64,000 nt of DNA from Escherichia phage vB_EcoS_VAH1: the sequence record MK373792.1, one strand, 5' to 3'. Below are positions 1 through 64,000 of the stretch, piece by piece. The position numbers and the translations under genes were made by a program. The number at the start of each line of letters is the position of its first letter. Position 1 is the first letter of the stretch. The notes beneath the pieces were generated by a model. The model was not told where the DNA came from, did no database searches, and saw only the letters and a list, made by a program, of their open reading frames with translations.

Positions 1-820
1 TAGGTTTGAGGAGAAGTTGAGAGAGCGAGAAAAATTTGGGGAGCTAGAAGGATGTGGGGCAGGATTGGTGCGAAGCACCTGATTTGCGGGGATTTTGGGG
101 AAGAGTTGAGATAATTTGGGGAAATTTGAGATAGGTGCAGAAAAAAGTAAAATTTTATTAGCAAAATGGGGCAAAATAGCTTGACAAGTGAAAATTCTTG
201 TGGCTCTAAAAACTCAGGCAATCATGGGCCTTCGGCCCGAAAAATGCTGCTATTTTCAGGAGAGTAAGAGTTCCTAAAAACTTAGGCGTTTGTGCAAATC
301 CGACCATAAATTTCTAGAAATGCAGTGTGCAAATCCGACAGTAATTTCTGGAAATGTGTTTTCAAAAAATGTCTCCTAGAAATAACCGCCCTCCCTATAA
401 CCGCCCTGTATTAAACCGCCTAGTATATGTAACGTTGGAGAGAAACTGCCCTAGAATATGTGCAAATCCGATGATATTTTGTGCTTATCAATTTAGAATA
501 TGTGCAAATCCGATGAATATTTTTGTGTGATCTCTAGAATTTGTGCTTATCAATTTCCTAGAAACTTAGGAGTCTAGAAGAAAGTGTTGTGCCATCCTAG
601 CAGATGAGCGGCAACCGGTGTATCATCTTGAACACAGATATTGCCTTTAAATATTATAAGGTAAATTAAAAGTAAAGTAGCCCCCATTACATGTGTGCTT
701 ACTCGTGGGGCGCGTGATTAATTACGTAAGTCCTCGACTGTCATACCCCTGTTTGCTCGGTCGCAAAGAGTTAACGAAGTCTCGTGTAATAATCATCGCC
801 CCTAGAGTTCAAAACAAGAG
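1..820. repeat. Repeat-rich non-coding region: GTGCAAATCCGA x4, TTGTGCTTATCAATTT x2, AACCGCC x3, YTAGAAW x8, purine-rich GGGG/GAG repeats, GGGCC-TTCG-GGCCC hairpin near 230
   Basis: Direct reading; no ORF above 60 aa on the gene strand. Confidence 0.6.
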
Positions 821-887
821 TTGTTTTTAATCTATGTGATTATTATAACATGTGCCGCAATGAGTTGTCAAAAGATTTTGTTAACTT

Positions 888-1268
888 TTATTCCTCCTCT
901 TCGAGATTGGTATTGGGATCGTAAATTTTCTTGGCTCCTGTATTTAGGAATCGCTCTGCAAGTTGTGGGTGAATATCAAAGAACTCTGTGCATCCTTCGA
1001 ATCCCTTTAAATTACAGCGGTATTTCTTAAAGTAGATATGAGCAGCGGCTTCTAGATCTCTAGGATTATGGGTTTCATAAATCCCATACACGTATAAATC
1101 GTCAAAACCTCGATAGACTATCTTATCTAAGTTTAGTGTTTGAATCCTATTATGTGGATTCATACTGATACCGATCTTTGTTCTTTTAGGGATCTTCGTC
1201 AGATCCCTATTTGCAAGAATATATACTTTATATAGTGACATTCTTTCTAGCCTTGAGTTTGATACCAA
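888..1268 (-). CDS. T5orf172 (GIY-YIG-like) domain protein
   Basis: YKVYILANRD...KIGIS...GCTEFFDI pattern, shared with 14690..15301 and 46060..46731 C-termini. Confidence 0.5.
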   Translation of the reverse strand: MVSNSRLERMSLYKVYILANRDLTKIPKRTKIGISMNPHNRIQTLNLDKIVYRGFDDLYVYGIYETHNPRDLEAAAHIYFKKYRCNLKGFEGCTEFFDIHPQLAERFLNTGAKKIYDPNTNLEEEE

Positions 1269-1340
1269 GAGATGCGAAGTAGATATAAGTTGCTAAATAG
1301 GACATAGCAGATCCTGTCTCTTCGTAAGAGAGAGTTCCTT

Positions 1341-1946
1341 TCACGTACCTCTCTTATATTCTGGCTCTAGATTAATAATCGTAGTACTTGGCAATCCTAG
1401 CGAATTACATAATGATTTGAATGTTTCTTTATCTCTATGAATCGCATAGTGAATGGCTTTCTCCATTGGAGTTAACTCTAGATCTTTGGTAATGGCTACA
1501 TGCAAACTCGCTATAGTCATGCCAATCCCACGATACGTTTCTTCTTTATTAAGGGAAGGTCTCTGTTTTTCTAGCTCAGGAAGATGTGCAAATTCTCCCT
1601 TCTTTCTAGGAATCTTATCATCACTAAGTAATGCTGTTAAGAAATCTGTTTCTTCATAGGCTGGGAGCACTTCATCAATTAATACTAGAATAGAGCTAGC
1701 ATTGATACCTTTCGCACTAGGATCTAAAGATTTTAATGCTTTATTAGTTTCAACGTAGGAGCCTGCTAACACAACTTTTGAGCTATTCCGATCATATTTA
1801 ATTTTATTCGCTTCCCAACGCGCAGGACGATAATCAGATAGAAACATTACCGCATACTTTTGTTCATCTGTTAGCTCGGAGAAACATTTCTGGTTTGATT
1901 CTTTTGCTAGCGCAATAAGGTGCTTTAGTTTTTCTGCTTTATTCAT
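1341..1946 (-). CDS. hypothetical protein
   Basis: 201-aa ORF, balanced composition, in minus-strand gene string. Confidence 0.45.
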   Translation of the reverse strand: MNKAEKLKHLIALAKESNQKCFSELTDEQKYAVMFLSDYRPARWEANKIKYDRNSSKVVLAGSYVETNKALKSLDPSAKGINASSILVLIDEVLPAYEETDFLTALLSDDKIPRKKGEFAHLPELEKQRPSLNKEETYRGIGMTIASLHVAITKDLELTPMEKAIHYAIHRDKETFKSLCNSLGLPSTTIINLEPEYKRGT

Positions 1947-1948
1947 TG

Positions 1949-2338
1949 TTAGACCTCCTGAGCTTTATCTTCTGTATAGAAATCTTCGGTAGCTTGATAA
2001 TGTAATGTAAAGAATTCAAAAGACAGGCAATCTGATGCTGTATTTTGAATGTATCTTAATTCATTAATAAAGGATTCTTTGAAGATCTTACGGTTAGGTT
2101 TTAGTTCTATCAGTTGGTTAATAAGCTCATCGATTAATTCTATTGCATCATCTATATACTCATCCATAAATACTGGGGATTCATAGATTATTTCTTCAAC
2201 TCCGTTAGTAACTAAAGCGACTACAATTACCTCTCCCGTAGTTTCTTCAGGGTAAAGATAACCTGAATCTACTTTACGAACAGTAACGCGAGTTTGGCTA
2301 GTAATTTGACGATTTATAGCAATAATATAATGTAACAT
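1949..2338 (-). CDS. hypothetical acidic protein
   Basis: 129-aa ORF abutting the upstream gene. Confidence 0.45.
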   Translation of the reverse strand: MLHYIIAINRQITSQTRVTVRKVDSGYLYPEETTGEVIVVALVTNGVEEIIYESPVFMDEYIDDAIELIDELINQLIELKPNRKIFKESFINELRYIQNTASDCLSFEFFTLHYQATEDFYTEDKAQEV

Positions 2339-2412
2339 AAATTCTCCTAATATGCCTCTCCTATTAAAAGGTCTGGAGAGGCGTAGACCTATAAATTAGT
2401 TAACGATCTTTA

Positions 2413-3006
2413 TTAATCCTTTTTACTTTCGTTAATAACAGCTCCCAGTGCTTCCATAATTGTATCTTCTAGACTTCCATGTTTATCAGGATTGCTTAAG
2501 TGAATAGTATATGAGTTCCTAGAAACTCCAGAGTCCACAGGTGCTACGCTTTTCATGTCAGATTCAAAAGCTTCTTGAGTATGTTTCAACTGTGCAGAAG
2601 GTCCATAATCTTCACCAAACTTATATGACTGCGTACTACTTACCACACCCCCACAAGGAACATTGTGCAAATCCGATGATTTATTTAGCATTGAGATTGT
2701 CCCTGACTGCCACGGATCTCTAATAGTCACAGGAGTACTAGGACGGTTCACCTCAGTCTTCACGAGTTTATAGCCAGCATCTATTAATGCGTTAATAAGG
2801 TTATCAGCTGGAATGCGAGCCTTGCCAAAAATCTCACGAGCGTTGTTGAGCCTACCTTCAAAACCTTTACATGCTCTAATATTAGTGTGTGCAAAGGTTA
2901 GCTTCATAGATTTGAATTGTACAGTAGCAGTTAAATCTTTAAAGCTATAATCCCATGTGTTCAGTTCATGGTCTGGTACTACTTGAATAGGTTGTTGTGT
3001 AAACAT
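2413..3006 (-). CDS. hypothetical protein
   Basis: 197-aa ORF. Confidence 0.45.
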   Translation of the reverse strand: MFTQQPIQVVPDHELNTWDYSFKDLTATVQFKSMKLTFAHTNIRACKGFEGRLNNAREIFGKARIPADNLINALIDAGYKLVKTEVNRPSTPVTIRDPWQSGTISMLNKSSDLHNVPCGGVVSSTQSYKFGEDYGPSAQLKHTQEAFESDMKSVAPVDSGVSRNSYTIHLSNPDKHGSLEDTIMEALGAVINESKKD

Positions 3007-3191
3007 TATTTATTCTCCAGTTTGTCTAACAGTTTATGGGCTGCTAGATTATATTGTTTGAGTTCACGATTAAGGATTTGGTTCTCACACTTTAGTTCTA
3101 TGTTCTCCTTATTAAGAATACTACAGATTAATAGGAGTGCTAATATAACTACTAACGAACCTACGAGCATTAAAAGAAAAAGAGTTTCCAT
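3006..3191 (-). CDS. small membrane protein
   Basis: Single hydrophobic helix, start overlaps upstream stop. Confidence 0.35.
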   Translation of the reverse strand: METLFLLMLVGSLVVILALLLICSILNKENIELKCENQILNRELKQYNLAAHKLLDKLENK

Positions 3192-3424
3192 TATTTAATT
3201 CCCATATAGCGTTTGAGATACGTGATGAAGTCTTCCGCTGTATGCGCTACGCTACCTTGAGCTACAAATACTTTTAAGGTCGCTCGCTGTAGTTTAAGGG
3301 TAGCCAACTCACCACGTAATTTTGTTATATCTTCAGCTAGTTCTCTAGCTCTGCGCATAATAGCAAATGATACAAATGTTACAATAAATAACATAACTGC
3401 TAAAATAATTACTATGATCTCCAT
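3191..3424 (-). CDS. small membrane/coiled-coil protein
   Basis: N-terminal TM helix. Confidence 0.35.
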   Translation of the reverse strand: MEIIVIILAVMLFIVTFVSFAIMRRARELAEDITKLRGELATLKLQRATLKVFVAQGSVAHTAEDFITYLKRYMGIK

Positions 3425-3702
3425 ATTAACATCCAGCTCTTATCGTATATTTGGGCATGTTCTACTAATTCATTTATCGATGTAGAATTATCGTAGATAC
3501 CCTCTAGTAAACGTTTTCTGTCAAATTTATCAACCAAGTACTCTGTGCCATTTATCACTACCCTATACAGCTCTGGAACTAAGGGGTGTTTGTTTGGTAT
3601 TGGACGACTACCTAAGTCTATTTCATTATACCCCCACGTTGTTTTAAATAGTTTATTACTAAGTGCTGCTAGTGGGTTTGACCATACAATATAGCTACTC
3701 AC
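3412..3702 (-). CDS. hypothetical protein
   Basis: 96-aa ORF. Confidence 0.4.
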   Translation of the reverse strand: MSSYIVWSNPLAALSNKLFKTTWGYNEIDLGSRPIPNKHPLVPELYRVVINGTEYLVDKFDRKRLLEGIYDNSTSINELVEHAQIYDKSWMLIWRS

Positions 3703-4243
3703 TACTTATCTCCATTCTTAACTTTGAAAACTTATTATACCAAACTATGTGATTATCGTCAATTACAAATTTATGGTAACATGCTGGTACGGTATAAGTT
3801 CCATAATCCGTGACACGCTGCACAACCTTGTGTGCACACAGTCGACACCCATGCCCTTCTAAATGAGATCTAGCAGTTTGCCAGTAATAACCATCATGAT
3901 CTGGACAATAGATCTCGACTTGCTGTTGCATTGTCTTATAATTTACACGCTCATACCCGAAGAAAGCTCCATGAGCTGCAATGGCTTTCTTGATAAATAT
4001 AAGGTTTAGTGCTTCTTGTTGAAAGTCGGGGTGTAGTTGCTTAATCTTAGTTCTATTAATAGACCCATCCGATTTGATGAACCTATTTATTGGGAAGTTG
4101 TTAGCTTCCTCGATTAATAATTCATTTACTTTCTCTCTCATATTATATACTCTCACAACTAAGGTGGAAACATTCGTAAGCATCCCCAGTAAACTCTTTA
4201 TCTTGTAATAAGCACTTAGCCTGGTCTTCCGGTACTCCAGCAT
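3695..4243 (-). CDS. hypothetical Cys/His-rich protein
   Basis: CPDHDGYYW...GHGCRLCAHK possible metal-binding cluster. Confidence 0.4.
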   Translation of the reverse strand: MLEYRKTRLSAYYKIKSLLGMLTNVSTLVVRVYNMREKVNELLIEEANNFPINRFIKSDGSINRTKIKQLHPDFQQEALNLIFIKKAIAAHGAFFGYERVNYKTMQQQVEIYCPDHDGYYWQTARSHLEGHGCRLCAHKVVQRVTDYGTYTVPACYHKFVIDDNHIVWYNKFSKLRMEISSE

Positions 4244-4402
4244 CTAATAATTGTTGTTTACTTGGCTTTTCAGCGAATACTTTTACAAAGTACTCACCAT
4301 CTTGATTATACTCATTTATATCTCTAGTAAGGACATATACTTGCATTTGAAGTTCCTTAAAAACATAAAAGGCCAGAACAACTAAGTCCTGGCCTCCTAA
4401 AA

Positions 4403-4840
4403 TTAATGAAGCTGTTTACCACTTCTTAACATAGTGGCCGTTTCCATAAGACCTAGCGTAGCATCACGCTTATTGATCTGTTTACCAAGTTCATCAGTAC
4501 GTTTACTGATGTAAGCATTAATAGCCATATTCATAGCTGTAGCGAGATCTTCTTTGGTTATCTCTTCATCGTCTAAAGCTAATTTAGCCAAAGAATCAAA
4601 TGTGCTAGAGAGTCCTATAAGATCTGAGGTTTCTCCCGCCAAAATAAGATTAATATTATCTACTGTTACTTCTAGCATGGAGTTGACAATATCTTCACCG
4701 TCTATTAGACCAGTTTCAATATTACTCTCCCACTCCTTCATCTGCTCCAATAATGGATTTTTCTTTTCTGTCATGGTAGAGGTTTCCTGTGTCAGTCGGT
4801 AAGAATGATGATTGCGTTTTAGGTGGGTGTTGTTTAGCAA
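4403..4840 (-). CDS. hypothetical acidic protein (true start probably internal)
   Basis: Track ORF overlaps 4722..5183; internal Met likely. Confidence 0.35.
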   Translation of the reverse strand: MLNNTHLKRNHHSYRLTQETSTMTEKKNPLLEQMKEWESNIETGLIDGEDIVNSMLEVTVDNINLILAGETSDLIGLSSTFDSLAKLALDDEEITKEDLATAMNMAINAYISKRTDELGKQINKRDATLGLMETATMLRSGKQLH

Positions 4841-5183
4841 TCCAGTTAAGAATCAGCACGCGACTAGGAACAATATCGGTATTATACCAAAAATCGTGAA
4901 CCCATTGACGAGCATCTTCAAACTTACCAAATTTATATGCTTTCTTAAACAATTCAAATCCAAAACAATCTGGTGTAAAATCTACTTCGCGATATTGAAT
5001 TACTTTAGAACCAGTTAGGTCTTGTATCGCTGCATTAATTTCTGTATGTGAGAATTTTGTTTCATGAAACTTATTAAAGAATCGGTAGTTGAAGCGTCCG
5101 TTCGTTTCGACAAACAACTGGATGAAAAGATCGTTAAATTGGTTATCAAACCAGTAATTCTGTAGTTGTTGTAGTGCTGTCAT
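4722..5183 (-). CDS. hypothetical protein
   Basis: 153-aa ORF. Confidence 0.45.
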   Translation of the reverse strand: MTALQQLQNYWFDNQFNDLFIQLFVETNGRFNYRFFNKFHETKFSHTEINAAIQDLTGSKVIQYREVDFTPDCFGFELFKKAYKFGKFEDARQWVHDFWYNTDIVPSRVLILNWIAKQHPPKTQSSFLPTDTGNLYHDRKEKSIIGADEGVGE

Positions 5184-5380
5184 TTACGAACCCCGTTAAT
5201 CGCCATAATGATGCCTTCATACATAAAAGGAAGTAACCCAGAAGTATAGAATATATTTTCTGTTATTCCTAGATGTCGAAAAAGTATATTAAATAATGCT
5301 GTTAGAAATACAATCTGAGGCAGTAATACAAAATACTCAGTTACAATCTTTGGTGCCTGATAAACAAGACGTTTTACCAT
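5180..5380 (-). CDS. small membrane protein
   Basis: Two hydrophobic segments. Confidence 0.35.
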   Translation of the reverse strand: MVKRLVYQAPKIVTEYFVLLPQIVFLTALFNILFRHLGITENIFYTSGLLPFMYEGIIMAINGVRK

Positions 5381-5479
5381 TGTTTTTAAGTCTCCTTATT
5401 ACTTTGGCCTGCTCCACAATAATGAAAACTGCGAGCACTAATAGTGCTATTAGCCCCGCAGTAATTGGTACTAAATCAA

Positions 5480-5806
5480 TCATGGGAGACGCCATACATA
5501 ATTAGCTGTCTGTAGAACCTTAGGTGTGTCATCATGGTACATTACTACAGACTTTGGTGAATAACTATCAGCTAGTTCTTTACGAATCATCTTACATTCT
5601 TCACCAGTATCGATATTTTTAACTATCACTTTCATATTAAGAGGTGTTAATACAGAAAGCGGTTTCCAGGAGTCCTCAATCTCAATTCCTACCTTTTTCT
5701 CGATTACCGTGAGAACTTCTAGTGTATCATCTGGAATACTAATATTATTATTCACAAACTGTAATATCTCATGTAAGGTATTTAATTCATTAAAATTAAG
5801 CTTCAT
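5480..5806 (-). CDS. hypothetical protein
   Basis: 108-aa ORF. Confidence 0.4.
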   Translation of the reverse strand: MKLNFNELNTLHEILQFVNNNISIPDDTLEVLTVIEKKVGIEIEDSWKPLSVLTPLNMKVIVKNIDTGEECKMIRKELADSYSPKSVVMYHDDTPKVLQTANYVWRLP

Positions 5807-6041
5807 CTTTAAGAATATCCTCTACCATATCACAGGACTGTTGCAATTCGTCAGCAATACGTTTAATATCGGTTTTTGTTACTTTACCAACTAACATCAC
5901 CAGTAACATAGAAAAGATAATAAGTGGAACTGGAATAACAAATAAAGCTACCTTAACAACATTCTTTGGCGTCCATGTGTGGTACTTGGTAACCAGTACA
6001 CCAACCACAATCAAATAAAACGCTAGAATAAACATCATCAT
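5796..6041 (-). CDS. small membrane protein
   Basis: Two TM helices. Confidence 0.4.
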   Translation of the reverse strand: MMMFILAFYLIVVGVLVTKYHTWTPKNVVKVALFVIPVPLIIFSMLLVMLVGKVTKTDIKRIADELQQSCDMVEDILKDEA

Positions 6042-6319
6042 TTTTTAATCTCCGTAATTATCTGAGCACGCATCACTTTATTAGGTAATTTTGTATTCCC
6101 AGCTATTGCTTCAATATTGTTTAGTTTTTCTTTTAGAATATCTGAGCGTCTCTGTGCTAGTTCAATATCTTGTTCTTGTTCTATTAAGCGGCAGTGAAGT
6201 CCATCATTAGTAATAAGCATACTTTCCATGTTTTTTCGTGCGTTTACAATCCCAATAACTCCACCAATCGCTACTAGTGTAGTAAGAACTAGTAACCCAA
6301 TAAGAATTTCTGTAATCAT
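6038..6319 (-). CDS. membrane-anchored coiled-coil protein
   Basis: N-terminal TM then heptad-like region. Confidence 0.4.
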   Translation of the reverse strand: MITEILIGLLVLTTLVAIGGVIGIVNARKNMESMLITNDGLHCRLIEQEQDIELAQRRSDILKEKLNNIEAIAGNTKLPNKVMRAQIITEIKK

Positions 6320-6852
6320 TTATTTAATTCCTCTAAAGTAGGTAAGGGTTTTGTATGATCAAAAGTTTCTATAACAGCGTTAGGCCCATGTAGTTCTAAA
6401 CGTAGTTCATTAGCTCTTTGAACTGCCAACTCTAAATCTAGATACCTAAAGTAGCCTCCGTGTACTGTAATGCTTTCGGCGCTTCTGGCCTGGACTCTCC
6501 ATTGTTGTCGATCTTTTTTCCAGGTAACTCCTAAGTATCCCGAATTAGATTGAGCGATTCTGCTACGATTATTCTCTTGGGACGTACAATCTTTTAAATT
6601 ACACCATCTATTATCTTTTCTTATATTATTTAAGTGGTGTACTAGATTTGGAATATACCCCTCCATGTACAAAAAAGCTAACCTATGGGCTGCATATCTT
6701 TTTCTATTTATTCCAATAAATATATAACCATCCTTATCAGGACTACCAGCAATACTACCTGCTTTACCTCGCCCTCTACTGACTTTCCTTATAAATTCGC
6801 CCGTTTCCGGGCGGTATTCAAATAGCTCTTTTAATCTTTCTTGTGTTATCAT
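6316..6852 (-). CDS. HNH homing endonuclease (HNH_3/AP2-type)
   Basis: MITQERLKEL N-terminus, HRLAFLYMEGYIP...VHHLNN...N..NL motif; paralog of 10167..10706 and 62736..63269. Confidence 0.75.
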   Translation of the reverse strand: MITQERLKELFEYRPETGEFIRKVSRGRGKAGSIAGSPDKDGYIFIGINRKRYAAHRLAFLYMEGYIPNLVHHLNNIRKDNRWCNLKDCTSQENNRSRIAQSNSGYLGVTWKKDRQQWRVQARSAESITVHGGYFRYLDLELAVQRANELRLELHGPNAVIETFDHTKPLPTLEELNK

Positions 6853-7115
6853 TTTTTCTTTAATTGCTTAACTTCACGCTCAAAGCTAGCCGCTCGTCGT
6901 TCTGCCACTGCTTGATGCTCCTTAGCAAAGCGTGCCTCTTGTTTTGCTAAGTTAAAGGCCATAGCGTTCTTGTTAAGAGAATCGTACATCTTCTTCATCG
7001 CCGGAATAGACATTTTCATCAGTTGCCCCTCAAATCCTTGCATATCGAGGAGAATTGCCAGAACGTTAGCCATTTCATTTTTAGTCATGTTTTCCATTAG
7101 AATTTCCTCTCTCAT
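6849..7115 (-). CDS. hypothetical protein
   Basis: 88-aa ORF. Confidence 0.4.
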   Translation of the reverse strand: MREEILMENMTKNEMANVLAILLDMQGFEGQLMKMSIPAMKKMYDSLNKNAMAFNLAKQEARFAKEHQAVAERRAASFEREVKQLKKK

Positions 7116-7175
7116 TAATTTATGAACTTATTATACAGAATTTTAAGGCTTAAAGCAACTGAATTTTTTAATTAC

Positions 7176-7607
7176 TTACCAATCGTTAACAACACCAGAG
7201 AACTCAGAAGCAAAAACTTTTTCAAATTTTTCTGCAATTTCAGGATGATCTTTGCAGATCAGCTCAATGCATGCTTCTGGAGTCATTCCTTCATCTTCAG
7301 GATCACCATAGTATTTATCCCAAAGATCATCGGGAATGATATGCTCTGCCAAATCTTGGAAAGAGATTAACTGATAACGTTCTGCCTCCTCAGCGATAAG
7401 AATTTCGCACAGATCTTTATCTATATCGCTACGATAATCCGCAATTAATAAGGCATTGCAAGCATGACATTCCCAGACCATCAAACGTTCAGAGATAGGA
7501 TTAGACTTATCCTGAACGTAAGACTGGAACAAGGTTCGGAAAGTTGCCTTAACTTGTTCAAACTTATCTGCTGCTGCGAAAACTAGAGCTTTATCAACTT
7601 TGTTCAT
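7176..7607 (-). CDS. hypothetical acidic protein
   Basis: 143-aa ORF downstream of promoter cassette at ~7620-7680. Confidence 0.45.
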   Translation of the reverse strand: MNKVDKALVFAAADKFEQVKATFRTLFQSYVQDKSNPISERLMVWECHACNALLIADYRSDIDKDLCEILIAEEAERYQLISFQDLAEHIIPDDLWDKYYGDPEDEGMTPEACIELICKDHPEIAEKFEKVFASEFSGVVNDW

Positions 7608-7774
7608 TTTGATTCCTTCTCATCAATTTATAAAGTAATTATACAGAAACTTAAGCATTTTAGCAAATAAAACTTTCAATTAAAATGCCTAATCCTGTGC
7701 CAATAGCAATACAAATGATTATAAGTATTGCTATCGCTTGTATGCTTCGTTTAATAATAGCCTCAGCTATATAC

Positions 7775-8368
7775 TTAGACATTTATATCGCCACGTAATA
7801 CAGCAGCTACATCTTCCCCTATTTGTAATACTTCGCCAGTAGTACAATTAACTACTCTATCATAGCTAGTAAACTTACCAGACACAATATCCTCTAGTGG
7901 AATTGGAGTTTTACTCATTTCAAATGAGACATTAATATAACGTGGATCACGTAAAGAAGTAGTATGTACATGTCCGTGAATATTTAGTTTGCCACGAAGT
8001 TCATTAGGGTGCAAAGGGCAGTGAGATAGCCAAAACTTTTTGCCACCTCCAGTCTGTTTGCCTAGAGCTTGAATATCGTCATAAACTTCCGCTAAGTCCC
8101 TAATACTCAGTCCTTGACGCTCCGCATCATGATTACCCATAATGAGTTGATTAGGGACATTGTGGATAACCGACTTTAATTTGGCCAGACCTTCACGACC
8201 TACTGCAATATCTCCTAGCAAAATAAGTTTTGTTCGTTTACCAATATGCTTGGATAAAGTATCTAGAATATACTCATCGTGCTCTTTCATGTTCTTAAAC
8301 CACGGACGGAAACGTAGTGCTCCGGGGTGGTCTAAGTGCAAGTCTGACCAGAATTTAACCTTCATCAC
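7775..8368 (-). CDS. calcineurin-like metallophosphoesterase
   Basis: DLHLDHP, GDIAVGR, GNHD, GHVH motifs. Confidence 0.65.
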   Translation of the reverse strand: MMKVKFWSDLHLDHPGALRFRPWFKNMKEHDEYILDTLSKHIGKRTKLILLGDIAVGREGLAKLKSVIHNVPNQLIMGNHDAERQGLSIRDLAEVYDDIQALGKQTGGGKKFWLSHCPLHPNELRGKLNIHGHVHTTSLRDPRYINVSFEMSKTPIPLEDIVSGKFTSYDRVVNCTTGEVLQIGEDVAAVLRGDINV

Positions 8369-8653
8369 TTACTCCTTTTTTTGTATTAAATTATCAACCC
8401 AGGTAGTTAATACTCTAGTTTTAAACTCCTCGGGAGTCTCTCCTTCCTTAAGGTCTACCTCATTAAGGTAGGTAGTAAGCCTTGTTTCTATCTCTATTTC
8501 AGCAGGAGAATTAAAACAAAAATTGACTGCTATTCCAGAATATATTACTCCGGTATCTCCTTTGACGAAAGCATTAACTAATGCTCTCCAACGAAGGGCA
8601 TCAATACGCATTGCTCGTAATTCTTCTTGTACTTCTTTCATTCTATCATTCAT
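8369..8653 (-). CDS. hypothetical protein
   Basis: 94-aa ORF. Confidence 0.4.
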   Translation of the reverse strand: MNDRMKEVQEELRAMRIDALRWRALVNAFVKGDTGVIYSGIAVNFCFNSPAEIEIETRLTTYLNEVDLKEGETPEEFKTRVLTTWVDNLIQKKE

Positions 8654-9480
8654 TAAAGAATCCTCTGTACACCACAGCTATCTTCTCGAAGCGTGGTAAA
8701 TGTTGTGATTTTCCCAGTTTCATCATTAACTTGCGCAACCGTCAACTGCCCGTTGAAAACACCGCCAGTATCAAGATAAACACGGTTCTGGTATAAAATC
8801 GGGTAAGGTACTCCAGTATGCCCGTGAAACACGAAATCTACCCCTTTAACTTCTGGCACTTCTACCATGTATTTCTCTTTAAACCCTGCATAACGCTGGA
8901 AATATGAGTGTTCTTCACCATTTTTAGATAAGTGAAAACCTATTTCTTGGATTACATCTCGATCCCATAAGTATGGTTCAACATGGTATCCAGGATGGTC
9001 ATGTGGGTCTTCCTTAGATGCTTCTACTTGTGCAATAAGGTTATCCCATACTGGGGTTTCTACTTCGTTACCACATTCTTTGTACGTAAAAGGTACACCA
9101 CCATGAACAACACCATACTTTTTACCACGATGCAATACAGTCAGAAATACTGGCATTTTTTCAGCCATGTCTTCAGCAATATTTTTAATGGTATCTGCAT
9201 CTAGTTCATTCATAGCCCACATACCACCATTATACATCCAGTTAGCCCAATCTCCCACAATCATAAATTGGTCATGATTACCTCGGACACTGATAAAGCG
9301 TGGATTATACAGGAATTTGGCTAAAACTTGTAGGTTCTGCGTGCCTCGATCAATTAAATCTCCCACGCATACAACACAATCTTTCTTGCCGTTATAGCCA
9401 GCTAATTGTAGTGCATCTTCTAGTAAATCGTTACATCCATGAATATCACCAACGAAAAACAAGTTGGCGTCATCCGGCAC
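8653..9480 (-). CDS. serine/threonine protein phosphatase (PPP family, lambda-PPase-like)
   Basis: GDIHG, GDLIDRG, RGNHD, GH motifs; GTG start. Confidence 0.8.
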   Translation of the reverse strand: MPDDANLFFVGDIHGCNDLLEDALQLAGYNGKKDCVVCVGDLIDRGTQNLQVLAKFLYNPRFISVRGNHDQFMIVGDWANWMYNGGMWAMNELDADTIKNIAEDMAEKMPVFLTVLHRGKKYGVVHGGVPFTYKECGNEVETPVWDNLIAQVEASKEDPHDHPGYHVEPYLWDRDVIQEIGFHLSKNGEEHSYFQRYAGFKEKYMVEVPEVKGVDFVFHGHTGVPYPILYQNRVYLDTGGVFNGQLTVAQVNDETGKITTFTTLREDSCGVQRIL

Positions 9481-9519
9481 TACTAGAGTTTTATGTACAT
9501 TAAATTCTTTTTTTCATAA

Positions 9520-9765
9520 TTATTCCCAAATAACAGTTAAAATAGTTGTGCCATAATCATTAGATAGCTGGAGAGTATAACCCTCTTTATAGAGGGCTTT
9601 TATAGCTTCATAACTAATTTCATCACGATTAAACTGTACAAAAGAACCCCCAATCTCCACAGAAGAAACTATTCTCTTTTTAACATACTTATATGGTTTC
9701 TTTCTGCTCTTGAGAAGAGCAGCTCTATTAACTCTAGCTAAATGTTTTGCTTGCTCTGCTAACAT
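9520..9765 (-). CDS. hypothetical protein
   Basis: 81-aa ORF. Confidence 0.4.
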   Translation of the reverse strand: MLAEQAKHLARVNRAALLKSRKKPYKYVKKRIVSSVEIGGSFVQFNRDEISYEAIKALYKEGYTLQLSNDYGTTILTVIWE

Positions 9766-9862
9766 TTAATCCTCCTATCAATCTATATAAATAGTATACC
9801 AAAATTTTTAGCAAAAAGCAAGTAAAATAAAAGCCTGATCCGCTAAGATCAGGCTTGGTTTA

Positions 9863-10159
9863 TTAATCCTCTGGATTATCGTCTAGGAAATTTTTAATAG
9901 CTTCGTGCATAGTTTCTTTACGAAGCTGACGTCCAACCAAAATATGATTAGCTTCTACTCGACCATTAGGTAAGCGATCCGCTAGAACTACTACAGGAAC
10001 AGCTCTTACTCCGAACTTCTGCATTAATTCTGTATTATCAGTCTCTTTGTGGACTTCCAAATTATAGTCATTGACTACTTTATCAAATACTGGCTCGAAA
10101 AGAGCACAAGGACGACACGTGGAACCTTTTAATAAATAAATAACTTTGCTCATATACAC
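9863..10159 (-). CDS. thioredoxin/glutaredoxin-like protein
   Basis: CRPC (CxxC) near N-terminus, ~98 aa. Confidence 0.5.
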   Translation of the reverse strand: MYMSKVIYLLKGSTCRPCALFEPVFDKVVNDYNLEVHKETDNTELMQKFGVRAVPVVVLADRLPNGRVEANHILVGRQLRKETMHEAIKNFLDDNPED

Positions 10160-10166
10160 TCCTATT

Positions 10167-10706
10167 TTACTTGTTAAGCTCTTCTAAATCTGGTATATAT
10201 CCAAGAAACTCCTCAATTAAAGCGTACTCCCCAGCAATCTCCTGTCTAGACTTATTCGCTAAGTCTACTGCCAGAGCTAAGTCTTCATAATTGAAGATTC
10301 CTTTCATACGTTTTCGGCCTGTTTCATCCGTAATTTGAACTCTCCATTTCTGCCTATCTTTAGCCCACATAACATTTGCATATCCGGATTTGGACTTTTT
10401 ATGCTTTTTATTACGACAATTTTGTGGTTTAGATGCAGAACGTAAATTTTTCCATCGGTTATTTTGTGGATTTCTATCTATGTGATCCACAAATTCAGGT
10501 ATATATCCTTCCATATATAGGAAGGCCCATCTATGGGCTCCCTGCCTCTCCCCTTCCACCATTATCATTATGTAATCATTGTTGTACAGGGTTCCAGCTT
10601 CCATTCCCCTCTTTACATACTGATTATTACCATCTATCTTCCAGGTAAACACACCCGTTTCCGGGTTATAATCTAGTAATTCCTTTAATCTTTCTTGTGT
10701 TATCAC
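10167..10706 (-). CDS. HNH homing endonuclease (HNH_3/AP2-type)
   Basis: Paralog of 6316..6852; GTG start. Confidence 0.75.
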   Translation of the reverse strand: MITQERLKELLDYNPETGVFTWKIDGNNQYVKRGMEAGTLYNNDYIMIMVEGERQGAHRWAFLYMEGYIPEFVDHIDRNPQNNRWKNLRSASKPQNCRNKKHKKSKSGYANVMWAKDRQKWRVQITDETGRKRMKGIFNYEDLALAVDLANKSRQEIAGEYALIEEFLGYIPDLEELNK

Positions 10707-11107
10707 AATTTATTAATGGCCTCCAAGAAGTTTTTCATGCACCTAACAGTTGCAGTGCTGAGATCTAGAGTAGTTCCTAAACATTCTGTTAATGCTGCCT
10801 GGTAAGGCGCTTTTAAACGCCCTTCAGGGACTTCTACCTTTTTGTAGGTTTTATTCTTTACTTTATCCAACATAGCTTCAAGAACATTGAGAGGCAATTT
10901 CGCACCCTCAATATTCACACCAAGCATTTCGGTCAGCATGTTATTAAGATCAATACGAGTAAGTTTCTTGCCTTTAGACATAGTAGTTCCTGCCCTCTTC
11001 TCAAGTTTTTTACGCTCTGGTGAATCGAGGTCACGTAATGCGATGTTCAACTCATATGGAGCCATGTTATAATGTTCCGCCATTTGAGTGTAGAAACGAT
11101 CAGACAT
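10703..11107 (-). CDS. hypothetical protein
   Basis: 134-aa ORF. Confidence 0.4.
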   Translation of the reverse strand: MSDRFYTQMAEHYNMAPYELNIALRDLDSPERKKLEKRAGTTMSKGKKLTRIDLNNMLTEMLGVNIEGAKLPLNVLEAMLDKVKNKTYKKVEVPEGRLKAPYQAALTECLGTTLDLSTATVRCMKNFLEAINKL

Positions 11108-11182
11108 AATATATACCTCTCTTAACTAATTTATGTATATATTATATAATAACTAGGGCTAAAAGTCAACTACTTTTTTATC

Positions 11183-11599
11183 TTAATCTACTACATGTAT
11201 AAATCTTTTTCTAACTAGATACATAGTTATTGGGTAAATTGAGTACATAAGTATCGGGGAGAAAAGGGTGAAATACGCTGTAACTCCCCCAGCTAACATC
11301 AAAGGTATTAATGCTAGAGTAAGGGCCATAAGAATCATACCGAATGAAACAGCCAAAGCTATGGATATAGGATTCTCTAGTTCCATCCATAACCAACAAT
11401 ATTTCGTATCTCTATGGCAATTGCATTTACAAACGCCGAATGAACCCATAATTATATACTCTAGTCCGTGAATAACCTTTATTAATAAGCTATTTCGGGT
11501 AGTTAATGCAATGATAGTAAAGACTATCATTAAAACGAATACTACTAGACTTATTTTCCAGATACCTAGCAGCATCATAGTGAATAGTTCTGCAAACAT
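11183..11599 (-). CDS. multi-pass membrane protein (holin candidate)
   Basis: 3-4 hydrophobic helices, immediately downstream of endolysin. Confidence 0.4.
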   Translation of the reverse strand: MFAELFTMMLLGIWKISLVVFVLMIVFTIIALTTRNSLLIKVIHGLEYIIMGSFGVCKCNCHRDTKYCWLWMELENPISIALAVSFGMILMALTLALIPLMLAGGVTAYFTLFSPILMYSIYPITMYLVRKRFIHVVD

Positions 11600-11676
11600 G
11601 GCTTTCTCCTATCTTCAAAAATTATTAAAGCCCCCTTTGCCTAAAAAGGCGGGAATATTCCCGCCTAAGTTATTAA

Positions 11677-12090
11677 TTAAACTAGTTCGACATGACCGCC
11701 ATCATAGGTACCACGTTTTATTTCATCGTGATAGTCTCCCGAAGCATTCCAATCAGCACCAAAACGAAGTTTAATGCCTAGCTCTTTACCAGCTTGTTCA
11801 AAAGCCTTTTTAACTGCCCAAAATGCTTCTAAGTCATTCCAGTCAATTTTGCCATTAATATATGGAGCAAAATCGATAGCATCCCCAGTAATATGTTTGC
11901 TTTTACTAGGATCTTTTAGAAATGAAGTACCATTAGCAATGTTCTGGGCACTTTGTGCTACTGTACGAATACCTTGCACGATTGTGAAATCGTACGGAGA
12001 TAATTCTAAAGCCCTACGAGCTACTTTTTGTAGCTCGGGCTTAACGGTAGCTAATTGTTTTTCGCTATTTTTACCAAATTTAAAACTCAT
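11677..12090 (-). CDS. lys: endolysin, zinc L-alanyl-D-glutamate peptidase (M15 family)
   Basis: 137 aa; HITGDAIDF and DGGHVE zinc-ligand motifs as in T5-type endolysin. Confidence 0.8.
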   Translation of the reverse strand: MSFKFGKNSEKQLATVKPELQKVARRALELSPYDFTIVQGIRTVAQSAQNIANGTSFLKDPSKSKHITGDAIDFAPYINGKIDWNDLEAFWAVKKAFEQAGKELGIKLRFGADWNASGDYHDEIKRGTYDGGHVELV

Positions 12091-12392
12091 ATTGACCTAC
12101 CTAAAGATCTCTGTTGTGGGGAACAGAGCTTTGCTAAATATTCCTTGAACTGTTCAGAATCGGCTGTATCTACCGGATTATCTTTCCAAGCAATACCAAT
12201 GTACCCAGCATAGATATTTTTTAGATTGAAGTATGGACAAGTGTATATGTAATTAAAAGTAACGTTTTTAAACGCAGGTATATTTAACCCCATATATTTA
12301 TTTACTCTTACACTTAAATCCGATGCGTAGTTAAAGCCCTCTAAATGACGTCTGTATAATTCAGACGTTTTATTTACCGCTTTATCGGCCAA
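12087..12392 (-). CDS. hypothetical protein
   Basis: 101-aa ORF overlapping lys start. Confidence 0.4.
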   Translation of the reverse strand: MADKAVNKTSELYRRHLEGFNYASDLSVRVNKYMGLNIPAFKNVTFNYIYTCPYFNLKNIYAGYIGIAWKDNPVDTADSEQFKEYLAKLCSPQQRSLGRSI

Positions 12393-12472
12393 GTCAGCCC
12401 TATCTAATTGCGCATTACTTTCCCATGCAATAATATTGGAATAATCATTGATAGCATCTGGTTTATACTTGA

Positions 12473-12796
12473 CTACAAAACAGCATCTGCACCCGTCTGA
12501 GAGAAGAGAACCATGCTCTTTTCCCTCGCCACATTAGGGAAGTTATCTATCCTCTGGGTTTGTAAATCCTGTAAAACTGCAGACGTGGAAAAAGTCTTTA
12601 AGAATGACATCACTTCACTAGTATTACTAACAAATAAGAAAATAATGACAGCAACTAAGATAGTTAGCAGACGTTTAAGAAGCGATGCTGGGTCTTTCGC
12701 TTCTTGGAGCAGTACTGTTAATAATTGTAAGAACTTTTCCAATTTGTAACCTCCTCTAACCAGTACCATTATACTAATTTTGGAGGAAAATTTCAA
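12473..12796 (-). CDS. membrane protein (holin candidate)
   Basis: Single TM LLTILVAVIIFLFV, upstream of endolysin. Confidence 0.35.
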   Translation of the reverse strand: MKFSSKISIMVLVRGGYKLEKFLQLLTVLLQEAKDPASLLKRLLTILVAVIIFLFVSNTSEVMSFLKTFSTSAVLQDLQTQRIDNFPNVAREKSMVLFSQTGADAVL

Positions 12797-12898
12797 TGGG
12801 TTTTTAAATGTTACACTTGGAGCACAAAATTATGTCGTTGTCAAGAAGAATTTTAGATAAAAGAAAAGCCAGGGTACTTAACCCTGGCTTAAAATTAC

Positions 12899-13497
12899 TT
12901 ACTCTTCGTTGTGCTCCTCGGATTGAGGTAACTGCGTTTTATTATATTGCTCAGATCGATATTTTGCCAAGATTTCAATACGTTTATGGATTTCCTTGCT
13001 ATCTAGATAGATATTTTTGTTGTCTTTTACCATCTCGTCGATTTCATCTATTGAGAAGAACGGATAGTAGACATCTAGCATCATATCTTCTACGAACTTG
13101 TTGTAAGATTCATAGGCTTTCTTGATTTCTTGACCTTTCTCACAGAACCCACCAGAGAACGTATGTCCCATTAGCGTAGCATGTGGATGTACTACCCATC
13201 CATGACAAGATAGGAAAATTGTGCAGTAAGCAGAAGCACTAGGACCAATCAGGTGTCCTATAACTGTTCCACGGCAATTAGCAATTAAGTTAGATAACTG
13301 TGCAGCGGTATCAACATAGCCACCAGGGCCATTAATCATCAGATTAATTTCGTCGTCCTCATTTGCCTGCATAAGTACCATTGATAAATCACGGTATTCA
13401 TCCGGCGGACCAAGTTCTTCATCAAAGAAAAAGGTATACTCGTTAGATTGGCGAATGGAGTGAAACAGGTTAGTCTTTTCTTTTTTTTATTAGTCAT
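12899..13497 (-). CDS. ClpP-like serine peptidase (S14), reading frame interrupted at an A8 run
   Basis: INGPGGYVD, GPSASAYC, HPHATLMGHTFSGG resemble ClpP; ATG with AAGGA RBS at 13495-13497 is in a different frame from the domain (from 13486 down). Confidence 0.6.
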
Positions 13498-13509
13498 AGC
13501 GATCCTTGA

Positions 13510-14261
13510 TTATCCAACTAGTGGTTCTAGCTCTAAGTCACAGAAGTTATACACTTCTAGTTTAAGGTTATTGATACCATCGAATTTATTAACTAATTCG
13601 TGAGTAATATATTTTGCAGGAATACCACTTTCAGATGGATGATCTGATTTAATAGTGAACTTCTGCTCAGCGGGCACTACATTTACTAGTAAAGAATCCA
13701 TATCTAAATGGTTCGTTTCTCTGAGTAACTCTCCTTCATTGGGGAATCTCACATCTGTTATTACGGCGACATCTGGGTCGTCTTTAGCGATGGATTGCTC
13801 CAGAATTATGAGCCAAATGCGTTCATGTACCAGCTGCCTTCCTAGCTCTGTTCCTACGAGCTGTAACATTTTTCTCGGAGAAATAAATAAACTATAGAGT
13901 CCGTCTTCTTTATTCTCTGAGATAAGTTGTTGAGGATTAAGATATTTTTCCTCAAAAATCGGCCAAACGTACGAGAAGTCTTCAAACTTATCGATACCGT
14001 ATTTAAACCATACGTCTCTAGCTCGCTCCAATTGAGATTGTGTGACCGTAAACCATTGGTCAATCTCTTTCCCCTGCGCTCTCCTAGAAACTCTGGAGTT
14101 ACACCGAGGATTACGGATGCAAGTTCATAAACGGGCTTAGCAAAACTGTAACGACGGGGTAAACGCGTTGGATACGTGTCATTACACCAATCGATAATTA
14201 ATTTTGCAACAGTGTCTTTTCCAGAACCAGCCTCACCATGCAGACCTACTAATACTGACAT
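13510..14261 (-). CDS. deoxynucleoside monophosphate kinase, split into two overlapping frames
   Basis: N-part (track 13854..14261) has Walker A GEAGSGKDT; C-part (track 13510..14031) has ITDVRFPNE and SDHPSESGIP as in T4 gp1. Confidence 0.6.
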
Positions 14262-14614
14262 TAATCTTTCCTATTGTTAATGGGTGGATAGTAAACTAAG
14301 CAACGTTTTTCTTGTAAATCTTGGCGATAGAAGCAAACCATACTAGTCAGTCGTGAGATATATGAATATTCTGCCTCGCGGCATTTTGCTAACATATTCC
14401 AATCTTTATATGGTACAACAACTACTACGCCATCTTCGCCATTTGTAGCTAATTTCTTTTCGAATTTGAAATCAAAGCTACAAGGCTGAAGTCCTTTAGG
14501 CCAATCCACATGGGCTGTTGGTAGCTCATGTGTAGGTTCTGGCTTTATTTCTTGTGCACAGCCTGTGATTGTGATTGTGGCTGCGAGCAGTATTCCAAGT
14601 TTTATTTTGTGCAT
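14261..14614 (-). CDS. lipoprotein (lipobox ITGC), Pro-rich after the Cys
   Basis: MHKIKLGILLAATITITGC signal; possible o-spanin or exclusion lipoprotein. Confidence 0.55.
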   Translation of the reverse strand: MHKIKLGILLAATITITGCAQEIKPEPTHELPTAHVDWPKGLQPCSFDFKFEKKLATNGEDGVVVVVPYKDWNMLAKCREAEYSYISRLTSMVCFYRQDLQEKRCLVYYPPINNRKD

Positions 14615-14689
14615 CTACGCACCTCATAATGTGTTTCTATGTATTGTTCCACTTCTACTGGAGAAACATTGAAAAACTCTGTACTTCCA

Positions 14690-15301
14690 CTAAAACCCCA
14701 CATAACTGCATCTTTTATTTTTATAGATACTATGTAGGTCAGCTTCGATCTTAGCTGTTTCTTCCTTAGAACCCTTGCCACAAATATAGTAAGATGATAC
14801 TCTCAGGTCTTTAAAACCACTACAAGACTTAACTTCTAGAAGTCTTTTCTGCACATTCTTACTTATACCTATTTTTATGCCCTTATCGGAAACAAATATG
14901 TATAAAAATCCTTGTGTATCCCAAGCTGTTTTGGCACAATTTGGGCACCCACTATGGTGTAAAACGTGGTTAGTGGTTGTTTCCCACTGATGGGAACATG
15001 TATTACATAAAAACTTTAGCTTAGAAGTAGAATTAGTATATTCACTTAGTAATACGATTTTTCTAGGACTGAGGAGTGAGTTAATCCTGTCTTTGGTTAA
15101 CTTTTCATTGCCTGCACATTTTGGGCATCCTCTACCTTTATTTCTGACATTTGTAGGGGCTGTTAACCATGTATTAGAGCATATAAGACACTTAAATTGT
15201 GTCTTTGTCTTATTATGTTCATATTCCCCAACTAATCTTACTGTCCTACCTTGAGCTTCTAAGTCTTTATTAAAGATTTCTTTATTTATTTTTACGCTCA
15301 T
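14690..15301 (-). CDS. zinc-ribbon repeat + T5orf172 (GIY-YIG-like) protein
   Basis: Two CxxC...GCPxC ribbons then YIFVSDKGIKIGIS; same architecture as 46060..46731. Confidence 0.6.
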   Translation of the reverse strand: MSVKINKEIFNKDLEAQGRTVRLVGEYEHNKTKTQFKCLICSNTWLTAPTNVRNKGRGCPKCAGNEKLTKDRINSLLSPRKIVLLSEYTNSTSKLKFLCNTCSHQWETTTNHVLHHSGCPNCAKTAWDTQGFLYIFVSDKGIKIGISKNVQKRLLEVKSCSGFKDLRVSSYYICGKGSKEETAKIEADLHSIYKNKRCSYVGF

Positions 15302-15707
15302 CCCTACAGTACTCCAAGCTACCAGAAAGACATGCTAATCTTTCCTCGAACTCCTTACTCTGCTTTTTAGCAATTAATGTAACCAATCCAGGCTTTGCAG
15401 CTATAATATCTTGACGACTAAGTGCTTTATCAAGCTGGGAGATCTTCTTATCAAGATCTTGTTGAGAAATATTATGGAAAGTGAAATATTGATTCATACG
15501 TGTTTCACGTTGTTCACTTTCAACTTTAATCTTGTTTAAGGAGGTTTCTAGAGTAGAGATCTTATTAGTTGCTGCCGCGAGATCCCCTGCTAAAGTTTCC
15601 ACCTTATTTACTAGGTGATAAGCACCGAATCCGATGCCTATCGCCAAACCAGCTCCCAGGATATACCATTTACCTTGCCATAGAGAACTAATAAAGTTTT
15701 TTATCAT
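15282..15707 (-). CDS. N-terminal TM + coiled-coil protein (i-spanin-like)
   Basis: TM WYILGAGLAIGIGFGAY then heptad-rich region. Confidence 0.4.
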   Translation of the reverse strand: MIKNFISSLWQGKWYILGAGLAIGIGFGAYHLVNKVETLAGDLAAATNKISTLETSLNKIKVESEQRETRMNQYFTFHNISQQDLDKKISQLDKALSRQDIIAAKPGLVTLIAKKQSKEFEERLACLSGSLEYCRDERKNK

Positions 15708-16384
15708 CTTTTCATATTCCTGAATGACGTAACCGTATCAAATCCATGTGCTGCTAGGCGGTCTTTATCTGATACAGTAATCATATCAGGCTCACCAGTT
15801 CCTAGTACACCGAAGATATACTGTTCGAGAACTTGGTGCAAACGGTATAAGTTACTTTCAATTTCCTGCCACGGAATACCTGATAGGTGTAGACGCGGAT
15901 TAATTATAACCTTGAAGTATTTATTGTTATCTTTATCATTTGGAACTAATGAATCTAGAACTGCTAACGGTACTCTTAGCTCAGATAAGGCTTCTTTAGC
16001 CTTCGGGGTAACTTCTTCTTGCCACGATAAGATAGACTCTTTTGGCTTCCCTCTATTTATGTCTAGCAAAGAAAACCCTGTTGACCACCCATTCTCCTCT
16101 AAAATTTCTAACGCCTCGTCCAGGCTGAAGGTTTTTACTTGGGTATCTAGCACGTCAATGTGGTATAACCAGTAAATCTCTCCGGCTAGGAAGAAAGGCA
16201 AAATTTTAAAGTAGCCAATCTTTCCCTCGATACGAGCAATCCTACGTTCTTGCATGATCATATAGTTGCCATCATCTGGGGCTTTTATTGTTAGCTCTTC
16301 AGTTTTACGTTCCCAAACATGATCTGCATCGAATAAACTGTTCTGCAAATCATACACATCTGCAAATTTAGAAATGATTCTCAT
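15704..16384 (-). CDS. hypothetical protein
   Basis: 226-aa ORF. Confidence 0.45.
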   Translation of the reverse strand: MRIISKFADVYDLQNSLFDADHVWERKTEELTIKAPDDGNYMIMQERRIARIEGKIGYFKILPFFLAGEIYWLYHIDVLDTQVKTFSLDEALEILEENGWSTGFSLLDINRGKPKESILSWQEEVTPKAKEALSELRVPLAVLDSLVPNDKDNNKYFKVIINPRLHLSGIPWQEIESNLYRLHQVLEQYIFGVLGTGEPDMITVSDKDRLAAHGFDTVTSFRNMKR

Positions 16385-16538
16385 ATTTAATCCTCTTGCC
16401 TCAATCTATGAATATATTATACAAAAGTTTGGGCATCTATGCAACTAAAATTTTATTACAAAAATAGCCCAGTCGCAAAAGTGCAGGCTGGGCTTTGTCA
16501 TTATTTGCTTTTGCTAGTAAGTTGACTTAGTGTCAATC

Positions 16539-16919
16539 TTATGTAATATTAGTTTCTCTAGCTTTGCGTAGTACCCCTGCATTTCTCCATAACTTAATAT
16601 CGTCTACTGTTTCTTTATAAGGAGCTATGGTAAAACCTAGTGGGCCAGCACTAAATAATCCTAAGAATCCTATTGCACGCATATAGAATAAACATTCTTC
16701 GCCTGTCATTTCTTCAACTGCTTTTCTTTGTTTTTCGTTTTCAAACTCGTGATCCTTGTTGTCTATACGAAGGTGTTTAATGAACCATTCAGCAGAATAT
16801 TCATCTAAGTGTCTAAGTATGGCTACTGCATACCCAGCACCAATTAAAAACCAAGTGGTAACAAGAATTAATACTATAGTCATATCATCTCCAGTTAAGG
16901 TCAGCGACCAACTCACCAC
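16539..16919 (-). CDS. membrane protein
   Basis: Two TM helices. Confidence 0.4.
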   Translation of the reverse strand: MVSWSLTLTGDDMTIVLILVTTWFLIGAGYAVAILRHLDEYSAEWFIKHLRIDNKDHEFENEKQRKAVEEMTGEECLFYMRAIGFLGLFSAGPLGFTIAPYKETVDDIKLWRNAGVLRKARETNIT

Positions 16920-16993
16920 TTACCGCACTAAGGGGCACGACTCCCTTATCCGTAACAGTTGCAGGTGACGCAACTCGGTCCTACGCGAGTTCT

Positions 16994-17278
16994 TTAATTA
17001 TTCTGCATTTCTGCTTTAAATTTTTTCATATTACGGGTTTTTCGGTAATAGAAAAATACAGATGTTGGGCCTAAAAGAATGTCTATAATAAATATTGCAG
17101 ATCTAGCACACCTGAGCAACGTTTTATCATCAAGAGGTGCTAGGTCTGATGGACGTGTTTTATGTACAACATATAAGATCACATCTTTATTCTTGGAGAT
17201 GAATAAATCATCTATTAGACTATAAATAGCAACCACAGAGCCGATGACGAACCAAAGAGCAAATGGAGAAACAATCAT
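16994..17278 (-). CDS. membrane protein
   Basis: TM helices. Confidence 0.4.
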   Translation of the reverse strand: MIVSPFALWFVIGSVVAIYSLIDDLFISKNKDVILYVVHKTRPSDLAPLDDKTLLRCARSAIFIIDILLGPTSVFFYYRKTRNMKKFKAEMQNN

Positions 17279-17571
17279 TTCAGATCCTTTTCATTAATTA
17301 GAATATTAGTAAACAGAGGGGCAAATCCTAAACTCATAGTAGGTCCAAATGTTTTCATGGCTATCCATAACTGCATAGTAATCATGCCATCTTTAATTTC
17401 TGGATCTTTGTATTCCCCAATACGGGTTTTGGCGAAAGCCACTATATCTGGATTATTTTTATTTTCCTGAATATAGTCATGCCAAAATTGTGTATTCTCA
17501 CTACGTAGGAATGTTAAAATATCCTTAGTTGCTGGAATCTGCACTGTGCTATTGATGTTTAGCTTTTTCAC
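17275..17571 (-). CDS. hypothetical protein
   Basis: 98-aa ORF. Confidence 0.4.
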   Translation of the reverse strand: MKKLNINSTVQIPATKDILTFLRSENTQFWHDYIQENKNNPDIVAFAKTRIGEYKDPEIKDGMITMQLWIAMKTFGPTMSLGFAPLFTNILINEKDLK

Positions 17572-17968
17572 GTTCTTCTCTCCTACGTTTGCATTCTTTC
17601 ATCATATGGGCTGCTACAACTTCATGGTAGTAGTCATTAATGTTATCTTCTGGCAAGAAATGCTTAATAGTCTCTAGCTGACAAATAACTCGATGAAGAT
17701 GGTTATTTGGTAGGCATAATTTCATACCCGCAACAAACCCAGAGAAGCCTGGAATACTGAACATGGGTTGGGCTTCTACTCTACCTTCAGAGTTGATATT
17801 AAGCTCAATTGAGATACCCATTTTCATGTTATAAAGCTGGCAGTATTCCCCGTTACCGGACCTTGACCAAACAGTGAAGTCCTCATCAATTTGATCTTGG
17901 ATTTCTGTAATTGCAAATTTAATTCTAGGATCTAAATTATTCATCTTCACCTTCAAAGTCGCAATCAT
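17549..17968 (-). CDS. hypothetical protein
   Basis: 139-aa ORF. Confidence 0.4.
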   Translation of the reverse strand: MIATLKVKMNNLDPRIKFAITEIQDQIDEDFTVWSRSGNGEYCQLYNMKMGISIELNINSEGRVEAQPMFSIPGFSGFVAGMKLCLPNNHLHRVICQLETIKHFLPEDNINDYYHEVVAAHMMKECKRRREEREKAKHQ

Positions 17969-18347
17969 AACGACAAGTAAAAGAACTAGAGCTATTAGTA
18001 CGTTGAGTAGTTATCTCACCACGTTTGCTAACAGTAACAGCCGGAGTAGAGAAGTTTTTATTAGTATATATTTCTACTTTGCCGTTACGTTCCTTAACAT
18101 CACGCACTTTACCATATTCAGTAATGATGCCATTTTGTTGGACTTTAACATTCCCGTTTTTCATAAAAACTTTAGTAGATGCTAGAGAACTGAAACTAAC
18201 TGCCGAAACCATCAGTGCAATAATAAACTTATTCATCAGTATCTTCCTCACTACAGTCACGGCATACATCATAATCATTGAAGGAATGTTCATGAGCTTC
18301 ACACCACCAAGAACAAGAATCACAGAGGAATATTTCGGTTTTCTCAA
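17937..18347 (-). CDS. secreted protein (signal peptide; start probably internal MNKFIIAL)
   Basis: Hydrophobic signal-like segment ending ...SLAS. Confidence 0.4.
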   Translation of the reverse strand: MRKPKYSSVILVLGGVKLMNIPSMIMMYAVTVVRKILMNKFIIALMVSAVSFSSLASTKVFMKNGNVKVQQNGIITEYGKVRDVKERNGKVEIYTNKNFSTPAVTVSKRGEITTQRTNSSSSFTCRYDCDFEGEDE

Positions 18348-18510
18348 GTGCTTGGCCTAAAAGATCATCAGCTTCCTCAGCAGTAATCTTCAACCCACAT
18401 ACATCTGCCACACGTTCTTTAATTAAGCGACCTGCCTCATGATAAGACATACAGGTTCCAACAACACTATGCTCGACAACGTGAATAGCACAGTCTAGAC
18501 GAGTTTTCAT
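18229..18510 (-). CDS. Cys-rich hypothetical protein
   Basis: CDSCSWWC...CRDC; preceded by promoter cassette and GAGAGAGG RBS. Confidence 0.45.
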   Translation of the reverse strand: MKTRLDCAIHVVEHSVVGTCMSYHEAGRLIKERVADVCGLKITAEEADDLLGQALEKTEIFLCDSCSWWCEAHEHSFNDYDVCRDCSEEDTDE

Positions 18511-18540
18511 TTCAAACCTCTCTCATCAATTTATAAATAT

Positions 18541-18569
18541 ATTATAACAAGAAAAGAGAGGTTTAGCAA
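18541..18569 (-). promoter_or_regulatory. T5-type early promoter (one of ~20 minus-strand cassette copies)
   Basis: Minus strand TTGCTA - 17 nt - TATAAT, leader AUAAAUUGAUGAGAGAGG then ATG of 18229..18510. Confidence 0.6.
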
Positions 18570-18586
18570 ATGAATTATTTCAGAAA

Positions 18587-18934
18587 TTAGTCGTAGCACC
18601 ACCATAACCCACGCTTACGCATGTCATGATCGCGATTATAGTCGTAATTTTCTGGATCTTTCATCACGCGGTGGAGTTCTTGACGATTTCCTTGACGAAC
18701 CATTTTATTAGAGTGCCACTTAACATTCTTACTAACAGAATTCCAGCTATAACCATCCTTTTTCTCATTACGAATGGTTGCTTCTTCCATTTCCTGTTCT
18801 ACCTCATCCCAGGATTTAGCATAAGTAACACGAATGTAGTAGCCACTTGCTTTGAGGAAAGTATATCCCTGGGTGTAATTAGCTTTAGACTTCCACCACT
18901 GATCACCAGATTGTTTACGATAAGTACGGCTCAT
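18587..18934 (-). CDS. hypothetical basic/aromatic protein
   Basis: 115-aa ORF. Confidence 0.4.
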   Translation of the reverse strand: MSRTYRKQSGDQWWKSKANYTQGYTFLKASGYYIRVTYAKSWDEVEQEMEEATIRNEKKDGYSWNSVSKNVKWHSNKMVRQGNRQELHRVMKDPENYDYNRDHDMRKRGLWWCYD

Positions 18935-19055
18935 ATTACCTCCATTAAGTCTTTTGAATTAACCTAATGTGGGTGAATTTTATTATACATAAATTATTTA
19001 CCTGTATATAGAAAAACCCCAGACTACTTATTCAATAGCTGGGGTTTGTTATTAA

Positions 19056-19370
19056 TTACAGATCGGGGCGTTCATCTTCGAAACAGCCTGAGCTAATATC
19101 TTCTCCGAATCCTACGAAGCCATCAAATTCATCATTTGAAATACCCATAATCATTGCTTCCATTTTTCTAATCTCCGAAATTTTCATGCCTGCTTTACTA
19201 TTCTTAAAGTGTTTGCGAGGATTCCCGCACATCCAACAAGAACAGATACAAGGAGTAGTAGTGATAATACCTAACCGTTTAGGGCTTTCTTCATGTGGGA
19301 AGACTGTCCAGTATTTCTTGCGGTTGTTCTTCACACGTTGCCGGTGATGACGTCTTAATGCTCGATCCAC
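19056..19370 (-). CDS. Cys-rich hypothetical protein
   Basis: TPCICSCWMCGNP cluster. Confidence 0.4.
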   Translation of the reverse strand: MDRALRRHHRQRVKNNRKKYWTVFPHEESPKRLGIITTTPCICSCWMCGNPRKHFKNSKAGMKISEIRKMEAMIMGISNDEFDGFVGFGEDISSGCFEDERPDL

Positions 19371-19451
19371 ACATTTCTCCTAAAACTTGGGAGATAAATG
19401 GAGTTTGCTCGACTACCTCATGTAGTTCGGAGAAATCGTACCCAAACCCCA

Positions 19452-19821
19452 TTACATCGCCTGAGTAAATGTACGACTAATAACGTCGTTCTGTTGTTCA
19501 CGCGTCAGTGCGTTAAAACGTACAGCGTACCCTGAAACACGAATGGTTAACTGAGGGTATTTTTCAGGATGTTTCTGTGCATCCAAAAGCTGATCACGAC
19601 TTAACACATTGACATTTAGGTGTTGACCGCCTTCAATTTGAGGGGCGACTTCCACCTTGACTTCACGAAAGGATTCGGGGTCAAAATGGGGTGTAATACC
19701 TTCTAGATCTTCAACTAGAACTTTTTGTTTAAGTTCACCATCTTTAGAATATAATTGGATAATCTGATTATTATGAACAATATTAATTACGCCAGATTTA
19801 AGATTTTGGTACGCTTTCATT
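19452..19821 (-). CDS. autonomous glycyl radical cofactor (GrcA/YfiD-like)
   Basis: [11 protein letters not shown]...[21 protein letters not shown] matches E. coli GrcA including RVSGY; start moved to ATG ~19821 (AGGAG RBS) because track start overlaps a tRNA. Confidence 0.8.
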
Positions 19822-19834
19822 AGATCTCCTGTTT

Positions 19835-19910
19835 GGTAGTTAGTAGTGGATTTGAACCACTGTAGTCGCTCCGTATGAAGGAGGTGCATAACCACTCTGC
19901 CAACTAACTA
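19835..19910 (-). tRNA. tRNA-Met type (anticodon CAT)
   Basis: Acceptor AGTTAGT/ACTAACT, T-arm AGTGG-TTCAAAT-CCACT, loop TTCATAC, encoded CCA. Confidence 0.6.
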
Positions 19911-20005
19911 TTATGTTTTACTAGGCTAAGTAAGTATTCTTTATACTCTTTAGACCAACTAGCTTTTTTAAACTTTCCTGGACGCATAGTCTTAATTCCT
20001 AGATT

Positions 20006-20082
20006 TGGTGCTCCGGGAGGGATTTAAACCCCCGATCTCTCGGTTATCAGCCGAGTGCTTTAGATCGCTAAGCTACCGAAGC
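20006..20082 (-). tRNA. tRNA-Ile (anticodon GAT)
   Basis: Anticodon arm CTCGG-CTGATAA-CCGAG; T-loop TTTAAAT; CCA encoded. Confidence 0.6.
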
Positions 20083-20097
20083 ATTAAAATATTTACA

Positions 20098-20388
20098 TCA
20101 CATACTGTCTAGGTAAGAAGTATAATGGAATTTAGTTTCTCCAGTCTTATCTACTTCTACCTCAGTTCGTGGTACTTGACGAACCACACCATGAATTATC
20201 TTATAACGGATGCCTTTAGCTGGTTCATGATCTTTTGGAAATACTTGTTTAACCGTCACTACTTTATATTCTTCACGCGGTGTTAACACTACTACTTGAT
20301 CACCTTCTTTGATTTTCCAAGAAGATGGAAATTCATAGGTATACCTTTGGCCACCAGTTTGGAATACTACAGAAAGATAACGTTTCAT
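20098..20388 (-). CDS. hypothetical protein
   Basis: 96-aa ORF with promoter cassette at ~20395-20460. Confidence 0.4.
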   Translation of the reverse strand: MKRYLSVVFQTGGQRYTYEFPSSWKIKEGDQVVVLTPREEYKVVTVKQVFPKDHEPAKGIRYKIIHGVVRQVPRTEVEVDKTGETKFHYTSYLDSM

Positions 20389-20418
20389 TTGGTTTCCCTC
20401 TCATTAATTTATATAAAT

Positions 20419-20447
20419 ATTATAACAAGAAATAAGAGAGAATGCAA
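20419..20447 (-). promoter_or_regulatory. T5-type early promoter
   Basis: Minus strand TTGCAT - 17 nt - TATAAT before 20098..20388. Confidence 0.55.
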
Positions 20448-20463
20448 ATGAATTTTTAAATTT

Positions 20464-20537
20464 GGTGCTCCCACCAGGAATCGAACCCGGTTCAGATGCT
20501 TACAAGGCAACTGCATCGCCAGCAATGCTTTAGGAGC
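20464..20537 (-). tRNA. tRNA-Thr (anticodon TGT)
   Basis: Acceptor GCTCCTA/TGGGAGC, T-arm CCGGG-TTCGATT-CCTGG, loop CTTGTAA. Confidence 0.55.
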
Positions 20538-20704
20538 GATAATCCCGTTATTTCAACGGGATTTCTTTTTCAATAACAGGAGACTTATCAGTCATAACTG
20601 TCATAGCCAACTGCTGAAGAAACTCGAAAGTTAGCTTTAAGCGTTCTTCGCCTAATTCAACCTCAACGTATTTCTTTTGTTTGTCAACCCTTAATTTTAG
20701 GTTA

Positions 20705-20926
20705 TCAGCCATCTTCGGATTCTCGTTGCTCGGCTACTGCTAGCCAGTCTGGTAAAAGAAACTTAGTACGAAACTCTTCATACGTTTCTTCTGGATAAAA
20801 GCTAAAACCCCCTTTCTCATCATTCAAGATAACAGAGCCGTCAGTTTGTTCATATGCTCGATAGGTTTCCCCAATAACAATAACTCGTTTATCGGTACTT
20901 TTATTACGAAACTCAAAAACGTGCAT
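20705..20926 (-). CDS. hypothetical protein
   Basis: 73-aa ORF between tRNAs. Confidence 0.35.
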   Translation of the reverse strand: MHVFEFRNKSTDKRVIVIGETYRAYEQTDGSVILNDEKGGFSFYPEETYEEFRTKFLLPDWLAVAEQRESEDG

Positions 20927-20942
20927 AACGTTTCCTTAAAGT

Positions 20943-21018
20943 TGGAGCGGCTAGAGGGAATCGAACCCTACTCAGCGAGGCTTGGAAGGCCTGCGACACA
21001 ACCCGTGTGCTTAACCGC
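20943..21018 (-). tRNA. tRNA-Gly (anticodon TCC), tentative
   Basis: Acceptor GCGGTTA/TAGCCGC, T-loop TTCGATT, loop CTTCCAA. Confidence 0.5.
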
Positions 21019-21026
21019 TTATTGTT

Positions 21027-21104
21027 TGGCAGGGGATATTGGATTTGAACCAATGATCTCGACTTCAAAGGCCGAAGCTTTAGGCCAAGCTAAGCTAATC
21101 CCCA
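21027..21104 (-). tRNA. tRNA-Gln (anticodon TTG), tentative
   Basis: Anticodon arm TCGGC-CTTTGAA-GTCGA; T-loop TTCAAAT; 1-72 mismatch. Confidence 0.5.
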
Positions 21105-21110
21105 ATTGTT

Positions 21111-21186
21111 TGGCAGAAGGTAGTGGATTCGAACCACTGATCAGGATTTCAGAGACCCCAGCCTTAACCGACTTGGCTAACCTTCT
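21111..21186 (-). tRNA. tRNA-Gln (anticodon CTG), tentative
   Basis: Acceptor AGAAGGT/ACCTTCT, T-arm GTGG-TTCGAAT-CCAC, loop CTCTGAA. Confidence 0.45.
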
Positions 21187-21745
21187 TCTTAATACTTTTT
21201 GGATCTTTACCTGTTAAGGATTTATAGCGTTTACGTAGTCCGTTATCGGATAATCCTAACTCTTTTGATGCTTTAACCCATGAATAGTTTATTACCCAAT
21301 ATTCTATTTGCTCTGCTGTAATATCAGGGCTACTCTTTGGTTTACAATCAAAACAAGTTTTAGATGAAGAATTTATTTGTTTATTACAATTAGGGCATTT
21401 ATTACCGCCTATTGTATGCCCTCTTTCAACTGTAGTTTTTATTCTATGATCTTGCTTGGTCATGACTACTAGATTATCTAAGGAAAAATTCAATTTATTC
21501 CTATCTTTGTGATCCACTTCTAGCTCAGACTCTAGCGAAGGTAGATCTTTAAATACTCTAGCTAGTAATCTATGTAATACAATAGAGACATTCTTTCCCT
21601 GCTCATAGAATGTTACAAAAGGATACCCTGCACTACCTAAATGATGCGTAAGTAATTTATTACTCTTGGTAGAGTAAACTTCTCCATATGGAGAGATTAA
21701 GTATTCAGGGTATTCCGGAATTGCTTTGAAATTCTCTAATTTCAC
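21164..21745 (-). CDS. HNH homing endonuclease with C-terminal module shared with 28692..29375
   Basis: HRLLARVF...EVDHKDRNKLNFSLDNL HNH core; C-terminal ~45 aa near-identical to the 28692 ORF. Confidence 0.7.
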   Translation of the reverse strand: MKLENFKAIPEYPEYLISPYGEVYSTKSNKLLTHHLGSAGYPFVTFYEQGKNVSIVLHRLLARVFKDLPSLESELEVDHKDRNKLNFSLDNLVVMTKQDHRIKTTVERGHTIGGNKCPNCNKQINSSSKTCFDCKPKSSPDITAEQIEYWVINYSWVKASKELGLSDNGLRKRYKSLTGKDPKSIKKKVSQVG

Positions 21746-21746
21746 C

Positions 21747-21986
21747 TTAGTCTACAGCGTCTGGTTCTGCTGGCTGAGATACAGCAGGCTGTTCTAGTGT
21801 ATCTGGTGCTGATACAGAGAAAAGAGCTTGTAATGCTGCAATATCACGCTCGTAAGTATCAATACGAGTAGTAAGAGTATCTACCATCTGTTTATGATAG
21901 GCTAAGTTATTCTGAGATTCATCTCGAAGAGTTTGCAGTTCTGCAAGACGTGTTAACATAATTTCACTAATTAAAGCATTACTCAT
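21747..21986 (-). CDS. small coiled-coil protein
   Basis: 79-aa ORF. Confidence 0.35.
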   Translation of the reverse strand: MSNALISEIMLTRLAELQTLRDESQNNLAYHKQMVDTLTTRIDTYERDIAALQALFSVSAPDTLEQPAVSQPAEPDAVD

Positions 21987-22176
21987 TTGTTTCTCCTAAA
22001 TTTTCCGGTTCTTCTAAACGTTTGCCTTCATGATCTACTCGAATAACTCCGCATCCTTCGCAAATCACAACTGCACCATAACCTTCTTTGACTTCGGCTT
22101 CTGTAATCAAACCAGAAAGATCACCAGTATCTTTACCCCACATATCAATGGAGCATTGTTTGCAGAAATCAGCCAT
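21979..22176 (-). CDS. small zinc-ribbon-like protein
   Basis: CKQC...CEGC pairs. Confidence 0.35.
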   Translation of the reverse strand: MADFCKQCSIDMWGKDTGDLSGLITEAEVKEGYGAVVICEGCGVIRVDHEGKRLEEPENLGETNE

Positions 22177-22201
22177 ATTTTATTTCCTATTTAAGTTAAT
22201 T

Positions 22202-22278
22202 TGGGGTGGCTAGTGGAATTCGAATCCACATAGGCCTGATTCACAATCAGGATCATTAACCAATTATGATATAGCCAC
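22202..22278 (-). tRNA. tRNA-His (anticodon GTG)
   Basis: Acceptor GTGGCTA/TAGCCAC, T-arm GTGGA-TTCGAAT-TCCAC, arm CCTGA-TTGTGAA-TCAGG. Confidence 0.6.
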
Positions 22279-22515
22279 AATTGAAAACTCGCAGGGTTAG
22301 CGAAACCATCCTCAATTAGCATGTTCTATAATACTAATCAAGTTATCTCCTATTGCACGCAGCTCAAGACGAGTACGAATTTTCAATTGTGGCGGCTCTC
22401 AGAAACTCTTCTATTCTAGCCTCAGAAGCTTACCCCCGAACGCATGTCGGGAAAGTCTTTCCAAGCGCATCAAATAGCACCGTTACACTTTGAGCCATTG
22501 ATGTATCAAGGAATA

Positions 22516-22638
22516 GAAGGACTTGAACCTTCATGAGTTAGACCATATAACTCAACCGCTTTTAAGGTATATTTCTAGGAGTGAATGTTCCTAGTAAACC
22601 TATTCGGCAGTCCCGTCTACCAATTCCGGCATACTCCA
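22516..22638 (-). other. tRNA-Leu-like D-arm (GGAATTGGTAGAC) and T-arm (GAAGG-TTCAAGT-CCTTC) about 45 nt too far apart; disrupted or insert-containing tRNA
   Basis: Both motifs match E. coli tRNA-Leu but no acceptor pairing or normal anticodon arm could be built. Confidence 0.3.
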
Positions 22639-22645
22639 AGAATTT

Positions 22646-22819
22646 TTATAAACCAGCAGAAGCCTCATTTAAAGCATCAACAATAGCCTCACGCTGGGTC
22701 ATTCCATACCCGGTGGAGTCTAGGTGAGGCAAATAGGCTGCCCATCCATTATCTGTTTCATGAAGACATGCTTTAAATTTTTTACCATCCTTCATTGTTA
22801 CAGTAACTGTTTTGCTCAT
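22646..22819 (-). CDS. small protein (57 aa), possibly HicB/UPF0150-like; not in ORF track
   Basis: ATG with AAGGAAG RBS; MSKTVTVTMKDGKKFKACLHETDNGWAAYLPHLDSTGYGMTQREAIVDALNEASAGL. Confidence 0.35.
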   Translation of the reverse strand: MSKTVTVTMKDGKKFKACLHETDNGWAAYLPHLDSTGYGMTQREAIVDALNEASAGL

Positions 22820-22839
22820 AAGACTTCCTTATAGTTAAT

Positions 22840-22929
22840 TGGCAGAAGATAATGGAGTCGAACCATCACCGTATCACTACAGCGGGCTGGTTTTCAAGAC
22901 CAGTTACGTACCACTACGTCCTATCTTCT
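22840..22929 (-). tRNA. tRNA-Ser (anticodon TGA), type II
   Basis: Acceptor AGAAGAT/ATCTTCT, arm CTGGT-CTTGAAA-ACCAG, long variable arm, T-loop TTCGACT. Confidence 0.6.
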
Positions 22930-22942
22930 AGTATTTATTATA

Positions 22943-23290
22943 CTAATAGTCACTCGTACTAGTGAAATCTTCTACTTTTCCACAAATTTTACAAGTCCTA
23001 CGATGATAGTAGGTAATTTTTACTTTAGACCAGCCATCGTGATCATTACCTAGGTTTTCTGTTGCTCCCCAAGTATGGGAACACTCATTTTCAATTTGCT
23101 TAGTAAGAGCGTTATAGCGAGTATAAAACTCCTCCTGGGCAATAGCAAACTCTTTCTGTAGTTTATCACGAGCAATAATAGCACGTTCCAGATATGTTAA
23201 ATCGGGCATTCCAGCTTTTTCAGCAGCATCTATAATCTTATCTTCATCTAAAGATGCTAAAAACTCTAGAGCTTTATCTTTTGCTAACAT
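22943..23290 (-). CDS. hypothetical protein with C-terminal Cys pairs
   Basis: 115-aa ORF. Confidence 0.4.
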   Translation of the reverse strand: MLAKDKALEFLASLDEDKIIDAAEKAGMPDLTYLERAIIARDKLQKEFAIAQEEFYTRYNALTKQIENECSHTWGATENLGNDHDGWSKVKITYYHRRTCKICGKVEDFTSTSDY

Positions 23291-23310
23291 TATTATTACC
23301 TCAAGTGTTT

Positions 23311-23400
23311 GGCGGAAGAGGAGAGATTTGAACTCTCAAGCCGTTTTACCAGTCAGCCACTTTCCAAGCGGTTTTCGTCGCCAATTCGATTTGCTCTTCC
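23311..23400 (-). tRNA. tRNA-Ser (anticodon GGA), type II, tentative
   Basis: Acceptor GGAAGAG/CTCTTCC, T-loop TTCAAAT, loop TTGGAAA. Confidence 0.45.
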
Positions 23401-23434
23401 AATAATAAGATGATGCCTCTATCACACCAGGCAG

Positions 23435-23512
23435 TTACGCCTCACTGGGATTCGAACCCATTAAAACAGCTCAACCGAGATAGTAGGTTTAATTTACTCT
23501 GACCATCAAATT
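23435..23512 (-). tRNA. tRNA-like element, identity unresolved
   Basis: Canonical T-arm GGG-TTCGAAT-CCC at ~23446-23462, but acceptor pairing and CCA not found. Confidence 0.3.
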
Positions 23513-23589
23513 TGGTGCGTGACAAGGGATTCGAACCCTCAAAACCCGACTTCTAAGGACGGTATGTATGCCAATTCCATCAATCACGC
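23513..23589 (-). tRNA. tRNA, anticodon loop CTTAGAA (TAG) in a type-I frame; identity uncertain
   Basis: Acceptor GCGTGAT/GTCACGC, T-arm GAGGG-TTCGAAT-CCCTT, CCA encoded. Confidence 0.45.
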
Positions 23590-23594
23590 GTATT

Positions 23595-23668
23595 TGGTGG
23601 AGAAAGAGGGAGTTGAACCTTCGTCTTCTGCGTGCAAAGCAGATGTTCTACCATTAAACTATATCTCC
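23595..23668 (-). tRNA. tRNA-Ala (anticodon TGC)
   Basis: Arm TCTGC-TTTGCAC-GCAGA perfect; T-loop TTCAACT. Confidence 0.6.
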
Positions 23669-23960
23669 AAATTCTTTAGTTTACTAAGGCTATTAGCTCG
23701 GCGTAACTATAGCACCTTCGCTTCGAGCGGAAGGAACTACGTCATCTCGCAAACCCAATACACTATTCAGTTGCCGCTGAATCTAGTGGACTAATCTAGA
23801 ACCTCTCCTAAATAGTAGGGATCGTGCTTTTTGGCAGCCAGTCCTAGGTCGAGCTAATACCTTAGTGAACTATGATGAGGATTTCTCCTCATCAATTTAT
23901 ATAAATATTATAACAAGAAATTAAGCATTAAGCAACTGCGTTTTTGAAATTTCTTGGACT

Positions 23961-24034
23961 TGGTACTCGGTGATAGAATCTAACTATCGCAACCGCCGTG
24001 TAAAGACTGGGTTCTCCCATTAAACTAACCGAGC
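23961..24034 (-). tRNA. tRNA-like element with non-canonical T-loop (TTAGATT); possible pseudo-tRNA
   Basis: Good acceptor GCTCGGT/ACCGAGT and T-stem GATAG/CTATC, poor anticodon stem. Confidence 0.3.
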
Positions 24035-24041
24035 AAAAATT

Positions 24042-24119
24042 TGGTGGATTGCCTGGGATTCGAACCCAGAACTGACGGATTAAAGGTCCGCTACTCTTAT
24101 CCAGTTGAGCTAGCAATCC
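24042..24119 (-). tRNA. tRNA-Lys (anticodon TTT), tentative
   Basis: Perfect acceptor GGATTGC/GCAATCC, T-arm CTGGG-TTCGAAT-CCCAG, loop CCTTTAA. Confidence 0.5.
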
Positions 24120-24583
24120 AAATTCTCTACTAATAGTTTGAAAGCGTCTAACAGAGGTACTTCAAACCATTCTCCTGATACTTTGTAGTCTTTCAGAAGA
24201 TTATGTAATGCTTTTTCAGTTCTTCTCTTGTCCGAGGAGAATCTAAAATGGTATAACTTGTAATCACGATAGGGCGAATATGTTTGATAACTAGACAGTC
24301 TTTCATTTACGTCTACTGTCATACCTATCTTATAGAGTCCAGGCCATGCTGGGTTACCTATTACATATACAAACCCTTCTGTTATAGGGATTTTATGCTC
24401 CCTTTTATACTTCAGCAGGTTTAACGCTGCCATTCTATAACAGAACTTAAACTCTGAGGATTTTAGTTTACCTTCTTTACCAGATATTTCGTTATACTTC
24501 TCCATATACCTACGTATTAAGGAGTCAGTAATAGTAAAGTGCTTTGGAAGATCCAGGGCTTGAAGTACACTGTTAATAAGCAT
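24110..24583 (-). CDS. GIY-YIG-like (T5orf172/MUG113-type) domain protein
   Basis: GFVYVIGNPAWPGLYKIGMT...ERLSSYQTYSP...EWF; paralog of 26337..26855. Confidence 0.55.
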   Translation of the reverse strand: MLINSVLQALDLPKHFTITDSLIRRYMEKYNEISGKEGKLKSSEFKFCYRMAALNLLKYKREHKIPITEGFVYVIGNPAWPGLYKIGMTVDVNERLSSYQTYSPYRDYKLYHFRFSSDKRRTEKALHNLLKDYKVSGEWFEVPLLDAFKLLVENLDC

Positions 24584-24757
24584 AAACTTCCTTAATAGAA
24601 TGGACTTTTAAGTAAGAATGATTAATCCCAAACTCCGCCATTACTTCTTTTTCATCTTTTCCATAATGAGCAATTGATGATTTTGGGGTATTCTTACCTA
24701 AACGTTTGTCACTTACTACTAATCGAAATACTTTCATTTCGAAATCCTCTATTAAAA

Positions 24758-24835
24758 TGGAAGCGGGTGCAGGAATCGAACCTACCTCTTTCTAGCTTAT
24801 GAGACTAGCGATCTCTACCAGAGATCTAACCCGCA
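24758..24835 (-). tRNA. tRNA-Met type (anticodon CAT), 1-72 mismatch
   Basis: Arm CTAGT-CTCATAA-GCTAG, T-loop TTCGATT, CCA encoded. Confidence 0.55.
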
Positions 24836-24841
24836 ATTGTT

Positions 24842-24919
24842 TGGTCTCCGTGGGAGGATTTGAACCCCCGACCCTATCGCCCCAAACGAAACGCTCTGGC
24901 CAAACTGAGCTACACGGAG
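24842..24919 (-). tRNA. tRNA-Pro (anticodon TGG)
   Basis: Perfect acceptor CTCCGTG/CACGGAG, T-arm GGGGG-TTCAAAT-CCTCC, loop TTTGGGG. Confidence 0.55.
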
Positions 24920-25285
24920 AATATTATTTCTTCAACCACAACAAAGATAAGCCCAGCATACTAAAGCCGCTAACTAATCCGATACATTTTTCTTCTATAG
25001 TAAAAGTATCTAGATTAAATGCTGTTATAGCTACGGGCATACACCATAATGCCATAAAAACTTGAGCTATCTTATGTTTCATTTTGCTTTCCTTCTCTTC
25101 ACTTTATAAAATATATTATACAGATAATAAAGCAGAATAGCAAATGAATTTTTAATAAATTTACTTATTGTGTAGGCCACCTGGAGGCTACCAACCCCAC
25201 GGCTGACAAAGACGTTTGCGAGACCTCTCTTAAATGCCAGAATAAACCCGCCGATCTATCGGAACCTACATAATAAGTAAACTTT

Positions 25286-25415
25286 ATAGTGTCATTCTAG
25301 ACAGGACTCGAACCTGCTATCACTTGTGCGGACTTACGAGAACCATTCTTTCACTCGAATCGAACGAGCTTCTGCCCTCGCCAAGCTGGTTTCCCCATCA
25401 ACCACGCTAGAATGT
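25286..25415 (-). other. ~125-nt tRNA-like element with two T-loop-like motifs
   Basis: Terminal 7-bp pairing ATTCTAG/CTAGAAT; T-arm AGCAGG-TTCGAGT-CCTGT; second TTCGATT motif; D-like stem TGGT/ACCA. Confidence 0.3.
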
Positions 25416-25535
25416 TTGATTGTTTTCAGTGCAAGAGTCCGAGTCTTGGACACGACCGCTTCGCAAGTACATAGGCAGCTTATCATGAGTCAGCACTTCC
25501 GAATTGCTAGCTCCGTGTTCTGCACTGAAATTTTA

Positions 25536-25883
25536 TTAGTTTAACCGTAAAGTACTATCTACTTCACCATTAATTGTTCGGCATTCCTCTGGAATTGCTG
25601 GTGTGGCCTTGTATTCCCACCACTCAGCACCATCATATTCCCCACGTTCTAGCCAAGTTCCATCGGCAAACCATACATTACCATAAAGTAATTGTCCACC
25701 ATATCCAGAGTCATATTTAAAGTCTAGGTTATTAAGAAAATCCTCAATATCTTCTTCTGTGTAACCTAAAGGCAATACCCAAACTTTTTTATCTCCATAA
25801 TACCCGAATTCTATTTTAATACATTTAACTTCAGAATTAGTATTTTTTAAGGCAAGTAACAGCTCTTCTTTGGCATTACGCAT
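25536..25883 (-). CDS. hypothetical protein
   Basis: 115-aa ORF. Confidence 0.4.
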   Translation of the reverse strand: MRNAKEELLLALKNTNSEVKCIKIEFGYYGDKKVWVLPLGYTEEDIEDFLNNLDFKYDSGYGGQLLYGNVWFADGTWLERGEYDGAEWWEYKATPAIPEECRTINGEVDSTLRLN

Positions 25884-25908
25884 AGTATATTCTCATACTA
25901 AATTAATT

Positions 25909-25985
25909 TGGCGCGACCGATGGGATTTGAACCCACATTCCCTCCCGTGACAGGGGAGTACCATTACCAAGCCAGCCCCGGTCGC
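25909..25985 (-). tRNA. tRNA-Asp (anticodon GTC)
   Basis: Perfect acceptor GCGACCG/CGGTCGC, arm CTCCC-CTGTCAC-GGGAG, T-loop TTCAAAT. Confidence 0.65.
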
Positions 25986-25994
25986 ATAATTCAT

Positions 25995-26180
25995 TTACTC
26001 AGCTTTGAGTTTTTCAATAGCTGCATTAAGTTCTTTAAGAAACTCTTTTCGTACATTAAGACGATTGAGACTTACTAGTATATCGTGTTTAAGTTCTTCG
26101 ATGTATTTCTTTTCAACTTCAATATTGTTGATAGTGCTATCACGATGAACTTCTAGCTGCGCAATTACATTCTTGGACAT
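25995..26180 (-). CDS. small coiled-coil protein
   Basis: 61-aa ORF. Confidence 0.3.
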   Translation of the reverse strand: MSKNVIAQLEVHRDSTINNIEVEKKYIEELKHDILVSLNRLNVRKEFLKELNAAIEKLKAE

Positions 26181-26282
26181 GCTTGTTTCCTCAGTTATTA
26201 ATGAAAATGGTATCTGTGGCTGAATTCGATGTCAGCAATGATAGCTGGTTGGCTACCGGTTTACTTAACTCTACACAGAATT

Positions 26283-26360
26283 TGGCGGTTCCTGCTGGAT
26301 TTGAACCAGCAACCCTCAACTTAACAAGATGCCGCTCTAACCAATTAGAGCTAAGGAACC
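26283..26360 (-). tRNA. tRNA-Asn (anticodon GTT), tentative
   Basis: Perfect acceptor GGTTCCT/AGGAACC, D-arm GCTC...GAGC, loop TTGTTAA, weak anticodon stem. Confidence 0.5.
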
Positions 26361-26855
26361 ATATAAGTCAGAACTAGAGTTAATACGTTCTAGATATTTA
26401 CTAAGATCTCTAGAATTTATACTAAACCACTCATGCTCTTTTAAATCTTTGAAATACTGGTGAATTAGTTTTTCACCTTTTCGTTTGTCAAACCAAAAAG
26501 ACCAGTGCTCTAACTTATAATCCCTATAAGGGGAATAAGTCTGATATTGAGCTAATCTCTCTTTTGGATTTTGACTCATACCTATTTTATACTGATTTTT
26601 CCATGCAGGATTACTAATACAGTATACAAAACCTTCAGAAATAGGAAGTTTATTTTCCTGCTTAAACTTTATAAAGGAAAGTGCAGCAAGTTTTCTCGAA
26701 TACATAGTATTTGTATTCTTTTTGGTATTACCATTGGTTCCTGAAAGACTTATATATTCTTCCATAAATCTTTGGATTAGTTCTGCGGTTATATAGAAGG
26801 GCTCATTAGTAACAACGCCTTTCTTTACCAAACTATCAAAAACTTTTGTATGCAC
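26337..26855 (-). CDS. GIY-YIG-like (T5orf172/MUG113-type) domain protein
   Basis: GFVYCISNPAWKNQYKIGMS...ERLAQYQTYSP...EWF. Confidence 0.55.
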   Translation of the reverse strand: MHTKVFDSLVKKGVVTNEPFYITAELIQRFMEEYISLSGTNGNTKKNTNTMYSRKLAALSFIKFKQENKLPISEGFVYCISNPAWKNQYKIGMSQNPKERLAQYQTYSPYRDYKLEHWSFWFDKRKGEKLIHQYFKDLKEHEWFSINSRDLSKYLERINSSSDLYGSLALIG

Positions 26856-26876
26856 TACTTCTTTCCTTTAGTAATT

Positions 26877-26952
26877 TGGACGACCGCATGAGATTTGAAC
26901 TCACATAAAAAGGATTTGCAATCCTTCGCCTAAGCCATTCAGCCAACGGTCG
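26877..26952 (-). tRNA. tRNA-Cys (anticodon GCA)
   Basis: Arm AAGGA-TTGCAAA-TCCTT perfect; T-loop TTCAAAT; CCA encoded. Confidence 0.65.
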
Positions 26953-27130
26953 ATTTATCTTGTTTTTCGAGATCTTCAAATTCTAAATCATTGAAGTTCC
27001 CTAGAGTACGGGAGTAGAGCCCGTCTCCTGCGTCATAGCCTGATTTGCCACAATCACACATTTTAAGTTCACGAAGATGTGTAAAAACATGTTCAGAACC
27101 ACAACACTTAAATCTAACTAATCGTTTCAT
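26939..27130 (-). CDS. small Cys-rich protein
   Basis: FKCCGSEH...CDCGKSG. Confidence 0.3.
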   Translation of the reverse strand: MKRLVRFKCCGSEHVFTHLRELKMCDCGKSGYDAGDGLYSRTLGNFNDLEFEDLEKQDKSTVG

Positions 27131-27179
27131 TAGCTTCTCCAGTTCAATTTATGTAATTATTATATAGAACTTTTGGAAA

Positions 27180-27467
27180 CTAAGCAACTACATTTTTTAA
27201 GAATTTGATGCCTTTCTTTTTCTTCTTATATTTCCATGTTAATGGATTCTGTCGGTTATGAACGCTTGAGATCCTTGTCTCGTCAAAGTTCTTCAATATC
27301 ATGTAATCACAGGATAATTGTTCTAGTGGAATGTGATCACCGTCAAAAGCGTATACATAAGGCTGTTGACTAGCACGATAATGATAGACTTTGTTAATTC
27401 TACGTTTCAGCGACTTATCCGTGCAGTAAATAAAGAAGTTTTCAGGATGCATCAGCATCTCCTTCAA
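27180..27467 (-). CDS. hypothetical protein
   Basis: 95-aa ORF. Confidence 0.35.
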   Translation of the reverse strand: MKEMLMHPENFFIYCTDKSLKRRINKVYHYRASQQPYVYAFDGDHIPLEQLSCDYMILKNFDETRISSVHNRQNPLTWKYKKKKKGIKFLKNVVA

Positions 27468-27469
27468 TT

Positions 27470-27544
27470 TGGTGCACCCTGTTCGAATTGAACGAACCTC
27501 TCAAGCTCTTCAGGCAAGCGCTAATCCATCTCAGCTAAAGGTGC
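27470..27544 (-). tRNA. tRNA-Phe (anticodon GAA), tentative
   Basis: Acceptor GCACCTT/AGGGTGC, T-arm GTTCG-TTCAATT-CGAAC, loop CTGAAGA. Confidence 0.45.
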
Positions 27545-27550
27545 AAATTT

Positions 27551-27621
27551 TGGCAGGGGTAAAGGTATTCGAAACCTTTTCATGGGTTTTGGAGGCCCAT
27601 TTGCAACCTATGCGTACCCCA
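27551..27621 (-). tRNA. short tRNA-like element (~71 nt), identity unresolved
   Basis: T-arm AAGGT-TTCGAAT-ACCTT and CCA present; D and anticodon arms atypical. Confidence 0.3.
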
Positions 27622-27630
27622 ATTGTTAGT

Positions 27631-27704
27631 TGGCACACCCACGGAGAATTGAACTCCGATTCTCAGATTGAAATCCTGATGTCCTAGCCATTAGACGATA
27701 GGTG
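27631..27704 (-). tRNA. tRNA-Glu (anticodon TTC)
   Basis: Arm TCAGG-ATTTCAA-TCTGA, T-arm CGGAG-TTCAATT-CTCCG. Confidence 0.55.
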
Positions 27705-27713
27705 CATTAAATT

Positions 27714-27801
27714 TGGTGGGCGTTAATGGAGTCGAACCACTCGAGTCGCAATGACCAGGGATTTACAATCCCCTCCGCTACCACTTACGGAATAAACGCC
27801 C
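27714..27801 (-). tRNA. tRNA-Tyr (anticodon GTA), type II
   Basis: Perfect acceptor GGGCGTT/AACGCCC, arm GGGGA-TTGTAAA-TCCCT, long variable arm, T-loop TTCGACT. Confidence 0.6.
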
Positions 27802-27929
27802 ATATTTAGAAGCATTCAAATACTTGTTTAAACACTTTTAAATATGTTTCCAAATTAGATAACTATTATACCAGGTTTTAATGCACTGAGCAAGTCAAAT
27901 TTTGAAGAACTTGCTCAGTGCTGTATTAG

Positions 27930-28205
27930 TTAGTCGAACTTAGGAGTGACAGTTAAGGAGAACGGAAGTTCGAAAACTTCTTCGCCCTCATTACTAACGG
28001 TAACTACACGACCTTTAAGTTCAGACATTAAAATATCAATATCAGCTCTTGCATCTGGAGCCATGCCAGCTTCAATACATTTAGCTTTAACTTCCGGTAA
28101 AAGCTCTACGTTATAGAGATAGAGCCACTCAATCTCACCTTCCCAGTCTTCCCAGGATTTGCAGATTGCACTTTCAATACCAGTTGCTACAACACGATTT
28201 TGCAT
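27930..28205 (-). CDS. hypothetical acidic protein
   Basis: 91-aa ORF. Confidence 0.4.
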   Translation of the reverse strand: MQNRVVATGIESAICKSWEDWEGEIEWLYLYNVELLPEVKAKCIEAGMAPDARADIDILMSELKGRVVTVSNEGEEVFELPFSLTVTPKFD

Positions 28206-28295
28206 TAGTTAATTCCTTCATCAATTTATATAACTATTATATCAGAAATTTAAAGTAAAAGGCAAGTACATTTTTAAAAATTCTGTTTGGAGGAG

Positions 28296-28502
28296 CTAAA
28301 CTCCGGATTCTTCGGCCAAGTCTAGACTAATAAGAGTTATAGCCATAATTGCTGCACCGTGTTCTTTTTCTCCGGTGTTTTTAGCCGAGTCTATAATACC
28401 CTTAATCTGTTCGTAATAACTTTTTACTTCTTGTTCAATGCCTGCCTCAGCTATCATGCCTTTAGCCATGAATCGTTGCATGGTAATTTCAGGATTAGCC
28501 AT
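28296..28502 (-). CDS. hypothetical small protein
   Basis: 68-aa ORF. Confidence 0.35.
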   Translation of the reverse strand: MANPEITMQRFMAKGMIAEAGIEQEVKSYYEQIKGIIDSAKNTGEKEHGAAIMAITLISLDLAEESGV

Positions 28503-28691
28503 GTTGTTTCTCCAGTTTCATTTTTAATAGTTTACAGATGAAATCAACGTCTTCATCTGTGCCTAAGTCTCTATCCTCAAGAGTCGCCTTGAAGTTTTTC
28601 GTCAATTCCATGAGGATGACTTCCCTAGAACGACGTGTTGGCGGAGGTGGATGTCTATACATCTTATTTCCTTAATTTGGTAGGGATTATA

Positions 28692-29375
28692 TCATCTACT
28701 TTTCTTAATACTTTTAGGATCTTTCCCTGTTAGGGACTTATACCTTTTCCTTAATCCAGTATCAGATAATCCTAGTTCTTTGGAGGCACGAATCCAGGAA
28801 TATTTAGATACCCAGTACTCTATTTGCTCCACAGTAATATCTGGATTTATAGTTATCTCTTTAGGAGTACATGATTTACAGTGTGTTGCTCTTGAACTAA
28901 TTTCGCAGTGACAAATAGCACACGTATTTACAGCTCTTTCTGTATACCTGCCAATATTTTTGCCTGCATGAGTAGGTGTTAGTGCATGGCAATTTGGACA
29001 TAGGAGGGCTAAGTTATCCCATTCATTATTATAGTGATTTCCATCCTTGTGTTCGAGTTCTAAAGGAATTGGTTTGTCTAACCAACTTTCTAAGCCACAA
29101 CTCTCACACTTATGTGGTTTTAGCCCCTCGTTAAGAATTTTATTCTTTAGTTTATAGGAAGAAATAGGGCTGCCGTTATATAAATACTCTGTTGCAGACT
29201 TATATTTATTATCATACTGCCTATTCGCAGGAATAACTACTATTCCTAGTTTTCCTAAATATGCTTCCAAAGTGTTCGAGGAGCAGGATAGCATTCTTGC
29301 TATCTCTGCTTTAGATTTTCCCTGAGCTATCCACTGAGCTATTTCTTCCTTTCTATCTAGTATATCAGTTCTCAT
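28692..29375 (-). CDS. HNH homing endonuclease with N-terminal HTH and shared C-terminal module
   Basis: HKCESCG...LELEHKDGNHYNNEWDNLALLCPNCH; C-terminus near-identical to 21164..21745. Confidence 0.7.
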   Translation of the reverse strand: MRTDILDRKEEIAQWIAQGKSKAEIARMLSCSSNTLEAYLGKLGIVVIPANRQYDNKYKSATEYLYNGSPISSYKLKNKILNEGLKPHKCESCGLESWLDKPIPLELEHKDGNHYNNEWDNLALLCPNCHALTPTHAGKNIGRYTERAVNTCAICHCEISSRATHCKSCTPKEITINPDITVEQIEYWVSKYSWIRASKELGLSDTGLRKRYKSLTGKDPKSIKKSR

Positions 29376-29398
29376 AGTTTATGACTTTCTAATTAAGC

Positions 29399-29476
29399 TG
29401 GTGGCTCCCCGAGGATTCGAACCTACGTACCTTCCAGTTATGAGCTGGGTGCTCATACCATATGAGCTTGAGAACC
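29399..29476 (-). tRNA. tRNA-Met type (anticodon CAT); third CAT tRNA, could be the Ile2 (lysidine) species
   Basis: D-arm GCTC...GAGC, arm CCCAG-CTCATAA-CTGG, T-arm GTAGG-TTCGAAT-CCTCG. Confidence 0.55.
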
Positions 29477-29482
29477 AGAATT

Positions 29483-29571
29483 TGGCGGAAGAAGTGGGAA
29501 TCGAACCCACAAGGCTATATTTCAAACCGACAGATTAGCAATCTGCTGCAATACCGTTATGCTATTCTTCC
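29483..29571 (-). tRNA. tRNA-Ser (anticodon GCT), type II
   Basis: Perfect acceptor GGAAGAA/TTCTTCC, arm GCAGA-TTGCTAA-TCTGT, long variable arm. Confidence 0.6.
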
Positions 29572-29592
29572 GAATTTATAAGATATATTATA

Positions 29593-30162
29593 TTAGAAAT
29601 TTAGCTTCATGGCAAGAAAATTTTTCAAGTTTTCGGTAGACATCTCATCCACATCTATAGGAGAAACAAACCCATTTAATTGTCTAGCAAACTTTTCACC
29701 AGCAGGATCATTATCCCCAACAGCTACCAATTTAAAAGGTAGTAATTTCAATTGCTTTAACAATGCTTTTCCGGGGGAAGAACCCAACATTGCCAGGGCT
29801 GGATAACCAGCGTTATGTAACGCAACTGCCTTAAATACAGATTCAGCAATCAATACTACTTTTTCATCTCCATTGAGAGTTTCTAGTCCCCATACACACT
29901 GTGTAGTAGAATAAGTAAAATATCTAGCTTCAAGGGGGCACTTACCATGACCTTTTGGAGCAGAAGGATTATAAGTCTGATAGCCTCTCAACATCCCAGA
30001 GAAGTCATACAATGGGACTGTTAGCCATCCTTCCGGGCTTAACCAGCAATGATATTTATCTGTATCAAACCCTCTAGATAAGAGATGTTCTGTTAGTTCA
30101 TCAACAGTCATACTAGATTCCTCTCTCAAATTTATAAATATATTATACAGAGAATTTAGCAT
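29593..30162 (-). CDS. stand-alone Toprim-domain protein
   Basis: VVLIAESVFKAVALHNAGYPALAMLGS...KLVAVGDNDPAGEKFA matches DnaG-type Toprim; no zinc finger or helicase part. Confidence 0.5.
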   Translation of the reverse strand: MLNSLYNIFINLREESSMTVDELTEHLLSRGFDTDKYHCWLSPEGWLTVPLYDFSGMLRGYQTYNPSAPKGHGKCPLEARYFTYSTTQCVWGLETLNGDEKVVLIAESVFKAVALHNAGYPALAMLGSSPGKALLKQLKLLPFKLVAVGDNDPAGEKFARQLNGFVSPIDVDEMSTENLKNFLAMKLNF

Positions 30163-30280
30163 TCAAGCAATTGAATTTTTTAACTTTTTAGAGGAAAATC
30201 ACAGGATGCTTAAGGGTAGCAGGTAAGTGGTCAGGACCGAAATTTGTGACCCCACTAAAAATCTGGGGGCAATTTTTAAA

Positions 30281-30320
30281 GACCCCTTGACATTTTCGCT
30301 GGGGTAGTGTAAAGTATATG
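30281..30320 (+). promoter_or_regulatory. sigma70-like promoter for the plus-strand island
   Basis: TTGACA at ~30281, ~17-18 nt spacer, TGn + TAAAGT; AGGAGG RBS before ATG at 30368. Confidence 0.5.
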
Positions 30321-30367
30321 TTATGGATGAGTGATCAAAGAGACACACATTTTCTATATACTAGGAG

Positions 30368-31360
30368 GTGTCAAAAATGACAGAAGAAGTAGCTAAGAGT
30401 CCTGAGACCGTCGCTAGCGTTGCAGCAGAACTGCACCGTCACGAGGAATCAGATAAGAAAAAGTGGGAGAAGGTCAGAGCCTACGAAGAAAAACATCGTG
30501 AACACGATGATGAAGAAGATGACGATGAGCATTGTCATAAATATGGAAAACATAAAATGCAAGAACCAGTAAACGTATTTACTAGTGGCTTCCCTGGCCT
30601 ACTTGGTGGTTACCCAGCAAACGCAAGTGCTTTCGGTGGCGAAGGTATGGGACTATTCGGAGCTATCCTAATCGGTGCTCTATTAACAGGCGGGTTCGGT
30701 GGTTTCGGTGGATTCGGTGGACGTGGTGTAGTTGGTGATGGTACCGCAGTTGATGCAGTACTTCAGAACCAAGATACCGCTAGTATTCTAGCAGCTATTA
30801 ACACTACTCGTACAGAAGCTAACCAGGGTACTGGAGCTGTTTTAAGCGCAGTTAACAATGGTTTTAGCCAGACATCCCAAAACCAGAGCCGTGATACTCA
30901 GTCTGTACTAACTACGATCTATGGTACAGGTGCTAATCTGTCTAATCAGATCTGCCAGGAAACTCGCAACGTTATTCAGGGTCAGTTCGATCTTTCTCGC
31001 CAGATTGATCAATCTTTCGCAGCTAACCAGATAGCTCGTGCACAAGATAAGTTTGATTCTGCACAGATCGCTTTCCAGCAGACTTTACAAACTAATAACC
31101 AGTTTGCCGCTGTTCAGGCTCAGATGTGTGCTAACCAGAACTCTCTGGAACGTCAGATCGCTGAATGTTGCTGTGAACTTCAGACTGCGATCGCTGGTGT
31201 AACTACTGCGCGTATTCAGGATGAGTTAGATGCATGTCGCCTACGTGAAGCAATCGCTGCGGGTAACGGTGCTAACGGTCAGGTAATTAATCAAATCGCT
31301 GTAAGTCTTGGTGCTATCACTCAGACTCTGGCTGGTCTGCAGGCTAAACTGCCGGCTTAA
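30368..31360 (+). CDS. acidic/His-rich N-domain + glycine-zipper TM segment + Gln/Asn/Ala-rich helical C-domain protein; function unknown
   Basis: DDEEDDDEH; GLFGAILIGALLTGGFGGFGGFGG; Q/N/T-rich tail with CCC cluster; codon usage unlike neighbours. Confidence 0.55.
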   Translation: MSKMTEEVAKSPETVASVAAELHRHEESDKKKWEKVRAYEEKHREHDDEEDDDEHCHKYGKHKMQEPVNVFTSGFPGLLGGYPANASAFGGEGMGLFGAILIGALLTGGFGGFGGFGGRGVVGDGTAVDAVLQNQDTASILAAINTTRTEANQGTGAVLSAVNNGFSQTSQNQSRDTQSVLTTIYGTGANLSNQICQETRNVIQGQFDLSRQIDQSFAANQIARAQDKFDSAQIAFQQTLQTNNQFAAVQAQMCANQNSLERQIAECCCELQTAIAGVTTARIQDELDACRLREAIAAGNGANGQVINQIAVSLGAITQTLAGLQAKLPA

Positions 31361-31381
31361 TATTAAGGGGAGGAGCCCATT

Positions 31382-31798
31382 ATGAGTAAATATGGTTTTG
31401 TAAATAACGGACTTAATCAAAGTATGGGCTCCCAGCAGCCCATTCCGGGTCTGGATAACCCCTACTTACAACAATTGCAACAGCGTTTAGCAGAAGCGCA
31501 ACAGATGCAGCAACAACTCCAGCAAAACCCTGGAAGTGTGAGTCCTATGCAAATGATGCAGCAAATGAGCGGGCAGTCGCAAATGCCTCAACAAATGCAG
31601 CAACAGGTGCCGCAGCAGCAAGCTCAGCAGCAAACCCAACAACCGCAGGTTTCTGCGGAAGGACAGGCAGTACTAGCCCTTTTCGAAGACTTCGCAAAGA
31701 CAGAGGATGGTAAGCAGCTTGTATCACTTATGGGTAAGTTTAATAGCTTCTGCCAAAGCCAGGTTGCAAAAGCTCAAAATAGTGGTAATAACTCCTAA
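31382..31798 (+). CDS. Gln/Met-rich low-complexity (prion-like) protein
   Basis: QQLQQRLAEAQQMQQQLQQNP...MQMMQQMSGQSQMPQQMQQQVPQQQAQQQTQQ; GGAGG RBS. Confidence 0.5.
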   Translation: MSKYGFVNNGLNQSMGSQQPIPGLDNPYLQQLQQRLAEAQQMQQQLQQNPGSVSPMQMMQQMSGQSQMPQQMQQQVPQQQAQQQTQQPQVSAEGQAVLALFEDFAKTEDGKQLVSLMGKFNSFCQSQVAKAQNSGNNS

Positions 31799-31807
31799 GG
31801 AGGAATT

Positions 31808-32002
31808 ATGTGTTGCAGAAAATCTGTTTCGTGCTGCCCAATGCCTGTAGCACGTTGTTGCTCTCCAGCAATGTTTACGCAAATACCGGCGTTCAATCCG
31901 TTTGCCTTTAAGCCTACTCTTATCCTGCCCCCTAGAGTAGATTTTCAGTCAAGATTGGCCTCCCGTATGGGTGGTTGCTGTAATAAGAGTATATGGTTCT
32001 GA
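31808..32002 (+). CDS. small Cys-rich protein (CC pairs)
   Basis: MCCRKSVSCCPMPVARCCSP...GGCCNK; AGGAGG RBS. Confidence 0.35.
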   Translation: MCCRKSVSCCPMPVARCCSPAMFTQIPAFNPFAFKPTLILPPRVDFQSRLASRMGGCCNKSIWF

Positions 32003-32018
32003 AGAACCAAACAATAAA

Positions 32019-32053
32019 GCCCCTAAGTCTTTCGACTAGGGGCTTTTCTTTTA
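32019..32053 (+). terminator. rho-independent terminator closing the plus-strand island
   Basis: GCCCCTAAGTC...GACTAGGGGC hairpin followed by TTTTCTTTT. Confidence 0.6.
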
Positions 32054-32060
32054 TCTTAAA

Positions 32061-32097
32061 TACAGAAAAGCCCTGCGCTCTCCAGGAAACGCAGGGC
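32061..32097 (-). terminator. rho-independent terminator for the SPFH gene (convergent)
   Basis: GCCCTGCG...CGCAGGGC 8-bp stem with T-run on the minus strand. Confidence 0.6.
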
Positions 32098-32122
32098 TTA
32101 TTTCAGATGTTACATGCGGGTA

Positions 32123-33070
32123 TTATTTATTACGCATATCCATAATCATTTGGCCATCATAGCCAGTGCCAACCACAGTCTGCGGTACACCACCTTGGTA
32201 TTTCTGAGCACGAATCATTTCAACTTCCAGTTGCTTCCAGCGAATCATCTCAGGAGTAATGGTACGTTGCAACGCGGCGTTAGCTTCAGCTTCTTTCTTA
32301 GCTGCGTACAGTTTGGCATCTGCGTCACGCTCATTGGCAATAGCTTGGTTATTACGAGCTTCGCGATCTGCTTCTGCTTGTTTAACCTTCTGCTGTGCTT
32401 CTTGTTCAACACGAGCCAGTTCAGCTTTCGCAGCATTAACTTGCTCTTCACGAACTTTGGTATTCTGTACCTGTTCCATGATTACCGGTGGCAAAGTAAT
32501 ATCCTGAAGGAATACCTGCTTAACTGTATAACCATATGGGCGTGCATACTCTTCAACTTCCTGTTGAATTGCAGTTTGCAATTGAGCCTGAATTTTAGCA
32601 TCAAACAAATCTTGTGCTTTAGGTACAGACTTACCAAACTCACGAATAGTAGACAGTAATTTTTCAGTTACATATTTATCTAGTGCTTGATCCTGGGTGC
32701 CTGCGTTAATACGGTTAATCGGTGCCTTAGAACCATCAAATTGTAACATAACAGTCAGGTCAACAGTGGATTTAAACTTATCTTGGCTAGGAACCTGAAG
32801 TTTATCTAATTTTACAGCAATATCTTTTGTACTAAAAGTATCGAAAGATGCAAATGGGTTTACAAGATGGAAACCAGGTAATACTGGGTTAGGATCTACT
32901 TTACCTAGAAATGTTTGGGTTTTAACCGTACCATCAGAAACAATAGTATATGAATTAAAAGCTAGGATTAAACCTGCTAAACCAACTACAGCACCAATAC
33001 CCCAACGTTTAATAGTGCGAATTACTTTTTGCTCAGAAGTCAGTTCTTTCATATTTTTAGTATTAAACAT
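32123..33070 (-). CDS. SPFH/Band-7 (prohibitin/stomatin/HflKC-like) membrane protein
   Basis: N-terminal TM (WGIGAVVGLAGLILAF), SPFH-like core, long Ala/Glu/Gln coiled-coil tail. Confidence 0.7.
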   Translation of the reverse strand: MFNTKNMKELTSEQKVIRTIKRWGIGAVVGLAGLILAFNSYTIVSDGTVKTQTFLGKVDPNPVLPGFHLVNPFASFDTFSTKDIAVKLDKLQVPSQDKFKSTVDLTVMLQFDGSKAPINRINAGTQDQALDKYVTEKLLSTIREFGKSVPKAQDLFDAKIQAQLQTAIQQEVEEYARPYGYTVKQVFLQDITLPPVIMEQVQNTKVREEQVNAAKAELARVEQEAQQKVKQAEADREARNNQAIANERDADAKLYAAKKEAEANAALQRTITPEMIRWKQLEVEMIRAQKYQGGVPQTVVGTGYDGQMIMDMRNK

Positions 33071-33104
33071 ATATTTCCTTTGTTTTAGTTACAGTTAATA
33101 AAAT

Positions 33105-33179
33105 TGGCCGAGGTGACAGGATTCGAACCTGCATAAAGGAATTTAGAAGACTCCTGCCTCTCCCTTAGACTACACCCCG
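33105..33179 (-). tRNA. tRNA-Arg (anticodon TCT)
   Basis: Acceptor CGGGGTG/CACCTCG, arm GGAGT-CTTCTAA-ATTCC, T-arm GCAGG-TTCGAAT-CCTGT. Confidence 0.55.
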
Positions 33180-33669
33180 TTTAAGTATTTTTAAGAACTC
33201 TCGTAAAAACTCTTAAAAATACAGACGATACCGGGAGAGTCATAAGTCTCACTCATTAAGTATTTCAAGACAAAATACAGTAACGTCTATTATTTTCCAG
33301 TTTAAGTCAGGGTGACTTAGTGGTTATGTCCTGCGGTATATTGAGGACTCGGTTAGGCTTTGGGGTCATGACTTCCCGCCTTTTGCTGCTACTCAACAGG
33401 AGTTATCGCGAATTACCTGTGCTATTGTGCACCATTAGTGACATCTCTCATGTCAGCATTTCCCACTTTGTGGATAGCTTGAAAAACTACTCCGATATGG
33501 AGAAAGAACTTCACTATCCTAGAATACCTTCTAAAGTTCTTCTTTAGCCTGGACATAGTTAAATCGTAATAAAACTATTCAGCAGACTGGTTGGTTAGTC
33601 TGGAACCAACTACCGCGTGGTTTAGGCAGTGCGCAACTAACCTCGGAAGCTTTTACGTTAAAAGCATCA

Positions 33670-33745
33670 GTTATCCAGTTCTTACCGACCGTAGGATTCG
33701 AACCTACATCTTCCACCAGTTACGGCTTGATAATACCAATTATAC
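33670..33745 (-). tRNA. tRNA-like element, identity unresolved
   Basis: T-arm GTAGG-TTCGAAT-CCTAC; acceptor GCCGTCC/GGTCGGT with one mismatch; no clean anticodon arm; no CCA. Confidence 0.3.
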
Positions 33746-34029
33746 TAGGACGGCAGTGTTACTACATAAGTGATTTCCACACCCCACTATCAGTAAATTA
33801 GAGAAGAGTTTAGGGGAGAGGTTTCAGACGCCTCATTTTACACGTTCTAGCCACTAACCGGGATTGCCGCCCCCTGTGTACTAGTTTTACAACTAACCCA
33901 CCGACTCTATTCAACGAATCTTAGTGCTCGACGCATCTTACATTAAGACAAGTTCAGCGTAATCGGCTCGCTGTTCCCTAATTTATGAATATATTATACA
34001 GAATTTAAAGGCATTTAGCAAATAAATTT

Positions 34030-34473
34030 TTAATTAAATTCGCCAGCAATCTGAGCAGCAGTACCACCATCATAACGCCCAGGAAATTCTTCCTTAATCG
34101 CTTTCATCAGCATACCTTTTGTAATTCCAGGGTTTAGCTTAACTAATTCTGCAAAGTATTTACGAATCTCAGTATCAGATAACTGAGGAGGCAGATACTC
34201 CTGCAACCACTTATTTAGAATGTATTCATACTGAGCGGACTGCAAGCTATAACTATCAAGATCTTGACCATGAAGTTTAGCTTTCATCTGGTTAATGCTT
34301 TTTAGTTGAGCTTTGAGATAAGACACAAATTGTTCAGAAGTGATGAAATCTTTATCAATACGCTGAAGATCCCCGATTATGGTCTGATAGCTTTTAGCGA
34401 CTTCTTTATCAGAACCATTAAACTTAGAATCCTGCAAAGCTCTACGCAAAACATCTAAAATATTCTCTTCCAT
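34030..34473 (-). CDS. GatB/YqeY-domain protein
   Basis: LRRALQDSKFNG...ILNKWLQEYLPPQLSDTEIRKYFAELV...GITKGMLMKAIKEEFPGRYDG follows YqeY pattern. Confidence 0.55.
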   Translation of the reverse strand: MEENILDVLRRALQDSKFNGSDKEVAKSYQTIIGDLQRIDKDFITSEQFVSYLKAQLKSINQMKAKLHGQDLDSYSLQSAQYEYILNKWLQEYLPPQLSDTEIRKYFAELVKLNPGITKGMLMKAIKEEFPGRYDGGTAAQIAGEFN

Positions 34474-34711
34474 TATTTCATTCCTAACGCTTGGTTAAAA
34501 GATTGTTCCGTCATAACTGCTGAGACTTTGGCGAAATCAAACTTTTTAGGGTTCGTAGTGATCTCAGCAACGTTAGAAGTTTTAACAGTTTTCGTAGTAC
34601 GAATACCGCGAGTGTTAACACCAATAATTACAACTGATTTCATATTTCGCTTCCTCTCATTAATTTATGGAAGTATTATACGGAAATTTAAGTATTTAAG
34701 CAAGTAAATTT

Positions 34712-35179
34712 TTAAGTTTTAGTGACAACAGGTTTATAAAACGTATGTCCCTTAATCTTAGTTGTTTTCTTAAACTTCTTTGTCCAGTAAGGTTTATCTT
34801 TACCACTATGGAAGTATAGTGCTCCATATGTAGGATCTTGTGGTAAATCAACGTAGTATATCACTCTAGCTAAATTCTTAGCGGTTTGCCAAGCCTCATC
34901 AGTTTTATCAACTTTTGGTCTCTTAGATACCCAAGAGAACTGGTTAGACTGATATACTACTTTACAGTAGGAATCTGGGAATTTACCGGAGTTTACACGG
35001 TTTTTAGTAACGTGTGCAATCGCCGTCATTCCCTTTATGCCCTCACCACGACTTTCGAAATAGATATTTTTAGCAATGCAATCTATTTCTTTTGCATCGT
35101 GCGATGCCTGACTACTAAAGCTGAAGGTAAGGGCAGCTACTAAAAGCAAAGCTGCCTTCATTCTTTTTACTCCTGCCAA
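34712..35179 (-). CDS. secreted cell-wall hydrolase (SleB/Hydrolase_2-like)
   Basis: Signal peptide; IAKNIYFESRGEG...AIAHVTKNRVNSGKFPDSYCKVVYQSNQFSW. Confidence 0.6.
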   Translation of the reverse strand: MAGVKRMKAALLLVAALTFSFSSQASHDAKEIDCIAKNIYFESRGEGIKGMTAIAHVTKNRVNSGKFPDSYCKVVYQSNQFSWVSKRPKVDKTDEAWQTAKNLARVIYYVDLPQDPTYGALYFHSGKDKPYWTKKFKKTTKIKGHTFYKPVVTKT

Positions 35180-35484
35180 TCATATTCAACACGATTGGGA
35201 TTTTCTTTATACCCTAAGTCAAGCAAATCATTACGCATATTTTGCTTAGCTACTGGGTTCGAGGTTACTAGTACCACTTTCTTTGGTCTCTGCCCAAATT
35301 CTAAGAGTAAGCGAAGAATTTGATAACCTTCCATACCATCTACAGCCAAGTCATTATCCATATAAACGAAATGGCCTGTGGTATCAGTTTTATTCAGAAA
35401 CTCTACAGCGGCTTCTGGGGTTCGAATGATAATGTCCATTCCGTGAAGATTACGCACATCATCAATCAAAATATGAAAAGTCAT
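35167..35484 (-). CDS. hypothetical protein with receiver (CheY-like) fold features
   Basis: ILIDDV, YMDNDL...GMEGYQILRLL, VVLVTS pattern; weak. Confidence 0.3.
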   Translation of the reverse strand: MTFHILIDDVRNLHGMDIIIRTPEAAVEFLNKTDTTGHFVYMDNDLAVDGMEGYQILRLLLEFGQRPKKVVLVTSNPVAKQNMRNDLLDLGYKENPNRVEYDWQE

Positions 35485-35926
35485 AATAGCCTCGTTTCAT
35501 CAATTTAAAAATATATTATACAGATAACTTAGTAAATTAGCAAATACATTTTTAAATTGTGAAACTAGTAAACCGATAAACAGCCTAGAGGCGCCACAGG
35601 CCATATCTTACGAGCCATGTACCTTTGATCTAGGGTTTGAATCATCAACGAATACTTTGCATCTTTTAGCTTTAGAAGTTTAGAAGTTTGAGTTCTTTAA
35701 ACTTTTCAGCTTTCATACTTAAATGTTGATCTTTGAAGTTGTGTCGGTAATATCAACGACGCTTTGTTTTTACGTGTCAGATTAAGTGTCTGATGTAATA
35801 AACATAATCTCCAATAGATTATACTTTATAGTATGGTCAGCGGTCTTATTTAACCTCGTATTTCAACCGCTGCTGCGAGGTAAGATGCTTGGGCTTTCGT
35901 CTACCGATTTACTAGCTTTTAAATTA

Positions 35927-36565
35927 TTACTCTACTTCAATGAAGGTAGAGGCGTTAGACTCGGACAGAACAAAGTCAACATTTGTTGCAAAGTCCTGGT
36001 ATTCCTCGTCATGCTGCTTAATCAGCTTTTCCAGTTCCAGCGGATCAATCAAGAATGGAGTATTCTTGAGTTCCAGCAGGTTGAGCTGCATTTTAACTTC
36101 ATCTTCGGAAGTTTTCTTATCGCGGGTAGCCATGCTATCCTGCAAACGCTCATATTTAGCATCAAACTGTGCTTTCTGCGTATTAAACTTAACCGTAGCG
36201 GCATGGAACTGCTTACGCATGTTAGCCAGCAGTTGGGCTTTAAGTTCCATAGAACGCTTAGCTTCAATTGCTTCCGCAACAGTCATCTTACGAGAGCCAA
36301 TCTCAACGATTGTTTCAGCATTGCTTTTAATCAGAGCAGCTTTGATACGATCACGCTGGGACATCATATCCAGGAGAGATTGGAAATCTGCCTTAATACG
36401 AGCGGACAGATCGTCTACTTCGATTGCAGCGCCAACTACAACCTTATTTTTATCCTTACCTTCACCAACAGCGATCAGAAGCTGTTGTTCAGTAGCTTTA
36501 CGGATTTTAGCTTCCAGAGATTTGATAGTTGCCAGAGCGCGAGTTTTAGAAATACGAGTAGTCAT
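35927..36565 (-). CDS. hypothetical Lys/Glu-rich helical protein
   Basis: 212-aa ORF; antisense plus-strand ORFs here are low-complexity. Confidence 0.45.
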   Translation of the reverse strand: MTTRISKTRALATIKSLEAKIRKATEQQLLIAVGEGKDKNKVVVGAAIEVDDLSARIKADFQSLLDMMSQRDRIKAALIKSNAETIVEIGSRKMTVAEAIEAKRSMELKAQLLANMRKQFHAATVKFNTQKAQFDAKYERLQDSMATRDKKTSEDEVKMQLNLLELKNTPFLIDPLELEKLIKQHDEEYQDFATNVDFVLSESNASTFIEVE

Positions 36566-36618
36566 TATTTGCTTCCTTATATGAAGTTTGAGATTTGAAT
36601 TTGTTTAAACTTGGTTTA

Positions 36619-36801
36619 TTACAGACCAATTGCCAGCAGAGTGCGCAGAACAGTATCGTTACTGTTATCAATTTTAGGATTAGCACGATTTAGCAGATCA
36701 AAGATTTTCTGGACACCTGATTGACGTTCAGCCATACGACGGATACCCAGATTACGAGTAGCTTTCTTACCATTTTTACGAACATTTTTAGATACTGGCA
36801 T
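36619..36801 (-). CDS. small basic protein
   Basis: 60-aa ORF. Confidence 0.3.
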   Translation of the reverse strand: MPVSKNVRKNGKKATRNLGIRRMAERQSGVQKIFDLLNRANPKIDNSNDTVLRTLLAIGL

Positions 36802-36871
36802 ATTTGTTTTCCTTTTATTGTTTTCTCAAATTTATGAATATATTATACAGAATTTTGGGGCCGGAAGCAAA

Positions 36872-37573
36872 TCAAATTTTCATTTTTTCGATCATAGCTG
36901 CAACACAATAGCTTTCAACTAAGGCATCAAATGCAGGATCATGCTTAACCGGATAGATCCCATAACGAATAGTGTCCATCTTCTCCATTTTAGCTATTGC
37001 CCAGCTAATACCTTCGGTCTCTAGAGCCTTATAACTGTATCCAGCTTGCATCCAGAGATTACGAAGAGATCGAACATTACCCAAATTCCAGAATTTCCAC
37101 GGAACTACCTCTTCATTGGTTCCAGCATGGAACGTGTTTGCAGAGTAGATAGTCATATCAAACTCTGGACCATTGCCATAATACAAAGCATTTTCGCCTA
37201 GAGCCAACTCCATAATATTTTGAGCCATAGAGAAGGCAGCATAGTTAGAGCCGAGCTTATTAGTACAGTGATGTTTACCGTCTTGAAAAGCAATCAGCTT
37301 TGGATTGCATTCCCTCATAGCTTCCATAATATGTAGAGCTGATGGACTATTTTTAGCTTGATCCATCCAGAATGCTAGAGTAGATGCCGTAACTTTAGCT
37401 CCAGAATTAAGCTGATCTTGTACATCCAAAATAACAAACACTAGACCAGGATCTTTATCAATTCCGTGCATAGCCACAAAAGCGAAAGAAGGCATTACGA
37501 TATGAGTAGTACCACAATCTCCTGGAGTTCCTAAAGATTCAATATCTAGCATACCAAATGGTTTTACTTTCAT
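36872..37573 (-). CDS. DEDDh-family 3'-5' exonuclease (DnaQ/DexA-like)
   Basis: MLDIESLG (D-x-E) near N-terminus and YPVKHDPAFDAL (H-x4-D) near C-terminus. Confidence 0.55.
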   Translation of the reverse strand: MKVKPFGMLDIESLGTPGDCGTTHIVMPSFAFVAMHGIDKDPGLVFVILDVQDQLNSGAKVTASTLAFWMDQAKNSPSALHIMEAMRECNPKLIAFQDGKHHCTNKLGSNYAAFSMAQNIMELALGENALYYGNGPEFDMTIYSANTFHAGTNEEVVPWKFWNLGNVRSLRNLWMQAGYSYKALETEGISWAIAKMEKMDTIRYGIYPVKHDPAFDALVESYCVAAMIEKMKI

Positions 37574-37601
37574 AACTTATCCTTTATTGCGTAGAAAACT
37601 A

Positions 37602-37838
37602 TTAAAGAGCTGTCTCTTTAATAGACTCCCACTTCTTGGGGTCTTTAAAACCAGGAAGCATATCCTCACTGACATCCCAGTTCTCTTCCATAGAGAAGTC
37701 AGGCCATTCATTCCAGCTACCTTCCAATTCTTCATAACAGGTATCCATTACCTCATGACTAGAAAGTCGTGTATAATCTCTAGCGGACTTATGAGTGCTA
37801 GCACGGTTAAAATCATTCTTTGCTACAAAATTACGCAT
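37602..37838 (-). CDS. small acidic Trp-rich protein
   Basis: 78-aa ORF. Confidence 0.35.
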   Translation of the reverse strand: MRNFVAKNDFNRASTHKSARDYTRLSSHEVMDTCYEELEGSWNEWPDFSMEENWDVSEDMLPGFKDPKKWESIKETAL

Positions 37839-37879
37839 AGTTTCTCCAAACTAAGAGGGGCTTTCGCCCCTCTTATCTA

Positions 37880-38395
37880 TTACTTCGCTTTACATTTACG
37901 AGCTGGTTTAGCAGATTTATGAGCAGAATCGCCCGTGAATTTAATCCCTACACCGTAGCACAGAGCACGAACGTTATCTTTGCTATACTCTACACCGAAG
38001 ATATTTGGCTTAACAGAACCAAACTGTCCACGAGCATCACGCAGTACATCTGCCGTTGGTTTACGCTTCTGGTTAACTGCTTTCTCATAATCTTTCATGG
38101 CCATGCCATTACGAGAGAACAATTCAGCTCCAGCATTGAAACTCAGTGTTACTGGAACAGATTTGTGACCATAACCCTGTACATAGGTCACAAGGCGGGC
38201 TACAGAACGAGTAGCATTCTTAGCCTTCGGCTTTTGACGAATCGGAGCCGGACGATTCAGTGCCTGTGCAGCTTGAGCATCAGTAGGATGCTTGCGCAGG
38301 TGGCGTTCCAGACGAGCTTTGCGGTTAGCCTCAGTCTGCGGGAAAGTTTTAACTGTAGTAGCTGCTTGAGTTTTTGCGTTTTTCTGCTTAGCCAT
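37880..38395 (-). CDS. basic protein, possible nucleic-acid binding
   Basis: Lys/Arg/Ala-rich N-half. Confidence 0.4.
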   Translation of the reverse strand: MAKQKNAKTQAATTVKTFPQTEANRKARLERHLRKHPTDAQAAQALNRPAPIRQKPKAKNATRSVARLVTYVQGYGHKSVPVTLSFNAGAELFSRNGMAMKDYEKAVNQKRKPTADVLRDARGQFGSVKPNIFGVEYSKDNVRALCYGVGIKFTGDSAHKSAKPARKCKAK

Positions 38396-38478
38396 TATTT
38401 GTTTTCCTTTTTGTTTATCAATTTATGAAGTATATTATACGAGAATTTGAAGCGTTTAGCAAATGAATTTTTTAAAAA

Positions 38479-38757
38479 TTATCTGCCGACCATCTTAGCT
38501 TGTTCTTCATCAGAAACGTATTGATATGCACCCTTGTTATACGCCGGAGCAGTGCACATCTTCTTACGCTCAATCTCTTCTTGAGCTTTTCTTTCGCGTT
38601 CAGCTAATTCTTCGTCCAGATAAACTAAACGTTGTTCTGGAGGGGGTGGAAGACGTGTTTCTGGCTCACCAATATTAGCCTTTCTTATTTGACGGGGTGA
38701 TTGTGCACGTTTTCTCAACGGTTTAAATCCTAATGAATTTGAGTTATAAATTCGCAT
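38479..38757 (-). CDS. hypothetical protein
   Basis: 92-aa ORF. Confidence 0.35.
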   Translation of the reverse strand: MRIYNSNSLGFKPLRKRAQSPRQIRKANIGEPETRLPPPPEQRLVYLDEELAERERKAQEEIERKKMCTAPAYNKGAYQYVSDEEQAKMVGR

Positions 38758-38833
38758 AAAGCCCTCCTCACTTTCAATACGAATATTATACTAAATTAGG
38801 GGGCTTTAAGCAAGAAGATTTTTAATTTATTTA

Positions 38834-39322
38834 TTACATCTCAGCCATTTCAGCTTCAGTAATAACTGTGTTACACAATGCATCTACAGCTTCATTACCA
38901 CTAATACCAGAATGTCCTTTAACCTTAATAAAGGTAGGATTAGTATTGTGAAAGTTGATATACTGCTGTGTTAATTTAAATGCTTCCTGCCAAAGTTCTA
39001 GATTAAGAGGGACTTCACCATCTGCTTTCTTCCAGCCTTTCCTTTGCCAAGAAAACATCCAACTTTCCATACCATTTTTGCAATAAGCAGAGTCAGTATA
39101 GATAGCAATTGGTCTATTATCTTTTTTAACAGACCAACGTAGGGCTTCTACGATAGCTGTGAGTTCCATCTCATTATTTGTAGTTTTAGGATTATAACCA
39201 GATTTAGAACCTAAACGATCGTCGTTATCATCATAGACAATAAAACCCCAAGCACCTGGACCTGGATTAGACTTACAAGCACCATCTGTGTAAATGTGGA
39301 AAACCGACATTATACCTCCCAA
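38834..39322 (-). CDS. ribonuclease H
   Basis: IYTDGAC..NPGPGAWG, TNNEMELTA, YTDSAY, VKGHSGISGNEAVDALC. Confidence 0.8.
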   Translation of the reverse strand: MGGIMSVFHIYTDGACKSNPGPGAWGFIVYDDNDDRLGSKSGYNPKTTNNEMELTAIVEALRWSVKKDNRPIAIYTDSAYCKNGMESWMFSWQRKGWKKADGEVPLNLELWQEAFKLTQQYINFHNTNPTFIKVKGHSGISGNEAVDALCNTVITEAEMAEM

Positions 39323-39591
39323 CTAATTTTAAGACCCATGTCTACAAAGGCGGCTTCTCGGTAGTATTGTGAGAGATGATACCCCTTATCCGATAAGGTT
39401 TTTAGTACCGATTTAGCTGCTCCTGGCATTTCTCTAGGATTATATAGCCACCTAGCGTAAGGATTATCTCGAATAATTACTTCTGTATTTCCAGACTTAG
39501 CAGCTTCTACAATCTTTTCTTCTATAAACTTTAGAAATGCGGGTACTTCTGTTAATCCTGCAAGTTCTTGGGCTTCTTTGGCTGAAATCAT
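39310..39591 (-). CDS. hypothetical protein
   Basis: 93-aa ORF. Confidence 0.4.
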   Translation of the reverse strand: MISAKEAQELAGLTEVPAFLKFIEEKIVEAAKSGNTEVIIRDNPYARWLYNPREMPGAAKSVLKTLSDKGYHLSQYYREAAFVDMGLKISWEV

Positions 39592-39684
39592 TGTATACCT
39601 CCAATTTATAAAATATATTATAGTTAAATTTCACTAAATAAGCAAATGAAATTTAAATATAATAGCCCCGAAGGGCTATTTAAG

Positions 39685-40524
39685 TTAAGAGGACATTTTA
39701 GCTTTAAGAGCCGGATGCGGATCATATCCTTCAAGCTGGAAGGACCAAGCTGCCGTATTATTTTCTAATAAATCGTAAAGATCTACAAACTCTGGCATTA
39801 CTAGAGTTGGTAAAGAGCGAGGTTTACGTTTTACCTGTTCTTCTACCTGTTCCATATGGTCATTATAGATATGAGTGTCACCACCACTAAAGATAAGATA
39901 GCGAGGTTTTAATCCTGTCAGTTTTGCTAATATATGCGTTAATAAAGCATAACTAGCGATATTGAAAGGTAAACCGAGGAAACAATCTACAGAACGTTGT
40001 GTCCATTTAAGATCTAGGTATCCATCGTTACTTACATAGCACTGGAAGCCGTAGTGACAGGGTGGTAATGCCATCTTATCCAGTTCAGCAACGTTCCATG
40101 CAGATACTAGATGTCTGCGGCCATGGGGGTTATTCTTGAGTCCTTCAATAAGTTCTAGAATCTGATCTCGTCCACCAAAGTTACGCCACTGTTTACCATA
40201 TACTGGTCCTAGATTACCCTTATCATACCCCATACTTATAGCTTGGTCTTCATAATTTGGAGTCCAGATGGTCCACTGTCCTTCGTCACGACCAAATGTG
40301 AATACACGTAGATCATGAAGATTTGTGGAACCAGACAAGAACCATAAAAGTTCTCCTACTACTGATTTCCAGGCTAGGCGTTTAGTAGTTACAGCCGGGA
40401 ACCCTTCACGTAGATCGAATTTAGCATAGGAATCAAAAATTGAAACTGTGCCTGTTCCTGTACGGTCATTACGGGGTTCACCTAGTAAAATTACATCTGT
40501 CAAAATTTTTAAGTATTGTTGCAT
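39685..40524 (-). CDS. thyA: thymidylate synthase
   Basis: NDRTGTGT, LGPVYGKQWR, SAWNVAELDKMALPPCH, FLGLPFNIASYALL, GGDTHIY, EGYDPHP. Confidence 0.92.
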   Translation of the reverse strand: MQQYLKILTDVILLGEPRNDRTGTGTVSIFDSYAKFDLREGFPAVTTKRLAWKSVVGELLWFLSGSTNLHDLRVFTFGRDEGQWTIWTPNYEDQAISMGYDKGNLGPVYGKQWRNFGGRDQILELIEGLKNNPHGRRHLVSAWNVAELDKMALPPCHYGFQCYVSNDGYLDLKWTQRSVDCFLGLPFNIASYALLTHILAKLTGLKPRYLIFSGGDTHIYNDHMEQVEEQVKRKPRSLPTLVMPEFVDLYDLLENNTAAWSFQLEGYDPHPALKAKMSS

Positions 40525-41057
40525 TAATAAGTAACCAATTCCTGTACAAATCGCAGGCTGTTATCACTGTTTGCGCCAACTGCATAGACTAATCGAGTGG
40601 ATTCATAGTTATAATCCAGTATTATACTATCTAGGTGTATATCTGCCTCTAGCTTCTGTTCGCTAAAGATTGTAGATACAAAAGCACTTTCTATATGCCC
40701 ATGTTGGTACATTTCTAGAAGAAGATTAGCTCCGCCTAGAACTACTGTTTGCTGATCTTTTAGAAAGGTAGGTAATGTATCACCTATCATTGATATGGGA
40801 GTGTAAATATCATGTGTAATATCGTCTGGTAGTGGACGATCAGCACGAATAAATAGGTCAGAAGCTCCAATCATACGTTCCCTAACGGCATATGGAAGAG
40901 CTAAATAAGTACCTGCCCCAATAATAATATTATCAGGATTTAGTACATCTAATTGTGAATAAAAAGCATCTAGTTCTTCTTTAAAAGAACCCCAGGGAAG
41001 CTTACCTCGGAGGCCGAACTCCCCATTCGGCCCAACTGCATACATTGCTGTAATCAT
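40524..41057 (-). CDS. frd: dihydrofolate reductase
   Basis: FGLRGKLPW N-terminal motif, ~177 aa, directly upstream of thyA. Confidence 0.8.
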   Translation of the reverse strand: MITAMYAVGPNGEFGLRGKLPWGSFKEELDAFYSQLDVLNPDNIIIGAGTYLALPYAVRERMIGASDLFIRADRPLPDDITHDIYTPISMIGDTLPTFLKDQQTVVLGGANLLLEMYQHGHIESAFVSTIFSEQKLEADIHLDSIILDYNYESTRLVYAVGANSDNSLRFVQELVTY

Positions 41058-42199
41058 AGGAAATCTCCAAATTCATTGCCCAGATCTTTTAGAGTATCAG
41101 TAGAGGTCTCAGTTACCTGACCTACACGGTAGGCTGCACCAATCTGGATTTCTTGTGGAGCAGGCTGTAGAGAGGTAGTATCCAACCAGTTCATGATCCA
41201 CGGAATAGGGTTTTTAGTGATTACTGGTAAGTGACTAGGCCATTCTACGCCAATGTGCATAAACGCGTTGCGTCCCACAAAGTACAAGTATTCTTCTAGA
41301 AGTTCTGCATTCAAACCAATCAGACTACGACCTTTGAAGATGAAATGACCCCATTCAATTTCAGTTTTCAGAGTTTTCAGGAGCTGTGCTGGTGCTTTAG
41401 CCACTGCTTCATCTACCAGATCTTTGTCAAACTGCTGGAACATAATCTGGATGATTGTTTTAGACATCTGAGTATGTAGGGCTTCATCTTTAGCAATCAA
41501 TTGCAGATTTTTAGCAATACCTTGCAGAATATCGTTCTCTGCTAACGCAAAGGTACATGCAAAGGATGCGTAGAACTGCATTGCTTCCAGACCGTAGATT
41601 GCAAAATAAGCGTCTAATAACTTAGCCTGAGTTTCACGTTTAACTTCAGGAAACTCTGTTTCTGGGTAAGTATTATCACCACGATGATCGCGTACTGCGA
41701 TGAAATACTGACCTAACTGGTACAATTCATCGAACAGTTCAACAGAATCAGCGATACGTGCGAATGCTTCTTGGTTTTTAGTTACAGAATCAATAAATTC
41801 TGCCGGATCAGTCAGCACATTACGGATAATATTGCTATACGCACGACTATGCAGGTCTTCAAAATAGCTCCACTGCTTGAGCATACCTTCCAATTCTGGA
41901 CGACTTACAAGCGGCATAATAGCTGCTTCCGGGGCACGACTGATAAAGGAATCAGTTTGAGTCTGCCATGCTAAGTTCAGGAGTGTAATTTCCTGAATTT
42001 CACGTGGGAGATTAGGCCATTGTTTCTTATCTGCTTCCAGACTGATTTCAGTTTCAGTCCAAAATTGAGAGCGTTGCAGAAGTGCCAGACGTTCTAGTTC
42101 TGGATGTGCTACACGTACATAATCTGCGATACCGAGAGAATCTCCCAGGAAAAGGTCAGCGTTAGTATGATCCCAATTCAGGTTTAGTAAAGTAGTCAT
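41054..42199 (-). CDS. nrdB: ribonucleotide reductase class Ia small subunit
   Basis: Colinear with E. coli NrdB incl. RDEALH iron-ligand motif, SNPIPW, C-terminal tail. Confidence 0.9.
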   Translation of the reverse strand: MTTLLNLNWDHTNADLFLGDSLGIADYVRVAHPELERLALLQRSQFWTETEISLEADKKQWPNLPREIQEITLLNLAWQTQTDSFISRAPEAAIMPLVSRPELEGMLKQWSYFEDLHSRAYSNIIRNVLTDPAEFIDSVTKNQEAFARIADSVELFDELYQLGQYFIAVRDHRGDNTYPETEFPEVKRETQAKLLDAYFAIYGLEAMQFYASFACTFALAENDILQGIAKNLQLIAKDEALHTQMSKTIIQIMFQQFDKDLVDEAVAKAPAQLLKTLKTEIEWGHFIFKGRSLIGLNAELLEEYLYFVGRNAFMHIGVEWPSHLPVITKNPIPWIMNWLDTTSLQPAPQEIQIGAAYRVGQVTETSTDTLKDLGNEFGDFL

Positions 42200-42305
42200 T
42201 GATTTTCCTCTTTCTCACTATTTCAGGAATATTATAGCAAATCTGGTAGCGATTAGCAAGTAAAATTTCAAAGAAAAAGGAGACCCGAAGATCTCCTTGT
42301 TTTTA

Positions 42306-44636
42306 TTAAATAGTACAACCACCGGATGCACAACCGGCTGCTTCTTCTCCAGCACCTCCACCATTTGCGGTATTGAAGTTAGCATAATACCAAGTTTTCC
42401 ACCCATACTTAACAGCAGTCATGAAATCACGAACTACTACTGGGCCAGGAATTATTTCATTCTCAAACTTGGTGTAGTCATAGTACATATTCGTACTGAT
42501 AGACTGACTGAAGAATTTCTGCATAGTTGCTACCCACTTGATCCACTCGATACGATCTACATCATAAGCCAGTTTATAGCTCATTAACGTTTCCCAATCG
42601 GTTGCACCCGGAGCAATTGCAATTACTTTATTAACTGCACTACCCTTGATAGATACAATCTTACGAGGTGGTTCGATAGAGTTAGTAACGCCTAGCAGAA
42701 CAGAAGAGCTTTCTCCTGGCATCTGAGCAGTCAGAACAGAGTTCCGCATACCATATTTCAGAATATCTGCACGCAGAGACTCCCAATCCATTTCTAGACC
42801 TACGGATACCAGTTCATCAACAGTTTTCTTGTACGTGTCGATTACCAGAATTCCTTTAGATGGTTTAGTACGATCAAACCACTCACATGCACCCTGTTCT
42901 CTAGCTAGGCGTACAGAGGCTTTATGCAGGAAGTAGGACAGTTTTTCAGCCTCACGGTGAATCCAGTTACGGGCTTCAATACCTTCGTAAGCCAGACCTT
43001 CTGCTGCCATTGCACCTGCTGCGTTCATTAGGCCAATACCAACATTACGACGTTTCTTAGCTGTGTATTCCATAGTTGGGAACGGATAATCCTGAATTTC
43101 AATGATGGTATCAACGAATTTCAGAAGAATATAGCAAGTCTTTTCCCACTCAGCTAGAGATTCCATGCGTCCAAGTACAACACCACCTAAGTTACACAGA
43201 GATACTTCACCAATATCCTCCGGCTTCATTTGATCAAGCTGCTCTTTTGTCTTATACAGCTCTGTGATATGATGGAACGGGCGTGTAGGCTGAGTAATTT
43301 CAACACAAAGGTTTGTCATACGGATCGGATCAAGGAAATTACCATGACGATTAGATTCCCCAATGTGATGAGCATACATACGTCCTGTTTCCATTCGGAT
43401 ACGTAGCCAAGTATCTAGGATTTCTTTTGCAGAGACTTTAGGAGCTGCTGGAACTGTTTTTCCTTCGTGGTCGATCTTTGTAAGAGATGCCACACGTTTC
43501 TCCGCTGCCACATAGATTTCTTCAAATTTAGCCTCGTCATCACTATAAAACGCTTCATGAACTTCTGGAGCATAGAAGTATGACATTAGCGTAATATCTT
43601 CATTTTTCAGATAACGTTTTAACAAAAGATTGTTGAAGCTCAGAGAATAATCCATCTTATCGATTTTATTCTCATCTGTAGCACGTTGTTGCTTAACCTG
43701 CATCAATTGAATGATTTCAGGGTCAAAGTATGGATAAGACACTGTAGCAGAACCACCACGAGTTTGCTGAGTATTGGCCTTTACTGAGCGGTCAATGTGT
43801 CGATAATATGGCAGTTTTCCGGAATGCGGGAATGCCCCATTTCGCACCGGATCAGCAATTGATCTGCTTTCAAGATGATACCCGATTCCCGCTCTGGCTG
43901 CGACCATTTTGAAGACGATGTGCTCGGCGGTGTCGATTGAATCCAACGTGTCAGTGGAATCCACGAGGCAGCAACTAGCAAATCCACGGTCACTAGAGCG
44001 CAGGCCAACCAGTGGCGGCGTAGGAACGTTGATTTTGTGGAGTGACATTGCGTTGTAGAGGTCGATTGCATCTAGAATTGTCCAGTTAGGTTGAGATAGC
44101 ATCGCCATTGCCATACCCATGTAGGCAAACTGCGGAGTTTCATAAATTTCACCAGTGGCTATGTTACGCCGGGAATACTTATCAAAGAACTGCTTCAGTC
44201 CACCACTAGTAAAAAGACGGTCACGATCATGGTCGATAACCTGATTCAGAGCTTCAAATTGCTCATCGGTAATCCATGCACTCATGTCTTCCCATGCACC
44301 TACGCTAACCATATGGTCGTGGAAGAAGCGCAGAGAAGGCGGTTCGAAAGAGTCATAAAGGCGTTTACGCATTTGCGCAAGACGTAATTCCTTTGCTGGC
44401 ACATCGTATGCTGGGTTATCTTTGATAAGACTTTCAGCAGCTTTAATTAATGCGTCCATCAGAGTGTCGGAATCTACAACCCCTTTAGGTAGAGTTTTTT
44501 GAGCAGCCATAGTAATGGCTGACCAACTTACATCAACTGTTTTGCAACCATACTCTGCCCAACCATTGAGTTTTTCAGGAGCAAAGTCTTCTACAGTACC
44601 GTCACGTTTAATTACTTTTTCAATGCGATGGCTCAT
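42306..44636 (-). CDS. nrdA: ribonucleotide reductase class Ia large subunit (start trimmed to MSHRIEKV; track ORF extends to 44741)
   Basis: ATP-cone N-terminus; FEPPSLRFF, SSCCLVD, NLCVEI, C-terminal Cys pair; colinear with E. coli NrdA. Confidence 0.9.
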   Translation of the reverse strand: MSHRIEKVIKRDGTVEDFAPEKLNGWAEYGCKTVDVSWSAITMAAQKTLPKGVVDSDTLMDALIKAAESLIKDNPAYDVPAKELRLAQMRKRLYDSFEPPSLRFFHDHMVSVGAWEDMSAWITDEQFEALNQVIDHDRDRLFTSGGLKQFFDKYSRRNIATGEIYETPQFAYMGMAMAMLSQPNWTILDAIDLYNAMSLHKINVPTPPLVGLRSSDRGFASCCLVDSTDTLDSIDTAEHIVFKMVAARAGIGYHLESRSIADPVRNGAFPHSGKLPYYRHIDRSVKANTQQTRGGSATVSYPYFDPEIIQLMQVKQQRATDENKIDKMDYSLSFNNLLLKRYLKNEDITLMSYFYAPEVHEAFYSDDEAKFEEIYVAAEKRVASLTKIDHEGKTVPAAPKVSAKEILDTWLRIRMETGRMYAHHIGESNRHGNFLDPIRMTNLCVEITQPTRPFHHITELYKTKEQLDQMKPEDIGEVSLCNLGGVVLGRMESLAEWEKTCYILLKFVDTIIEIQDYPFPTMEYTAKKRRNVGIGLMNAAGAMAAEGLAYEGIEARNWIHREAEKLSYFLHKASVRLAREQGACEWFDRTKPSKGILVIDTYKKTVDELVSVGLEMDWESLRADILKYGMRNSVLTAQMPGESSSVLLGVTNSIEPPRKIVSIKGSAVNKVIAIAPGATDWETLMSYKLAYDVDRIEWIKWVATMQKFFSQSISTNMYYDYTKFENEIIPGPVVVRDFMTAVKYGWKTWYYANFNTANGGGAGEEAAGCASGGCTI

Positions 44637-44780
44637 TTGGCTTTCCTTTTTATAGTTATCAGGATTTAAGGAATATTCTACTTTATTATTGGTCATTAGG
44701 CAAATAAAATTTTCTGATAGAAAAGGCCCGAGTATTTTCATACCCAGGCCCTGTATATTACCAGTCTAGTTTTTGGCCAC

Positions 44781-44978
44781 TTAAGTTCTCAGCAGAATAT
44801 CTATTGAGGTACTTAGTTCATTATAATTGAAGGGCCGATTTGGATTTGAGGTTACAATTTTCCACGCTAGGGTAGTCTTAGGACTTTCTTCCCCTTCCTT
44901 ACGTGTAATCATATTAGCAGCACTCAGTGAAGTACGATGTATTTTAGTTTTACGGTGTAGATGTACGACGTTTCCCAT
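44781..44978 (-). CDS. small basic protein (start trimmed to MGNVVHL)
   Basis: GGAAGG RBS then ATG just after phoH stop. Confidence 0.3.
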   Translation of the reverse strand: MGNVVHLHRKTKIHRTSLSAANMITRKEGEESPKTTLAWKIVTSNPNRPFNYNELSTSIDILLRT

Positions 44979-44979
44979 A

Positions 44980-45741
44980 TTACACCTTCCCCATGTCTTT
45001 AAAAATATCGTAGAATGCTTTAGACTCAGCAGAACGAACGTTATCAATCAATTCGATCATTGAGAATGGAGCATTTTCATATTTCTCATAAACTTCCATA
45101 AGAAGTGCTAGACCTGAGTCACCTTTAATGTCTTTCTGAGCTATATCTCCGCAGATAATTAAACGGCAGTCTTGTCCTACACGAGTTAGGAGACAAACCA
45201 TTGCCTCAACGGAAATATTCTGAGCTTCATCGACAATTACATAGGAGTTGTTGAAAGTTCTGCCACGAGCATGTTCTATAGCCAAAAATTTAATTTTCTG
45301 ACGTTCGACATATCCCTTATATGCATGATCACCGATGGCCCATTTCATACCATCAGCTATTGGCTCTAACCAAGGCTCTAGCTTTTCTGCTAGATCACCA
45401 GGAAGCATACCAAGAGACTTACCTAGAGGTTCATTAGGACGTACGAGAATTACTTGCTCAATATCTGAGTGAATGTCTACGAGTTCCTGAGCTGCAAGAA
45501 CAGACGGGATAAAGGTTTTACCAGTACCTGGCTCTCCGATACCCACAGTCACTGTGTTGTTCTTGATCATATTGATATATGATTTTTGCTCGCGGTTTTT
45601 ACCTACTAGGGATTTAGCAACTGGATTAGCGTAATCATTAGAAAAATCAGCCTGAATTACGTTATTCTCATATTTGTTGCCACGCTTTCTTGAACCATTG
45701 CGGTTCTCTCTTTTTTGACGTGCTTTTCCCATAAATAACAC
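44980..45741 (-). CDS. phoH: PhoH-like ATPase
   Basis: Walker A GEPGTGKTF, Walker B VIVDEAQN, typical PhoH core. Confidence 0.85.
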   Translation of the reverse strand: MLFMGKARQKRENRNGSRKRGNKYENNVIQADFSNDYANPVAKSLVGKNREQKSYINMIKNNTVTVGIGEPGTGKTFIPSVLAAQELVDIHSDIEQVILVRPNEPLGKSLGMLPGDLAEKLEPWLEPIADGMKWAIGDHAYKGYVERQKIKFLAIEHARGRTFNNSYVIVDEAQNISVEAMVCLLTRVGQDCRLIICGDIAQKDIKGDSGLALLMEVYEKYENAPFSMIELIDNVRSAESKAFYDIFKDMGKV

Positions 45742-45945
45742 TCCTATAGTGTACTTCGCTTCTAACAGAGGATCAACAAAGAGATCTTGTTTATCAACTT
45801 ACAAATATATTATAACAAGGTTTACAGCAAAAAGCAAGTATAATTTTAAATAAACCTATGATATTGCTTTTAAGTAAAAAATTTACTTGCTTATAAAGGT
45901 AGAAATATGATACTAGATAATCATTTATTTATATGTAAAAATACT

Positions 45946-45959
45946 ATGCTGTATAGCAT
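45946..45959. promoter_or_regulatory. perfect 14-bp palindrome ATGCTGTATAGCAT in the divergent control region
   Basis: Self-complementary; lies between leftward and rightward promoters. Confidence 0.4.
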
Positions 45960-46009
45960 CAATAAAAATTGATAAAAATCAAAAGTCAAATAGTATTAGA
46001 AAAATGTAG

Positions 46010-46038
46010 TTGACGTATGGGGTGGAATTATGTATAAT
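46010..46038 (+). promoter_or_regulatory. sigma70 promoter for the rightward gene block
   Basis: TTGACG - 17 nt - TATAAT; GGGAG RBS before ATG at 46060. Confidence 0.55.
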
Positions 46039-46059
46039 ATGTGAATTAGGGAGAATTTA

Positions 46060-46731
46060 ATGGTAAGAAAGAAAATAACTACAGAAGATGTGAACTTAGC
46101 ACTTGCTCCCAGAGGAATAATTATGCTAAGCACGTATATATCAGCTAAATCCAATGCTATATTTAAGTGCTCTAATGGGCATAGTTGGGAGGCTAGAGTA
46201 GATAATGTAAAAGGTGGGAGAGGTTGCCCTTATTGTGCTAGTCGTACTTTAGATCTTAAAGAGGTAAATGAATCCTTAGCTGCTCGTGGAATAAAGATGG
46301 AAGGTAAATACATCAATTCTAAGAGTAAAATTATGTTCAGCTGTGAGAATAATCATAGGTGGGAGTCTACACTTGATAGTGTTAGAAACCATAGTTCTGG
46401 TTGTCCTATATGTTTATTAGAGAAGGATAATTATCCTACTAACGTATATATTTTAATAAGTAATGTGGGAACCAAAATAGGAGTGTCTAGCAGAACTAAA
46501 GATAGACTCAGAGATATTAAAACTTCTTCTAACATACATGATTTAAAAATATTTAAGGAATATAGCTTTTCAGATAGATCAAAAGCTATACGTATTGAAA
46601 GAGAGGTCCATTTACAGTTTAAGGAATATAATTGTCAGTACAAAGATTTTGATGGTGCTACAGAATTTTTTAATATTGAGCCAGAAGTAGTAGCAAGGTT
46701 TATTGAGGAAATAATTAATGACAGAGAATGA
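46060..46731 (+). CDS. zinc-ribbon repeat + T5orf172 (GIY-YIG-like) protein
   Basis: CSNGHSWE...GCPYCA and CENNHRWE...GCPIC ribbons; C-terminus matches 888..1268 and 14690..15301. Confidence 0.6.
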   Translation: MVRKKITTEDVNLALAPRGIIMLSTYISAKSNAIFKCSNGHSWEARVDNVKGGRGCPYCASRTLDLKEVNESLAARGIKMEGKYINSKSKIMFSCENNHRWESTLDSVRNHSSGCPICLLEKDNYPTNVYILISNVGTKIGVSSRTKDRLRDIKTSSNIHDLKIFKEYSFSDRSKAIRIEREVHLQFKEYNCQYKDFDGATEFFNIEPEVVARFIEEIINDRE

Positions 46732-48544
46732 ATTAATTGAGAATTGCAAAGGTCTGCTCACTCTAACTGCGGATAAGGACTTACAGCATAATAATGCTAA
46801 TAAGCCTAGTGAGATGTTCCATACTCAAAGAGACTTATTAGCTGGGGAAATTAACAAGTATTTAGTATCGCAAGAATTACCTAAACACCTGTTAGACGCA
46901 CATAATCTAGGTAAAATACACATTCATGACATGGACTACAGAGCACAAGGGTACACCAACTGTTGCTTAGTAGATCTAGGCGGTATGCTGAAAAATGGCA
47001 CTAAAATTGGTAACGCAAATATTGAAACTCCTAAATCCATAACTACTGCATGCGCGATTACTGCTCAGATTATTGCTCAAGTATCGGGTGCTCAGTATGG
47101 TGGCACTTCTATTGATCGTATCGATGAGGTTTTAGCCCCCTATGTCAGAAAGTCTTATGATAAGCACCTGGGTCGTGGTCTACGTTGGCTCAAGGATGAA
47201 AGGAAAGCTGCTGTATATGCTACTGAACTTACTGAAAAAGAGTGTTATGATGCATTCCAAGCCCTAGAGTATGAAACTAATTCATTATTTAACTCTAACG
47301 GACAGACTCCTTTTGTTACGCTTGGCTTTGGGCTAGGACAGGGGTGGGAGGAAAGGATGATTCAGAAAGCCATCCTCCAAAACCGTATTAAAGGTTTAGG
47401 TGCTGCTGAGTCAACCCCTATCTTCCCTAAACTAGTATTCTCAGTTAAAGAAGGGTTAAATAAAAATCCAGGCGATCCTAACTATGATATAAAACAGCTA
47501 GCACTTGAGTGTTCTGCTACCCGTATGTACCCGGACTATTTAAGTTACGAGAAAGTTGTAGCTGTTACTGGTGATTTTAAAGCACCTATGGGTTGTCGTA
47601 GTTTTTTATCCGCTATTCCTTCTGGGGAAACTGCCGGCCGTAATAATCTGGGTGTAGTGTCTATTAATCTACCTATGGTTGCTGCTGAGGCAGATGGGGT
47701 TTTTGAAGATTTCTGGGATATTCTGGACAAATATGTGGATGAGGCTTTTGAAGCTCATGATTTTTTCTTGGATAGACTTAAGAAAGTGAAGGCTAAACAA
47801 GCCCCTATTCTTTATATGCACGGTGGTTTTGGTGTGCGTTTAGATGGGGAAGAGTATGTATGGCCAATTTTTGAGGGTAGATCTTCTGTATCTCTTGGGT
47901 ATATTGGGGTCTATGAGATGTGCCAAATAATGTTTAGTTTACCGCAGACTCATAGGGACTGTATTGAATTTACAGAGGAAGTTCTTACTCACCTAAAAAA
48001 TCGTTGCGAAGTTAAAGCTAATGAGACTAATCTTGGGTTTAGCTTGTATGCTACTCCTAGTGAGTCTCTATGTAATCGCTTTAATAAACTACTGGAACGT
48101 AGGTTCCCTGAGTATTCTTGGCTAACAGATAAAGGCTATCTCACTAATAGTCATCATTTGGACGTAAGGGAGAAGGTAGCTCCGGATACTAAATTTGAGT
48201 ATGAAGCTCATTTCACCAAAATAGCTAATGGTGGTAATATATCGTTTGTGGAACTACCACAAATGAAAAAGTTCCATAAAGCTCTTGAATACGTAGTAGA
48301 TAAGGGATTAGAATGTAGCCATTATATTGGTGTTAATATACCAATTGATGAGTGCTTCAACTGTGGGTATATGGGTGAATCTGTTGCCTCTGAACGTGGG
48401 TTTGTATGTCCAAGTTGTGGGTCTGAAGAAATAGAGGTTACACGTAGGGTTTGCGGGTACCTGGGATCCCCGGGCAGTAGGCCTTTCAATTCTGGGAAAC
48501 AAAAAGAAGTGCTTGGTAGAGTAAAACACTTAAATCTTAAGTAA
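46718..48544 (+). CDS. nrdD: anaerobic ribonucleoside-triphosphate reductase (class III)
   Basis: C-terminal CFNCGY...CPSCGS zinc ribbon and RVCGY glycyl-radical motif. Confidence 0.88.
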   Translation: MTENELIENCKGLLTLTADKDLQHNNANKPSEMFHTQRDLLAGEINKYLVSQELPKHLLDAHNLGKIHIHDMDYRAQGYTNCCLVDLGGMLKNGTKIGNANIETPKSITTACAITAQIIAQVSGAQYGGTSIDRIDEVLAPYVRKSYDKHLGRGLRWLKDERKAAVYATELTEKECYDAFQALEYETNSLFNSNGQTPFVTLGFGLGQGWEERMIQKAILQNRIKGLGAAESTPIFPKLVFSVKEGLNKNPGDPNYDIKQLALECSATRMYPDYLSYEKVVAVTGDFKAPMGCRSFLSAIPSGETAGRNNLGVVSINLPMVAAEADGVFEDFWDILDKYVDEAFEAHDFFLDRLKKVKAKQAPILYMHGGFGVRLDGEEYVWPIFEGRSSVSLGYIGVYEMCQIMFSLPQTHRDCIEFTEEVLTHLKNRCEVKANETNLGFSLYATPSESLCNRFNKLLERRFPEYSWLTDKGYLTNSHHLDVREKVAPDTKFEYEAHFTKIANGGNISFVELPQMKKFHKALEYVVDKGLECSHYIGVNIPIDECFNCGYMGESVASERGFVCPSCGSEEIEVTRRVCGYLGSPGSRPFNSGKQKEVLGRVKHLNLK

Positions 48545-48550
48545 GCTAAT

Positions 48551-48590
48551 CAGCCGGGTTGCTAGTCGACCTGGCTTTTATTTTATTTGC
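48551..48590 (+). terminator. rho-independent terminator after nrdD
   Basis: AGCCGGG...CCTGGCT hairpin followed by TTTTATTTTATTT. Confidence 0.5.
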
Positions 48591-48615
48591 TTTCAGCCAA
48601 AAATTTATATATAAT
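48587..48615 (+). promoter_or_regulatory. T5-type early promoter (P_N25-like)
   Basis: TTGCTT - 17 nt - TATAAT, leader ...ATAAATTTGAGAGGAG before ATG 48644. Confidence 0.6.
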
Positions 48616-48643
48616 AGATTTATAAATTTGAGAGGAGAAAGCT

Positions 48644-48925
48644 ATGAGCGAATTGCTTCCTAAAGTAGATGTCTCCCATCTTGGGGAGCCTAGTGAAGAA
48701 CGTAAGGCTCTAGATTGGTTGGGCGGATTTGATTATCGTCGTGTTGTTGCAACATGGAATGATAAGAAAGTTAAGAAGTTTCGGGTACATTATGTAGGTA
48801 AAGACAAGTGGCTCTGGATTGATTATGAAGAATCGAAGGGGTCTACTAAGGCTGTGAAAATTTATCGTATGTATGGGTATTATTATGCTCACTGTGATAA
48901 GAATGAATTTACAGTACAGAACTAA
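48644..48925 (+). CDS. hypothetical protein
   Basis: 93-aa ORF behind promoter. Confidence 0.45.
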   Translation: MSELLPKVDVSHLGEPSEERKALDWLGGFDYRRVVATWNDKKVKKFRVHYVGKDKWLWIDYEESKGSTKAVKIYRMYGYYYAHCDKNEFTVQN

Positions 48926-48934
48926 GGAACAAGA

Positions 48935-49138
48935 ATGAAAAACGTAAAACATCTTAAATATCGCTTAATTTACAACGGACGTATGGAAACAGAAGATCTG
49001 GCCCAGTTAGCTATTAATTCTAATGAGGTTACAGTGCGTGCGCTGGCAATTGAAAAGTTGCGTGCCTCTTATGAAAATCGTGTTATGGAACTAGAGGAGA
49101 AACTTTATGGCATTCTCGAAGCCGATGCTACCAGATAA
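48935..49138 (+). CDS. hypothetical small protein
   Basis: 67-aa ORF. Confidence 0.35.
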   Translation: MKNVKHLKYRLIYNGRMETEDLAQLAINSNEVTVRALAIEKLRASYENRVMELEEKLYGILEADATR

Positions 49139-49328
49139 GGGTTTAAACGCCGCTTTGGAAAACGCATTAATGCAGCACTGGGAAACTGGCTATAAGGATG
49201 GTGTTGAATCCTGCGCTACTATGCTAGAAGTTATTGCTAATACCTTAATGGAGAAAGGCAATAAAGAATTAGCTGAGCTATTAGACAGTATTGGGCAAAA
49301 CTTCAGAGAACAGGTGAAAAATGCGTAG
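49107..49328 (+). CDS. hypothetical small protein
   Basis: 73-aa ORF. Confidence 0.35.
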   Translation: MAFSKPMLPDKGLNAALENALMQHWETGYKDGVESCATMLEVIANTLMEKGNKELAELLDSIGQNFREQVKNA

Positions 49329-50136
49329 ATTAATTGTTATTAGCGGTGCAGGTTTGAGTGTTGAAAGTGGTGTACGAGCTTTTCGTACTGATACTGCTAG
49401 TGGTAAAGCATTGTGGGATGATTATGACTTAGAAGAGGTATGTAATATTCATGCCTTTCGTGGTAATTTTTATCATAAAACCCACACGTTTTACAACAAA
49501 CGTCGTGAAGAGTTAGAAACTGTTGAACCCAATCTTGCACACTTGCGTATTGGTGAATGGTATAAGAAATATCCAGGTCAAGTAGTAAACTTGACTACCA
49601 ACGTTGATGACCTTATTGAGCGTGCTGGCGTTCCACATAGTGACATTCTGCACATTCATGGGTATTTAAAAGAGGTTGTTGTAGCTGATAGCTACAATAG
49701 TAGTAATAAACGAATTATTGATGTTGGGTATAGCTCTATTGACCCAGATGATTATAAATGGGTTAAACCTAATGTAATCTTCTTCGGGGAACATGCTCCA
49801 GCATATGCAGAAATGTACAATGTTTTTGATGGTATTACCAGTCAAGATATGATCATTGTGGTTGGTTGCTCTAACCAAGTAATTAACTTCTACTGGGAAT
49901 TATTTCCTGTTCTTAATCTGACTGCTGCAAAACTTATGGTAGTTAACTACTATGATAGTGCTCTAGCGGTGGAACCAGGCTATCAAGGTATGACTCGTAG
50001 TGAGATGTACCAGCTGGAAGAACGTGGTATCCCTTACTGGAGTAAAGGTGCGATAGATGCTTTCAATGATCCTGATTTTATTGCTCGTGTAGAAGCTCAT
50101 TTAGAGGGTAGACCTTATGTGTCGGGAAATAAGTAA
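49321..50136 (+). CDS. Sir2-family (sirtuin-like) NAD-dependent protein lacking the zinc-ribbon cysteines
   Basis: GAGLSVESGVRAFR, TTNVDDLIERAG, LHIHGYL, PNVIFFGE, IIVVGCSNQV in sirtuin order. Confidence 0.65.
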   Translation: MRRLIVISGAGLSVESGVRAFRTDTASGKALWDDYDLEEVCNIHAFRGNFYHKTHTFYNKRREELETVEPNLAHLRIGEWYKKYPGQVVNLTTNVDDLIERAGVPHSDILHIHGYLKEVVVADSYNSSNKRIIDVGYSSIDPDDYKWVKPNVIFFGEHAPAYAEMYNVFDGITSQDMIIVVGCSNQVINFYWELFPVLNLTAAKLMVVNYYDSALAVEPGYQGMTRSEMYQLEERGIPYWSKGAIDAFNDPDFIARVEAHLEGRPYVSGNK

Positions 50137-50629
50137 TACTCCAATTATTTTTCTAGATATTGATGGGGTGCTCAATTCGAGCATCTCCCACCATCATGCG
50201 CCTGATGATGAAAAGATTTTCTTTGGAAGTGACTGGGTTTTCAAACCGCTTCTCAAGGCTTTTCAGGACTTTATTCGTCCTTCTCCAATAATGATTGTTG
50301 GGGTATCTTCATGGTTCTCTGTCAGGAATGAGATGGAGAACGTTCAGATTATGACCGGATTAGATCTTATCGATCGTTTTCTAGGTACAACGGATTTTAC
50401 TGGTGGTGGGCTATCTAGGGGTAATTCTGTTCTTCGCTTCGTTGAAAAGCATAAGCTCAAACATTGGTGTGTGCTGGATGACGCTGGTGCTATGATGTAT
50501 CAGTATCCAACGGTTATAGTCAACGGTAGAACTGGAATAAATCTTCAAGATTTAAGAGCTGTTAGCTATATGTTAGAATTTAGTCCAGATCTTGAAATGT
50601 GTAAAGCCCTACAACAATTTAAGGTATAA
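50117..50629 (+). CDS. HAD-superfamily phosphatase-like protein
   Basis: IIFLDIDGVLN (DxDG motif I) near N-terminus. Confidence 0.5.
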   Translation: MCREISNTPIIFLDIDGVLNSSISHHHAPDDEKIFFGSDWVFKPLLKAFQDFIRPSPIMIVGVSSWFSVRNEMENVQIMTGLDLIDRFLGTTDFTGGGLSRGNSVLRFVEKHKLKHWCVLDDAGAMMYQYPTVIVNGRTGINLQDLRAVSYMLEFSPDLEMCKALQQFKV

Positions 50630-50631
50630 AT

Positions 50632-51060
50632 ATGTTCAATAATGTATTCTCTAAAGAAGCTAACCCAATATTGGTTAATTTTTGGCGTACTCTTCCAGCC
50701 AACCTGTACAATGAGGCTATTAATGCTCTGAAAATATGGTGTGAGAATAATGAAATCTCCTTTGCTTTTAAGGGTGAGATTGAAGAAGCTCCCTGTATTG
50801 GTTTAATTGTGCAGGTAGAGGATGGTCTGGAAGAGATTGTCGGCTGGAAAGAGTTGGATGAAATGGGGTTGGTTTTTGCATTAAACTATAAGCTATTTAT
50901 GCCCAATAAACACCGTATTGTTGTTAATTATAAAACCAGTGAATCTCCGGGCTTTCAAGTTAATGAACATTACGGTTGGTCTTACTCACCGGAAGAAGTA
51001 AATGATGGTATCCAGAAACTTCGTCGTTTTGGTTATCAAATTCCTGGTTTAACCGCCTAA
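50632..51060 (+). CDS. hypothetical protein, tandem paralog A
   Basis: Shares EEAPCIG...W.EL.EMGL..ALN..LF.P pattern with 51070..51462. Confidence 0.45.
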   Translation: MFNNVFSKEANPILVNFWRTLPANLYNEAINALKIWCENNEISFAFKGEIEEAPCIGLIVQVEDGLEEIVGWKELDEMGLVFALNYKLFMPNKHRIVVNYKTSESPGFQVNEHYGWSYSPEEVNDGIQKLRRFGYQIPGLTA

Positions 51061-51069
51061 GGGGGCACA

Positions 51070-51462
51070 ATGGAACAAGTATATTGGCGTCAGATTGATC
51101 CTAGTTTGGTGAAGCGTGCGGAGAAGCTGCTACAACGTTGGTTGGGGGTAAGACAAGCTTCCTTCACTTTTCCGGAGCAGCAAATAGACGATCCCTGTAT
51201 TGGTGTTTTCCTATCAGGCTACGCTAGGGAATGGGAACTGGATTGGAATGAATTGTCTGCTATGGGTTTAATTGTTGCACTAAATTTCTCTTTGTTCCAT
51301 CCACGTGGTTTTGCCATATGTTGTGTGCCTGATGATGGTTGTTCGCCCCATCTTTTACAGGTGGAAGATGATATTTGGGAGTACACTCCAGATATTCTCA
51401 AAGAAGCTAAAGAACAATTAAATCGTGTTGGGATTTATGTTCCAGGCCTGAATGATGAATGA
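51070..51462 (+). CDS. hypothetical protein, tandem paralog B
   Basis: DDPCIG...WNELSAMGLIVALNFSLFHP; paralog of previous gene. Confidence 0.45.
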   Translation: MEQVYWRQIDPSLVKRAEKLLQRWLGVRQASFTFPEQQIDDPCIGVFLSGYAREWELDWNELSAMGLIVALNFSLFHPRGFAICCVPDDGCSPHLLQVEDDIWEYTPDILKEAKEQLNRVGIYVPGLNDE

Positions 51463-51547
51463 TTTTTATTAGCTGAAGTTTGTAATCCGGGCTATTAGTG
51501 CTCGGATTATTACATAATCTTTCTAGTCGATTGACAGTCAAAATAAA

Positions 51548-52054
51548 TTGTCGTTGACAATTTGGATGGATTATGTAATAATATATGTATTGGAGGTGAG
51601 GATGTCATTCACACAGCAAGAACTTTTAGATAACTTCCGATATGAAGATGGTAAGTTATTTAGAACTACAGGAAGAAATGCAGGGAAAGAATGTTGTGTC
51701 TCTACTGGTAACGGATATTATCGTATATCTCTAGGGAATAGGACTATGCTTCGGCATAGAGCAATATTTTTAATGCATCATGGATACTTACCTGATTTAG
51801 TAGATCATGTGAATACTGTAAAAGGTGATGATCGTATTGAAAATCTTAGAGAGCAGACAGTATCCGGTAATCTAAGAAATATCAAATATAAGAAAGGAAT
51901 GCATGTTTACCCTTCTGGTAGTAATAACTGGCAAGTAGTATTTACTATTAACCGTAAACGTATAGTTAAAGGAACATATGACAACTATGAGGTTGCATGT
52001 TCTATGGCCAAGATGTTTAGAGGTCAACTATACGGTAGGGAATCAATCCAGTAA
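51548..52054 (+). CDS. HNH homing endonuclease (HNH_3/AP2-type)
   Basis: LRHRAIFLMHHGYLPDLVDHVN...N..NL; own promoter with two TTGACA elements. Confidence 0.7.
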   Translation: MSLTIWMDYVIIYVLEVRMSFTQQELLDNFRYEDGKLFRTTGRNAGKECCVSTGNGYYRISLGNRTMLRHRAIFLMHHGYLPDLVDHVNTVKGDDRIENLREQTVSGNLRNIKYKKGMHVYPSGSNNWQVVFTINRKRIVKGTYDNYEVACSMAKMFRGQLYGRESIQ

Positions 52055-52511
52055 AATTTCATTTGCAAGGGAGTATTATTTTATAGTATAATATTCCCAT
52101 AAATGAGAGACATTAGTAAAAATTGATTTTGCTAATTTTTCTTGTTTACAATCCGCGATACGGAACAGTTAGGCTGCCCCATTAAGGGTTGTTTTAACTG
52201 TTACGTGTTAGTTTTTAAACAAATAGTTAATAGAATACTTAGCGATCTGCGTCCCGTAGGAACCCTGGTAAGGCCTCGAAGCAACCTAGATAGAGGTGGT
52301 TGTGAAGTGAGACGGGAGGAGTGAAAAACTCCGAGACGTGATTCTGTAAGTTATATTGCATCTAGTATGAGCTAGTATATGAAGCATTAGGTGAGCAAAT
52401 CTGGCTTAGCGGCCATCCTCAAGGATTTGTGCGGTATAGCAAAGCAGCAGCGCAGCGTGAGAGTGGAAGTTGCCACCCCACTTCAGTATTTGAGATTAAT
52501 TTGTTGAGAAA

Positions 52512-55379
52512 TTGACAGTAACAGTTGTTCTATTCTTTCTGAATAGTCCTAAAGAAAACTTATTTCATTTCCAACACAGGAGTATTGTTGTGTTTTCAAT
52601 CCTACAAGGTCATGCAGGATTTCATCGCGATTTAGCCACGGGCAATTGGCGAGAAGTTAAAGCAGAAGACTATCTTTTTGCTAAAAGATTTTCCTCAAAG
52701 CATCCTGAAGGTAAACCAGCTTCAATGCCCTTCAAGTTTGATGTAATTGATGAAGTTGATCCTCAAACCCTAGTAGAAATGCTTCCTCTTATGAGACGTT
52801 TAACGTCTGACCCTCATATCGTTGCGGTACGAGGTCGATGTCTTGCACCTAAAAATAATGTGCGACGTAAGAAGGGCAACTTTAATGTATCTAACCCAAG
52901 TCATATAATTGCAATGGACGTGGATGGTATTGTAGATACAGGTGGTTGTAACAAGTTTGATCTTGTTGGCATGGCTCGACACATTATTAGAATGTTAAAT
53001 AGTATTAGTGAGGATATGTTTCCTCTTGATGCAGGGTTTATCGCTCATGCATCGTCTTCGGCTGGGCTAAAACCAGGTATCCGAATGCACTTAATACTAG
53101 AATCTAATGTTAAAGTAACTCAGGGTCAAATCAAGTTCTTATTTACATCTATCAATGAAAGTAGTAGACAAAAGTATGGCTTTGATATTGCCGACTTAGC
53201 TTATTACTCTTCCGTACAGCTCCATTACTTTGCAGATCCTTTATTTATTGATGGTATAGTCGATCCGTTTAAAGCGGAGGGTGCTTCACGTCTGGTATTT
53301 GTTAAAGGCTCAAAAGTAAATTTACCTAATAATCTAGTTGACTATGAAACAACTAGAGGAGAGTTTAAAGAGGAATTCTACTCTTTACTCGATCAAATTA
53401 AAGGTAAAAAAGCTGCCTCTGATAAAGTAGAAGAAACTATCAGCGAACTAGAAGAAGCTGAGGATGGAGTGTATCTACGTATTATTCCTAAACTCTATCA
53501 CAGGGCTTTAGAGGATGGTGTTGATTTTGCATGGCTAGAAAAAGAAATCCGTCCAGCCTTATCAGAATATATTGCAACTAAAGATAATAGTCGTAATATT
53601 CAAGACTACTTTAATAACGGTCGTAAACAGGCTCTAAAAGCGTTTGTTAATAATTCTAAGCGTGAGATCCCTGAAGTATTAAAAGGTATCCCCCTTAAAA
53701 AGCTAGAAACTAATTCACTAGAGACCGACAACTTCTTGAAATTAAATACTGTACCACCAGAAGGCTATATGACTTTTGTAAAAGCAAGTCTAGGCACAGG
53801 TAAAACCACGGCGGTTGTGCGTTGGTTAGATTCAGGGGTTATTAAAGGTAATTTCTTAGCAATTACCAATACTAGAGCACTGGTATCTTCAAATGCTAAG
53901 AAATTTAGTGCAGGACAATATGATAAGTCTGTAGATATGCTTAATTTTAAGCGTGGTGCTATTGACCGTATGTCCACAACTATTCACTCTTTGCATAAAT
54001 TCAAGAGTTTTATTGGTCAAATTGATGCAATCTTTATCGATGAATGTGATGCAGTAATGAATGACCTATTATTCGCCCCGGTTGTTAAGCAACGTCGTGA
54101 ATGTATTCAGGTTCTTCGGGATATTCTTGCAACTGCAAAAATCATTATATTATCTGATGGTGATATTAGTGCAGAAACAATTGAAGCATATGGTTCTTTG
54201 ATTGAGTTTGATAAACCGGTCGCATTTTATAATCATCATCGTAAGATGTTGTCAAAAGCTCATGCTTATGAGTTCCCTGATGAATCTAGTATTTGGGTTG
54301 CACTTCAAACATCACTAGAGATGGGTGAGAAATCTATTCTAGTATCTGATTGCGGCCCAGATGAGCTGAATGAGAAAGGTATGGCATTACGTCGTAATAC
54401 GGGTGCATTAGTTAAAGAAATCCATTCAAACTCTACATCTGATGTGGATATTAGACGTATTCTGGATTACACAACTAATGAGCTAATTGATCAACAAATT
54501 GATTGCTTATTATGTAGTCCATCCGTAACGAGTGGTGTTGACTTCAACTATTTTGATAACGTATTCGTTATTACTAGAACCAGTAACCAGGCGCCGAACA
54601 TGCGTTTTCAAGCAATCAGGCGCGACCGTGGTGCTCAGAATATCTATTATTTTATTGATAAATCCACTAGTGGATTCTCCGCAGGTTCTGAGCAATATAA
54701 CATTGATGAAGGTTGGCTCGAATTAGCACAGCAGTTATATGCACGTCGTAGGGAATTAGAGTCTAGGAACTATACTAGTACCTTACGCTATTACTTGCTT
54801 GATCAGGGAGCAACTATTGATATTTTCAGTGAAAGCTGGGGAACTATTGAAGGTGCTGGTAAAGAGTACACAGAAGAGCGAATCAAAGCTATTCTGCACT
54901 CAACTCCTGATTATTGTGCTCCACGTCATGCGGATGCGTATGAAGCTAAACTACTTCTTGTTCGCTATTATCATCTTGAGTCTATTAAAGATGTAACAGT
55001 TGAGCATGTTGAACAATATATCAAAGATAAGCCGAATGATCGAGCTGCATTCTTCCATAAGATGCACGAGATGTTCTGGGAAGATATTAAGAAGTGTTCA
55101 AATGTGACCATTAAACCATTCATAGAAGCTCTGAAAGGTAAGAAGAAGGACTTCTTCCTTAAAACAGGTCAGAGTGCTAACCCAAAATATGCTAGAATGT
55201 ATCTTGGTATGATGGGTATTGGTAAAGATATGAACACGGAGAATATCGTAGACTGGTACAGAACCTATTGTAAAATCGAATGTATGCCAATTCCTTTCAA
55301 ATTTATGACAGAGGAAGAGAAGGCTATGGCAGAAGAAGCAATGTCAGAGCTAGGTGCTAGAAATGACAGTGAAGAATAA
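52512..55379 (+). CDS. replication origin-binding-protein-like SF2 helicase (probable true start GTG ~52589 after AGGAG)
   Basis: Walker A ASLGTGKTT, Walker B IFIDECD, helicase motifs in C-half. Confidence 0.55.
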   Translation: MTVTVVLFFLNSPKENLFHFQHRSIVVFSILQGHAGFHRDLATGNWREVKAEDYLFAKRFSSKHPEGKPASMPFKFDVIDEVDPQTLVEMLPLMRRLTSDPHIVAVRGRCLAPKNNVRRKKGNFNVSNPSHIIAMDVDGIVDTGGCNKFDLVGMARHIIRMLNSISEDMFPLDAGFIAHASSSAGLKPGIRMHLILESNVKVTQGQIKFLFTSINESSRQKYGFDIADLAYYSSVQLHYFADPLFIDGIVDPFKAEGASRLVFVKGSKVNLPNNLVDYETTRGEFKEEFYSLLDQIKGKKAASDKVEETISELEEAEDGVYLRIIPKLYHRALEDGVDFAWLEKEIRPALSEYIATKDNSRNIQDYFNNGRKQALKAFVNNSKREIPEVLKGIPLKKLETNSLETDNFLKLNTVPPEGYMTFVKASLGTGKTTAVVRWLDSGVIKGNFLAITNTRALVSSNAKKFSAGQYDKSVDMLNFKRGAIDRMSTTIHSLHKFKSFIGQIDAIFIDECDAVMNDLLFAPVVKQRRECIQVLRDILATAKIIILSDGDISAETIEAYGSLIEFDKPVAFYNHHRKMLSKAHAYEFPDESSIWVALQTSLEMGEKSILVSDCGPDELNEKGMALRRNTGALVKEIHSNSTSDVDIRRILDYTTNELIDQQIDCLLCSPSVTSGVDFNYFDNVFVITRTSNQAPNMRFQAIRRDRGAQNIYYFIDKSTSGFSAGSEQYNIDEGWLELAQQLYARRRELESRNYTSTLRYYLLDQGATIDIFSESWGTIEGAGKEYTEERIKAILHSTPDYCAPRHADAYEAKLLLVRYYHLESIKDVTVEHVEQYIKDKPNDRAAFFHKMHEMFWEDIKKCSNVTIKPFIEALKGKKKDFFLKTGQSANPKYARMYLGMMGIGKDMNTENIVDWYRTYCKIECMPIPFKFMTEEEKAMAEEAMSELGARNDSEE

Positions 55380-55596
55380 AAAATGGGAAACAAGGAAGTT
55401 TCCAGTAAAAGAACGTAAAGTTCCTATTTATGATACTTCGGAAAAGCTATGTAGGGTGGTACCATCTAGATTAGCTGGCATCCCTAACATATCCGAGTGG
55501 TTACTTAAACAACGGAGGACTAGCGTATCCCTTCGCATAGGGTTTGAGTTAGATAAAGTATATGCTGAACTTTCTTCTTTGCTCAAGGAACAATAA
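55354..55596 (+). CDS. hypothetical small protein
   Basis: 80-aa ORF. Confidence 0.3.
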   Translation: MLEMTVKNKKWETRKFPVKERKVPIYDTSEKLCRVVPSRLAGIPNISEWLLKQRRTSVSLRIGFELDKVYAELSSLLKEQ

Positions 55597-56168
55597 TGTT
55601 TATAAGAATTCCCGAATTTCCTGACTATGCAGTGAATGAAAATGGAGAGGTGTACTCTTTTCTCTCCTACAAGTTTCTTACTCCAGGTCAAAATACTGCT
55701 GGGTACTTACAAGTTAATTTAATGAAGGACGGCACCCCTATAAATGTGAGGGTGCATAGGTTAGTAGCTTATTGTTTTGGGCTACTTCCTGGGTTAGAAT
55801 CAGAATTGGTAGTAGACCATATAAACGATGATAAGTTAGATCCTAGACTATCTAACTTGCAGGTATTAACCTACAGAGCTAATGCAATAAAATTTCATAA
55901 TAAAAATTGGAGAGAACATCCAGATTTCCTAGTAGAAATTAAGAAATTAGAAAGTATGGGCATAACTAAAGCAGCTGCATCTTATAGGCGCAGGGCTATG
56001 TTTAAATATATTGTGGCTGTTCCCTCTAGTGATACTCTAACCTTAGAATTAATAGAATCTACATATCAGAAAACCAATTCTTGGGGAAAAACTGCTAGGG
56101 CTCTAGGCTTTAACAGTGCTCCTGCTATTAGATACAGGTATAATAAGCTGAAAGCAGCTTCTTTATAA
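55596..56168 (+). CDS. HNH homing endonuclease (NUMOD4/HNH_3-type)
   Basis: IPEFPDYAVNENGEVYS...GYLQVNL...HRLVAYCF...VDHINDDKLD..SNLQVL. Confidence 0.7.
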   Translation: MFIRIPEFPDYAVNENGEVYSFLSYKFLTPGQNTAGYLQVNLMKDGTPINVRVHRLVAYCFGLLPGLESELVVDHINDDKLDPRLSNLQVLTYRANAIKFHNKNWREHPDFLVEIKKLESMGITKAAASYRRRAMFKYIVAVPSSDTLTLELIESTYQKTNSWGKTARALGFNSAPAIRYRYNKLKAASL

Positions 56169-56174
56169 ATTTTC

Positions 56175-56234
56175 TTGCTTTACGATGAATTTTTCTGTAT
56201 AATAGATTCATAAATTTGAGAGAGGAGTTTAAAT
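56175..56234 (+). promoter_or_regulatory. T5 P_N25-like early promoter and leader
   Basis: TTGCTT(56175-56180) - 17 nt - TATAAT(56198-56203), leader ATAAATTTGAGAGAGGAGTTTAAAT then ATG; matches the classic T5 N25 promoter as recalled. Confidence 0.8.
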
Positions 56235-56939
56235 ATGGCTGGTTCTCGCAGAAAGAAACATATCCATGAAATCCCGGATGAAGTCTTTAAAAAAGTTATA
56301 GAGCATCTGGAGAACGGTGGTACTAAGAAAGCAGCATGTGAAATGCTCGGCGTATCATCCAACCCAACTATGGAAAGGATGATAGAAGAGTGGCAAGACC
56401 GCCAGATCCAAGTTGCCGAGATGAAGAAAAAGAAACGTGGTACACTCATTGAAGGTATTGAGTTGGCCAACGTTATTGAACAGTATCTATCTGGTGATTC
56501 TTTTGAAGAGATTGCCGATCGTAATTACCGCTCTGTAGCAATGGTTAAATCTGTTCTGGAACGCTATGGTGCTCTGCTTCGTTTGAACGATATTGTAGAT
56601 CCATTGAATCCACCAATTATTCCTGATGATGCTGTAGCAGAAGAATTTGAGGTAGGTGAGCTTGTTTGGGTTCCTGGATACCAGTGTATCGGTGAAATCA
56701 AAAAAGCAATGGATAACCCTGTTGGTTGTTACCGTGTATGGCTTCTATCAGAAGGCAAACAACAGAATGTTCATTATATGAATTATGAATTAGCTTCTGT
56801 AAAGCATTTGGAAAAGCTAGGGGTAGACGTAAAATCTCTGGGGTATAAATGGTCCCGGGAAGAAGTTATCACACTGATTAACGAAGCTGTTAAGGCCGCC
56901 TTGAAACTTGATAAAGAAAAAGGAAAACGCCGTGAGTAG
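56235..56939 (+). CDS. early protein with HTH-like N-terminal region
   Basis: KKAACEMLGVSSNPTMERMIEEW helix-turn-helix-like; directly behind P_N25-like promoter. Confidence 0.5.
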   Translation: MAGSRRKKHIHEIPDEVFKKVIEHLENGGTKKAACEMLGVSSNPTMERMIEEWQDRQIQVAEMKKKKRGTLIEGIELANVIEQYLSGDSFEEIADRNYRSVAMVKSVLERYGALLRLNDIVDPLNPPIIPDDAVAEEFEVGELVWVPGYQCIGEIKKAMDNPVGCYRVWLLSEGKQQNVHYMNYELASVKHLEKLGVDVKSLGYKWSREEVITLINEAVKAALKLDKEKGKRRE

Positions 56940-57183
56940 ACTAACTGATTTACTTAAAGATGGGGAAGTAAAAACACTATATCGTAGAAGCTGGGATAAC
57001 GATAATAACGGCTTAGTGTTACTAACTTTAGATGCTGACTCAGATGTAGCTACTCAGCATACCTGGGTAGCCGGTAACTATCCATATAGCGAGGTTGTTT
57101 CATTAACAGTATGCGAAGCTATTGCAGACGATTGGGAGGTTGCCAGCATCGATGATATGCTTGCTGTTGGCCTGGTGGAGTAA
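56908..57183 (+). CDS. hypothetical protein
   Basis: 91-aa ORF. Confidence 0.4.
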   Translation: MIKKKENAVSRLTDLLKDGEVKTLYRRSWDNDNNGLVLLTLDADSDVATQHTWVAGNYPYSEVVSLTVCEAIADDWEVASIDDMLAVGLVE

Positions 57184-57286
57184 CTACTTAAAAATTTCAG
57201 TTGCTTAATCCTACAATTCTTGATATAATATTCTCATAGTTTGAAAGAACTATTCTGTTTAATTCTTAATTAAGGAAATATAAAAT

Positions 57287-57697
57287 ATGACTACTCCAAC
57301 TCAGTGGACTGATGAACTATTCGAAAAAATGTCTTCCGAATACGTTGCTCGTATGGAGCAATTCCCAGAGGATGAACGTCCGAATGTTAGCATGGAAATT
57401 GTTAGCGAAATTGCCCAGGAAAATGGTGTAACTCCGAACGGTTTTCGTATGAAGCTGACTAAAGCAGGTTTGTATATCAAGAAAGCTGCTGGCTCTGCTT
57501 CTAAATCTAGCGCATCTACTGGAGAAAAAGCTTCCGGTGGTTCTCGTACCTCCAAAGCTCAAGCCCATGCCGACCTTCGTTCAGCTTTCTCTGATGCTGG
57601 CTTAGCACCAGATTTTCTGGATGATGCAATTATCGACAAACTGACCGGTAAAGCGGCTGCTCATCTGGCAGAAGCAATCCGAGCTATCACTAAGTAA
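57287..57697 (+). CDS. hypothetical protein
   Basis: 136-aa ORF behind TTGCTT-17-TATAAT promoter at ~57203-57240. Confidence 0.45.
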   Translation: MTTPTQWTDELFEKMSSEYVARMEQFPEDERPNVSMEIVSEIAQENGVTPNGFRMKLTKAGLYIKKAAGSASKSSASTGEKASGGSRTSKAQAHADLRSAFSDAGLAPDFLDDAIIDKLTGKAAAHLAEAIRAITK

Positions 57698-57734
57698 TAT
57701 TTAGATAAATCCACCAACAAAAGGAACTATAGCT

Positions 57735-58031
57735 ATGACTAAAGCTGAAATTATTGCACAGTGCGAAAAATTTGGTGAGTTTTATCTTCATTACGAGAAA
57801 CTTCGTCAGAAAGGAACCACGTACCTTCAGGGTACAATGGAATTTGATCCGGCCCAAGATAAATATCTGGCTGAGCGTATTAAACGTGAACGTATTCGTA
57901 AAGCGAAAGATGATGAAATCCTTGTCTTCTCTCGTACTAATGATAGCTTCCGTTTTATTCCTGTCGAGAAAGTTCGTCGTGTGACTAGCCTCCAATCAGA
58001 GTTAGATCGTGCTTCTCCAGTAGGCCGATAA
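57735..58031 (+). CDS. hypothetical protein
   Basis: 98-aa ORF. Confidence 0.4.
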   Translation: MTKAEIIAQCEKFGEFYLHYEKLRQKGTTYLQGTMEFDPAQDKYLAERIKRERIRKAKDDEILVFSRTNDSFRFIPVEKVRRVTSLQSELDRASPVGR

Positions 58032-58042
58032 GAAAACAATTA

Positions 58043-58066
58043 GCCCCTATATGGGGCTTTTTGTGT
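58043..58066 (+). terminator. rho-independent terminator
   Basis: GCCCC-TATAT-GGGGC hairpin + TTTTTGTG. Confidence 0.6.
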
Positions 58067-58081
58067 ATTTGGGATATGTAA

Positions 58082-58390
58082 ATGAGCGAACAGGTAAATC
58101 AAAACTATGAAGGACACGTTGATGACCAGTCCATCATACTTTGGGAGAAGGAGGGAGAACAAGTAAGATTAACAGTATCTGAATTTCGTGGGAATCTATA
58201 CATGGGTATTCGTTACTGGCTTCTTGATATTAATGATGAATGGTTTCCAACGAAATCTGGCTTCTCTTTTCCTTACACCCTAGAAACAACATCACAGCTT
58301 TTCTATGCGTTTACACAGATTCTTAGCGAATCTGAGGTTTTACATGAAGTACAGAAACGAGCTGAAGAACTCAAAGCCAAGAATGCCTAG
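58082..58390 (+). CDS. hypothetical acidic protein
   Basis: 102-aa ORF. Confidence 0.4.
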   Translation: MSEQVNQNYEGHVDDQSIILWEKEGEQVRLTVSEFRGNLYMGIRYWLLDINDEWFPTKSGFSFPYTLETTSQLFYAFTQILSESEVLHEVQKRAEELKAKNA

Positions 58391-58477
58391 TTCTTGGCTT
58401 TTTCTTTATAAATGTATTTGCTTTCAACTCAGTTTTGTTATATAATATTTATATAAATTAATGAGAGATATAAATAA

Positions 58478-59303
58478 ATGACCAATGTAAAAGAATTTAT
58501 TAAACGCTGTCAAGAAGCATATTATCAAGGTATGTCTTTAATCTCTGATGAGGAATATGATTGCCTAGTAAAACGCTTCCCGTTAGAGGAAGAGATCGGG
58601 CCTAAGGGTGATATTCCACATCTGTATCGTATGTATTCTTTACAGAAAGTTTACTATAACCGTGGAGATAAACCACCATTCAATCCTTTAGGTCAGGTGG
58701 AAACCGATAAGTTAGATGGTTGTGCAATTTCTCTGCTATATATTTAATGGCGAATTTGTTCAAGCACTAACTCGTGGTAATGGTATTCTGGGGAATGATG
58801 TCACAAGCAACGTAAGATTGCTGAACATCCCTAAAAAGATTTCCCAAAAAGTACCTACTCAAATCACTGGTGAAGTTCTAATTACAAAAGAAGTAGAAAA
58901 TAAACGTAACTTTGCCTCTGGTGCTATTAACCTCAAAGATAGTGATGCTTTTGTACAACGTATCGGGGAAGGTGGTTTAATCTTCGTTGCATACGGTATC
59001 CAGTGTTCTGCTGAATCTGTAGGTATTACAGAAGCGTATTTAAAAGATATGCTTTGGCTAGAGAATGAGAACTTCTTAACAGTTGTTATGTGCGTTCCTC
59101 CTTTAAAATGGATTCCGACGGACGGTAAAGTTGTTCGTATTAATGACAACAACAAATTCTTCCGGGAAGGCTGGACTAATAAATTCCCTCGTGGGGCATT
59201 CGCTATTAAAGAGGATGAAGAAGGCGAGATTACAACTCTTACTAAAGTTGAATGGCAGGTAGGGGCTTCTGGTAAAGTTCCAGTTGGTTATTTCGAACCG
59301 TAA
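58478..59303 (+). CDS. lig: NAD-dependent DNA ligase, adenylation part, internally frameshifted (track ORFs 58478..58747 and 58716..59303)
   Basis: KLDG adenylation lysine in first ORF; TRGNGILGNDVTSN and onward in second ORF; junction at CTATATATTTAATGG. Confidence 0.75.
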
Positions 59304-59309
59304 TAATTG

Positions 59310-59453
59310 ATTGATGCCACAATTGTTAAAGCGACTCTTAATAACGTTGATTATATTAACTCTCTCGATCTAGAGATCGGTTGCCAGATTCGAGTGATTC
59401 GTGCTGGTGGTGTAATCCCGTGCATAGTAGAGCGAGTATACGATTATACATAA
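59310..59453 (+). pseudogene. ligase OB-fold remnant, in frame after tandem TAA TAA stops
   Basis: [44 protein letters not shown] matches the LigA OB domain (ATLHN...RAGDVIP) but has no conventional start. Confidence 0.5.
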
Positions 59454-59641
59454 CCCTTTGCTACCCATCTACCGTATCGGAATTATGGTTATTGACATTT
59501 CGCCGCTTAGGTATATATACTATTATCATTCAGTTGAGGGATAGAAAGTTATGGCGAGGGTAAGCAAAGTTAGTTAAAATTGTAGTTGCTAAATGCTTAA
59601 ATACTTGCTATAATATTTATATAAATTGATAAGGAAGAAAT

Positions 59642-60424
59642 TTGATGAAAATCGAAATTCCAACACAATGTCCCTCTTGTGGTTCTAAGCTAGATCTTGT
59701 CAACGGACAATTATTCTGTCGTAATAAGTCCAACTGTCCAGCGCAATCAAGTAAGTTAATTGAGAACTTCTGTACAAAAATGAAGTTAAAGGGCTTTGGC
59801 CCGAAAACTATTGAGAAGCTGGAGCTGACGAAGATTTCAGAACTATTTTACCTAACCGAAGAAGATTTGGTTAGAGCAGTGGGTAGCAAGGTTGCCGCTA
59901 AATTAATTAGCGAATTAAATACTAAAGTTCGCGGAGACATTGACTTTGGTTCAGTTCTCGGTTCTTTAGGAATCCCTCTAATTGGAGAGGTTGCAGCAAA
60001 GAAATTATCCCAAAATTGCACTAGCTTCCACGATGTGAAGGCTGACGGCAAGGCTGGAGAAAACTATAAAGCCTGGCTAAATTCCCCACAAGGCAAGGAT
60101 GTTATCGAATTACCGTGGAAATTCACAACTGGTGTTAAAGGTGCTAAAGCTGAGGTCATCATTACTGATGGTCTAGTAGCCCAACCAAACGGAATAACGG
60201 TATGTATTACCGGATCTTTGCAAGATTTTGCAAATAGAACGGATGCAACAAACTATCTAGAAGGTCTAGGGTATACTGTTAAAAAATCAGTTACCAAAGA
60301 CGTTAAATACCTAATCTGTGAGGATGAATCTAAGCGTTCTTCCTCATCTTATAAGAAAGCCGAAACGAATGGGATAGAAATCCTGTCGATTAAAGAACTA
60401 TTGGAGAAAAATAATAATGTCTAA
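59642..60424 (+). CDS. lig: NAD-dependent DNA ligase, C-terminal part (Zn finger-HhH-BRCT) as a separate ORF
   Basis: CPSCGS...C zinc finger then HhH and BRCT-like regions; own TTGCTA-TATAAT promoter at ~59605-59630. Confidence 0.75.
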   Translation: MMKIEIPTQCPSCGSKLDLVNGQLFCRNKSNCPAQSSKLIENFCTKMKLKGFGPKTIEKLELTKISELFYLTEEDLVRAVGSKVAAKLISELNTKVRGDIDFGSVLGSLGIPLIGEVAAKKLSQNCTSFHDVKADGKAGENYKAWLNSPQGKDVIELPWKFTTGVKGAKAEVIITDGLVAQPNGITVCITGSLQDFANRTDATNYLEGLGYTVKKSVTKDVKYLICEDESKRSSSSYKKAETNGIEILSIKELLEKNNNV

Positions 60425-61184
60425 ACTGAACTGGAACGTAGAAGGTGTAACCGAGTCTCTGAAAGCAAAAGCCACTGCTCTGGGTGTTGCTGTAATCTCT
60501 CAAGAACAAGTAGCTGCTATCGCTGCTGAACTGGCTGCTGAGACTGGCAAAGACGTTACCGCTCGCTCTGTTGGCTCTAAGCTGCGTAAAGAAGGTTTCG
60601 AAGTACAGAAAGCTAACGAAGTACAGAAATCTCCGTGGACTCCTGAGCAGGAAGCTGAACTGGTTGATTTCCTGAACGCTCATGCTGGTCAGTATACCTA
60701 TGCTGAAATCGCTGCTGCTGTAGCTGGTGGTCAGTTCGGTGCTAAACAGGTACAGGGTAAGATCCTGAGTCTGGAAATGACCGCTTCTGTTAAACCAACC
60801 GAAAAAGCTGCTGCTGTTCGTTCCTTCACTCCGGATGAAGAAACTGATTTTGTTAATCAGGTTGTTGCTGGGGCTACTATTGAAGCTATCGCTGCTCACT
60901 TCGGTCGTAATATCAAACAGATCCGTGGTAAAGCTCTGAGTCTGCTTCGTGAAGGTCGTATCGCTGCTATGCCGGTACAGGAAACTTCAAGTGCTAAAAC
61001 TCGTGAAGATCTGCTAGAAGGTCTGGATCTGGTTAACATGACCGTTGCTGAGATCGCTGAGAAAACTGGTAAATCTGAGCGCGGTGTTAAATCTATGCTG
61101 TCTCGTCGTGGTCTGGTTGCTAAGGACTATGATGGTGCCGCTAAGCGTGCTAAACTGGATGCAAAAGCTGCGGCTGCTGAATAA
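60417..61184 (+). CDS. Ala-rich internally repeated protein with strong codon bias, possible abundant DNA-binding protein
   Basis: Internal repeats, high-expression-type codon usage, terminator immediately downstream. Confidence 0.45.
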   Translation: MSKLNWNVEGVTESLKAKATALGVAVISQEQVAAIAAELAAETGKDVTARSVGSKLRKEGFEVQKANEVQKSPWTPEQEAELVDFLNAHAGQYTYAEIAAAVAGGQFGAKQVQGKILSLEMTASVKPTEKAAAVRSFTPDEETDFVNQVVAGATIEAIAAHFGRNIKQIRGKALSLLREGRIAAMPVQETSSAKTREDLLEGLDLVNMTVAEIAEKTGKSERGVKSMLSRRGLVAKDYDGAAKRAKLDAKAAAAE

Positions 61185-61202
61185 TCTGGTAAATTAAACC
61201 TA

Positions 61203-61236
61203 AGGGGAGGGGGCTATGCTCCTTCCCCTTTTTGCA
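61203..61236 (+). terminator. rho-independent terminator
   Basis: GGGGAGGGGG...CCTTCCCCT hairpin + TTTTTG. Confidence 0.6.
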
Positions 61237-62739
61237 TTTAGAAGGCACGAAAGCGTGCAAAGGAGAATGACCTTGTTTAACGTGCAAGCTGTAGTGTTGA
61301 AGATGCTTCTAGCTTCCGAACAGAAGCAAATAGCATTGGAAACATTCTCAAAACTGCATAAAGATCATTTTAATGACGCTTTCTCCTCAATTTACCAAGC
61401 CGTCCAGAATTATTATAAAAAATATAACACAATGCCGTCCATTGACGCACTTATGCTTGAAGCTAATAGGAACGCCCGCCTTTCTCAAGCTCTAGTCGTC
61501 TTAGCTAACACTCAAATTCCAGAAGTGAGCATGGAACAGGCACTTGAAGTCCTAGAGGCCGAATATACACAGGATTTATTCCTGAAGCTTCTAGAAACAG
61601 ACGTGCTTCAAGATTTAACAATGCTGGATCAGGGAGAAATTCTCAACCGAGTTGCCTCCCTTCACTTAAAATTAGAAGAGAAAGTAACGAATACTGGAAA
61701 AGTATTCAACGCAGATAACATGCGTATTTTCCAGAGAGAAGAAGATACCAAACTGAACTTAATCGCTCTTGGTATTTGTAATGAGTTCGACGCTCAAATC
61801 GGTTTAGCTCGCACAGAAACGTTACTGCTTGGTGGTTGGCGTGGTACTGGTAAATCCATTATCTGTTCAAACATACAGGTTCAGCAATATTTGAATGGGG
61901 ATATTGCTCCATACTTCTCAATTGAGATGAAAGAACATGAAGTATTTAGACGTAATCTAGCCATGTTAGCTGGTGTATCAGCATTAGCAATGCGTAATAA
62001 TACTCTAGAAGGTGCAGCTCTGTTGAGATTAGCCAGAACTAGAGCTAGAATGTTTAATGGTGGTGAAGAGCTTTTCGACAACTTCGTTAAACAGTATACA
62101 ATGGCTAAGATGAGTGATTTCTACGATATGGAGAGTAAGCTAATAGAGGGATATGAACTACATACTCCTATGATTATCGTTTATGACCCTGAACTGTCCA
62201 TTACAACAGTTGACGTAGAATTAAATAAATTAGTTGCTAGATATGGTGATAAAGTTACAGTAGCTCTACTTGACTATATTAACCAAACCCGACTTCCAGA
62301 CTCTAAAACCATTGATATGTATGACTGGAAAGAACAGATGGTTGTTAGCTCGTCTTTCAAATCTATCTGCCAGAAACATAACGTGGCTGGTGTAGCTCCT
62401 TACCAGATCGATCAAGATGGTAGAACACGTATGTCAAAGGGTATTCTTGATTCCGCAGATATGGCTGCTAATCTTAATGCTGCAAAAGCTGATAATGGTC
62501 AAGGTGCTATTATGTTTGACTTCGTTAAGACTCGTTCTTCTGATAGCGTGAAGTTTATGCCTAAAATGAACTGGGAAACCTTGCGGATGGATAACACTAC
62601 CAACCTAGCAATGGAAGATATATCTCAAATGGAAGCTGAGTTCATTATCCCTATTGAGAAGGATAAGCCGGCTCAACCTAAACGTGCTAAGAAAGACAAA
62701 ACTGAAAATTCAACAGGTGAACAGGCCAGCGATATATGA
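61216..62739 (+). CDS. DnaB-like replicative helicase (true start probably downstream of the terminator)
   Basis: Walker A GGWRGTGKS, Walker B IIVYDPELS, RecA-like C-domain. Confidence 0.55.
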   Translation: MLLPLFAFRRHESVQRRMTLFNVQAVVLKMLLASEQKQIALETFSKLHKDHFNDAFSSIYQAVQNYYKKYNTMPSIDALMLEANRNARLSQALVVLANTQIPEVSMEQALEVLEAEYTQDLFLKLLETDVLQDLTMLDQGEILNRVASLHLKLEEKVTNTGKVFNADNMRIFQREEDTKLNLIALGICNEFDAQIGLARTETLLLGGWRGTGKSIICSNIQVQQYLNGDIAPYFSIEMKEHEVFRRNLAMLAGVSALAMRNNTLEGAALLRLARTRARMFNGGEELFDNFVKQYTMAKMSDFYDMESKLIEGYELHTPMIIVYDPELSITTVDVELNKLVARYGDKVTVALLDYINQTRLPDSKTIDMYDWKEQMVVSSSFKSICQKHNVAGVAPYQIDQDGRTRMSKGILDSADMAANLNAAKADNGQGAIMFDFVKTRSSDSVKFMPKMNWETLRMDNTTNLAMEDISQMEAEFIIPIEKDKPAQPKRAKKDKTENSTGEQASDI

Positions 62740-63269
62740 TAACACAGGAAAGGCTAAAAGAGTTATTTGATTACTCCCCAGGAACTGGGGAGTTTACTAG
62801 AAAAGTATCTAGAGGTAATCAGAAAGCTGGTAGTATAGCTGGTTCTTTAAGAAAAGATGATTATATATGTATATGGGTAGATGGAAAGCCTTACTATGCG
62901 CATCAACTAGCTTTTCTCTATATGGAAGGTTATTTACCTGAAGAAGTAGACCATATAAACCGTATACGAAGTGATAATCGTTGGGTTAACCTTAAAGATT
63001 CTTCTCACCAAGAGAATAGCAGGAATAAAGCAGCTAAAAGTAAATCAGGGTATATAGGAGTTAGTTGGAATAAACAAAGGCAAAAATGGCAAGTTCAACT
63101 AAGAGATACCAATAAAAAGAAAATATTCGGTGGATATTTTGAGTACCAGAATTTAGAATCAGCCGTAGATAAGATTAATAAGCTACGATTACAATTTCAT
63201 GGGGAAAATGCTATTCAAGAAATATTCGACCCGTCTAATTATCCTGCATTAGAGGAGATAAATTCATGA
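62736..63269 (+). CDS. HNH homing endonuclease (HNH_3/AP2-type)
   Basis: MITQERLKELFDY... paralog of 6316..6852 and 10167..10706. Confidence 0.75.
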   Translation: MITQERLKELFDYSPGTGEFTRKVSRGNQKAGSIAGSLRKDDYICIWVDGKPYYAHQLAFLYMEGYLPEEVDHINRIRSDNRWVNLKDSSHQENSRNKAAKSKSGYIGVSWNKQRQKWQVQLRDTNKKKIFGGYFEYQNLESAVDKINKLRLQFHGENAIQEIFDPSNYPALEEINS

Positions 63270-64000
63270 GTAGAATAACAGAATTACTTGATCTTAAGGG
63301 AATTGAGTATAAAGATACTGGTGGAGATATTTTAATCTGTTGCTTAAATCCAGATCATGATGATAAACACCCAAGTTTGCGTATTGATCCTGAAACCGGG
63401 ATTATGCACTGCTTGAGTTGCGGGTTTGGCAAAGGTATACCTAGTATTTATCATTATTTTAATGAGACTCAATATAGACAATCTCCAAGACTATCCCAAG
63501 TACGTAAAAAGATTTCAGAGATTAGAAATGGATCTACGAATCTTGCAATCCCAGAATCTGCCTGCCTTTTCGAAGGTGATTTCCGAGGTATCAGTTCTAA
63601 GACCTTGAAGAAATATTTTGCTTTCCAACATCAAGAGAACTGGGAAGGCAGAATTGTATTCCCAATCACAGATGCTGTTGGACGCAATATCCTATTTTTG
63701 GGTCGTTCTATAAACAGTTCTGCCCCTCCTAAATACTTAGTAAAACCAAAACAAGTTTCACCACCGATTTTCCCTGTACGATATAATACTCCAGTTCTTG
63801 TTCTAGTTGAAGGTATCTTTGATATGCTGAACCTAGAGGATAATGGTATAGACTATGCTTCTTGCTGCTTTGGTACACATCAGTTTACCTCGGATAACAT
63901 TGCAGATAAGTTCAGTCCGTATATTATTGCTGGTGTTAAAGTTGTTGTTATCTTACTAGATAATGATGCTTCTGGTAATAAAGCCGCACAAGCACTGGCT
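63266..64000 (+). CDS. DnaG-like DNA primase, 5' part (runs off window end; not in ORF track)
   Basis: CHC2 zinc finger CLNPDHDDKHPSLRIDPETGIMHCLSCG and Toprim VLVLVEGIFDM...VVVILLDNDASG; ATG overlaps upstream stop (ATGA). Confidence 0.7.
   Translation, partial: MSRITELLDLKGIEYKDTGGDILICCLNPDHDDKHPSLRIDPETGIMHCLSCGFGKGIPSIYHYFNETQYRQSPRLSQVRKKISEIRNGSTNLAIPESACLFEGDFRGISSKTLKKYFAFQHQENWEGRIVFPITDAVGRNILFLGRSINSSAPPKYLVKPKQVSPPIFPVRYNTPVLVLVEGIFDMLNLEDNGIDYASCCFGTHQFTSDNIADKFSPYIIAGVKVVVILLDNDASGNKAAQALA

What the first reader, a model, noticed from the sequence alone, without database searches (positions are those of the whole stretch)
19835..33745. Large tRNA cluster with several non-canonical tRNA-like elements and embedded nuclease genes
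About 22 cloverleaf tRNAs (three CAT species, two Ser, His, Asp, Cys, Tyr, Glu, Ala, Pro, Arg, Ile, Thr and others) all lie on the minus strand, most with encoded CCA. Interspersed are elements that have a canonical T-arm or acceptor stem but no proper anticodon arm (23435-23512, 23961-24034, 27551-27621, 33670-33745) and a 77-nt species with a TAG anticodon in a type-I frame (23513-23589). HNH (21164, 28692) and GIY-YIG-like (24110, 26337) genes sit between tRNAs, fitting the idea that homing nucleases drive rearrangement here.
Basis: partly seen in the sequence, partly recalled or inferred. Interest (0 to 1): 0.55.

Follow-up and report, generated by a model that had tools for sequence, protein, structure and literature searches.

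The report
T5-type tRNA cluster, one overlooked RNA
This is the long-known tRNA gene region of a T5/BF23-like phage, and four of the five "odd" elements are already annotated in T5 or BF23 records, but the fifth belongs to a conserved, folded ~100-nt RNA between tRNA-Leu and tRNA-Ser that no record I inspected annotates.

Summary
The window comes from a Tequintavirus (about 94% identical to T5, 94-98% to BF23 here). The region 19834-33754 is its early tRNA gene region, annotated feature by feature in AY543070 and NC_042564. I count 25 minus-strand tRNAs, all with encoded CCA. ARAGORN at default settings misses four of them.

The five odd elements:
- 23961-24034 is tRNA-Val(UAC).
- 27551-27621 is T5's tRNA-Trp(CCA), with a reduced D arm.
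- 33683-33754 is T5's known pseudo-tRNA, inside "RNAX".
- 23513-23589 is the BF23-type 77-nt tRNA-Leu(UAG). It has a 5-nt variable loop and keeps the E. coli LeuRS identity set. BF23's record says it becomes an effective amber suppressor.
- 23435-23512 is not a tRNA. It is part of the 112-nt Leu-Ser(GGA) spacer, 23401-23512.

That spacer is present in 247 phage records across several Demerecviridae lineages. All 24 proposed base pairs hold in 16 distinct sequences, and 7 pairs show compensatory changes. It has no Rfam match and no conserved ORF. In T5 the homing endonuclease gene hegC (F-TflI) occupies its slot.

Pfam confirms the HNH and T5orf172 (GIY-YIG-like) genes. Three of the six insertions or deletions against T5 and BF23 are nuclease genes.

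Verdict: a known system, plus one new member of the "tRNA-like stable RNA" kind.

The parts
19834..33754 (-). Whole tRNA gene region of a T5/BF23-like phage (25 tRNAs, 1 pseudo-tRNA, stable-RNA homologues, small ORFs, 4 nuclease-type ORFs)
   Evidence: About 94% identity to T5 over 89% of 19800-33800. Collinear maps to T5 and BF23. Annotation of AY543070 and NC_042564.
33683..33754 (-). Pseudo-tRNA / tRNA-like domain without CCA, inside the homologue of T5 'RNAX' (about 33180-33817)
   Evidence: Rfam tRNA 35.5 bits. Relaxed ARAGORN gives a poor cloverleaf. No CCA. Flagged as a pseudo tRNA in AY587007 and lies inside rnaX in AY543070.
33105..33179 (-). tRNA-Arg(UCU)
29483..29571 (-). tRNA-Ser(GCU)
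29399..29476 (-). tRNA-Ile2(CAU), missed by ARAGORN at default settings
   Evidence: Rfam 38.2 bits, relaxed ARAGORN, position of T5/BF23 tRNAI2.
28692..29375 (-). hegA homologue (T5 F-TflIV): HTH + HNH endonuclease
   Evidence: Pfam GerE/HTH plus weak HNH_3; PHROG HNH family 5e-80. T5 hegA lies at the aligned position.
27714..27801 (-). tRNA-Tyr(GUA)
27631..27705 (-). tRNA-Glu(UUC)
   Evidence: One base different from T5 tRNAW. Folds as a cloverleaf. Rfam only 23.1 bits. ARAGORN misses it. Annotated tRNA-Trp in T5 and BF23.
27470..27544 (-). tRNA-Phe(GAA)
26877..26952 (-). tRNA-Cys(GCA)
26337..26855 (-). T5orf172/MUG113-domain ORF (homologue of T5.069); its 3' end overlaps tRNA-Asn by 24 nt
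   Evidence: Pfam MUG113 5.6e-16, T5orf172 2.6e-12; phrog_5032.
26283..26360 (-). tRNA-Asn(GUU)
26207..26279 (-). Homologue of T5/BF23 'RNA3' (tRNA-like stable RNA); coordinates by alignment, +/-2
   Evidence: T5 annotation mapped through; fold z = -2.8.
25909..25985 (-). tRNA-Asp(GUC)
25168..25413 (-). Homologues of T5 'RNA2' (tRNA-like, about 25289-25413) and 'RNAIV' (about 25168-25270)
   Evidence: T5 annotation mapped through. The fold shows a closing stem plus a T arm.
24842..24919 (-). tRNA-Pro(UGG)
24758..24835 (-). tRNA-fMet(CAU)
24110..24583 (-). T5orf172/MUG113-domain ORF, absent from T5 at this site, present in BF23 (ORF trn 2.12.1); overlaps tRNA-Lys by 10 nt
   Evidence: Pfam MUG113 3.8e-19. 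Gap in the T5 alignment at 24120-24581. Collinear with BF23.
24042..24119 (-). tRNA-Lys(UUU)
   Evidence: ARAGORN at default settings, Rfam 47.2 bits, structure, annotated tRNAV in T5/BF23.
23689..23860 (-). Homologue of T5/BF23 'RNA2H' stable RNA (+/-2)
   Evidence: T5 annotation mapped through.
23595..23668 (-). tRNA-Ala(UGC)
23513..23589 (-). tRNA-Leu(UAG), 77 nt, 5-nt variable loop (type I frame), A73, encoded CCA; identical to BF23 / phage 5 tRNAL1
   Evidence: The BF23 record notes an 'effective amber suppressor' after the anticodon change.
23401..23512 (-). Whole Leu-Ser(GGA) spacer holding the unannotated structured RNA (folded core 23411-23508)
   Evidence: Covariance model R1 scores 119.5 bits, single copy in the window. 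247 phage records. Pair counts. No Rfam match.
23504..23508 (-). Spacer RNA helix P1, 5' strand UGAUG (pairs with 23411-23415 CAUCA)
   Evidence: invariant except one U-A to U.G change.
23479..23487 (-). Spacer RNA helices P1b (CCU) and P1c (CUAUC), 5' strands; they pair with 23416-23423 (GAUAG-AGG)
   Evidence: 4 of the 9 pairs change on both sides between lineages (U-A/C-G, U-A/G-C, C-G/U-A, U-A/C-G); two others change on one side only.
23446..23460 (-). Spacer RNA helix P3: T-arm-like hairpin UGGG-UUCGAAU-CCCA
   Evidence: stem seen as UGGG/CCCA, CAGG/CCUG, CGGG/CCCG; loop sequence kept.
23426..23445 (-). Spacer RNA helix P4: GUGAGGC-GUAACU-GCCUGGU (7 positions with an internal G.G)
   Evidence: A-U/G-C compensatory change plus G.U variants.
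23411..23423 (-). Spacer RNA 3' strands of P1c, P1b and P1 (GAUAG AGG CAUCA)
   Evidence: In two metagenome contigs, homology ends right after CAUCAU.
23310..23400 (-). tRNA-Ser(GGA), identical to BF23 tRNAS2, missed by ARAGORN at default settings
22943..23290 (-). 115-aa ORF inserted between the two Ser tRNAs; absent from T5 and BF23
   Evidence: phrog_36910 3e-80, no Pfam match; alignment gaps.
22840..22929 (-). tRNA-Ser(UGA)
22280..22640 (-). Homologues of T5 'RNA1' (tRNA-like, about 22497-22640), 'RNAI' (about 22390-22496) and 'RNAIII' (about 22280-22385)
   Evidence: T5/BF23 annotation mapped through. RNA1 fold has a Leu-like D region and a T arm.
22202..22278 (-). tRNA-His(GUG)
21164..21745 (-). 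hegD homologue (T5 F-TflII): NUMOD4 + HNH_3; its 3' end overlaps tRNA-Gln(CUG) by 23 nt; absent from BF23
   Evidence: Pfam HNH_3 1e-9, NUMOD4 1.4e-6. Aligned to T5 hegD. Gap against BF23.
21111..21186 (-). tRNA-Gln(CUG)
21027..21104 (-). tRNA-Gln(UUG)
20943..21018 (-). tRNA-Gly(UCC), identical to T5 tRNAG1, missed by ARAGORN at default settings
20463..20537 (-). tRNA-Thr(UGU)
20006..20082 (-). tRNA-Ile(GAU)
19834..19909 (-). tRNA-Met(CAU)

Best explanation
The region is the early tRNA gene region of a T5/BF23-like phage (Tequintavirus).

Shown here:
- 25 tRNA genes with encoded CCA lie in short arrays on the minus strand. Between them are small ORFs, homologues of the T5 stable RNAs (RNA1, RNA2, RNA3, RNAI, RNAIII, RNAIV, RNA2H, RNAX), two free-standing HNH homing-endonuclease genes (hegD/F-TflII and hegA/F-TflIV homologues) and two T5orf172 (GIY-YIG-like) ORFs.
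- Four of the five 'odd' elements are features already annotated in T5 or BF23 records: tRNA-Val(UAC), tRNA-Trp(CCA), the pseudo-tRNA inside RNAX, and the BF23-type 77-nt tRNA-Leu(UAG).
- The fifth element is part of a distinct structured RNA that fills the Leu-Ser(GGA) spacer. It has a long interrupted closing stem (P1, P1b, P1c) and an 18-nt junction with the invariant sequence CUGUUUUAA. It also has a T-arm-like hairpin (P3, loop UUCGAAU) and a further hairpin (P4).

Inferred:
- The 77-nt tRNA-Leu is charged by host LeuRS, because E. coli LeuRS reads A73 and the D/T-loop corner rather than the long variable arm.
- The spacer RNA is transcribed within the polycistronic tRNA precursor, from the homologue of T5 promoter P13b.
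- It is released by the same cuts that free its neighbours: an endonuclease cut in the AU-rich CCA-AAUUU linker, and RNase P at the 5' end of tRNA-Ser(GGA).
- It then persists as a roughly 100-110-nt tRNA-like stable RNA of the same kind as T5 RNA1-3. It is under purifying selection but is dispensable in the laboratory, since T5 replaced it with hegC.
- Its molecular role is not known. My best guess is a tRNA-elbow mimic that engages tRNA-binding factors. This is a weak guess.

Sub-confidences:
- Identity of the cluster and of the four known elements: 0.95.
- The spacer is a selected RNA structure: 0.8.
- It is a processed, stable RNA: 0.5.
- It is an elbow mimic or decoy: 0.15.
For: Cluster identity:
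- 645 phage records match; T5 is the best, at 94% identity over 89% of the query.
- The window is collinear with T5 and BF23, and both records carry feature-level annotation.

tRNAs:
- Searches give the set, and all 25 end in an encoded CCA.
- Gly is identical to T5's and Ser(GGA) is identical to BF23's.
- Trp differs from T5's by one base.

tRNA-Leu:
- It is identical to the BF23 / phage 5 tRNAL1. The BF23 record notes that it becomes an effective amber suppressor after the anticodon change.
- A14, A15-U48, G18G19, A20a and A73 can all be read in the sequence.
- The review PMC9976931 says E. coli LeuRS needs these elements and not the variable arm.
- A second, unrelated 77-nt Leu(UAG) with perfect stems exists in Pectobacterium phage DU_PP_V.

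Spacer RNA:
- 247 phage records hold it. They include Tequintavirus, Klebsiella Sugarlandvirus, Erwinia phage KEY and Pectobacterium DU_PP_V.
- On the model-fitted alignment, 18 pairs are 99.3% paired and 0 of 500 shuffles reach the observed covariation score.
- On a manual alignment, 24 pairs are 100% paired in 375 cells and 7 pairs change on both sides. Sliding the partner columns gives 32-42% paired.
- G.U variants are tolerated, which fits pairing in the minus-strand transcript.
- Its identity to the Klebsiella phage copy is 71%. The flanking tRNAs score 57-74%.
- There is a single copy in the window and none in T5. There is no Rfam hit at E<=10.
- The reading frame stops after 5 codons in the window type (read from the sequence).

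Nucleases: Pfam and PHROGs.
Against: - I have no expression, processing or stability data for the spacer RNA.
- Its phylogenetic depth is small: four or five lineages of one phage family. Part of the structure was derived from the same sequences that were then counted.
- T5, SE19 and JLBYU43 lack the element, and SelmaRatti has lost its 5' half. It is therefore not essential.
- The T-arm-like hairpin is not contiguous with the closing stem. The acceptor/T minihelix that RNase P and other tRNA enzymes recognise is absent, and there is no CCA.
- The downstream neighbour is not always a tRNA. It is an ORF in DU_PP_V, and about 170 nt of other sequence in KEY.
- For tRNA-Leu, PMC6614811 reports that E. 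coli LeuRS fails to charge a natural type I tRNA-Leu of Streptomyces. The amino acid carried by the BF23-type tRNA is not documented in what I could read.
Confidence: 0.85

Rival explanations
1. The Leu-Ser spacer element is a decaying tRNA gene remnant. It could be, for example, a former third UCN-family tRNA-Ser, or a tRNA 3' half. On this view it has no present function and is conserved only because these phages are closely related.
For: - It contains a perfect T-arm consensus, GGUUCGAAUCC.
- It occupies a 'tRNA slot' next to two tRNA-Ser genes.
- ARAGORN in low-threshold mitochondrial mode draws a cloverleaf with a CGA (Ser) 'anticodon' in all three lineages tested.
- The element can be lost without killing the phage: T5, SE19 and JLBYU43 lack it, and SelmaRatti keeps only part.
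Against: - Seven pairs change on both sides while staying paired, and none of 375 cells is unpaired.
- Conservation across genera equals that of the functional tRNAs beside it.
- Within Tequintavirus it is 97-99% identical in about 190 records, while the adjacent Leu gene exists in three unrelated alleles.
- Bacterial-mode ARAGORN gives no consistent call even at 60% threshold.
Confidence: 0.12
2. The element acts only in cis. It would be a structured spacer that guides folding or nuclease processing of the flanking tRNAs in the precursor, and it would be degraded once excised.
For: - It always starts right after a tRNA 3' end, with the same CCA-AAUUUGAUG junction, in every lineage.
- AU-rich single-stranded linkers lie on both sides.
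Against: - The upstream tRNA differs between lineages: three Leu alleles, or tRNA-Ala in phage KEY. The downstream neighbour differs too: tRNA-Ser, an ORF, or other sequence.
- T5-type genomes mature the same Leu and Ser tRNAs without it.
- Most other tRNA pairs in this cluster are separated by only 5-9 nt.
Confidence: 0.2
3. The conservation works at the DNA level. The spacer would be the homing or recognition site of F-TflI (hegC), or a recombination hotspot, and the apparent RNA structure would be incidental.
For: - hegC sits exactly in this slot in 27 records, and the element is absent from the three such genomes I tested.
- Homing endonucleases usually target conserved sequence.
- Recombination breakpoints fall at the edges of the element.
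Against: - A DNA recognition site does not predict compensatory double changes in four separate helices.
- It also does not predict strand-specific G.U variants, which would be C.A on the other strand.
- Being a homing site is compatible with also being a functional RNA.
Confidence: 0.1
4. The 77-nt 'Leu(UAG)' is not a leucine tRNA. Without the long arm it would be uncharged, or charged with another amino acid, which would recode CUA/CUG codons during infection.
For: - E. coli LeuRS is reported to charge only type II tRNA-Leu, and not the natural type I tRNA-Leu(CAA) of Streptomyces.
- The anticodon stem has a U.U mismatch.
Against: - The BF23 record says the identical gene gives an effective amber suppressor. 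It is therefore processed, charged and used by the ribosome.
- It keeps the whole E. coli LeuRS identity set.
- E. coli LeuRS charges engineered tRNA-Leu variants that lack the variable arm (PMC9976931).
- It lacks the main elements I know for the other anticodon-independent enzymes: no G3:U70 for AlaRS and no long arm for SerRS. That rests on my own knowledge of those identity sets.
Confidence: 0.07

Closest known systems
Bacteriophage T5 tRNA gene region (AY543070 / AY587007) and BF23 tRNA gene region (NC_042564), annotated by the Ksenzenko group
   Same: - Same gene order, strand and promoters, and the same stable-RNA and tRNA set, at 94-98% identity.
- The hegA and hegD homologues are present.
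- The Val, Trp and Leu tRNAs and the RNAX pseudo-tRNA are the same features.
   Different: - The window is a mosaic. It is BF23-like from Ser(GGA) to Pro (98%), including the 77-nt Leu, the spacer RNA and the T5orf172 ORF at 24110-24583.
- It is T5-like in carrying hegD.
- It lacks T5 hegC and BF23 tRNA-Gly2.
- It has an extra 115-aa ORF at 22943-23290.
T5/BF23 'tRNA-like stable RNAs' RNA1, RNA2 and RNA3 (function unknown)
   Same: - They lie between tRNA genes in the same transcription units.
- They contain a T-arm-like hairpin.
- Their ends pair into a closing stem.
   Different: - In RNA1-3 the T arm abuts the 3' strand of the closing stem, as in a tRNA. In the spacer RNA a further hairpin (P4) lies between them.
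- There is no sequence similarity: covariance model R1 finds only one copy.
- RNA1-3 are annotated as stable RNAs in the T5 and BF23 records. This element is unannotated and untested.
Phage T4 tRNA cluster with the free-standing homing endonuclease SegB (PMC2330249)
   Same: - A nuclease ORF is embedded in a phage tRNA cluster, and its 3' end runs into a tRNA gene.
- The tRNA region is inherited preferentially in mixed infection.
- That paper proposes that tRNA processing of the transcript limits nuclease expression, and it cites F-TflI and F-TflII.
   Different: - SegB is a classical GIY-YIG enzyme. Here the proven relatives are HNH enzymes (F-Tfl), and the GIY-YIG-like ORFs are of the T5orf172 type with no tested activity.
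Type I (short variable loop) tRNA-Leu of Streptomyces coelicolor and of animal mitochondria (PMC6614811; PMC9976931)
   Same: A leucine-anticodon tRNA with a 4-5-nt variable loop that coexists with type II tRNA-Leu and a single LeuRS.
   Different: - This one is phage-encoded and used in enterobacteria, whose LeuRS is reported not to charge the Streptomyces type I species.
- It keeps A73 and the E. coli D-loop identity elements.
- Alleles of 77, 83, 85 and 87 nt occur at the same locus in related phages.

Membership tests
Tequintavirus (T5/BF23) tRNA gene region | Nucleotide identity and collinear order of tRNAs, stable RNAs, promoters and ORFs with T5/BF23 | tested here: met
   94% identity to T5 over 89% of the query. 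Block maps to T5 and BF23. Features as annotated.
Canonical tRNA (Rfam RF00005 / ARAGORN), applied to 23401-23512 | Cloverleaf with 7-bp acceptor stem, anticodon arm, T arm abutting the acceptor 3' strand, and CCA or a discriminator end | tested here: not met
   No Rfam hit at E<=10. ARAGORN at default, 80% and 60% thresholds gives nothing consistent. No CCA. P4 separates the T-like hairpin from the closing stem.
Canonical tRNA, applied to 27551-27621 (Trp) | Score above Rfam gathering score, or an ARAGORN call | tested here: not met
   Rfam 23.1 bits against a gathering score of 29. ARAGORN does not call it even at 80%.
Canonical tRNA, applied to 27551-27621 (Trp) | Cloverleaf fold, anticodon at the loop centre, encoded CCA, identity elements (CCA anticodon, G73) | tested here: met
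   The minimum-free-energy fold is a cloverleaf. CCA anticodon, G73 and a 3' CCA are present. One base different from the tRNAW annotated in T5/BF23. Aminoacylation cannot be tested here.
Canonical tRNA, applied to 23961-24034 (Val) and 23513-23589 (Leu) | Detected by both scanners above threshold, with encoded CCA | tested here: met
   ARAGORN at default settings. Rfam 47.2 and 47.5 bits. CCA present.
tRNA-Leu recognised by E. coli-type LeuRS | A73, A14, A15-U48, G18G19 and A20a (identity set as summarised in PMC9976931) | tested here: met
   All can be read in the 77-nt sequence with standard numbering. Identity set.
tRNA-Leu recognised by E. coli-type LeuRS | Long (type II) variable arm | tested here: not met
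   The variable loop is 5 nt (GUUUU). According to the arm is characteristic of tRNA-Leu but is not an identity element in E. coli.
tRNA-Leu recognised by E. coli-type LeuRS | Actual leucylation and use in translation | not testable with these tools
   The only evidence is the GenBank note for the identical BF23 gene, 'effective amber suppressor'. The inserted amino acid is not stated.
T5-type tRNA-like stable RNAs (RNA1-3) | Encoded between tRNA genes in a tRNA transcription unit; folded, with a T-arm-like hairpin and paired ends | tested here: met
   Position. Structure with covariation.
T5-type tRNA-like stable RNAs (RNA1-3) | Accumulates as a discrete stable RNA in infected cells | not testable with these tools
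   No RNA data are available. T5, the phage in which stable RNAs were catalogued, lacks the element.
Free-standing HNH homing endonucleases of the F-Tfl group | HNH nuclease domain with a DNA-binding module (NUMOD or HTH) | tested here: met
   21164-21745 has HNH_3 plus NUMOD4. 28692-29375 has an HTH plus weak HNH_3, and a PHROG HNH family at 5e-80.
Free-standing HNH homing endonucleases of the F-Tfl group | Presence/absence polymorphism between otherwise collinear relatives | tested here: met
   hegD is absent from BF23. hegC is present in 27 records and absent here.
Free-standing HNH homing endonucleases of the F-Tfl group | Site-specific cleavage of the endonuclease-less allele, and gene conversion | not testable with these tools
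   [quoted passage not shown] 2004.
GIY-YIG superfamily (T5orf172/MUG113 branch) | Match to the T5orf172 or MUG113 domain above the Pfam cut-off | tested here: met
   24110-24583: 69.5 and 54.7 bits. 26337-26855: 59.3 and 47.6 bits. That these families belong to the GIY-YIG clan is from my own knowledge of Pfam.
GIY-YIG superfamily (T5orf172/MUG113 branch) | Nuclease or homing activity | not tested
   Indirect only: the 24110-24583 ORF is an insertion relative to T5. The PHROG family is 'unknown function'.

The most novel reading that the evidence does not exclude
The 98-nt folded core at 23411-23508 would be a previously unrecognised functional non-coding RNA of Demerecviridae. It would be a tRNA-elbow mimic released from the tRNA precursor, acting on host tRNA-binding machinery: for example as a decoy for tRNA-targeting defence nucleases, or as a modulator of tRNA processing or modification enzymes. 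Its gene would also be the natural homing target that F-TflI (hegC) replaced in T5. That would explain why the classical T5 catalogue of stable RNAs missed it.
Probability: 0.15. Interest if true: 0.6.

Novelty: new member of a known kind. Interest (0 to 1): 0.33.

Why it matters
The cluster itself adds nothing new. T5 and BF23 tRNA regions, their stable RNAs and their F-Tfl homing endonucleases have been annotated for about two decades.

Two points may be worth a specialist's attention.

1. Phage tRNA arrays are now studied as counter-measures to tRNA-cleaving immunity, such as PARIS, retron Eco7 and bacterial Schlafens (papers listed). A conserved, covarying, unannotated RNA sits inside the array of most T5-like phages but is missing from the model phage T5. 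It is a cheap and testable candidate for a further player.

2. The BF23-type tRNA-Leu is a natural short-variable-loop leucine tRNA working in an enterobacterial host. It sits awkwardly with two general statements: that tRNA-Leu carries a long arm everywhere except animal mitochondria (PMC9976931), and that E. coli LeuRS charges only type II tRNA-Leu (PMC6614811).

On the practical side, ARAGORN at default settings misses four working tRNAs here (Gly, Ser-GGA, Ile2, Trp). tRNA counts for T5-like phages in the literature are therefore likely to be underestimates.

Tried and rejected
- Rfam at E<=10 over 19000-35000: nothing at 23401-23512. The other weak hits (plastid UTR families, miRNA families, tRNA-Sec) are tRNA antisense or type II tRNA cross-matches.
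- Paralogue search with covariance model R1, filters off, over the whole window and T5: no second copy. The hit at 33652-33741 (13.4 bits, E = 1.6) and the CGUAACUG 8-mer shared with the RNAX pseudo-tRNA are at chance level.
- Wider homologue hunts with three IMG/VR pattern scans, one metagenome scan and one GTDB genome scan. They found only Demerecviridae-type contigs. The other pattern matches were unrelated tRNAs or coding sequence. The two bacterial hits are not homologues.
- Single-sequence folding z-scores for the odd elements are unremarkable, -0.2 to -1.4, so thermodynamics alone says nothing.
- The first RNAalifold structure paired U11/C12 with G98/G99. I dropped this in favour of CCU/AGG (P1b), which covaries.
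- A protein-coding reading of the spacer is rejected. The ORF annotated over it in Erwinia phage KEY is closed after 5 codons in the window type.
- Reading the Leu gene as a T5/other chimera (blast homology stops at 23552) is rejected. The whole gene is a different allele, identical to BF23's.
- The promoter consensus scan did not recover the homologue of T5 promoter P13b. I rely on the T5 annotation for it.
- Literature searches for a described RNA in this spacer found nothing. The older subscription and Russian-language T5/BF23 papers are not in the library, so prior description cannot be excluded.

Full report
**What the window is**

A megablast of 19800-33800 against the phage collection finds 645 records. 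The best is phage T5, at 94% identity over 89% of the query. Block alignment shows the window is collinear with the T5 tRNA gene region. It is even more closely collinear with the BF23 tRNA gene region, reaching 98.3% over 23306-24874.

Both records carry detailed feature tables from the group that sequenced them. These list tRNAs, the 'stable RNAs' RNAI, RNAIII, RNAIV, RNA2H and RNAX, and the 'tRNA-like' RNA1, RNA2 and RNA3. They also list the early promoters and the homing endonucleases hegA (F-TflIV), hegC (F-TflI) and hegD (F-TflII).

**Checking the tRNA count**

ARAGORN at default settings gives 21 tRNAs, all on the minus strand. Rfam gives 21 at gathering score, with a slightly different set. 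Relaxed ARAGORN and homology add four more:

- Gly(UCC) at 20943-21018, identical to T5 tRNAG1.
- Ser(GGA) at 23310-23400, identical to BF23 tRNAS2.
- Ile2(CAU) at 29399-29476, Rfam 38.2 bits.
- Trp(CCA) at 27551-27621.

That makes 25 tRNAs. All of them end in an encoded CCA.

**The five 'odd' elements**

1. 23961-24034 is tRNA-Val(UAC). Both scanners call it, and Rfam scores it 47.2 bits. Its anticodon stem has one A.G mismatch and one G.U pair, and its T loop is UUAGAUU. It is unusual, but it has an anticodon arm, and T5 and BF23 annotate it as tRNAV.

2. 27551-27621 differs by one base from T5's annotated tRNA-Trp. On its own it folds into a cloverleaf with a 3-bp D stem, a CCA anticodon, G73 and a 3' CCA. 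It fails the Rfam gathering score (23.1 against 29), and ARAGORN misses it even at relaxed settings.

3. Rfam scores it 35.5 bits and it has no CCA. It is 93% identical to the T5 sequence. AY587007 marks that sequence as a pseudo-tRNA, and AY543070 includes it in RNAX.

4. 23513-23589 is indeed a Leu(UAG) tRNA in a type I frame, with the 5-nt variable loop GUUUU.
   - It is not T5's allele, which is 85 nt with a different acceptor stem.
   - It is identical to tRNAL1 of BF23 and Salmonella phage 5.
   - The BF23 record notes that replacing the anticodon with CUA gives an effective amber suppressor, so the molecule is processed, charged and used.
   - Read with standard numbering, it keeps A14, A15-U48, G18G19, A20a and A73. 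This is the identity set that E. coli LeuRS uses in place of the variable arm (PMC9976931).
   - Related phages carry alleles of 83, 85 and 87 nt at the same locus. Pectobacterium phage DU_PP_V has a second, unrelated 77-nt version with perfect stems.
   - Type I tRNA-Leu is otherwise described for animal mitochondria and for Streptomyces coelicolor. E. coli LeuRS is reported not to charge the Streptomyces species (PMC6614811). The amino acid carried by the phage tRNA deserves a direct test, though Leu is by far the likeliest.

5. 23435-23512 is the only element without an annotation. It is treated in the next sections.

**The fifth element: where it occurs**

That unit is the whole 112-nt spacer, 23401-23512, between tRNA-Leu and tRNA-Ser(GGA).

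- The spacer is 97-99% identical in about 190 Tequintavirus records, including BF23 and phage 5. Their detailed feature tables leave it blank.
- It is recognisably conserved in Klebsiella Sugarlandvirus phages, Erwinia phage KEY and Pectobacterium phage DU_PP_V. In all, 247 records hold it.
- IMG/VR, metagenome and bacterial-genome scans found no homologue outside Demerecviridae-type contigs.
- It has no Rfam match at E<=10.
- A covariance model built from it finds one copy in the window and none in T5.
- It is not a gene for a protein. The frame annotated as a CDS in phage KEY closes after five codons in the window type.

**The fifth element: its structure**

RNAalifold and the pair counter support a closing stem, a T-arm-like hairpin and a further hairpin. 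On that alignment 99.3% of cells are paired, and 0 of 500 shuffles reach the observed covariation score.

MAFFT misaligned the 5' domain between the two sequence types, so I aligned the 16 distinct sequences by hand. That alignment revealed an extra long-range helix. The full model, in window coordinates, is:

- P1: UGAUG (23508-23504) pairs with CAUCA (23415-23411).
- A 16-nt 5' bulge follows. It is 10 nt in the other sequence type.
- P1b: CCU (23487-23485) pairs with AGG (23418-23416).
- P1c: CUAUC (23483-23479) pairs with GAUAG (23423-23419). In other lineages this helix is CUACUG/UAGUAG, CUGCUG/UAGUAG or CGGCUG/UAGUCG.
- An 18-nt junction follows, ending in the invariant CUGUUUUAA.
- P3: UGGG-UUCGAAU-CCCA (23460-23446). 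In other lineages the stem is CAGG/CCUG or CGGG/CCCG.
- P4: 23445-23426.

All 24 pairs are standard pairs in all 375 cells, and 7 pairs change on both sides. Sliding the partner columns by 1-3 positions gives 32-42% paired cells and at most 2 such pairs. Single-side changes give G.U pairs, which fits pairing in the minus-strand RNA rather than in DNA.

Identity between the window and a Klebsiella phage is 71% for the element. For the neighbouring tRNAs it is 57% (Leu), 63% (Ala), 69% (Ser-UGA) and 74% (His).

Caveats: only four or five lineages are available, and the structure was partly derived from the sequences that were then counted.

**How the element compares with a tRNA**

- The order of helices is cloverleaf-like: closing stem, weak junction hairpin, P3, P4.
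- ARAGORN in low-threshold metazoan-mitochondrial mode draws such a cloverleaf in three lineages, with P3 as a 'CGA anticodon arm'.
- In bacterial mode nothing consistent is found, even at 60% threshold.
- There is no CCA.
- The T-loop-like hairpin is separated from the closing stem by P4. In contrast, in T5 RNA1-3 the T arm abuts the closing stem.

I therefore file it as a new member of the 'tRNA-like stable RNA' kind, not as a tRNA.

**Relation to the homing endonuclease hegC**

In T5 the slot between Leu and Ser(GGA) is filled by hegC (F-TflI). The hegC allele occurs in 27 records.

In the three hegC genomes I examined (T5, SE19, JLBYU43) the order is Ala, Leu (85 nt), hegC, Ser(GGA, 94 nt). 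The covariance model finds no element in any of them. Some phages have the T5-type Leu followed by the element (L012-L014).

The element is thus the majority state and, given its presence in other genera, the ancestral one. hegC replaced it.

This also explains why it is missing from the T5-based catalogue of stable RNAs. It also shows that the element is dispensable in the laboratory. SelmaRatti has lost tRNA-Leu and the 5' half of the element. In two metagenome contigs, homology ends exactly after helix P1. That supports the boundaries given here.

**Nuclease genes and rearrangement**

Pfam and PHROGs results:

- 21164-21745 has NUMOD4 plus HNH_3.
- 28692-29375 has an HTH plus HNH.
- 24110-24583 and 26337-26855 carry T5orf172/MUG113 domains. 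These belong to the GIY-YIG clan by my own knowledge of Pfam; no activity has been tested.

Three of these ORFs run into the 5' end of a tRNA gene: hegD by 23 nt, and the two T5orf172 ORFs by 10 and 24 nt. PMC2330249 discusses this arrangement for T4 SegB and the F-Tfl enzymes as a way to limit nuclease expression through tRNA processing.

Against T5 and BF23 the window differs by six insertions or deletions. Three are nuclease genes: hegD (absent from BF23), hegC (absent here) and the T5orf172 ORF at 24110-24583 (absent from T5). The others are a 115-aa ORF at 22943-23290, BF23's tRNA-Gly2, and a small ORF region at 24875-25098.

Identity to T5 falls to 87% and 89% in two blocks next to such breakpoints. 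It remains a correlation.

**Mechanism, with what is shown and what is inferred**

Shown:
- The gene content, the tRNA structures and their CCA ends.
- The conservation and covariation of the spacer RNA.
- Its mutual exclusivity with hegC.

Inferred from the T5 annotation and from general knowledge of bacterial tRNA processing:
- The array RNA2H, Ala, Leu, spacer RNA, Ser(GGA) and onward is transcribed from the homologue of promoter P13b.
- The tRNAs are released by endonucleolytic cuts in the AU-rich CCA-AAUUU linkers and by RNase P.
- The spacer RNA is freed by those same cuts.

Speculative:
- It persists and acts through its T-loop module on tRNA-binding factors.

**Verdict**

The finding describes a real but already well-annotated system. 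Its list of 'non-canonical' elements is mostly a list of known T5/BF23 features. One element turns out to be a conserved, covarying, unannotated RNA that merits a simple experimental test.

Interest is modest at 0.33. The novelty rating, 'new member of a known kind', applies to that RNA. The rest is already known.

Noticed in passing
window 22943-23290 (-), with promoter-like site 22966-22937: A 115-aa ORF (phrog_36910, no Pfam match) lies between tRNA-Ser(GGA) and tRNA-Ser(UGA), which are adjacent in both T5 and BF23. A TTCACT-18-TATAAT promoter-like site lies at its 3' end, just upstream of tRNA-Ser(UGA). Function unknown.
   Followed up: partly
window 23513-23589; loci L007, L012, L004, L022: The Leu(UAG) locus of Demerecviridae holds alleles of 87, 85, 83 and 77 nt, with variable regions of about 15, 13, 11 and 5 nt and unrelated acceptor stems. 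The 77-nt form occurs in two unrelated sequences (Tequintavirus and Pectobacterium phage DU_PP_V). This looks like repeated erosion of the long arm.
   Followed up: partly
window 20943-21018, 23310-23400, 27551-27621, 29399-29476: ARAGORN at default settings misses four tRNAs. Two of them, per the T5 record notes, become amber suppressors after the anticodon change. Published tRNA counts for T5-like phages based on ARAGORN at default settings (the BF23 genome paper, for example) probably undercount.
   Followed up: yes
loci L064 (1424-1537) and L065 (2048-2161), metagenome contigs: The sequence downstream of the spacer RNA is replaced by unrelated DNA starting exactly after ...GGCAUCAU, the 3' end of helix P1. 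This is a recombination breakpoint at the boundary of the element. I did not examine what follows.
   Followed up: no
locus L058 (Escherichia phage SelmaRatti) 737-860: tRNA-Leu and the 5' half of the spacer RNA are deleted. Only the T-arm-like hairpin, P4 and the 3' strands remain (covariance model 50.6 bits). A small reverse-strand CDS is annotated over the remnant.
   Followed up: partly
window 23961-24034: tRNA-Val(UAC) has the T loop UUAGAUU, with A in place of the near-universal C56, plus an A.G mismatch in the anticodon stem. The T5 record says its CUA derivative does not suppress amber codons.
   Followed up: no
window 19452-19895 (-): An ORF with a C-terminal glycyl-radical domain (Pfam Gly_radical 3.4e-18) ends next to tRNA-Met. 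It is a homologue of T5.056, 'putative formate acetyltransferase-related'. The listed GTG start overlaps the tRNA; the real start is probably further downstream, as in T5.
   Followed up: no
window 33683-33754 vs 23426-23445: The RNAX pseudo-tRNA and helix P4 of the spacer RNA share the 8-mer CGUAACUG in their loops, and the covariance model gives a 13.4-bit hit (E = 1.6) at 33652-33741. This is at chance level, but both lie in tRNA-like units of unknown function.
   Followed up: partly
window about 46000: GC skew switches sign from negative to positive near 46 kb. This probably marks the change from minus-strand early genes to plus-strand genes. Not examined.
   Followed up: no

What the first reader, a model, noticed from the sequence alone, without database searches (positions are those of the whole stretch)
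22275..22640. 13-bp inverted repeat flanking ~90 bp next to tRNA-His, and split tRNA-Leu-like motifs
CCACAATTGAAAA (~22275-22287, overlapping the tRNA-His 5' end) and its exact reverse complement TTTTCAATTGTGG (~22379-22391) bracket ~90 nt. Downstream, a D-arm identical to E. coli tRNA-Leu (GGAATTGGTAGAC, ~22615) and a tRNA-Leu-type T-arm (GAAGG-TTCAAGT-CCTTC, 22516-22532) are ~45 nt too far apart for one tRNA and no acceptor stem pairs them. This could be a tRNA carrying an insertion, a recombined pseudo-tRNA, or a structured small RNA.
Basis: seen in the sequence. Interest (0 to 1): 0.55.

Follow-up and report, generated by a model that had tools for sequence, protein, structure and literature searches.

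The report
Known T5 phage stable RNAs
The flagged stretch holds three small non-coding RNAs (RNA1, RNA I, RNA III) already annotated in phage T5 as stable RNAs of unknown function; new here are a leucine-tRNA-like fold for RNA1 and a conserved 20-base-pair helix around RNA III.

Summary
The window is a T5-like phage (Tequintavirus) tRNA gene region, with genes on the minus strand. The flagged 22275-22640 matches, at 93-99% identity and in the same gene order, three misc_RNA features in the GenBank records of T5 and BF23: RNAIII (22280-22385), RNAI (22390-22496) and RNA1 (22497-22640, "tRNA-like stable RNA with unknown functions").

Its statement that no acceptor stem exists is wrong.

- **RNA1** folds as a class II, tRNA-Leu-type cloverleaf. 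A 6-bp acceptor stem (GGAGUA/UAUUCC) covaries. The D loop and T loop are identical to E. coli tRNA-Leu. A 47-nt structured insert replaces the anticodon loop, and no CCA is encoded.
- **The 13-nt inverted repeat** is the core of a 20-bp helix closing RNA III. It pairs RNA I's GCCA tail and a CAAU spacer with the first five bases of tRNA-His. Five unrelated cassettes occupy this slot in relatives, and all keep 20 bp.
- **Processing (inferred):** the annotated RNA III ends leave a 2-nt 3' overhang, which suggests RNase III excision.

A T5 mutant whose deletion spans the corresponding T5 coordinates is reported viable, so the RNAs look dispensable in the laboratory. The feature is already known; its function is not.

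The parts
22497..22640 (-). RNA1, annotated in T5 as 'tRNA-like stable RNA with unknown functions' (144 nt).
   Evidence: It is 93-94% identical over all 144 nt to the misc_RNA rna1 of T5 NC_005859 / AY692264 and BF23 AJ604530, in the same position between the T5.063 homologue and RNA I.
22508..22638 (-). tRNA-Leu-type (class II) cloverleaf domain of RNA1: acceptor stem, U8-G9, D arm, anticodon-position stem, long variable arm and T arm.
   Evidence: On 32 distinct homologues, 94.8% of cells are paired and 12 of 36 pairs change on both sides. 0 of 500 shuffles reach that, and slid controls pair at 40-50%. Model R1, built from this alignment, aligns E. coli leuQ/leuV tRNA-Leu(CAG) in register at 46 bits.
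22632..22637 (-). Acceptor stem, 5' strand: GGAGUA.
   Evidence: It pairs with 22510-22515. Pair types seen are GC/AU, AU/GC/UG, GC/AU/CG/GU, UG/UA/CG and AU/GC.
22510..22515 (-). Acceptor stem, 3' strand: UAUUCC, directly 3' of the T stem. It is followed by U and then GAUACAUCAAU, with no encoded CCA.
22613..22629 (-). D arm: CCG-GAAUUGGUAGA-CGG. The D loop is identical to E. coli tRNA-Leu(CAG).
22560..22606 (-). 47-nt structured insert in place of the 7-nt anticodon loop. It has an inner helix AGGU/ACCU and a distal hairpin CUAGGA-ACAUUCAC-UCCUAG (22575-22594), with a conserved 8-nt loop at 22581-22588.
   Evidence: It is closed by the stem ACUGC/GCGGU (22607-22611 with 22555-22559), which is 100% paired with two compensatory pairs. 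The distal stem has four pairs with changes on both sides, while its loop is nearly invariant.
22534..22554 (-). Long variable arm: UGAGUU-AUAUGGUCU-AACUCA.
   Evidence: 99.5% paired, with an AU to UA compensatory pair. It is also visible in the window versus T5 comparison.
22516..22532 (-). T arm: GAAGG-UUCAAGU-CCUUC.
   Evidence: The stem is invariant in 32 of 32 sequences. The loop is identical to E. coli tRNA-Leu(CAG).
22390..22496 (-). RNA I (107 nt): a rod-like hairpin closed by GGCUC/GAGCC, with a single-stranded 3' GCCA tail.
   Evidence: It is 97-99% identical to the misc_RNA rnaI of T5 and BF23. The consensus fold is compatible with all variation in 14 sequences, with one compensatory pair. 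A second interior variant of 100 nt in Epseptimavirus has the same ends and its own compensated hairpin.
22386..22389 (-). CAAU spacer between the CCA end of RNA I and the 5' end of RNA III. It forms base pairs 5-8 of the closing helix.
22280..22385 (-). RNA III (106 nt), T5-type cassette.
   Evidence: It is 99% identical to the misc_RNA rnaIII of T5 and BF23. The fold has z = -3.0.
22374..22393 (-). 5' arm of the 20-bp closing helix. It comprises RNA I's discriminator G and CCA, the CAAU spacer, and the first 12 nt of RNA III.
22274..22293 (-). 3' arm of the 20-bp closing helix. It comprises the last 14 nt of RNA III, U-1 and G1-C5 of tRNA-His.
   Evidence: In the 444-nt precursor the minimum-energy fold forms this helix instead of the tRNA-His acceptor stem.
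22202..22278 (-). tRNA-His(GUG), directly downstream of RNA III.
   Evidence: ARAGORN and Rfam at 59.9 bits. It is 100% identical to T5 tRNA-His.

Best explanation
The interval encodes three small non-coding RNAs on the minus strand. They lie inside a polycistronic early tRNA transcript of a T5-like phage, in the order RNA1, RNA I, RNA III, tRNA-His. They are the homologues of the stable RNAs annotated in T5 and BF23.

Shown here:
1. RNA1 has a tRNA-Leu-type class II cloverleaf. It keeps the acceptor stem, U8-G9, a D loop and T loop identical to host tRNA-Leu, and a long variable arm. Its anticodon loop is replaced by a conserved 47-nt two-helix extension, and it has no encoded CCA. It therefore cannot decode.
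2. RNA I is a rod-shaped hairpin that ends in a tRNA-like GCCA tail.
3. RNA III sits in a slot closed by a helix of 20 bp. That helix pairs RNA I's GCCA tail and the CAAU spacer with the end of RNA III and the first five bases of tRNA-His. The interior of the slot is exchangeable: five unrelated cassettes were found.

Inferred:
- The RNAs are excised by host tRNA and rRNA processing enzymes. RNase P would cut at the tRNA-like 5' ends of RNA I, tRNA-His and probably RNA1.
- RNase III would make a staggered cut in the 20-bp helix. This would free the tRNA-His 5' strand so its acceptor stem can form, and would leave CAAU on RNA I to be trimmed back to CCA. I put this step at about 0.5.

Function of the mature RNAs is unknown. 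My preferred guess, at about 0.15-0.2, is that RNA1 acts as a non-decoding tRNA-Leu mimic that binds or titrates a tRNA-recognising host or defence factor.
For: Identity:
- The match is full-length at 93-99% identity, in the same gene order, to the misc_RNA features rna1, rnaI and rnaIII of T5 and BF23.

RNA1 fold:
- 94.8% of cells are paired and 12 pairs carry compensatory changes; 0 of 500 shuffles reach that, and slid controls pair at 40-50%.
- Sugarlandvirus has a completely different acceptor sequence that still pairs.
- Model R1 aligns E. coli tRNA-Leu(CAG) in register at 46 bits, E about 1e-14.
- The D and T loops are identical to leuV.

Closing helix:
- It has 20 contiguous pairs in the window.
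- Across 8 distinct sequences from 5 cassette types, base pairs 1-20 are essentially always paired, 10 pairs change on both sides, and base pairs 21-24 are unpaired.
- L064 and L073 carry changes that repair mismatches seen in their relatives.
- Its G-U pairs are valid only on the minus-strand transcript.

RNase III inference:
- The annotated RNA III ends are a 5' U at 22385, paired with 22282, and a 3' U at 22280. That leaves a 2-nt 3' overhang.
- The annotated ends of RNA2H in its own long helix show the same geometry.
- The precursor's minimum-energy fold forms the 20-bp helix at the expense of the tRNA-His acceptor stem.

Transcription context:
- A 100% identical copy of the annotated T5 promoter P13b lies upstream at 23881-23955.
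- No ORF of 60 aa or more lies in the interval.
Against: - No transcript, RNA-end or cleavage data for this phage were available. The RNA ends come from GenBank annotations, and I could not check their experimental basis because the 1980s papers are not in the library.
- The 3' end of RNA III could be set by RNase P cutting tRNA-His, without any RNase III involvement.
- The homologues fall into only three or four clades, so the number of independent compensatory events is small.
- ViennaRNA's minimum-energy fold of RNA1 alone prefers an alternative terminal stem (-39.1 kcal/mol against -34.5 for the cloverleaf).
- Covariation support for RNA I is thin, with one compensatory pair.
- The T5 mutant T5-123 carries a deletion of 29191-32442 and is reported to be viable. 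Those coordinates include all three RNAs in NC_005859, if the paper uses the same numbering (PMC11464382, citing Glukhov et al. 2018). Any function is therefore dispensable in laboratory E. coli.
- Complements of the two conserved RNA1 loops occur in the window only at chance level.
Confidence: 0.8

Rival explanations
1. The three RNAs are functionless processing by-products. On this view they are structured spacers, one of them a decayed tRNA-Leu gene, that persist because stable folds and tRNA-like ends protect them and punctuate the polycistronic transcript.
For: A T5 mutant whose deletion spans the region is reported viable (PMC11464382). The RNA III slot holds five unrelated interiors, including a bare 28-nt hairpin, which suggests the interior matters little. 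TrudiRoth has lost part of RNA I, RNA III and tRNA-His. No function has been assigned in any record.
Against: RNA1 keeps every helix by compensatory change, and it keeps two loops nearly invariant (ACAUCCAC and AAAUGGUCU) out to Sugarlandvirus. A decaying pseudogene would not do this. RNA I keeps its ends and a compensated hairpin in two interior variants.
Confidence: 0.2
2. RNA1 is a real tRNA gene interrupted by an intron, and it is spliced to a decoding tRNA. The JLBYU43 record annotates it this way, as a 135-nt tRNA-Phe(aaa).
For: The JLBYU43 annotation. The tRNA body is intact. In two clades the 5' side of the insert begins CUAAA(G/A)G, which resembles an anticodon loop.
Against: - The would-be anticodon is not conserved: AAU preceded by G or C, not U33, in the T5 type, and AAA in the others.
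- The 47-nt insert is far shorter than known bacterial tRNA introns, which are self-splicing group I introns of about 200 nt or more (established knowledge).
- Rfam gave no intron hit even at E up to 10.
- The insert is itself under structural selection.
- No CCA is encoded.
- ARAGORN does not call a tRNA here.
Confidence: 0.03
3. The inverted repeat acts at the DNA level, for example as a recombination or endonuclease site bounding a mobile cassette or as a cruciform, or it is an intrinsic terminator. On this view it is not an RNA helix.
For: Both junctions contain the palindrome CAATTG. The slot exchanges cassettes, and HNH homing endonuclease genes are nearby. A weak terminator-like hit overlaps the 3' arm.
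Against: The helix contains G-U pairs, which would be A-C mismatches in DNA or on the other strand. These pairs covary (13 wobble cells). Helix length is held at 20 bp although the sequence of base pairs 10-20 differs between cassettes. The terminator-like hit has a 5-bp stem, and tRNA-His follows immediately and must be transcribed.
Confidence: 0.04
4. The interval encodes small proteins. Several phage records annotate 'hypothetical protein' CDS over RNA I and RNA III.
For: CDS calls in JLBYU43, Sepoy, STWB21, SuperGirl and PMBT27.
Against: The window has no ORF of 60 aa or more here; the longest are 25-48 aa in mixed frames. Relatives differ by cassette swaps and indels that destroy any common frame. 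Substitutions follow base-pairing, not codon, patterns.
Confidence: 0.02

Closest known systems
Bacteriophage T5 / BF23 stable RNAs RNA1, RNA I and RNA III (GenBank NC_005859 T5s03, T5s02, T5s01; AY692264; AJ604530)
   Same: Sequence is 93-99% identical over the full length. Order and neighbours match: T5.063 homologue, RNA1, RNA I, RNA III, tRNA-His. Strand matches.
   Different: Only point substitutions, several of them compensatory in stems. The records give no structure, processing route or function. The fold, the 20-bp helix and the cassette variation are worked out here.
E. coli tRNA-Leu(CAG) (leuQ/P/V), a class II tRNA
   Same: RNA1 shares U8-G9, the 3-bp D stem, the identical D loop GGAAUUGGUAGAC, the identical T loop UUCAAGU, a long variable arm, and an acceptor stem stacked on the T arm. 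Model R1 aligns the two in register at 46 bits.
   Different: RNA1 has no 7-nt anticodon loop; a 47-nt structured insert takes its place. It has no encoded CCA. The discriminator is U in T5-like phages, not the A73 that E. coli LeuRS requires (from my knowledge). Position 1-72 is a U-U mismatch. The Rfam tRNA model stays below its gathering score (24 against 29 bits, and on a sub-part that covariation rejects).
Phage T4 tRNA-cluster stable RNAs (species 1 / RNA C and species 2 / RNA D) and RNase III-assisted processing of the T4 tRNA precursor
   Same: From my knowledge, these are small stable RNAs of unknown function, co-transcribed with phage tRNAs and released by host processing enzymes. 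A role for RNase III in T4 tRNA synthesis is cited as McClain 1979 in PMC4810235.
   Different: No sequence relationship was tested or is expected. The T4 RNAs were not compared here.
RNase III processing stems, such as those flanking 16S and 23S rRNA and the phage T7 early sites
   Same: A double-stranded helix of about two turns (20 bp) brackets an RNA that is excised. The annotated ends are staggered with a 2-nt 3' overhang.
   Different: Cleavage was not demonstrated. Part of the helix is built from a tRNA's acceptor strand and another RNA's CCA tail. I know of no described RNase III site with that arrangement.
tmRNA and bacterial or phage Y-RNA-like YrlA tRNA mimics
   Same: They are non-decoding RNAs that keep a tRNA elbow (T arm plus D loop) and replace the anticodon arm with something larger.
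   Different: ARAGORN finds no tmRNA. There is no G3-U70 and no tag ORF. In YrlA the ends sit in the stem that replaces the anticodon arm (from my knowledge), whereas here they sit in the acceptor stem. There was no Rfam hit to either family at E up to 10.

Membership tests
T5/BF23 stable RNAs RNA1, RNA I, RNA III | Full-length sequence homology to the annotated misc_RNA features. | tested here: met
   RNA1 is 93-94% identical, RNA I 97-99% and RNA III 99%, each over its whole length.
T5/BF23 stable RNAs RNA1, RNA I, RNA III | Same genomic position and strand: between the T5.063 homologue and tRNA-His in the tRNA gene region. | tested here: met
T5/BF23 stable RNAs RNA1, RNA I, RNA III | Accumulation as discrete stable RNA species in infected cells. 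| not testable with these tools
   This rests on the GenBank notes ('stable RNA'). The original papers are not in the library.
Canonical tRNA (Rfam RF00005; ARAGORN) | Cloverleaf with acceptor, D, anticodon and T arms, scoring above the family threshold. | tested here: not met
   ARAGORN makes no call. The best Rfam tRNA hit is 24 bits against a gathering score of 29, on a sub-part (22508-22576) whose acceptor pairing is only 52.7% conserved.
Canonical tRNA (Rfam RF00005; ARAGORN) | A 7-nt anticodon loop with U33 and a conserved anticodon. | tested here: not met
   The loop is replaced by a 47-nt structured insert. The candidate anticodon triplet differs between clades and lacks U33 in the T5 type.
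Canonical tRNA (Rfam RF00005; ARAGORN) | A 3' NCCA end, which the window's ARAGORN-called tRNAs printed carry. | tested here: not met
   The acceptor 3' strand is followed by UGAUACAUCAAU.
Class II tRNA-Leu-type body (what RNA1 resembles) | Acceptor stem stacked on the T arm, U8, a 3-bp D stem, a D loop with G18-G19, a long variable arm, and a T loop UUCRANY. | tested here: met
   Covariation, in-register alignment to leuQ/leuV at 46 bits, and identical D and T loops.
Intron-containing bacterial tRNA (group I intron in the anticodon loop) | A self-splicing group I intron, about 200 nt or more with a P1-P9 core. | tested here: not met
   The insert is 47 nt. There was no Rfam intron hit at E up to 10.
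tmRNA | tRNA-Ala-like domain with G3-U70, plus a tag-peptide reading frame. | tested here: not met
   ARAGORN reports no tmRNA. Position 3-70 is G-C or A-U. There is no ORF in the insert.
RNase III substrate | A double-stranded helix of about 20 bp (two turns). | tested here: met
   20 contiguous pairs in the window. The length is conserved across 5 cassette types, and pairing stops at base pair 21.
RNase III substrate | Staggered cleavage that leaves 2-nt 3' overhangs. | tested here: inconclusive
   The annotated ends of RNA III, and of RNA2H, fit this geometry. The ends are taken from annotation, and the 3' end could equally come from RNase P.
RNase III substrate | Cleavage by RNase III in vivo or in vitro. 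| not testable with these tools
   This needs comparison of wild-type and rnc-deficient hosts, or purified enzyme.

The most novel reading that the evidence does not exclude
The RNA1 / RNA I / RNA III array could be a phage counter-defence or host-manipulation module.

RNA1 would be a tRNA-Leu mimic. LeuRS does not read the anticodon, so RNA1 might still be recognised by tRNA-binding enzymes. After trimming and CCA addition it might even be charged. It could then titrate or misdirect a tRNA-targeting host factor.

The 20-bp-clamped RNA III position would be a hypervariable slot into which T5-like phages swap different small RNAs. RNase III cleavage of the clamp would gate tRNA-His maturation.
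Probability: 0.12. Interest if true: 0.7.

Novelty: already known. Interest (0 to 1): 0.3.

Why it matters
The existence of these RNAs is not news. They are annotated in T5 and BF23 as stable RNAs of unknown function.

What this analysis adds is a set of concrete, testable structures:
- a covariation-supported tRNA-Leu-like fold for RNA1, with the anticodon loop replaced by a conserved two-helix extension;
- a length-conserved 20-bp helix that ties RNA I's CCA tail to the tRNA-His 5' strand and looks like an RNase III site;
- evidence that the RNA III position is an exchangeable cassette slot.

T5 tRNAs have been reported to neutralise tRNA-cleaving defences: PARIS (PMC11464382) and retron Eco7 (as cited in PMC10644984). 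A non-decoding tRNA mimic next to them is therefore a reasonable candidate for a related role.

There is also a practical point. Annotation pipelines mislabel these RNAs as 'tRNA-Phe(aaa)' or as hypothetical proteins in several T5-like genomes.

Tried and rejected
1. Rfam search of the interval at E up to 10. It gave only a sub-threshold tRNA hit on 22508-22576 (24 bits). The acceptor pairing it implies (AGAAAUA with UAUUCCU) is only 52.7% conserved and no better than shuffles, so I rejected it.

2. Alternative terminal stem of RNA1 (UUGGAGUAU with AUACAUCAA), which the minimum-energy fold favours. It is 73.6% paired across homologues, against 100% for five of the six core cloverleaf acceptor pairs and 30 of 32 for the sixth. 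I kept it only as a possible precursor conformation or 3' mini-hairpin.

3. Search for targets complementary to the two conserved RNA1 loops within the window. Occurrences were at chance level only.

4. Direct global alignment of an insert-less RNA1 to each window tRNA. The result was uninformative because of end-gap artefacts. I replaced it with the covariance-model comparison.

5. Metagenome pattern scan. 31 loci were returned, but only 9 were true RNA1 homologues, all close T5-like phages. No more distant family members were found.

6. Literature searches for the original T5 stable-RNA papers, or for any functional or RNA-sequencing study. Nothing relevant was in the library. Only the report of viable deletion mutants was recovered.

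7. Pfam scan of neighbouring small ORFs. It returned nothing except the HNH/NUMOD4 endonuclease.

8. The 9-nt complementarity between RNA I (22408-22416) and RNA1 (22511-22519). By my own rough estimate it is expected about 0.4 times by chance in this interval. Its one apparent covariation is explained by each RNA's own helix.

9. The extra ~112-nt module found after RNA1 in some relatives. It is not significantly structured (z = -0.68).
Full report
**What the window is.** ARAGORN finds 21 tRNA genes on the minus strand between 19.8 and 33.2 kb. The 671 bases around the finding match 432 phage records. Nearly all are T5-like Demerecviridae, at up to 97.6% identity, including T5 itself at 96.7-96.9% and BF23 at 96.4-96.6%. 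The window is therefore the tRNA gene region of a Tequintavirus, and the relevant strand is the minus strand.

**Checking the observation.**
- The 13-mer CCACAATTGAAAA is at 22275-22287. Matches with up to one mismatch are expected 0.14 times per window.
- The repeat extends to 18 nt at 94% complementarity.
- Read as RNA on the minus strand, it extends to 20 contiguous pairs including two G-U pairs. These run from 22393/22274 to 22374/22293, and position 21 is a C-C mismatch.
- The T-arm motif is at 22516-22532 and the D-arm motif at 22615-22627.
- The D loop and T loop are identical to E. coli K-12 leuV tRNA-Leu(CAG), which I fetched and aligned.

**What is annotated there.** Three GenBank records carry three misc_RNA features exactly under the finding: T5 NC_005859, T5 st0 AY692264 and BF23 AJ604530. 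In window coordinates they are:
- rnaIII, "stable RNA with unknown functions", 106 nt, at 22280-22385;
- rnaI, 107 nt, at 22390-22496;
- rna1, "tRNA-like stable RNA with unknown functions", 144 nt, at 22497-22640.

All are on the minus strand, between a 57-aa ORF (22646-22819, the T5.063 homologue) and tRNA-His. Identities to the window are 99% for RNA III, 97-99% for RNA I and 93-94% for RNA1. The finding is therefore an already annotated feature.

**RNA1 is a tRNA-Leu-type cloverleaf with a large insert in place of the anticodon loop.** I collected homologues from annotated phage records, IMG/VR and metagenomes and aligned 32 distinct sequences. They cover Tequintavirus, Epseptimavirus and Sugarlandvirus. 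The structure I derived by hand has these parts:
- acceptor stem GGAGUA/UAUUCC, preceded by a U-U mismatch;
- U8-G9;
- D stem CCG/CGG with loop GAAUUGGUAGA;
- a 5-bp stem in the anticodon position, ACUGC/GCGGU;
- inside that stem, a 47-nt extension made of an inner helix AGGU/ACCU and a distal hairpin CUAGGA-ACAUUCAC-UCCUAG;
- a long variable arm, GAGUU-AUAUGGUCU-AACUC;
- T arm GAAGG-UUCAAGU-CCUUC.

On the alignment, 94.8% of cells are paired and 12 of 36 pairs change on both sides. 0 of 500 shuffles reach the observed values, and sliding the 3' partners drops pairing to 40-50%. In Sugarlandvirus it is a completely different sequence (GAUGCCG/CGGGGUU) that still pairs.

Two competing readings do worse:
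- The terminal stem preferred by the minimum-energy fold is only 73.6% paired.
- The sub-threshold Rfam tRNA alignment, which uses the variable arm as an anticodon arm, is 52.7% paired and no better than shuffles.

A covariance model built from the alignment recovers full-length hits only in T5-like loci. It also aligns genuine class II tRNAs in register:
- E. coli leuQ and leuV at 46 bits, E about 1e-14;
- a metagenomic tRNA-Leu at 52 bits;
- the window's own tRNA-Leu(UAG) as its best true tRNA, at 24 bits.

RNA1 fails the tests for a working tRNA. It has no 7-nt anticodon loop, no conserved anticodon, no encoded CCA, no ARAGORN call, and an Rfam score below threshold. The two apical loops, ACAUCCAC and AAAUGGUCU, are nearly invariant while their stems covary. 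That pattern points to functional loops. I found no complementary targets above chance within the window.

**RNA I.** It folds as a rod-like hairpin closed by GGCUC/GAGCC, followed by a single-stranded GCCA, which resembles a tRNA 3' end. Variation in 14 distinct T5-type sequences is compatible with the fold but gives only one compensatory pair. Epseptimaviruses carry a 100-nt variant. Its first 20 and last 22 nt are the same, its interior differs, and its apical stem is itself compensated (CCUGG/CCAGG, UCUGG/CCAGA, CUUGG/CCAAG).

**The inverted repeat is a 20-bp clamp around an exchangeable slot.** The position between RNA I's CCA and tRNA-His holds at least five unrelated interiors in relatives:
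- the 106-nt T5 type;
- a 63-nt type (SuperGirl, RA40);
- a 121-nt type (Seafire, PMBT27);
- a 133-nt type (L021, C13);
- a bare 28-nt hairpin (L025).

All are bracketed by the same junctions: GCCA-CAAUUGA on the 5' side and UCAAU-UGUGGC on the 3' side. I aligned only the two 24-nt arms of 8 distinct sequences and found the following:
- Base pairs 1-20 are essentially always formed.
- 10 pairs change on both sides, and 0 of 500 shuffles reach the observed pairing.
- Pairing collapses at base pairs 21-24, which are 0-25% paired.

L064 and L073 carry substitutions that repair the single mismatches seen in their nearest relatives. Thirteen cells are G-U pairs, which would be A-C mismatches on the other strand or in DNA. 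Selection therefore acts on the minus-strand RNA.

The outer part of the helix is built from three pieces:
- RNA I's discriminator G and CCA tail;
- the 4-nt CAAU spacer;
- on the other side, U-1 and G1-C5 of tRNA-His.

In the 444-nt precursor, the minimum-energy fold forms this helix and leaves the tRNA-His acceptor stem unformed.

**How it probably works (inferred, not shown).** The RNAs lie in a polycistronic early transcript. A 100% identical copy of the annotated T5 promoter P13b is at 23881-23955. A weaker promoter-like site lies just upstream of tRNA-Ser, at 22966-22937.

The tRNA-like 5' ends of RNA I and tRNA-His, and probably of RNA1, are natural RNase P sites.

The annotated ends of RNA III fit RNase III. 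Its 5' end is U22385, which is base pair 9 and pairs with A22282. Its 3' end is U22280, which is base pair 7. That leaves a 2-nt 3' overhang inside a two-turn helix, with 12 bp remaining on the RNA III side. This is the geometry of an RNase III cut. The complementary product would be RNA I with a CAAU tail to be trimmed back to CCA, and tRNA-His with a one-base leader.

The fourth annotated T5 stable RNA, RNA2H, has its homologue at 23688-23859 in the window. It is also closed by a long helix, and its annotated ends are offset by two base pairs.

I rate the RNase III step at about 0.5. The ends come from annotation whose experimental basis I could not read, and RNase P alone could set the 3' end of RNA III. 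A role for RNase III in T4 tRNA synthesis is on record (McClain 1979, cited in PMC4810235).

**Function.** None is known.
- The T5 deletion mutant T5-123 (deletion of 29191-32442) spans the coordinates of all three RNAs in NC_005859 and is reported viable (PMC11464382, citing Glukhov et al. 2018). This assumes the paper uses the same numbering.
- TrudiRoth has a natural deletion reaching into RNA I.
- Any role is therefore accessory.
- RNA1's conservation with covariation out to Sugarlandvirus argues against pure junk.
- LeuRS does not use the anticodon (established knowledge). A tRNA-Leu body with a blocked anticodon arm could therefore still be handled by tRNA-binding enzymes.
- T5 tRNAs counter PARIS (PMC11464382) and retron Eco7 (as cited in PMC10644984). 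On that basis my preferred guess is a non-decoding tRNA mimic or decoy, at about 0.15-0.2.
- The main alternative, at about 0.2, is that these are tolerated processing spacers.

**Comparison with known systems and novelty.** This is a member of the T5/BF23 RNA1, RNA I and RNA III set, by sequence and synteny. RNA1 resembles tRNA-Leu but is not a tRNA: the anticodon loop, CCA and family-score tests all fail. It is also not an intron-containing tRNA, a tmRNA or a YrlA-type Y RNA. The clamp resembles RNase III processing stems.

Novelty is "already known". The structural detail, the 20-bp rule and the cassette slot may be new, but they are refinements of a known feature. Interest is modest at 0.3.

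Noticed in passing
window 23310-23400 (-): A tRNA-Ser(GGA)-like gene that both ARAGORN and the Rfam scan miss. It has acceptor GGAAGAG/CUCUUCC followed by GCCA, and an anticodon loop UUGGAAA. The RNA1 model hits it at 19 bits. Its first 47 nt are about 79% identical to T5 tRNA-Ser2(GGA), which T5's annotators note cannot be turned into a suppressor.
   Followed up: partly
window 29402-29476, 33683-33754, 20946-21019, 27554-27621 (all -): Further Rfam tRNA-clan hits that ARAGORN did not call, at 38.2, 35.5, 30.9 (tRNA-Sec model) and 23.1 bits. The hit at 20946-21019 lies where T5 has tRNA-Gly(UCC). These may be divergent or tRNA-like genes.
   Followed up: no
window 23688-23859 (-) and 23881-23955 (-): A homologue of the fourth T5 stable RNA, RNA2H, at 96% identity. 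It is closed by a long helix (about 25 bp in the minimum-energy fold) whose annotated ends are offset by two base pairs, as for RNA III. Just upstream is a 100% identical copy of the annotated T5 promoter P13b.
   Followed up: partly
window 22279 (-), upstream of tRNA-His 22202-22278: The phage tRNA-His has U, not G, at position -1 opposite C73. The T5 and BF23 records annotate the tRNA as 78 nt including that U. The G-1 identity element of bacterial tRNA-His is therefore not encoded.
   Followed up: no
window 21164-21745 (-) versus tRNA-Gln(ctg) 21111-21186: An HNH/NUMOD4 homing-endonuclease ORF of 193 aa overlaps the 5' part of a tRNA-Gln gene. T5 shows the same arrangement with hegD, where that tRNA is flagged as a pseudogene.
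   Followed up: no
L005 (JLBYU43) 838-972; L005-L007, L009 and L071 CDS calls: Public records mis-annotate these RNAs. RNA1 is called a 135-nt 'tRNA-Phe(aaa)' in JLBYU43. 'Hypothetical protein' CDS are called across RNA I and RNA III in JLBYU43, Sepoy, STWB21, SuperGirl and PMBT27.
   Followed up: partly
L005, L007, L010, L021, between RNA1 and RNA I (window equivalent 22497-22509): Some relatives carry an extra module of about 112 nt. It is inserted in the loop of the small UUGAUA...UUCAAU hairpin that follows RNA1, which makes this a second insertion slot. The L005 copy is not significantly structured (z = -0.68).
   Followed up: partly
L070 (TrudiRoth) 486-560: A natural deletion fuses the 3' part of RNA I to sequence next to tRNA-Thr. 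It removes the end of RNA I, RNA III and tRNA-His, so the array is recombination-prone and dispensable.
   Followed up: no
window 22408-22416 and 22511-22519: A perfect 9-nt complementarity between RNA I (GAAUAGAAG) and the T-stem/acceptor 3' strand of RNA1 (CUUCUAUUC). It is about chance level for the interval, and each side is already explained by its own helix.
   Followed up: partly
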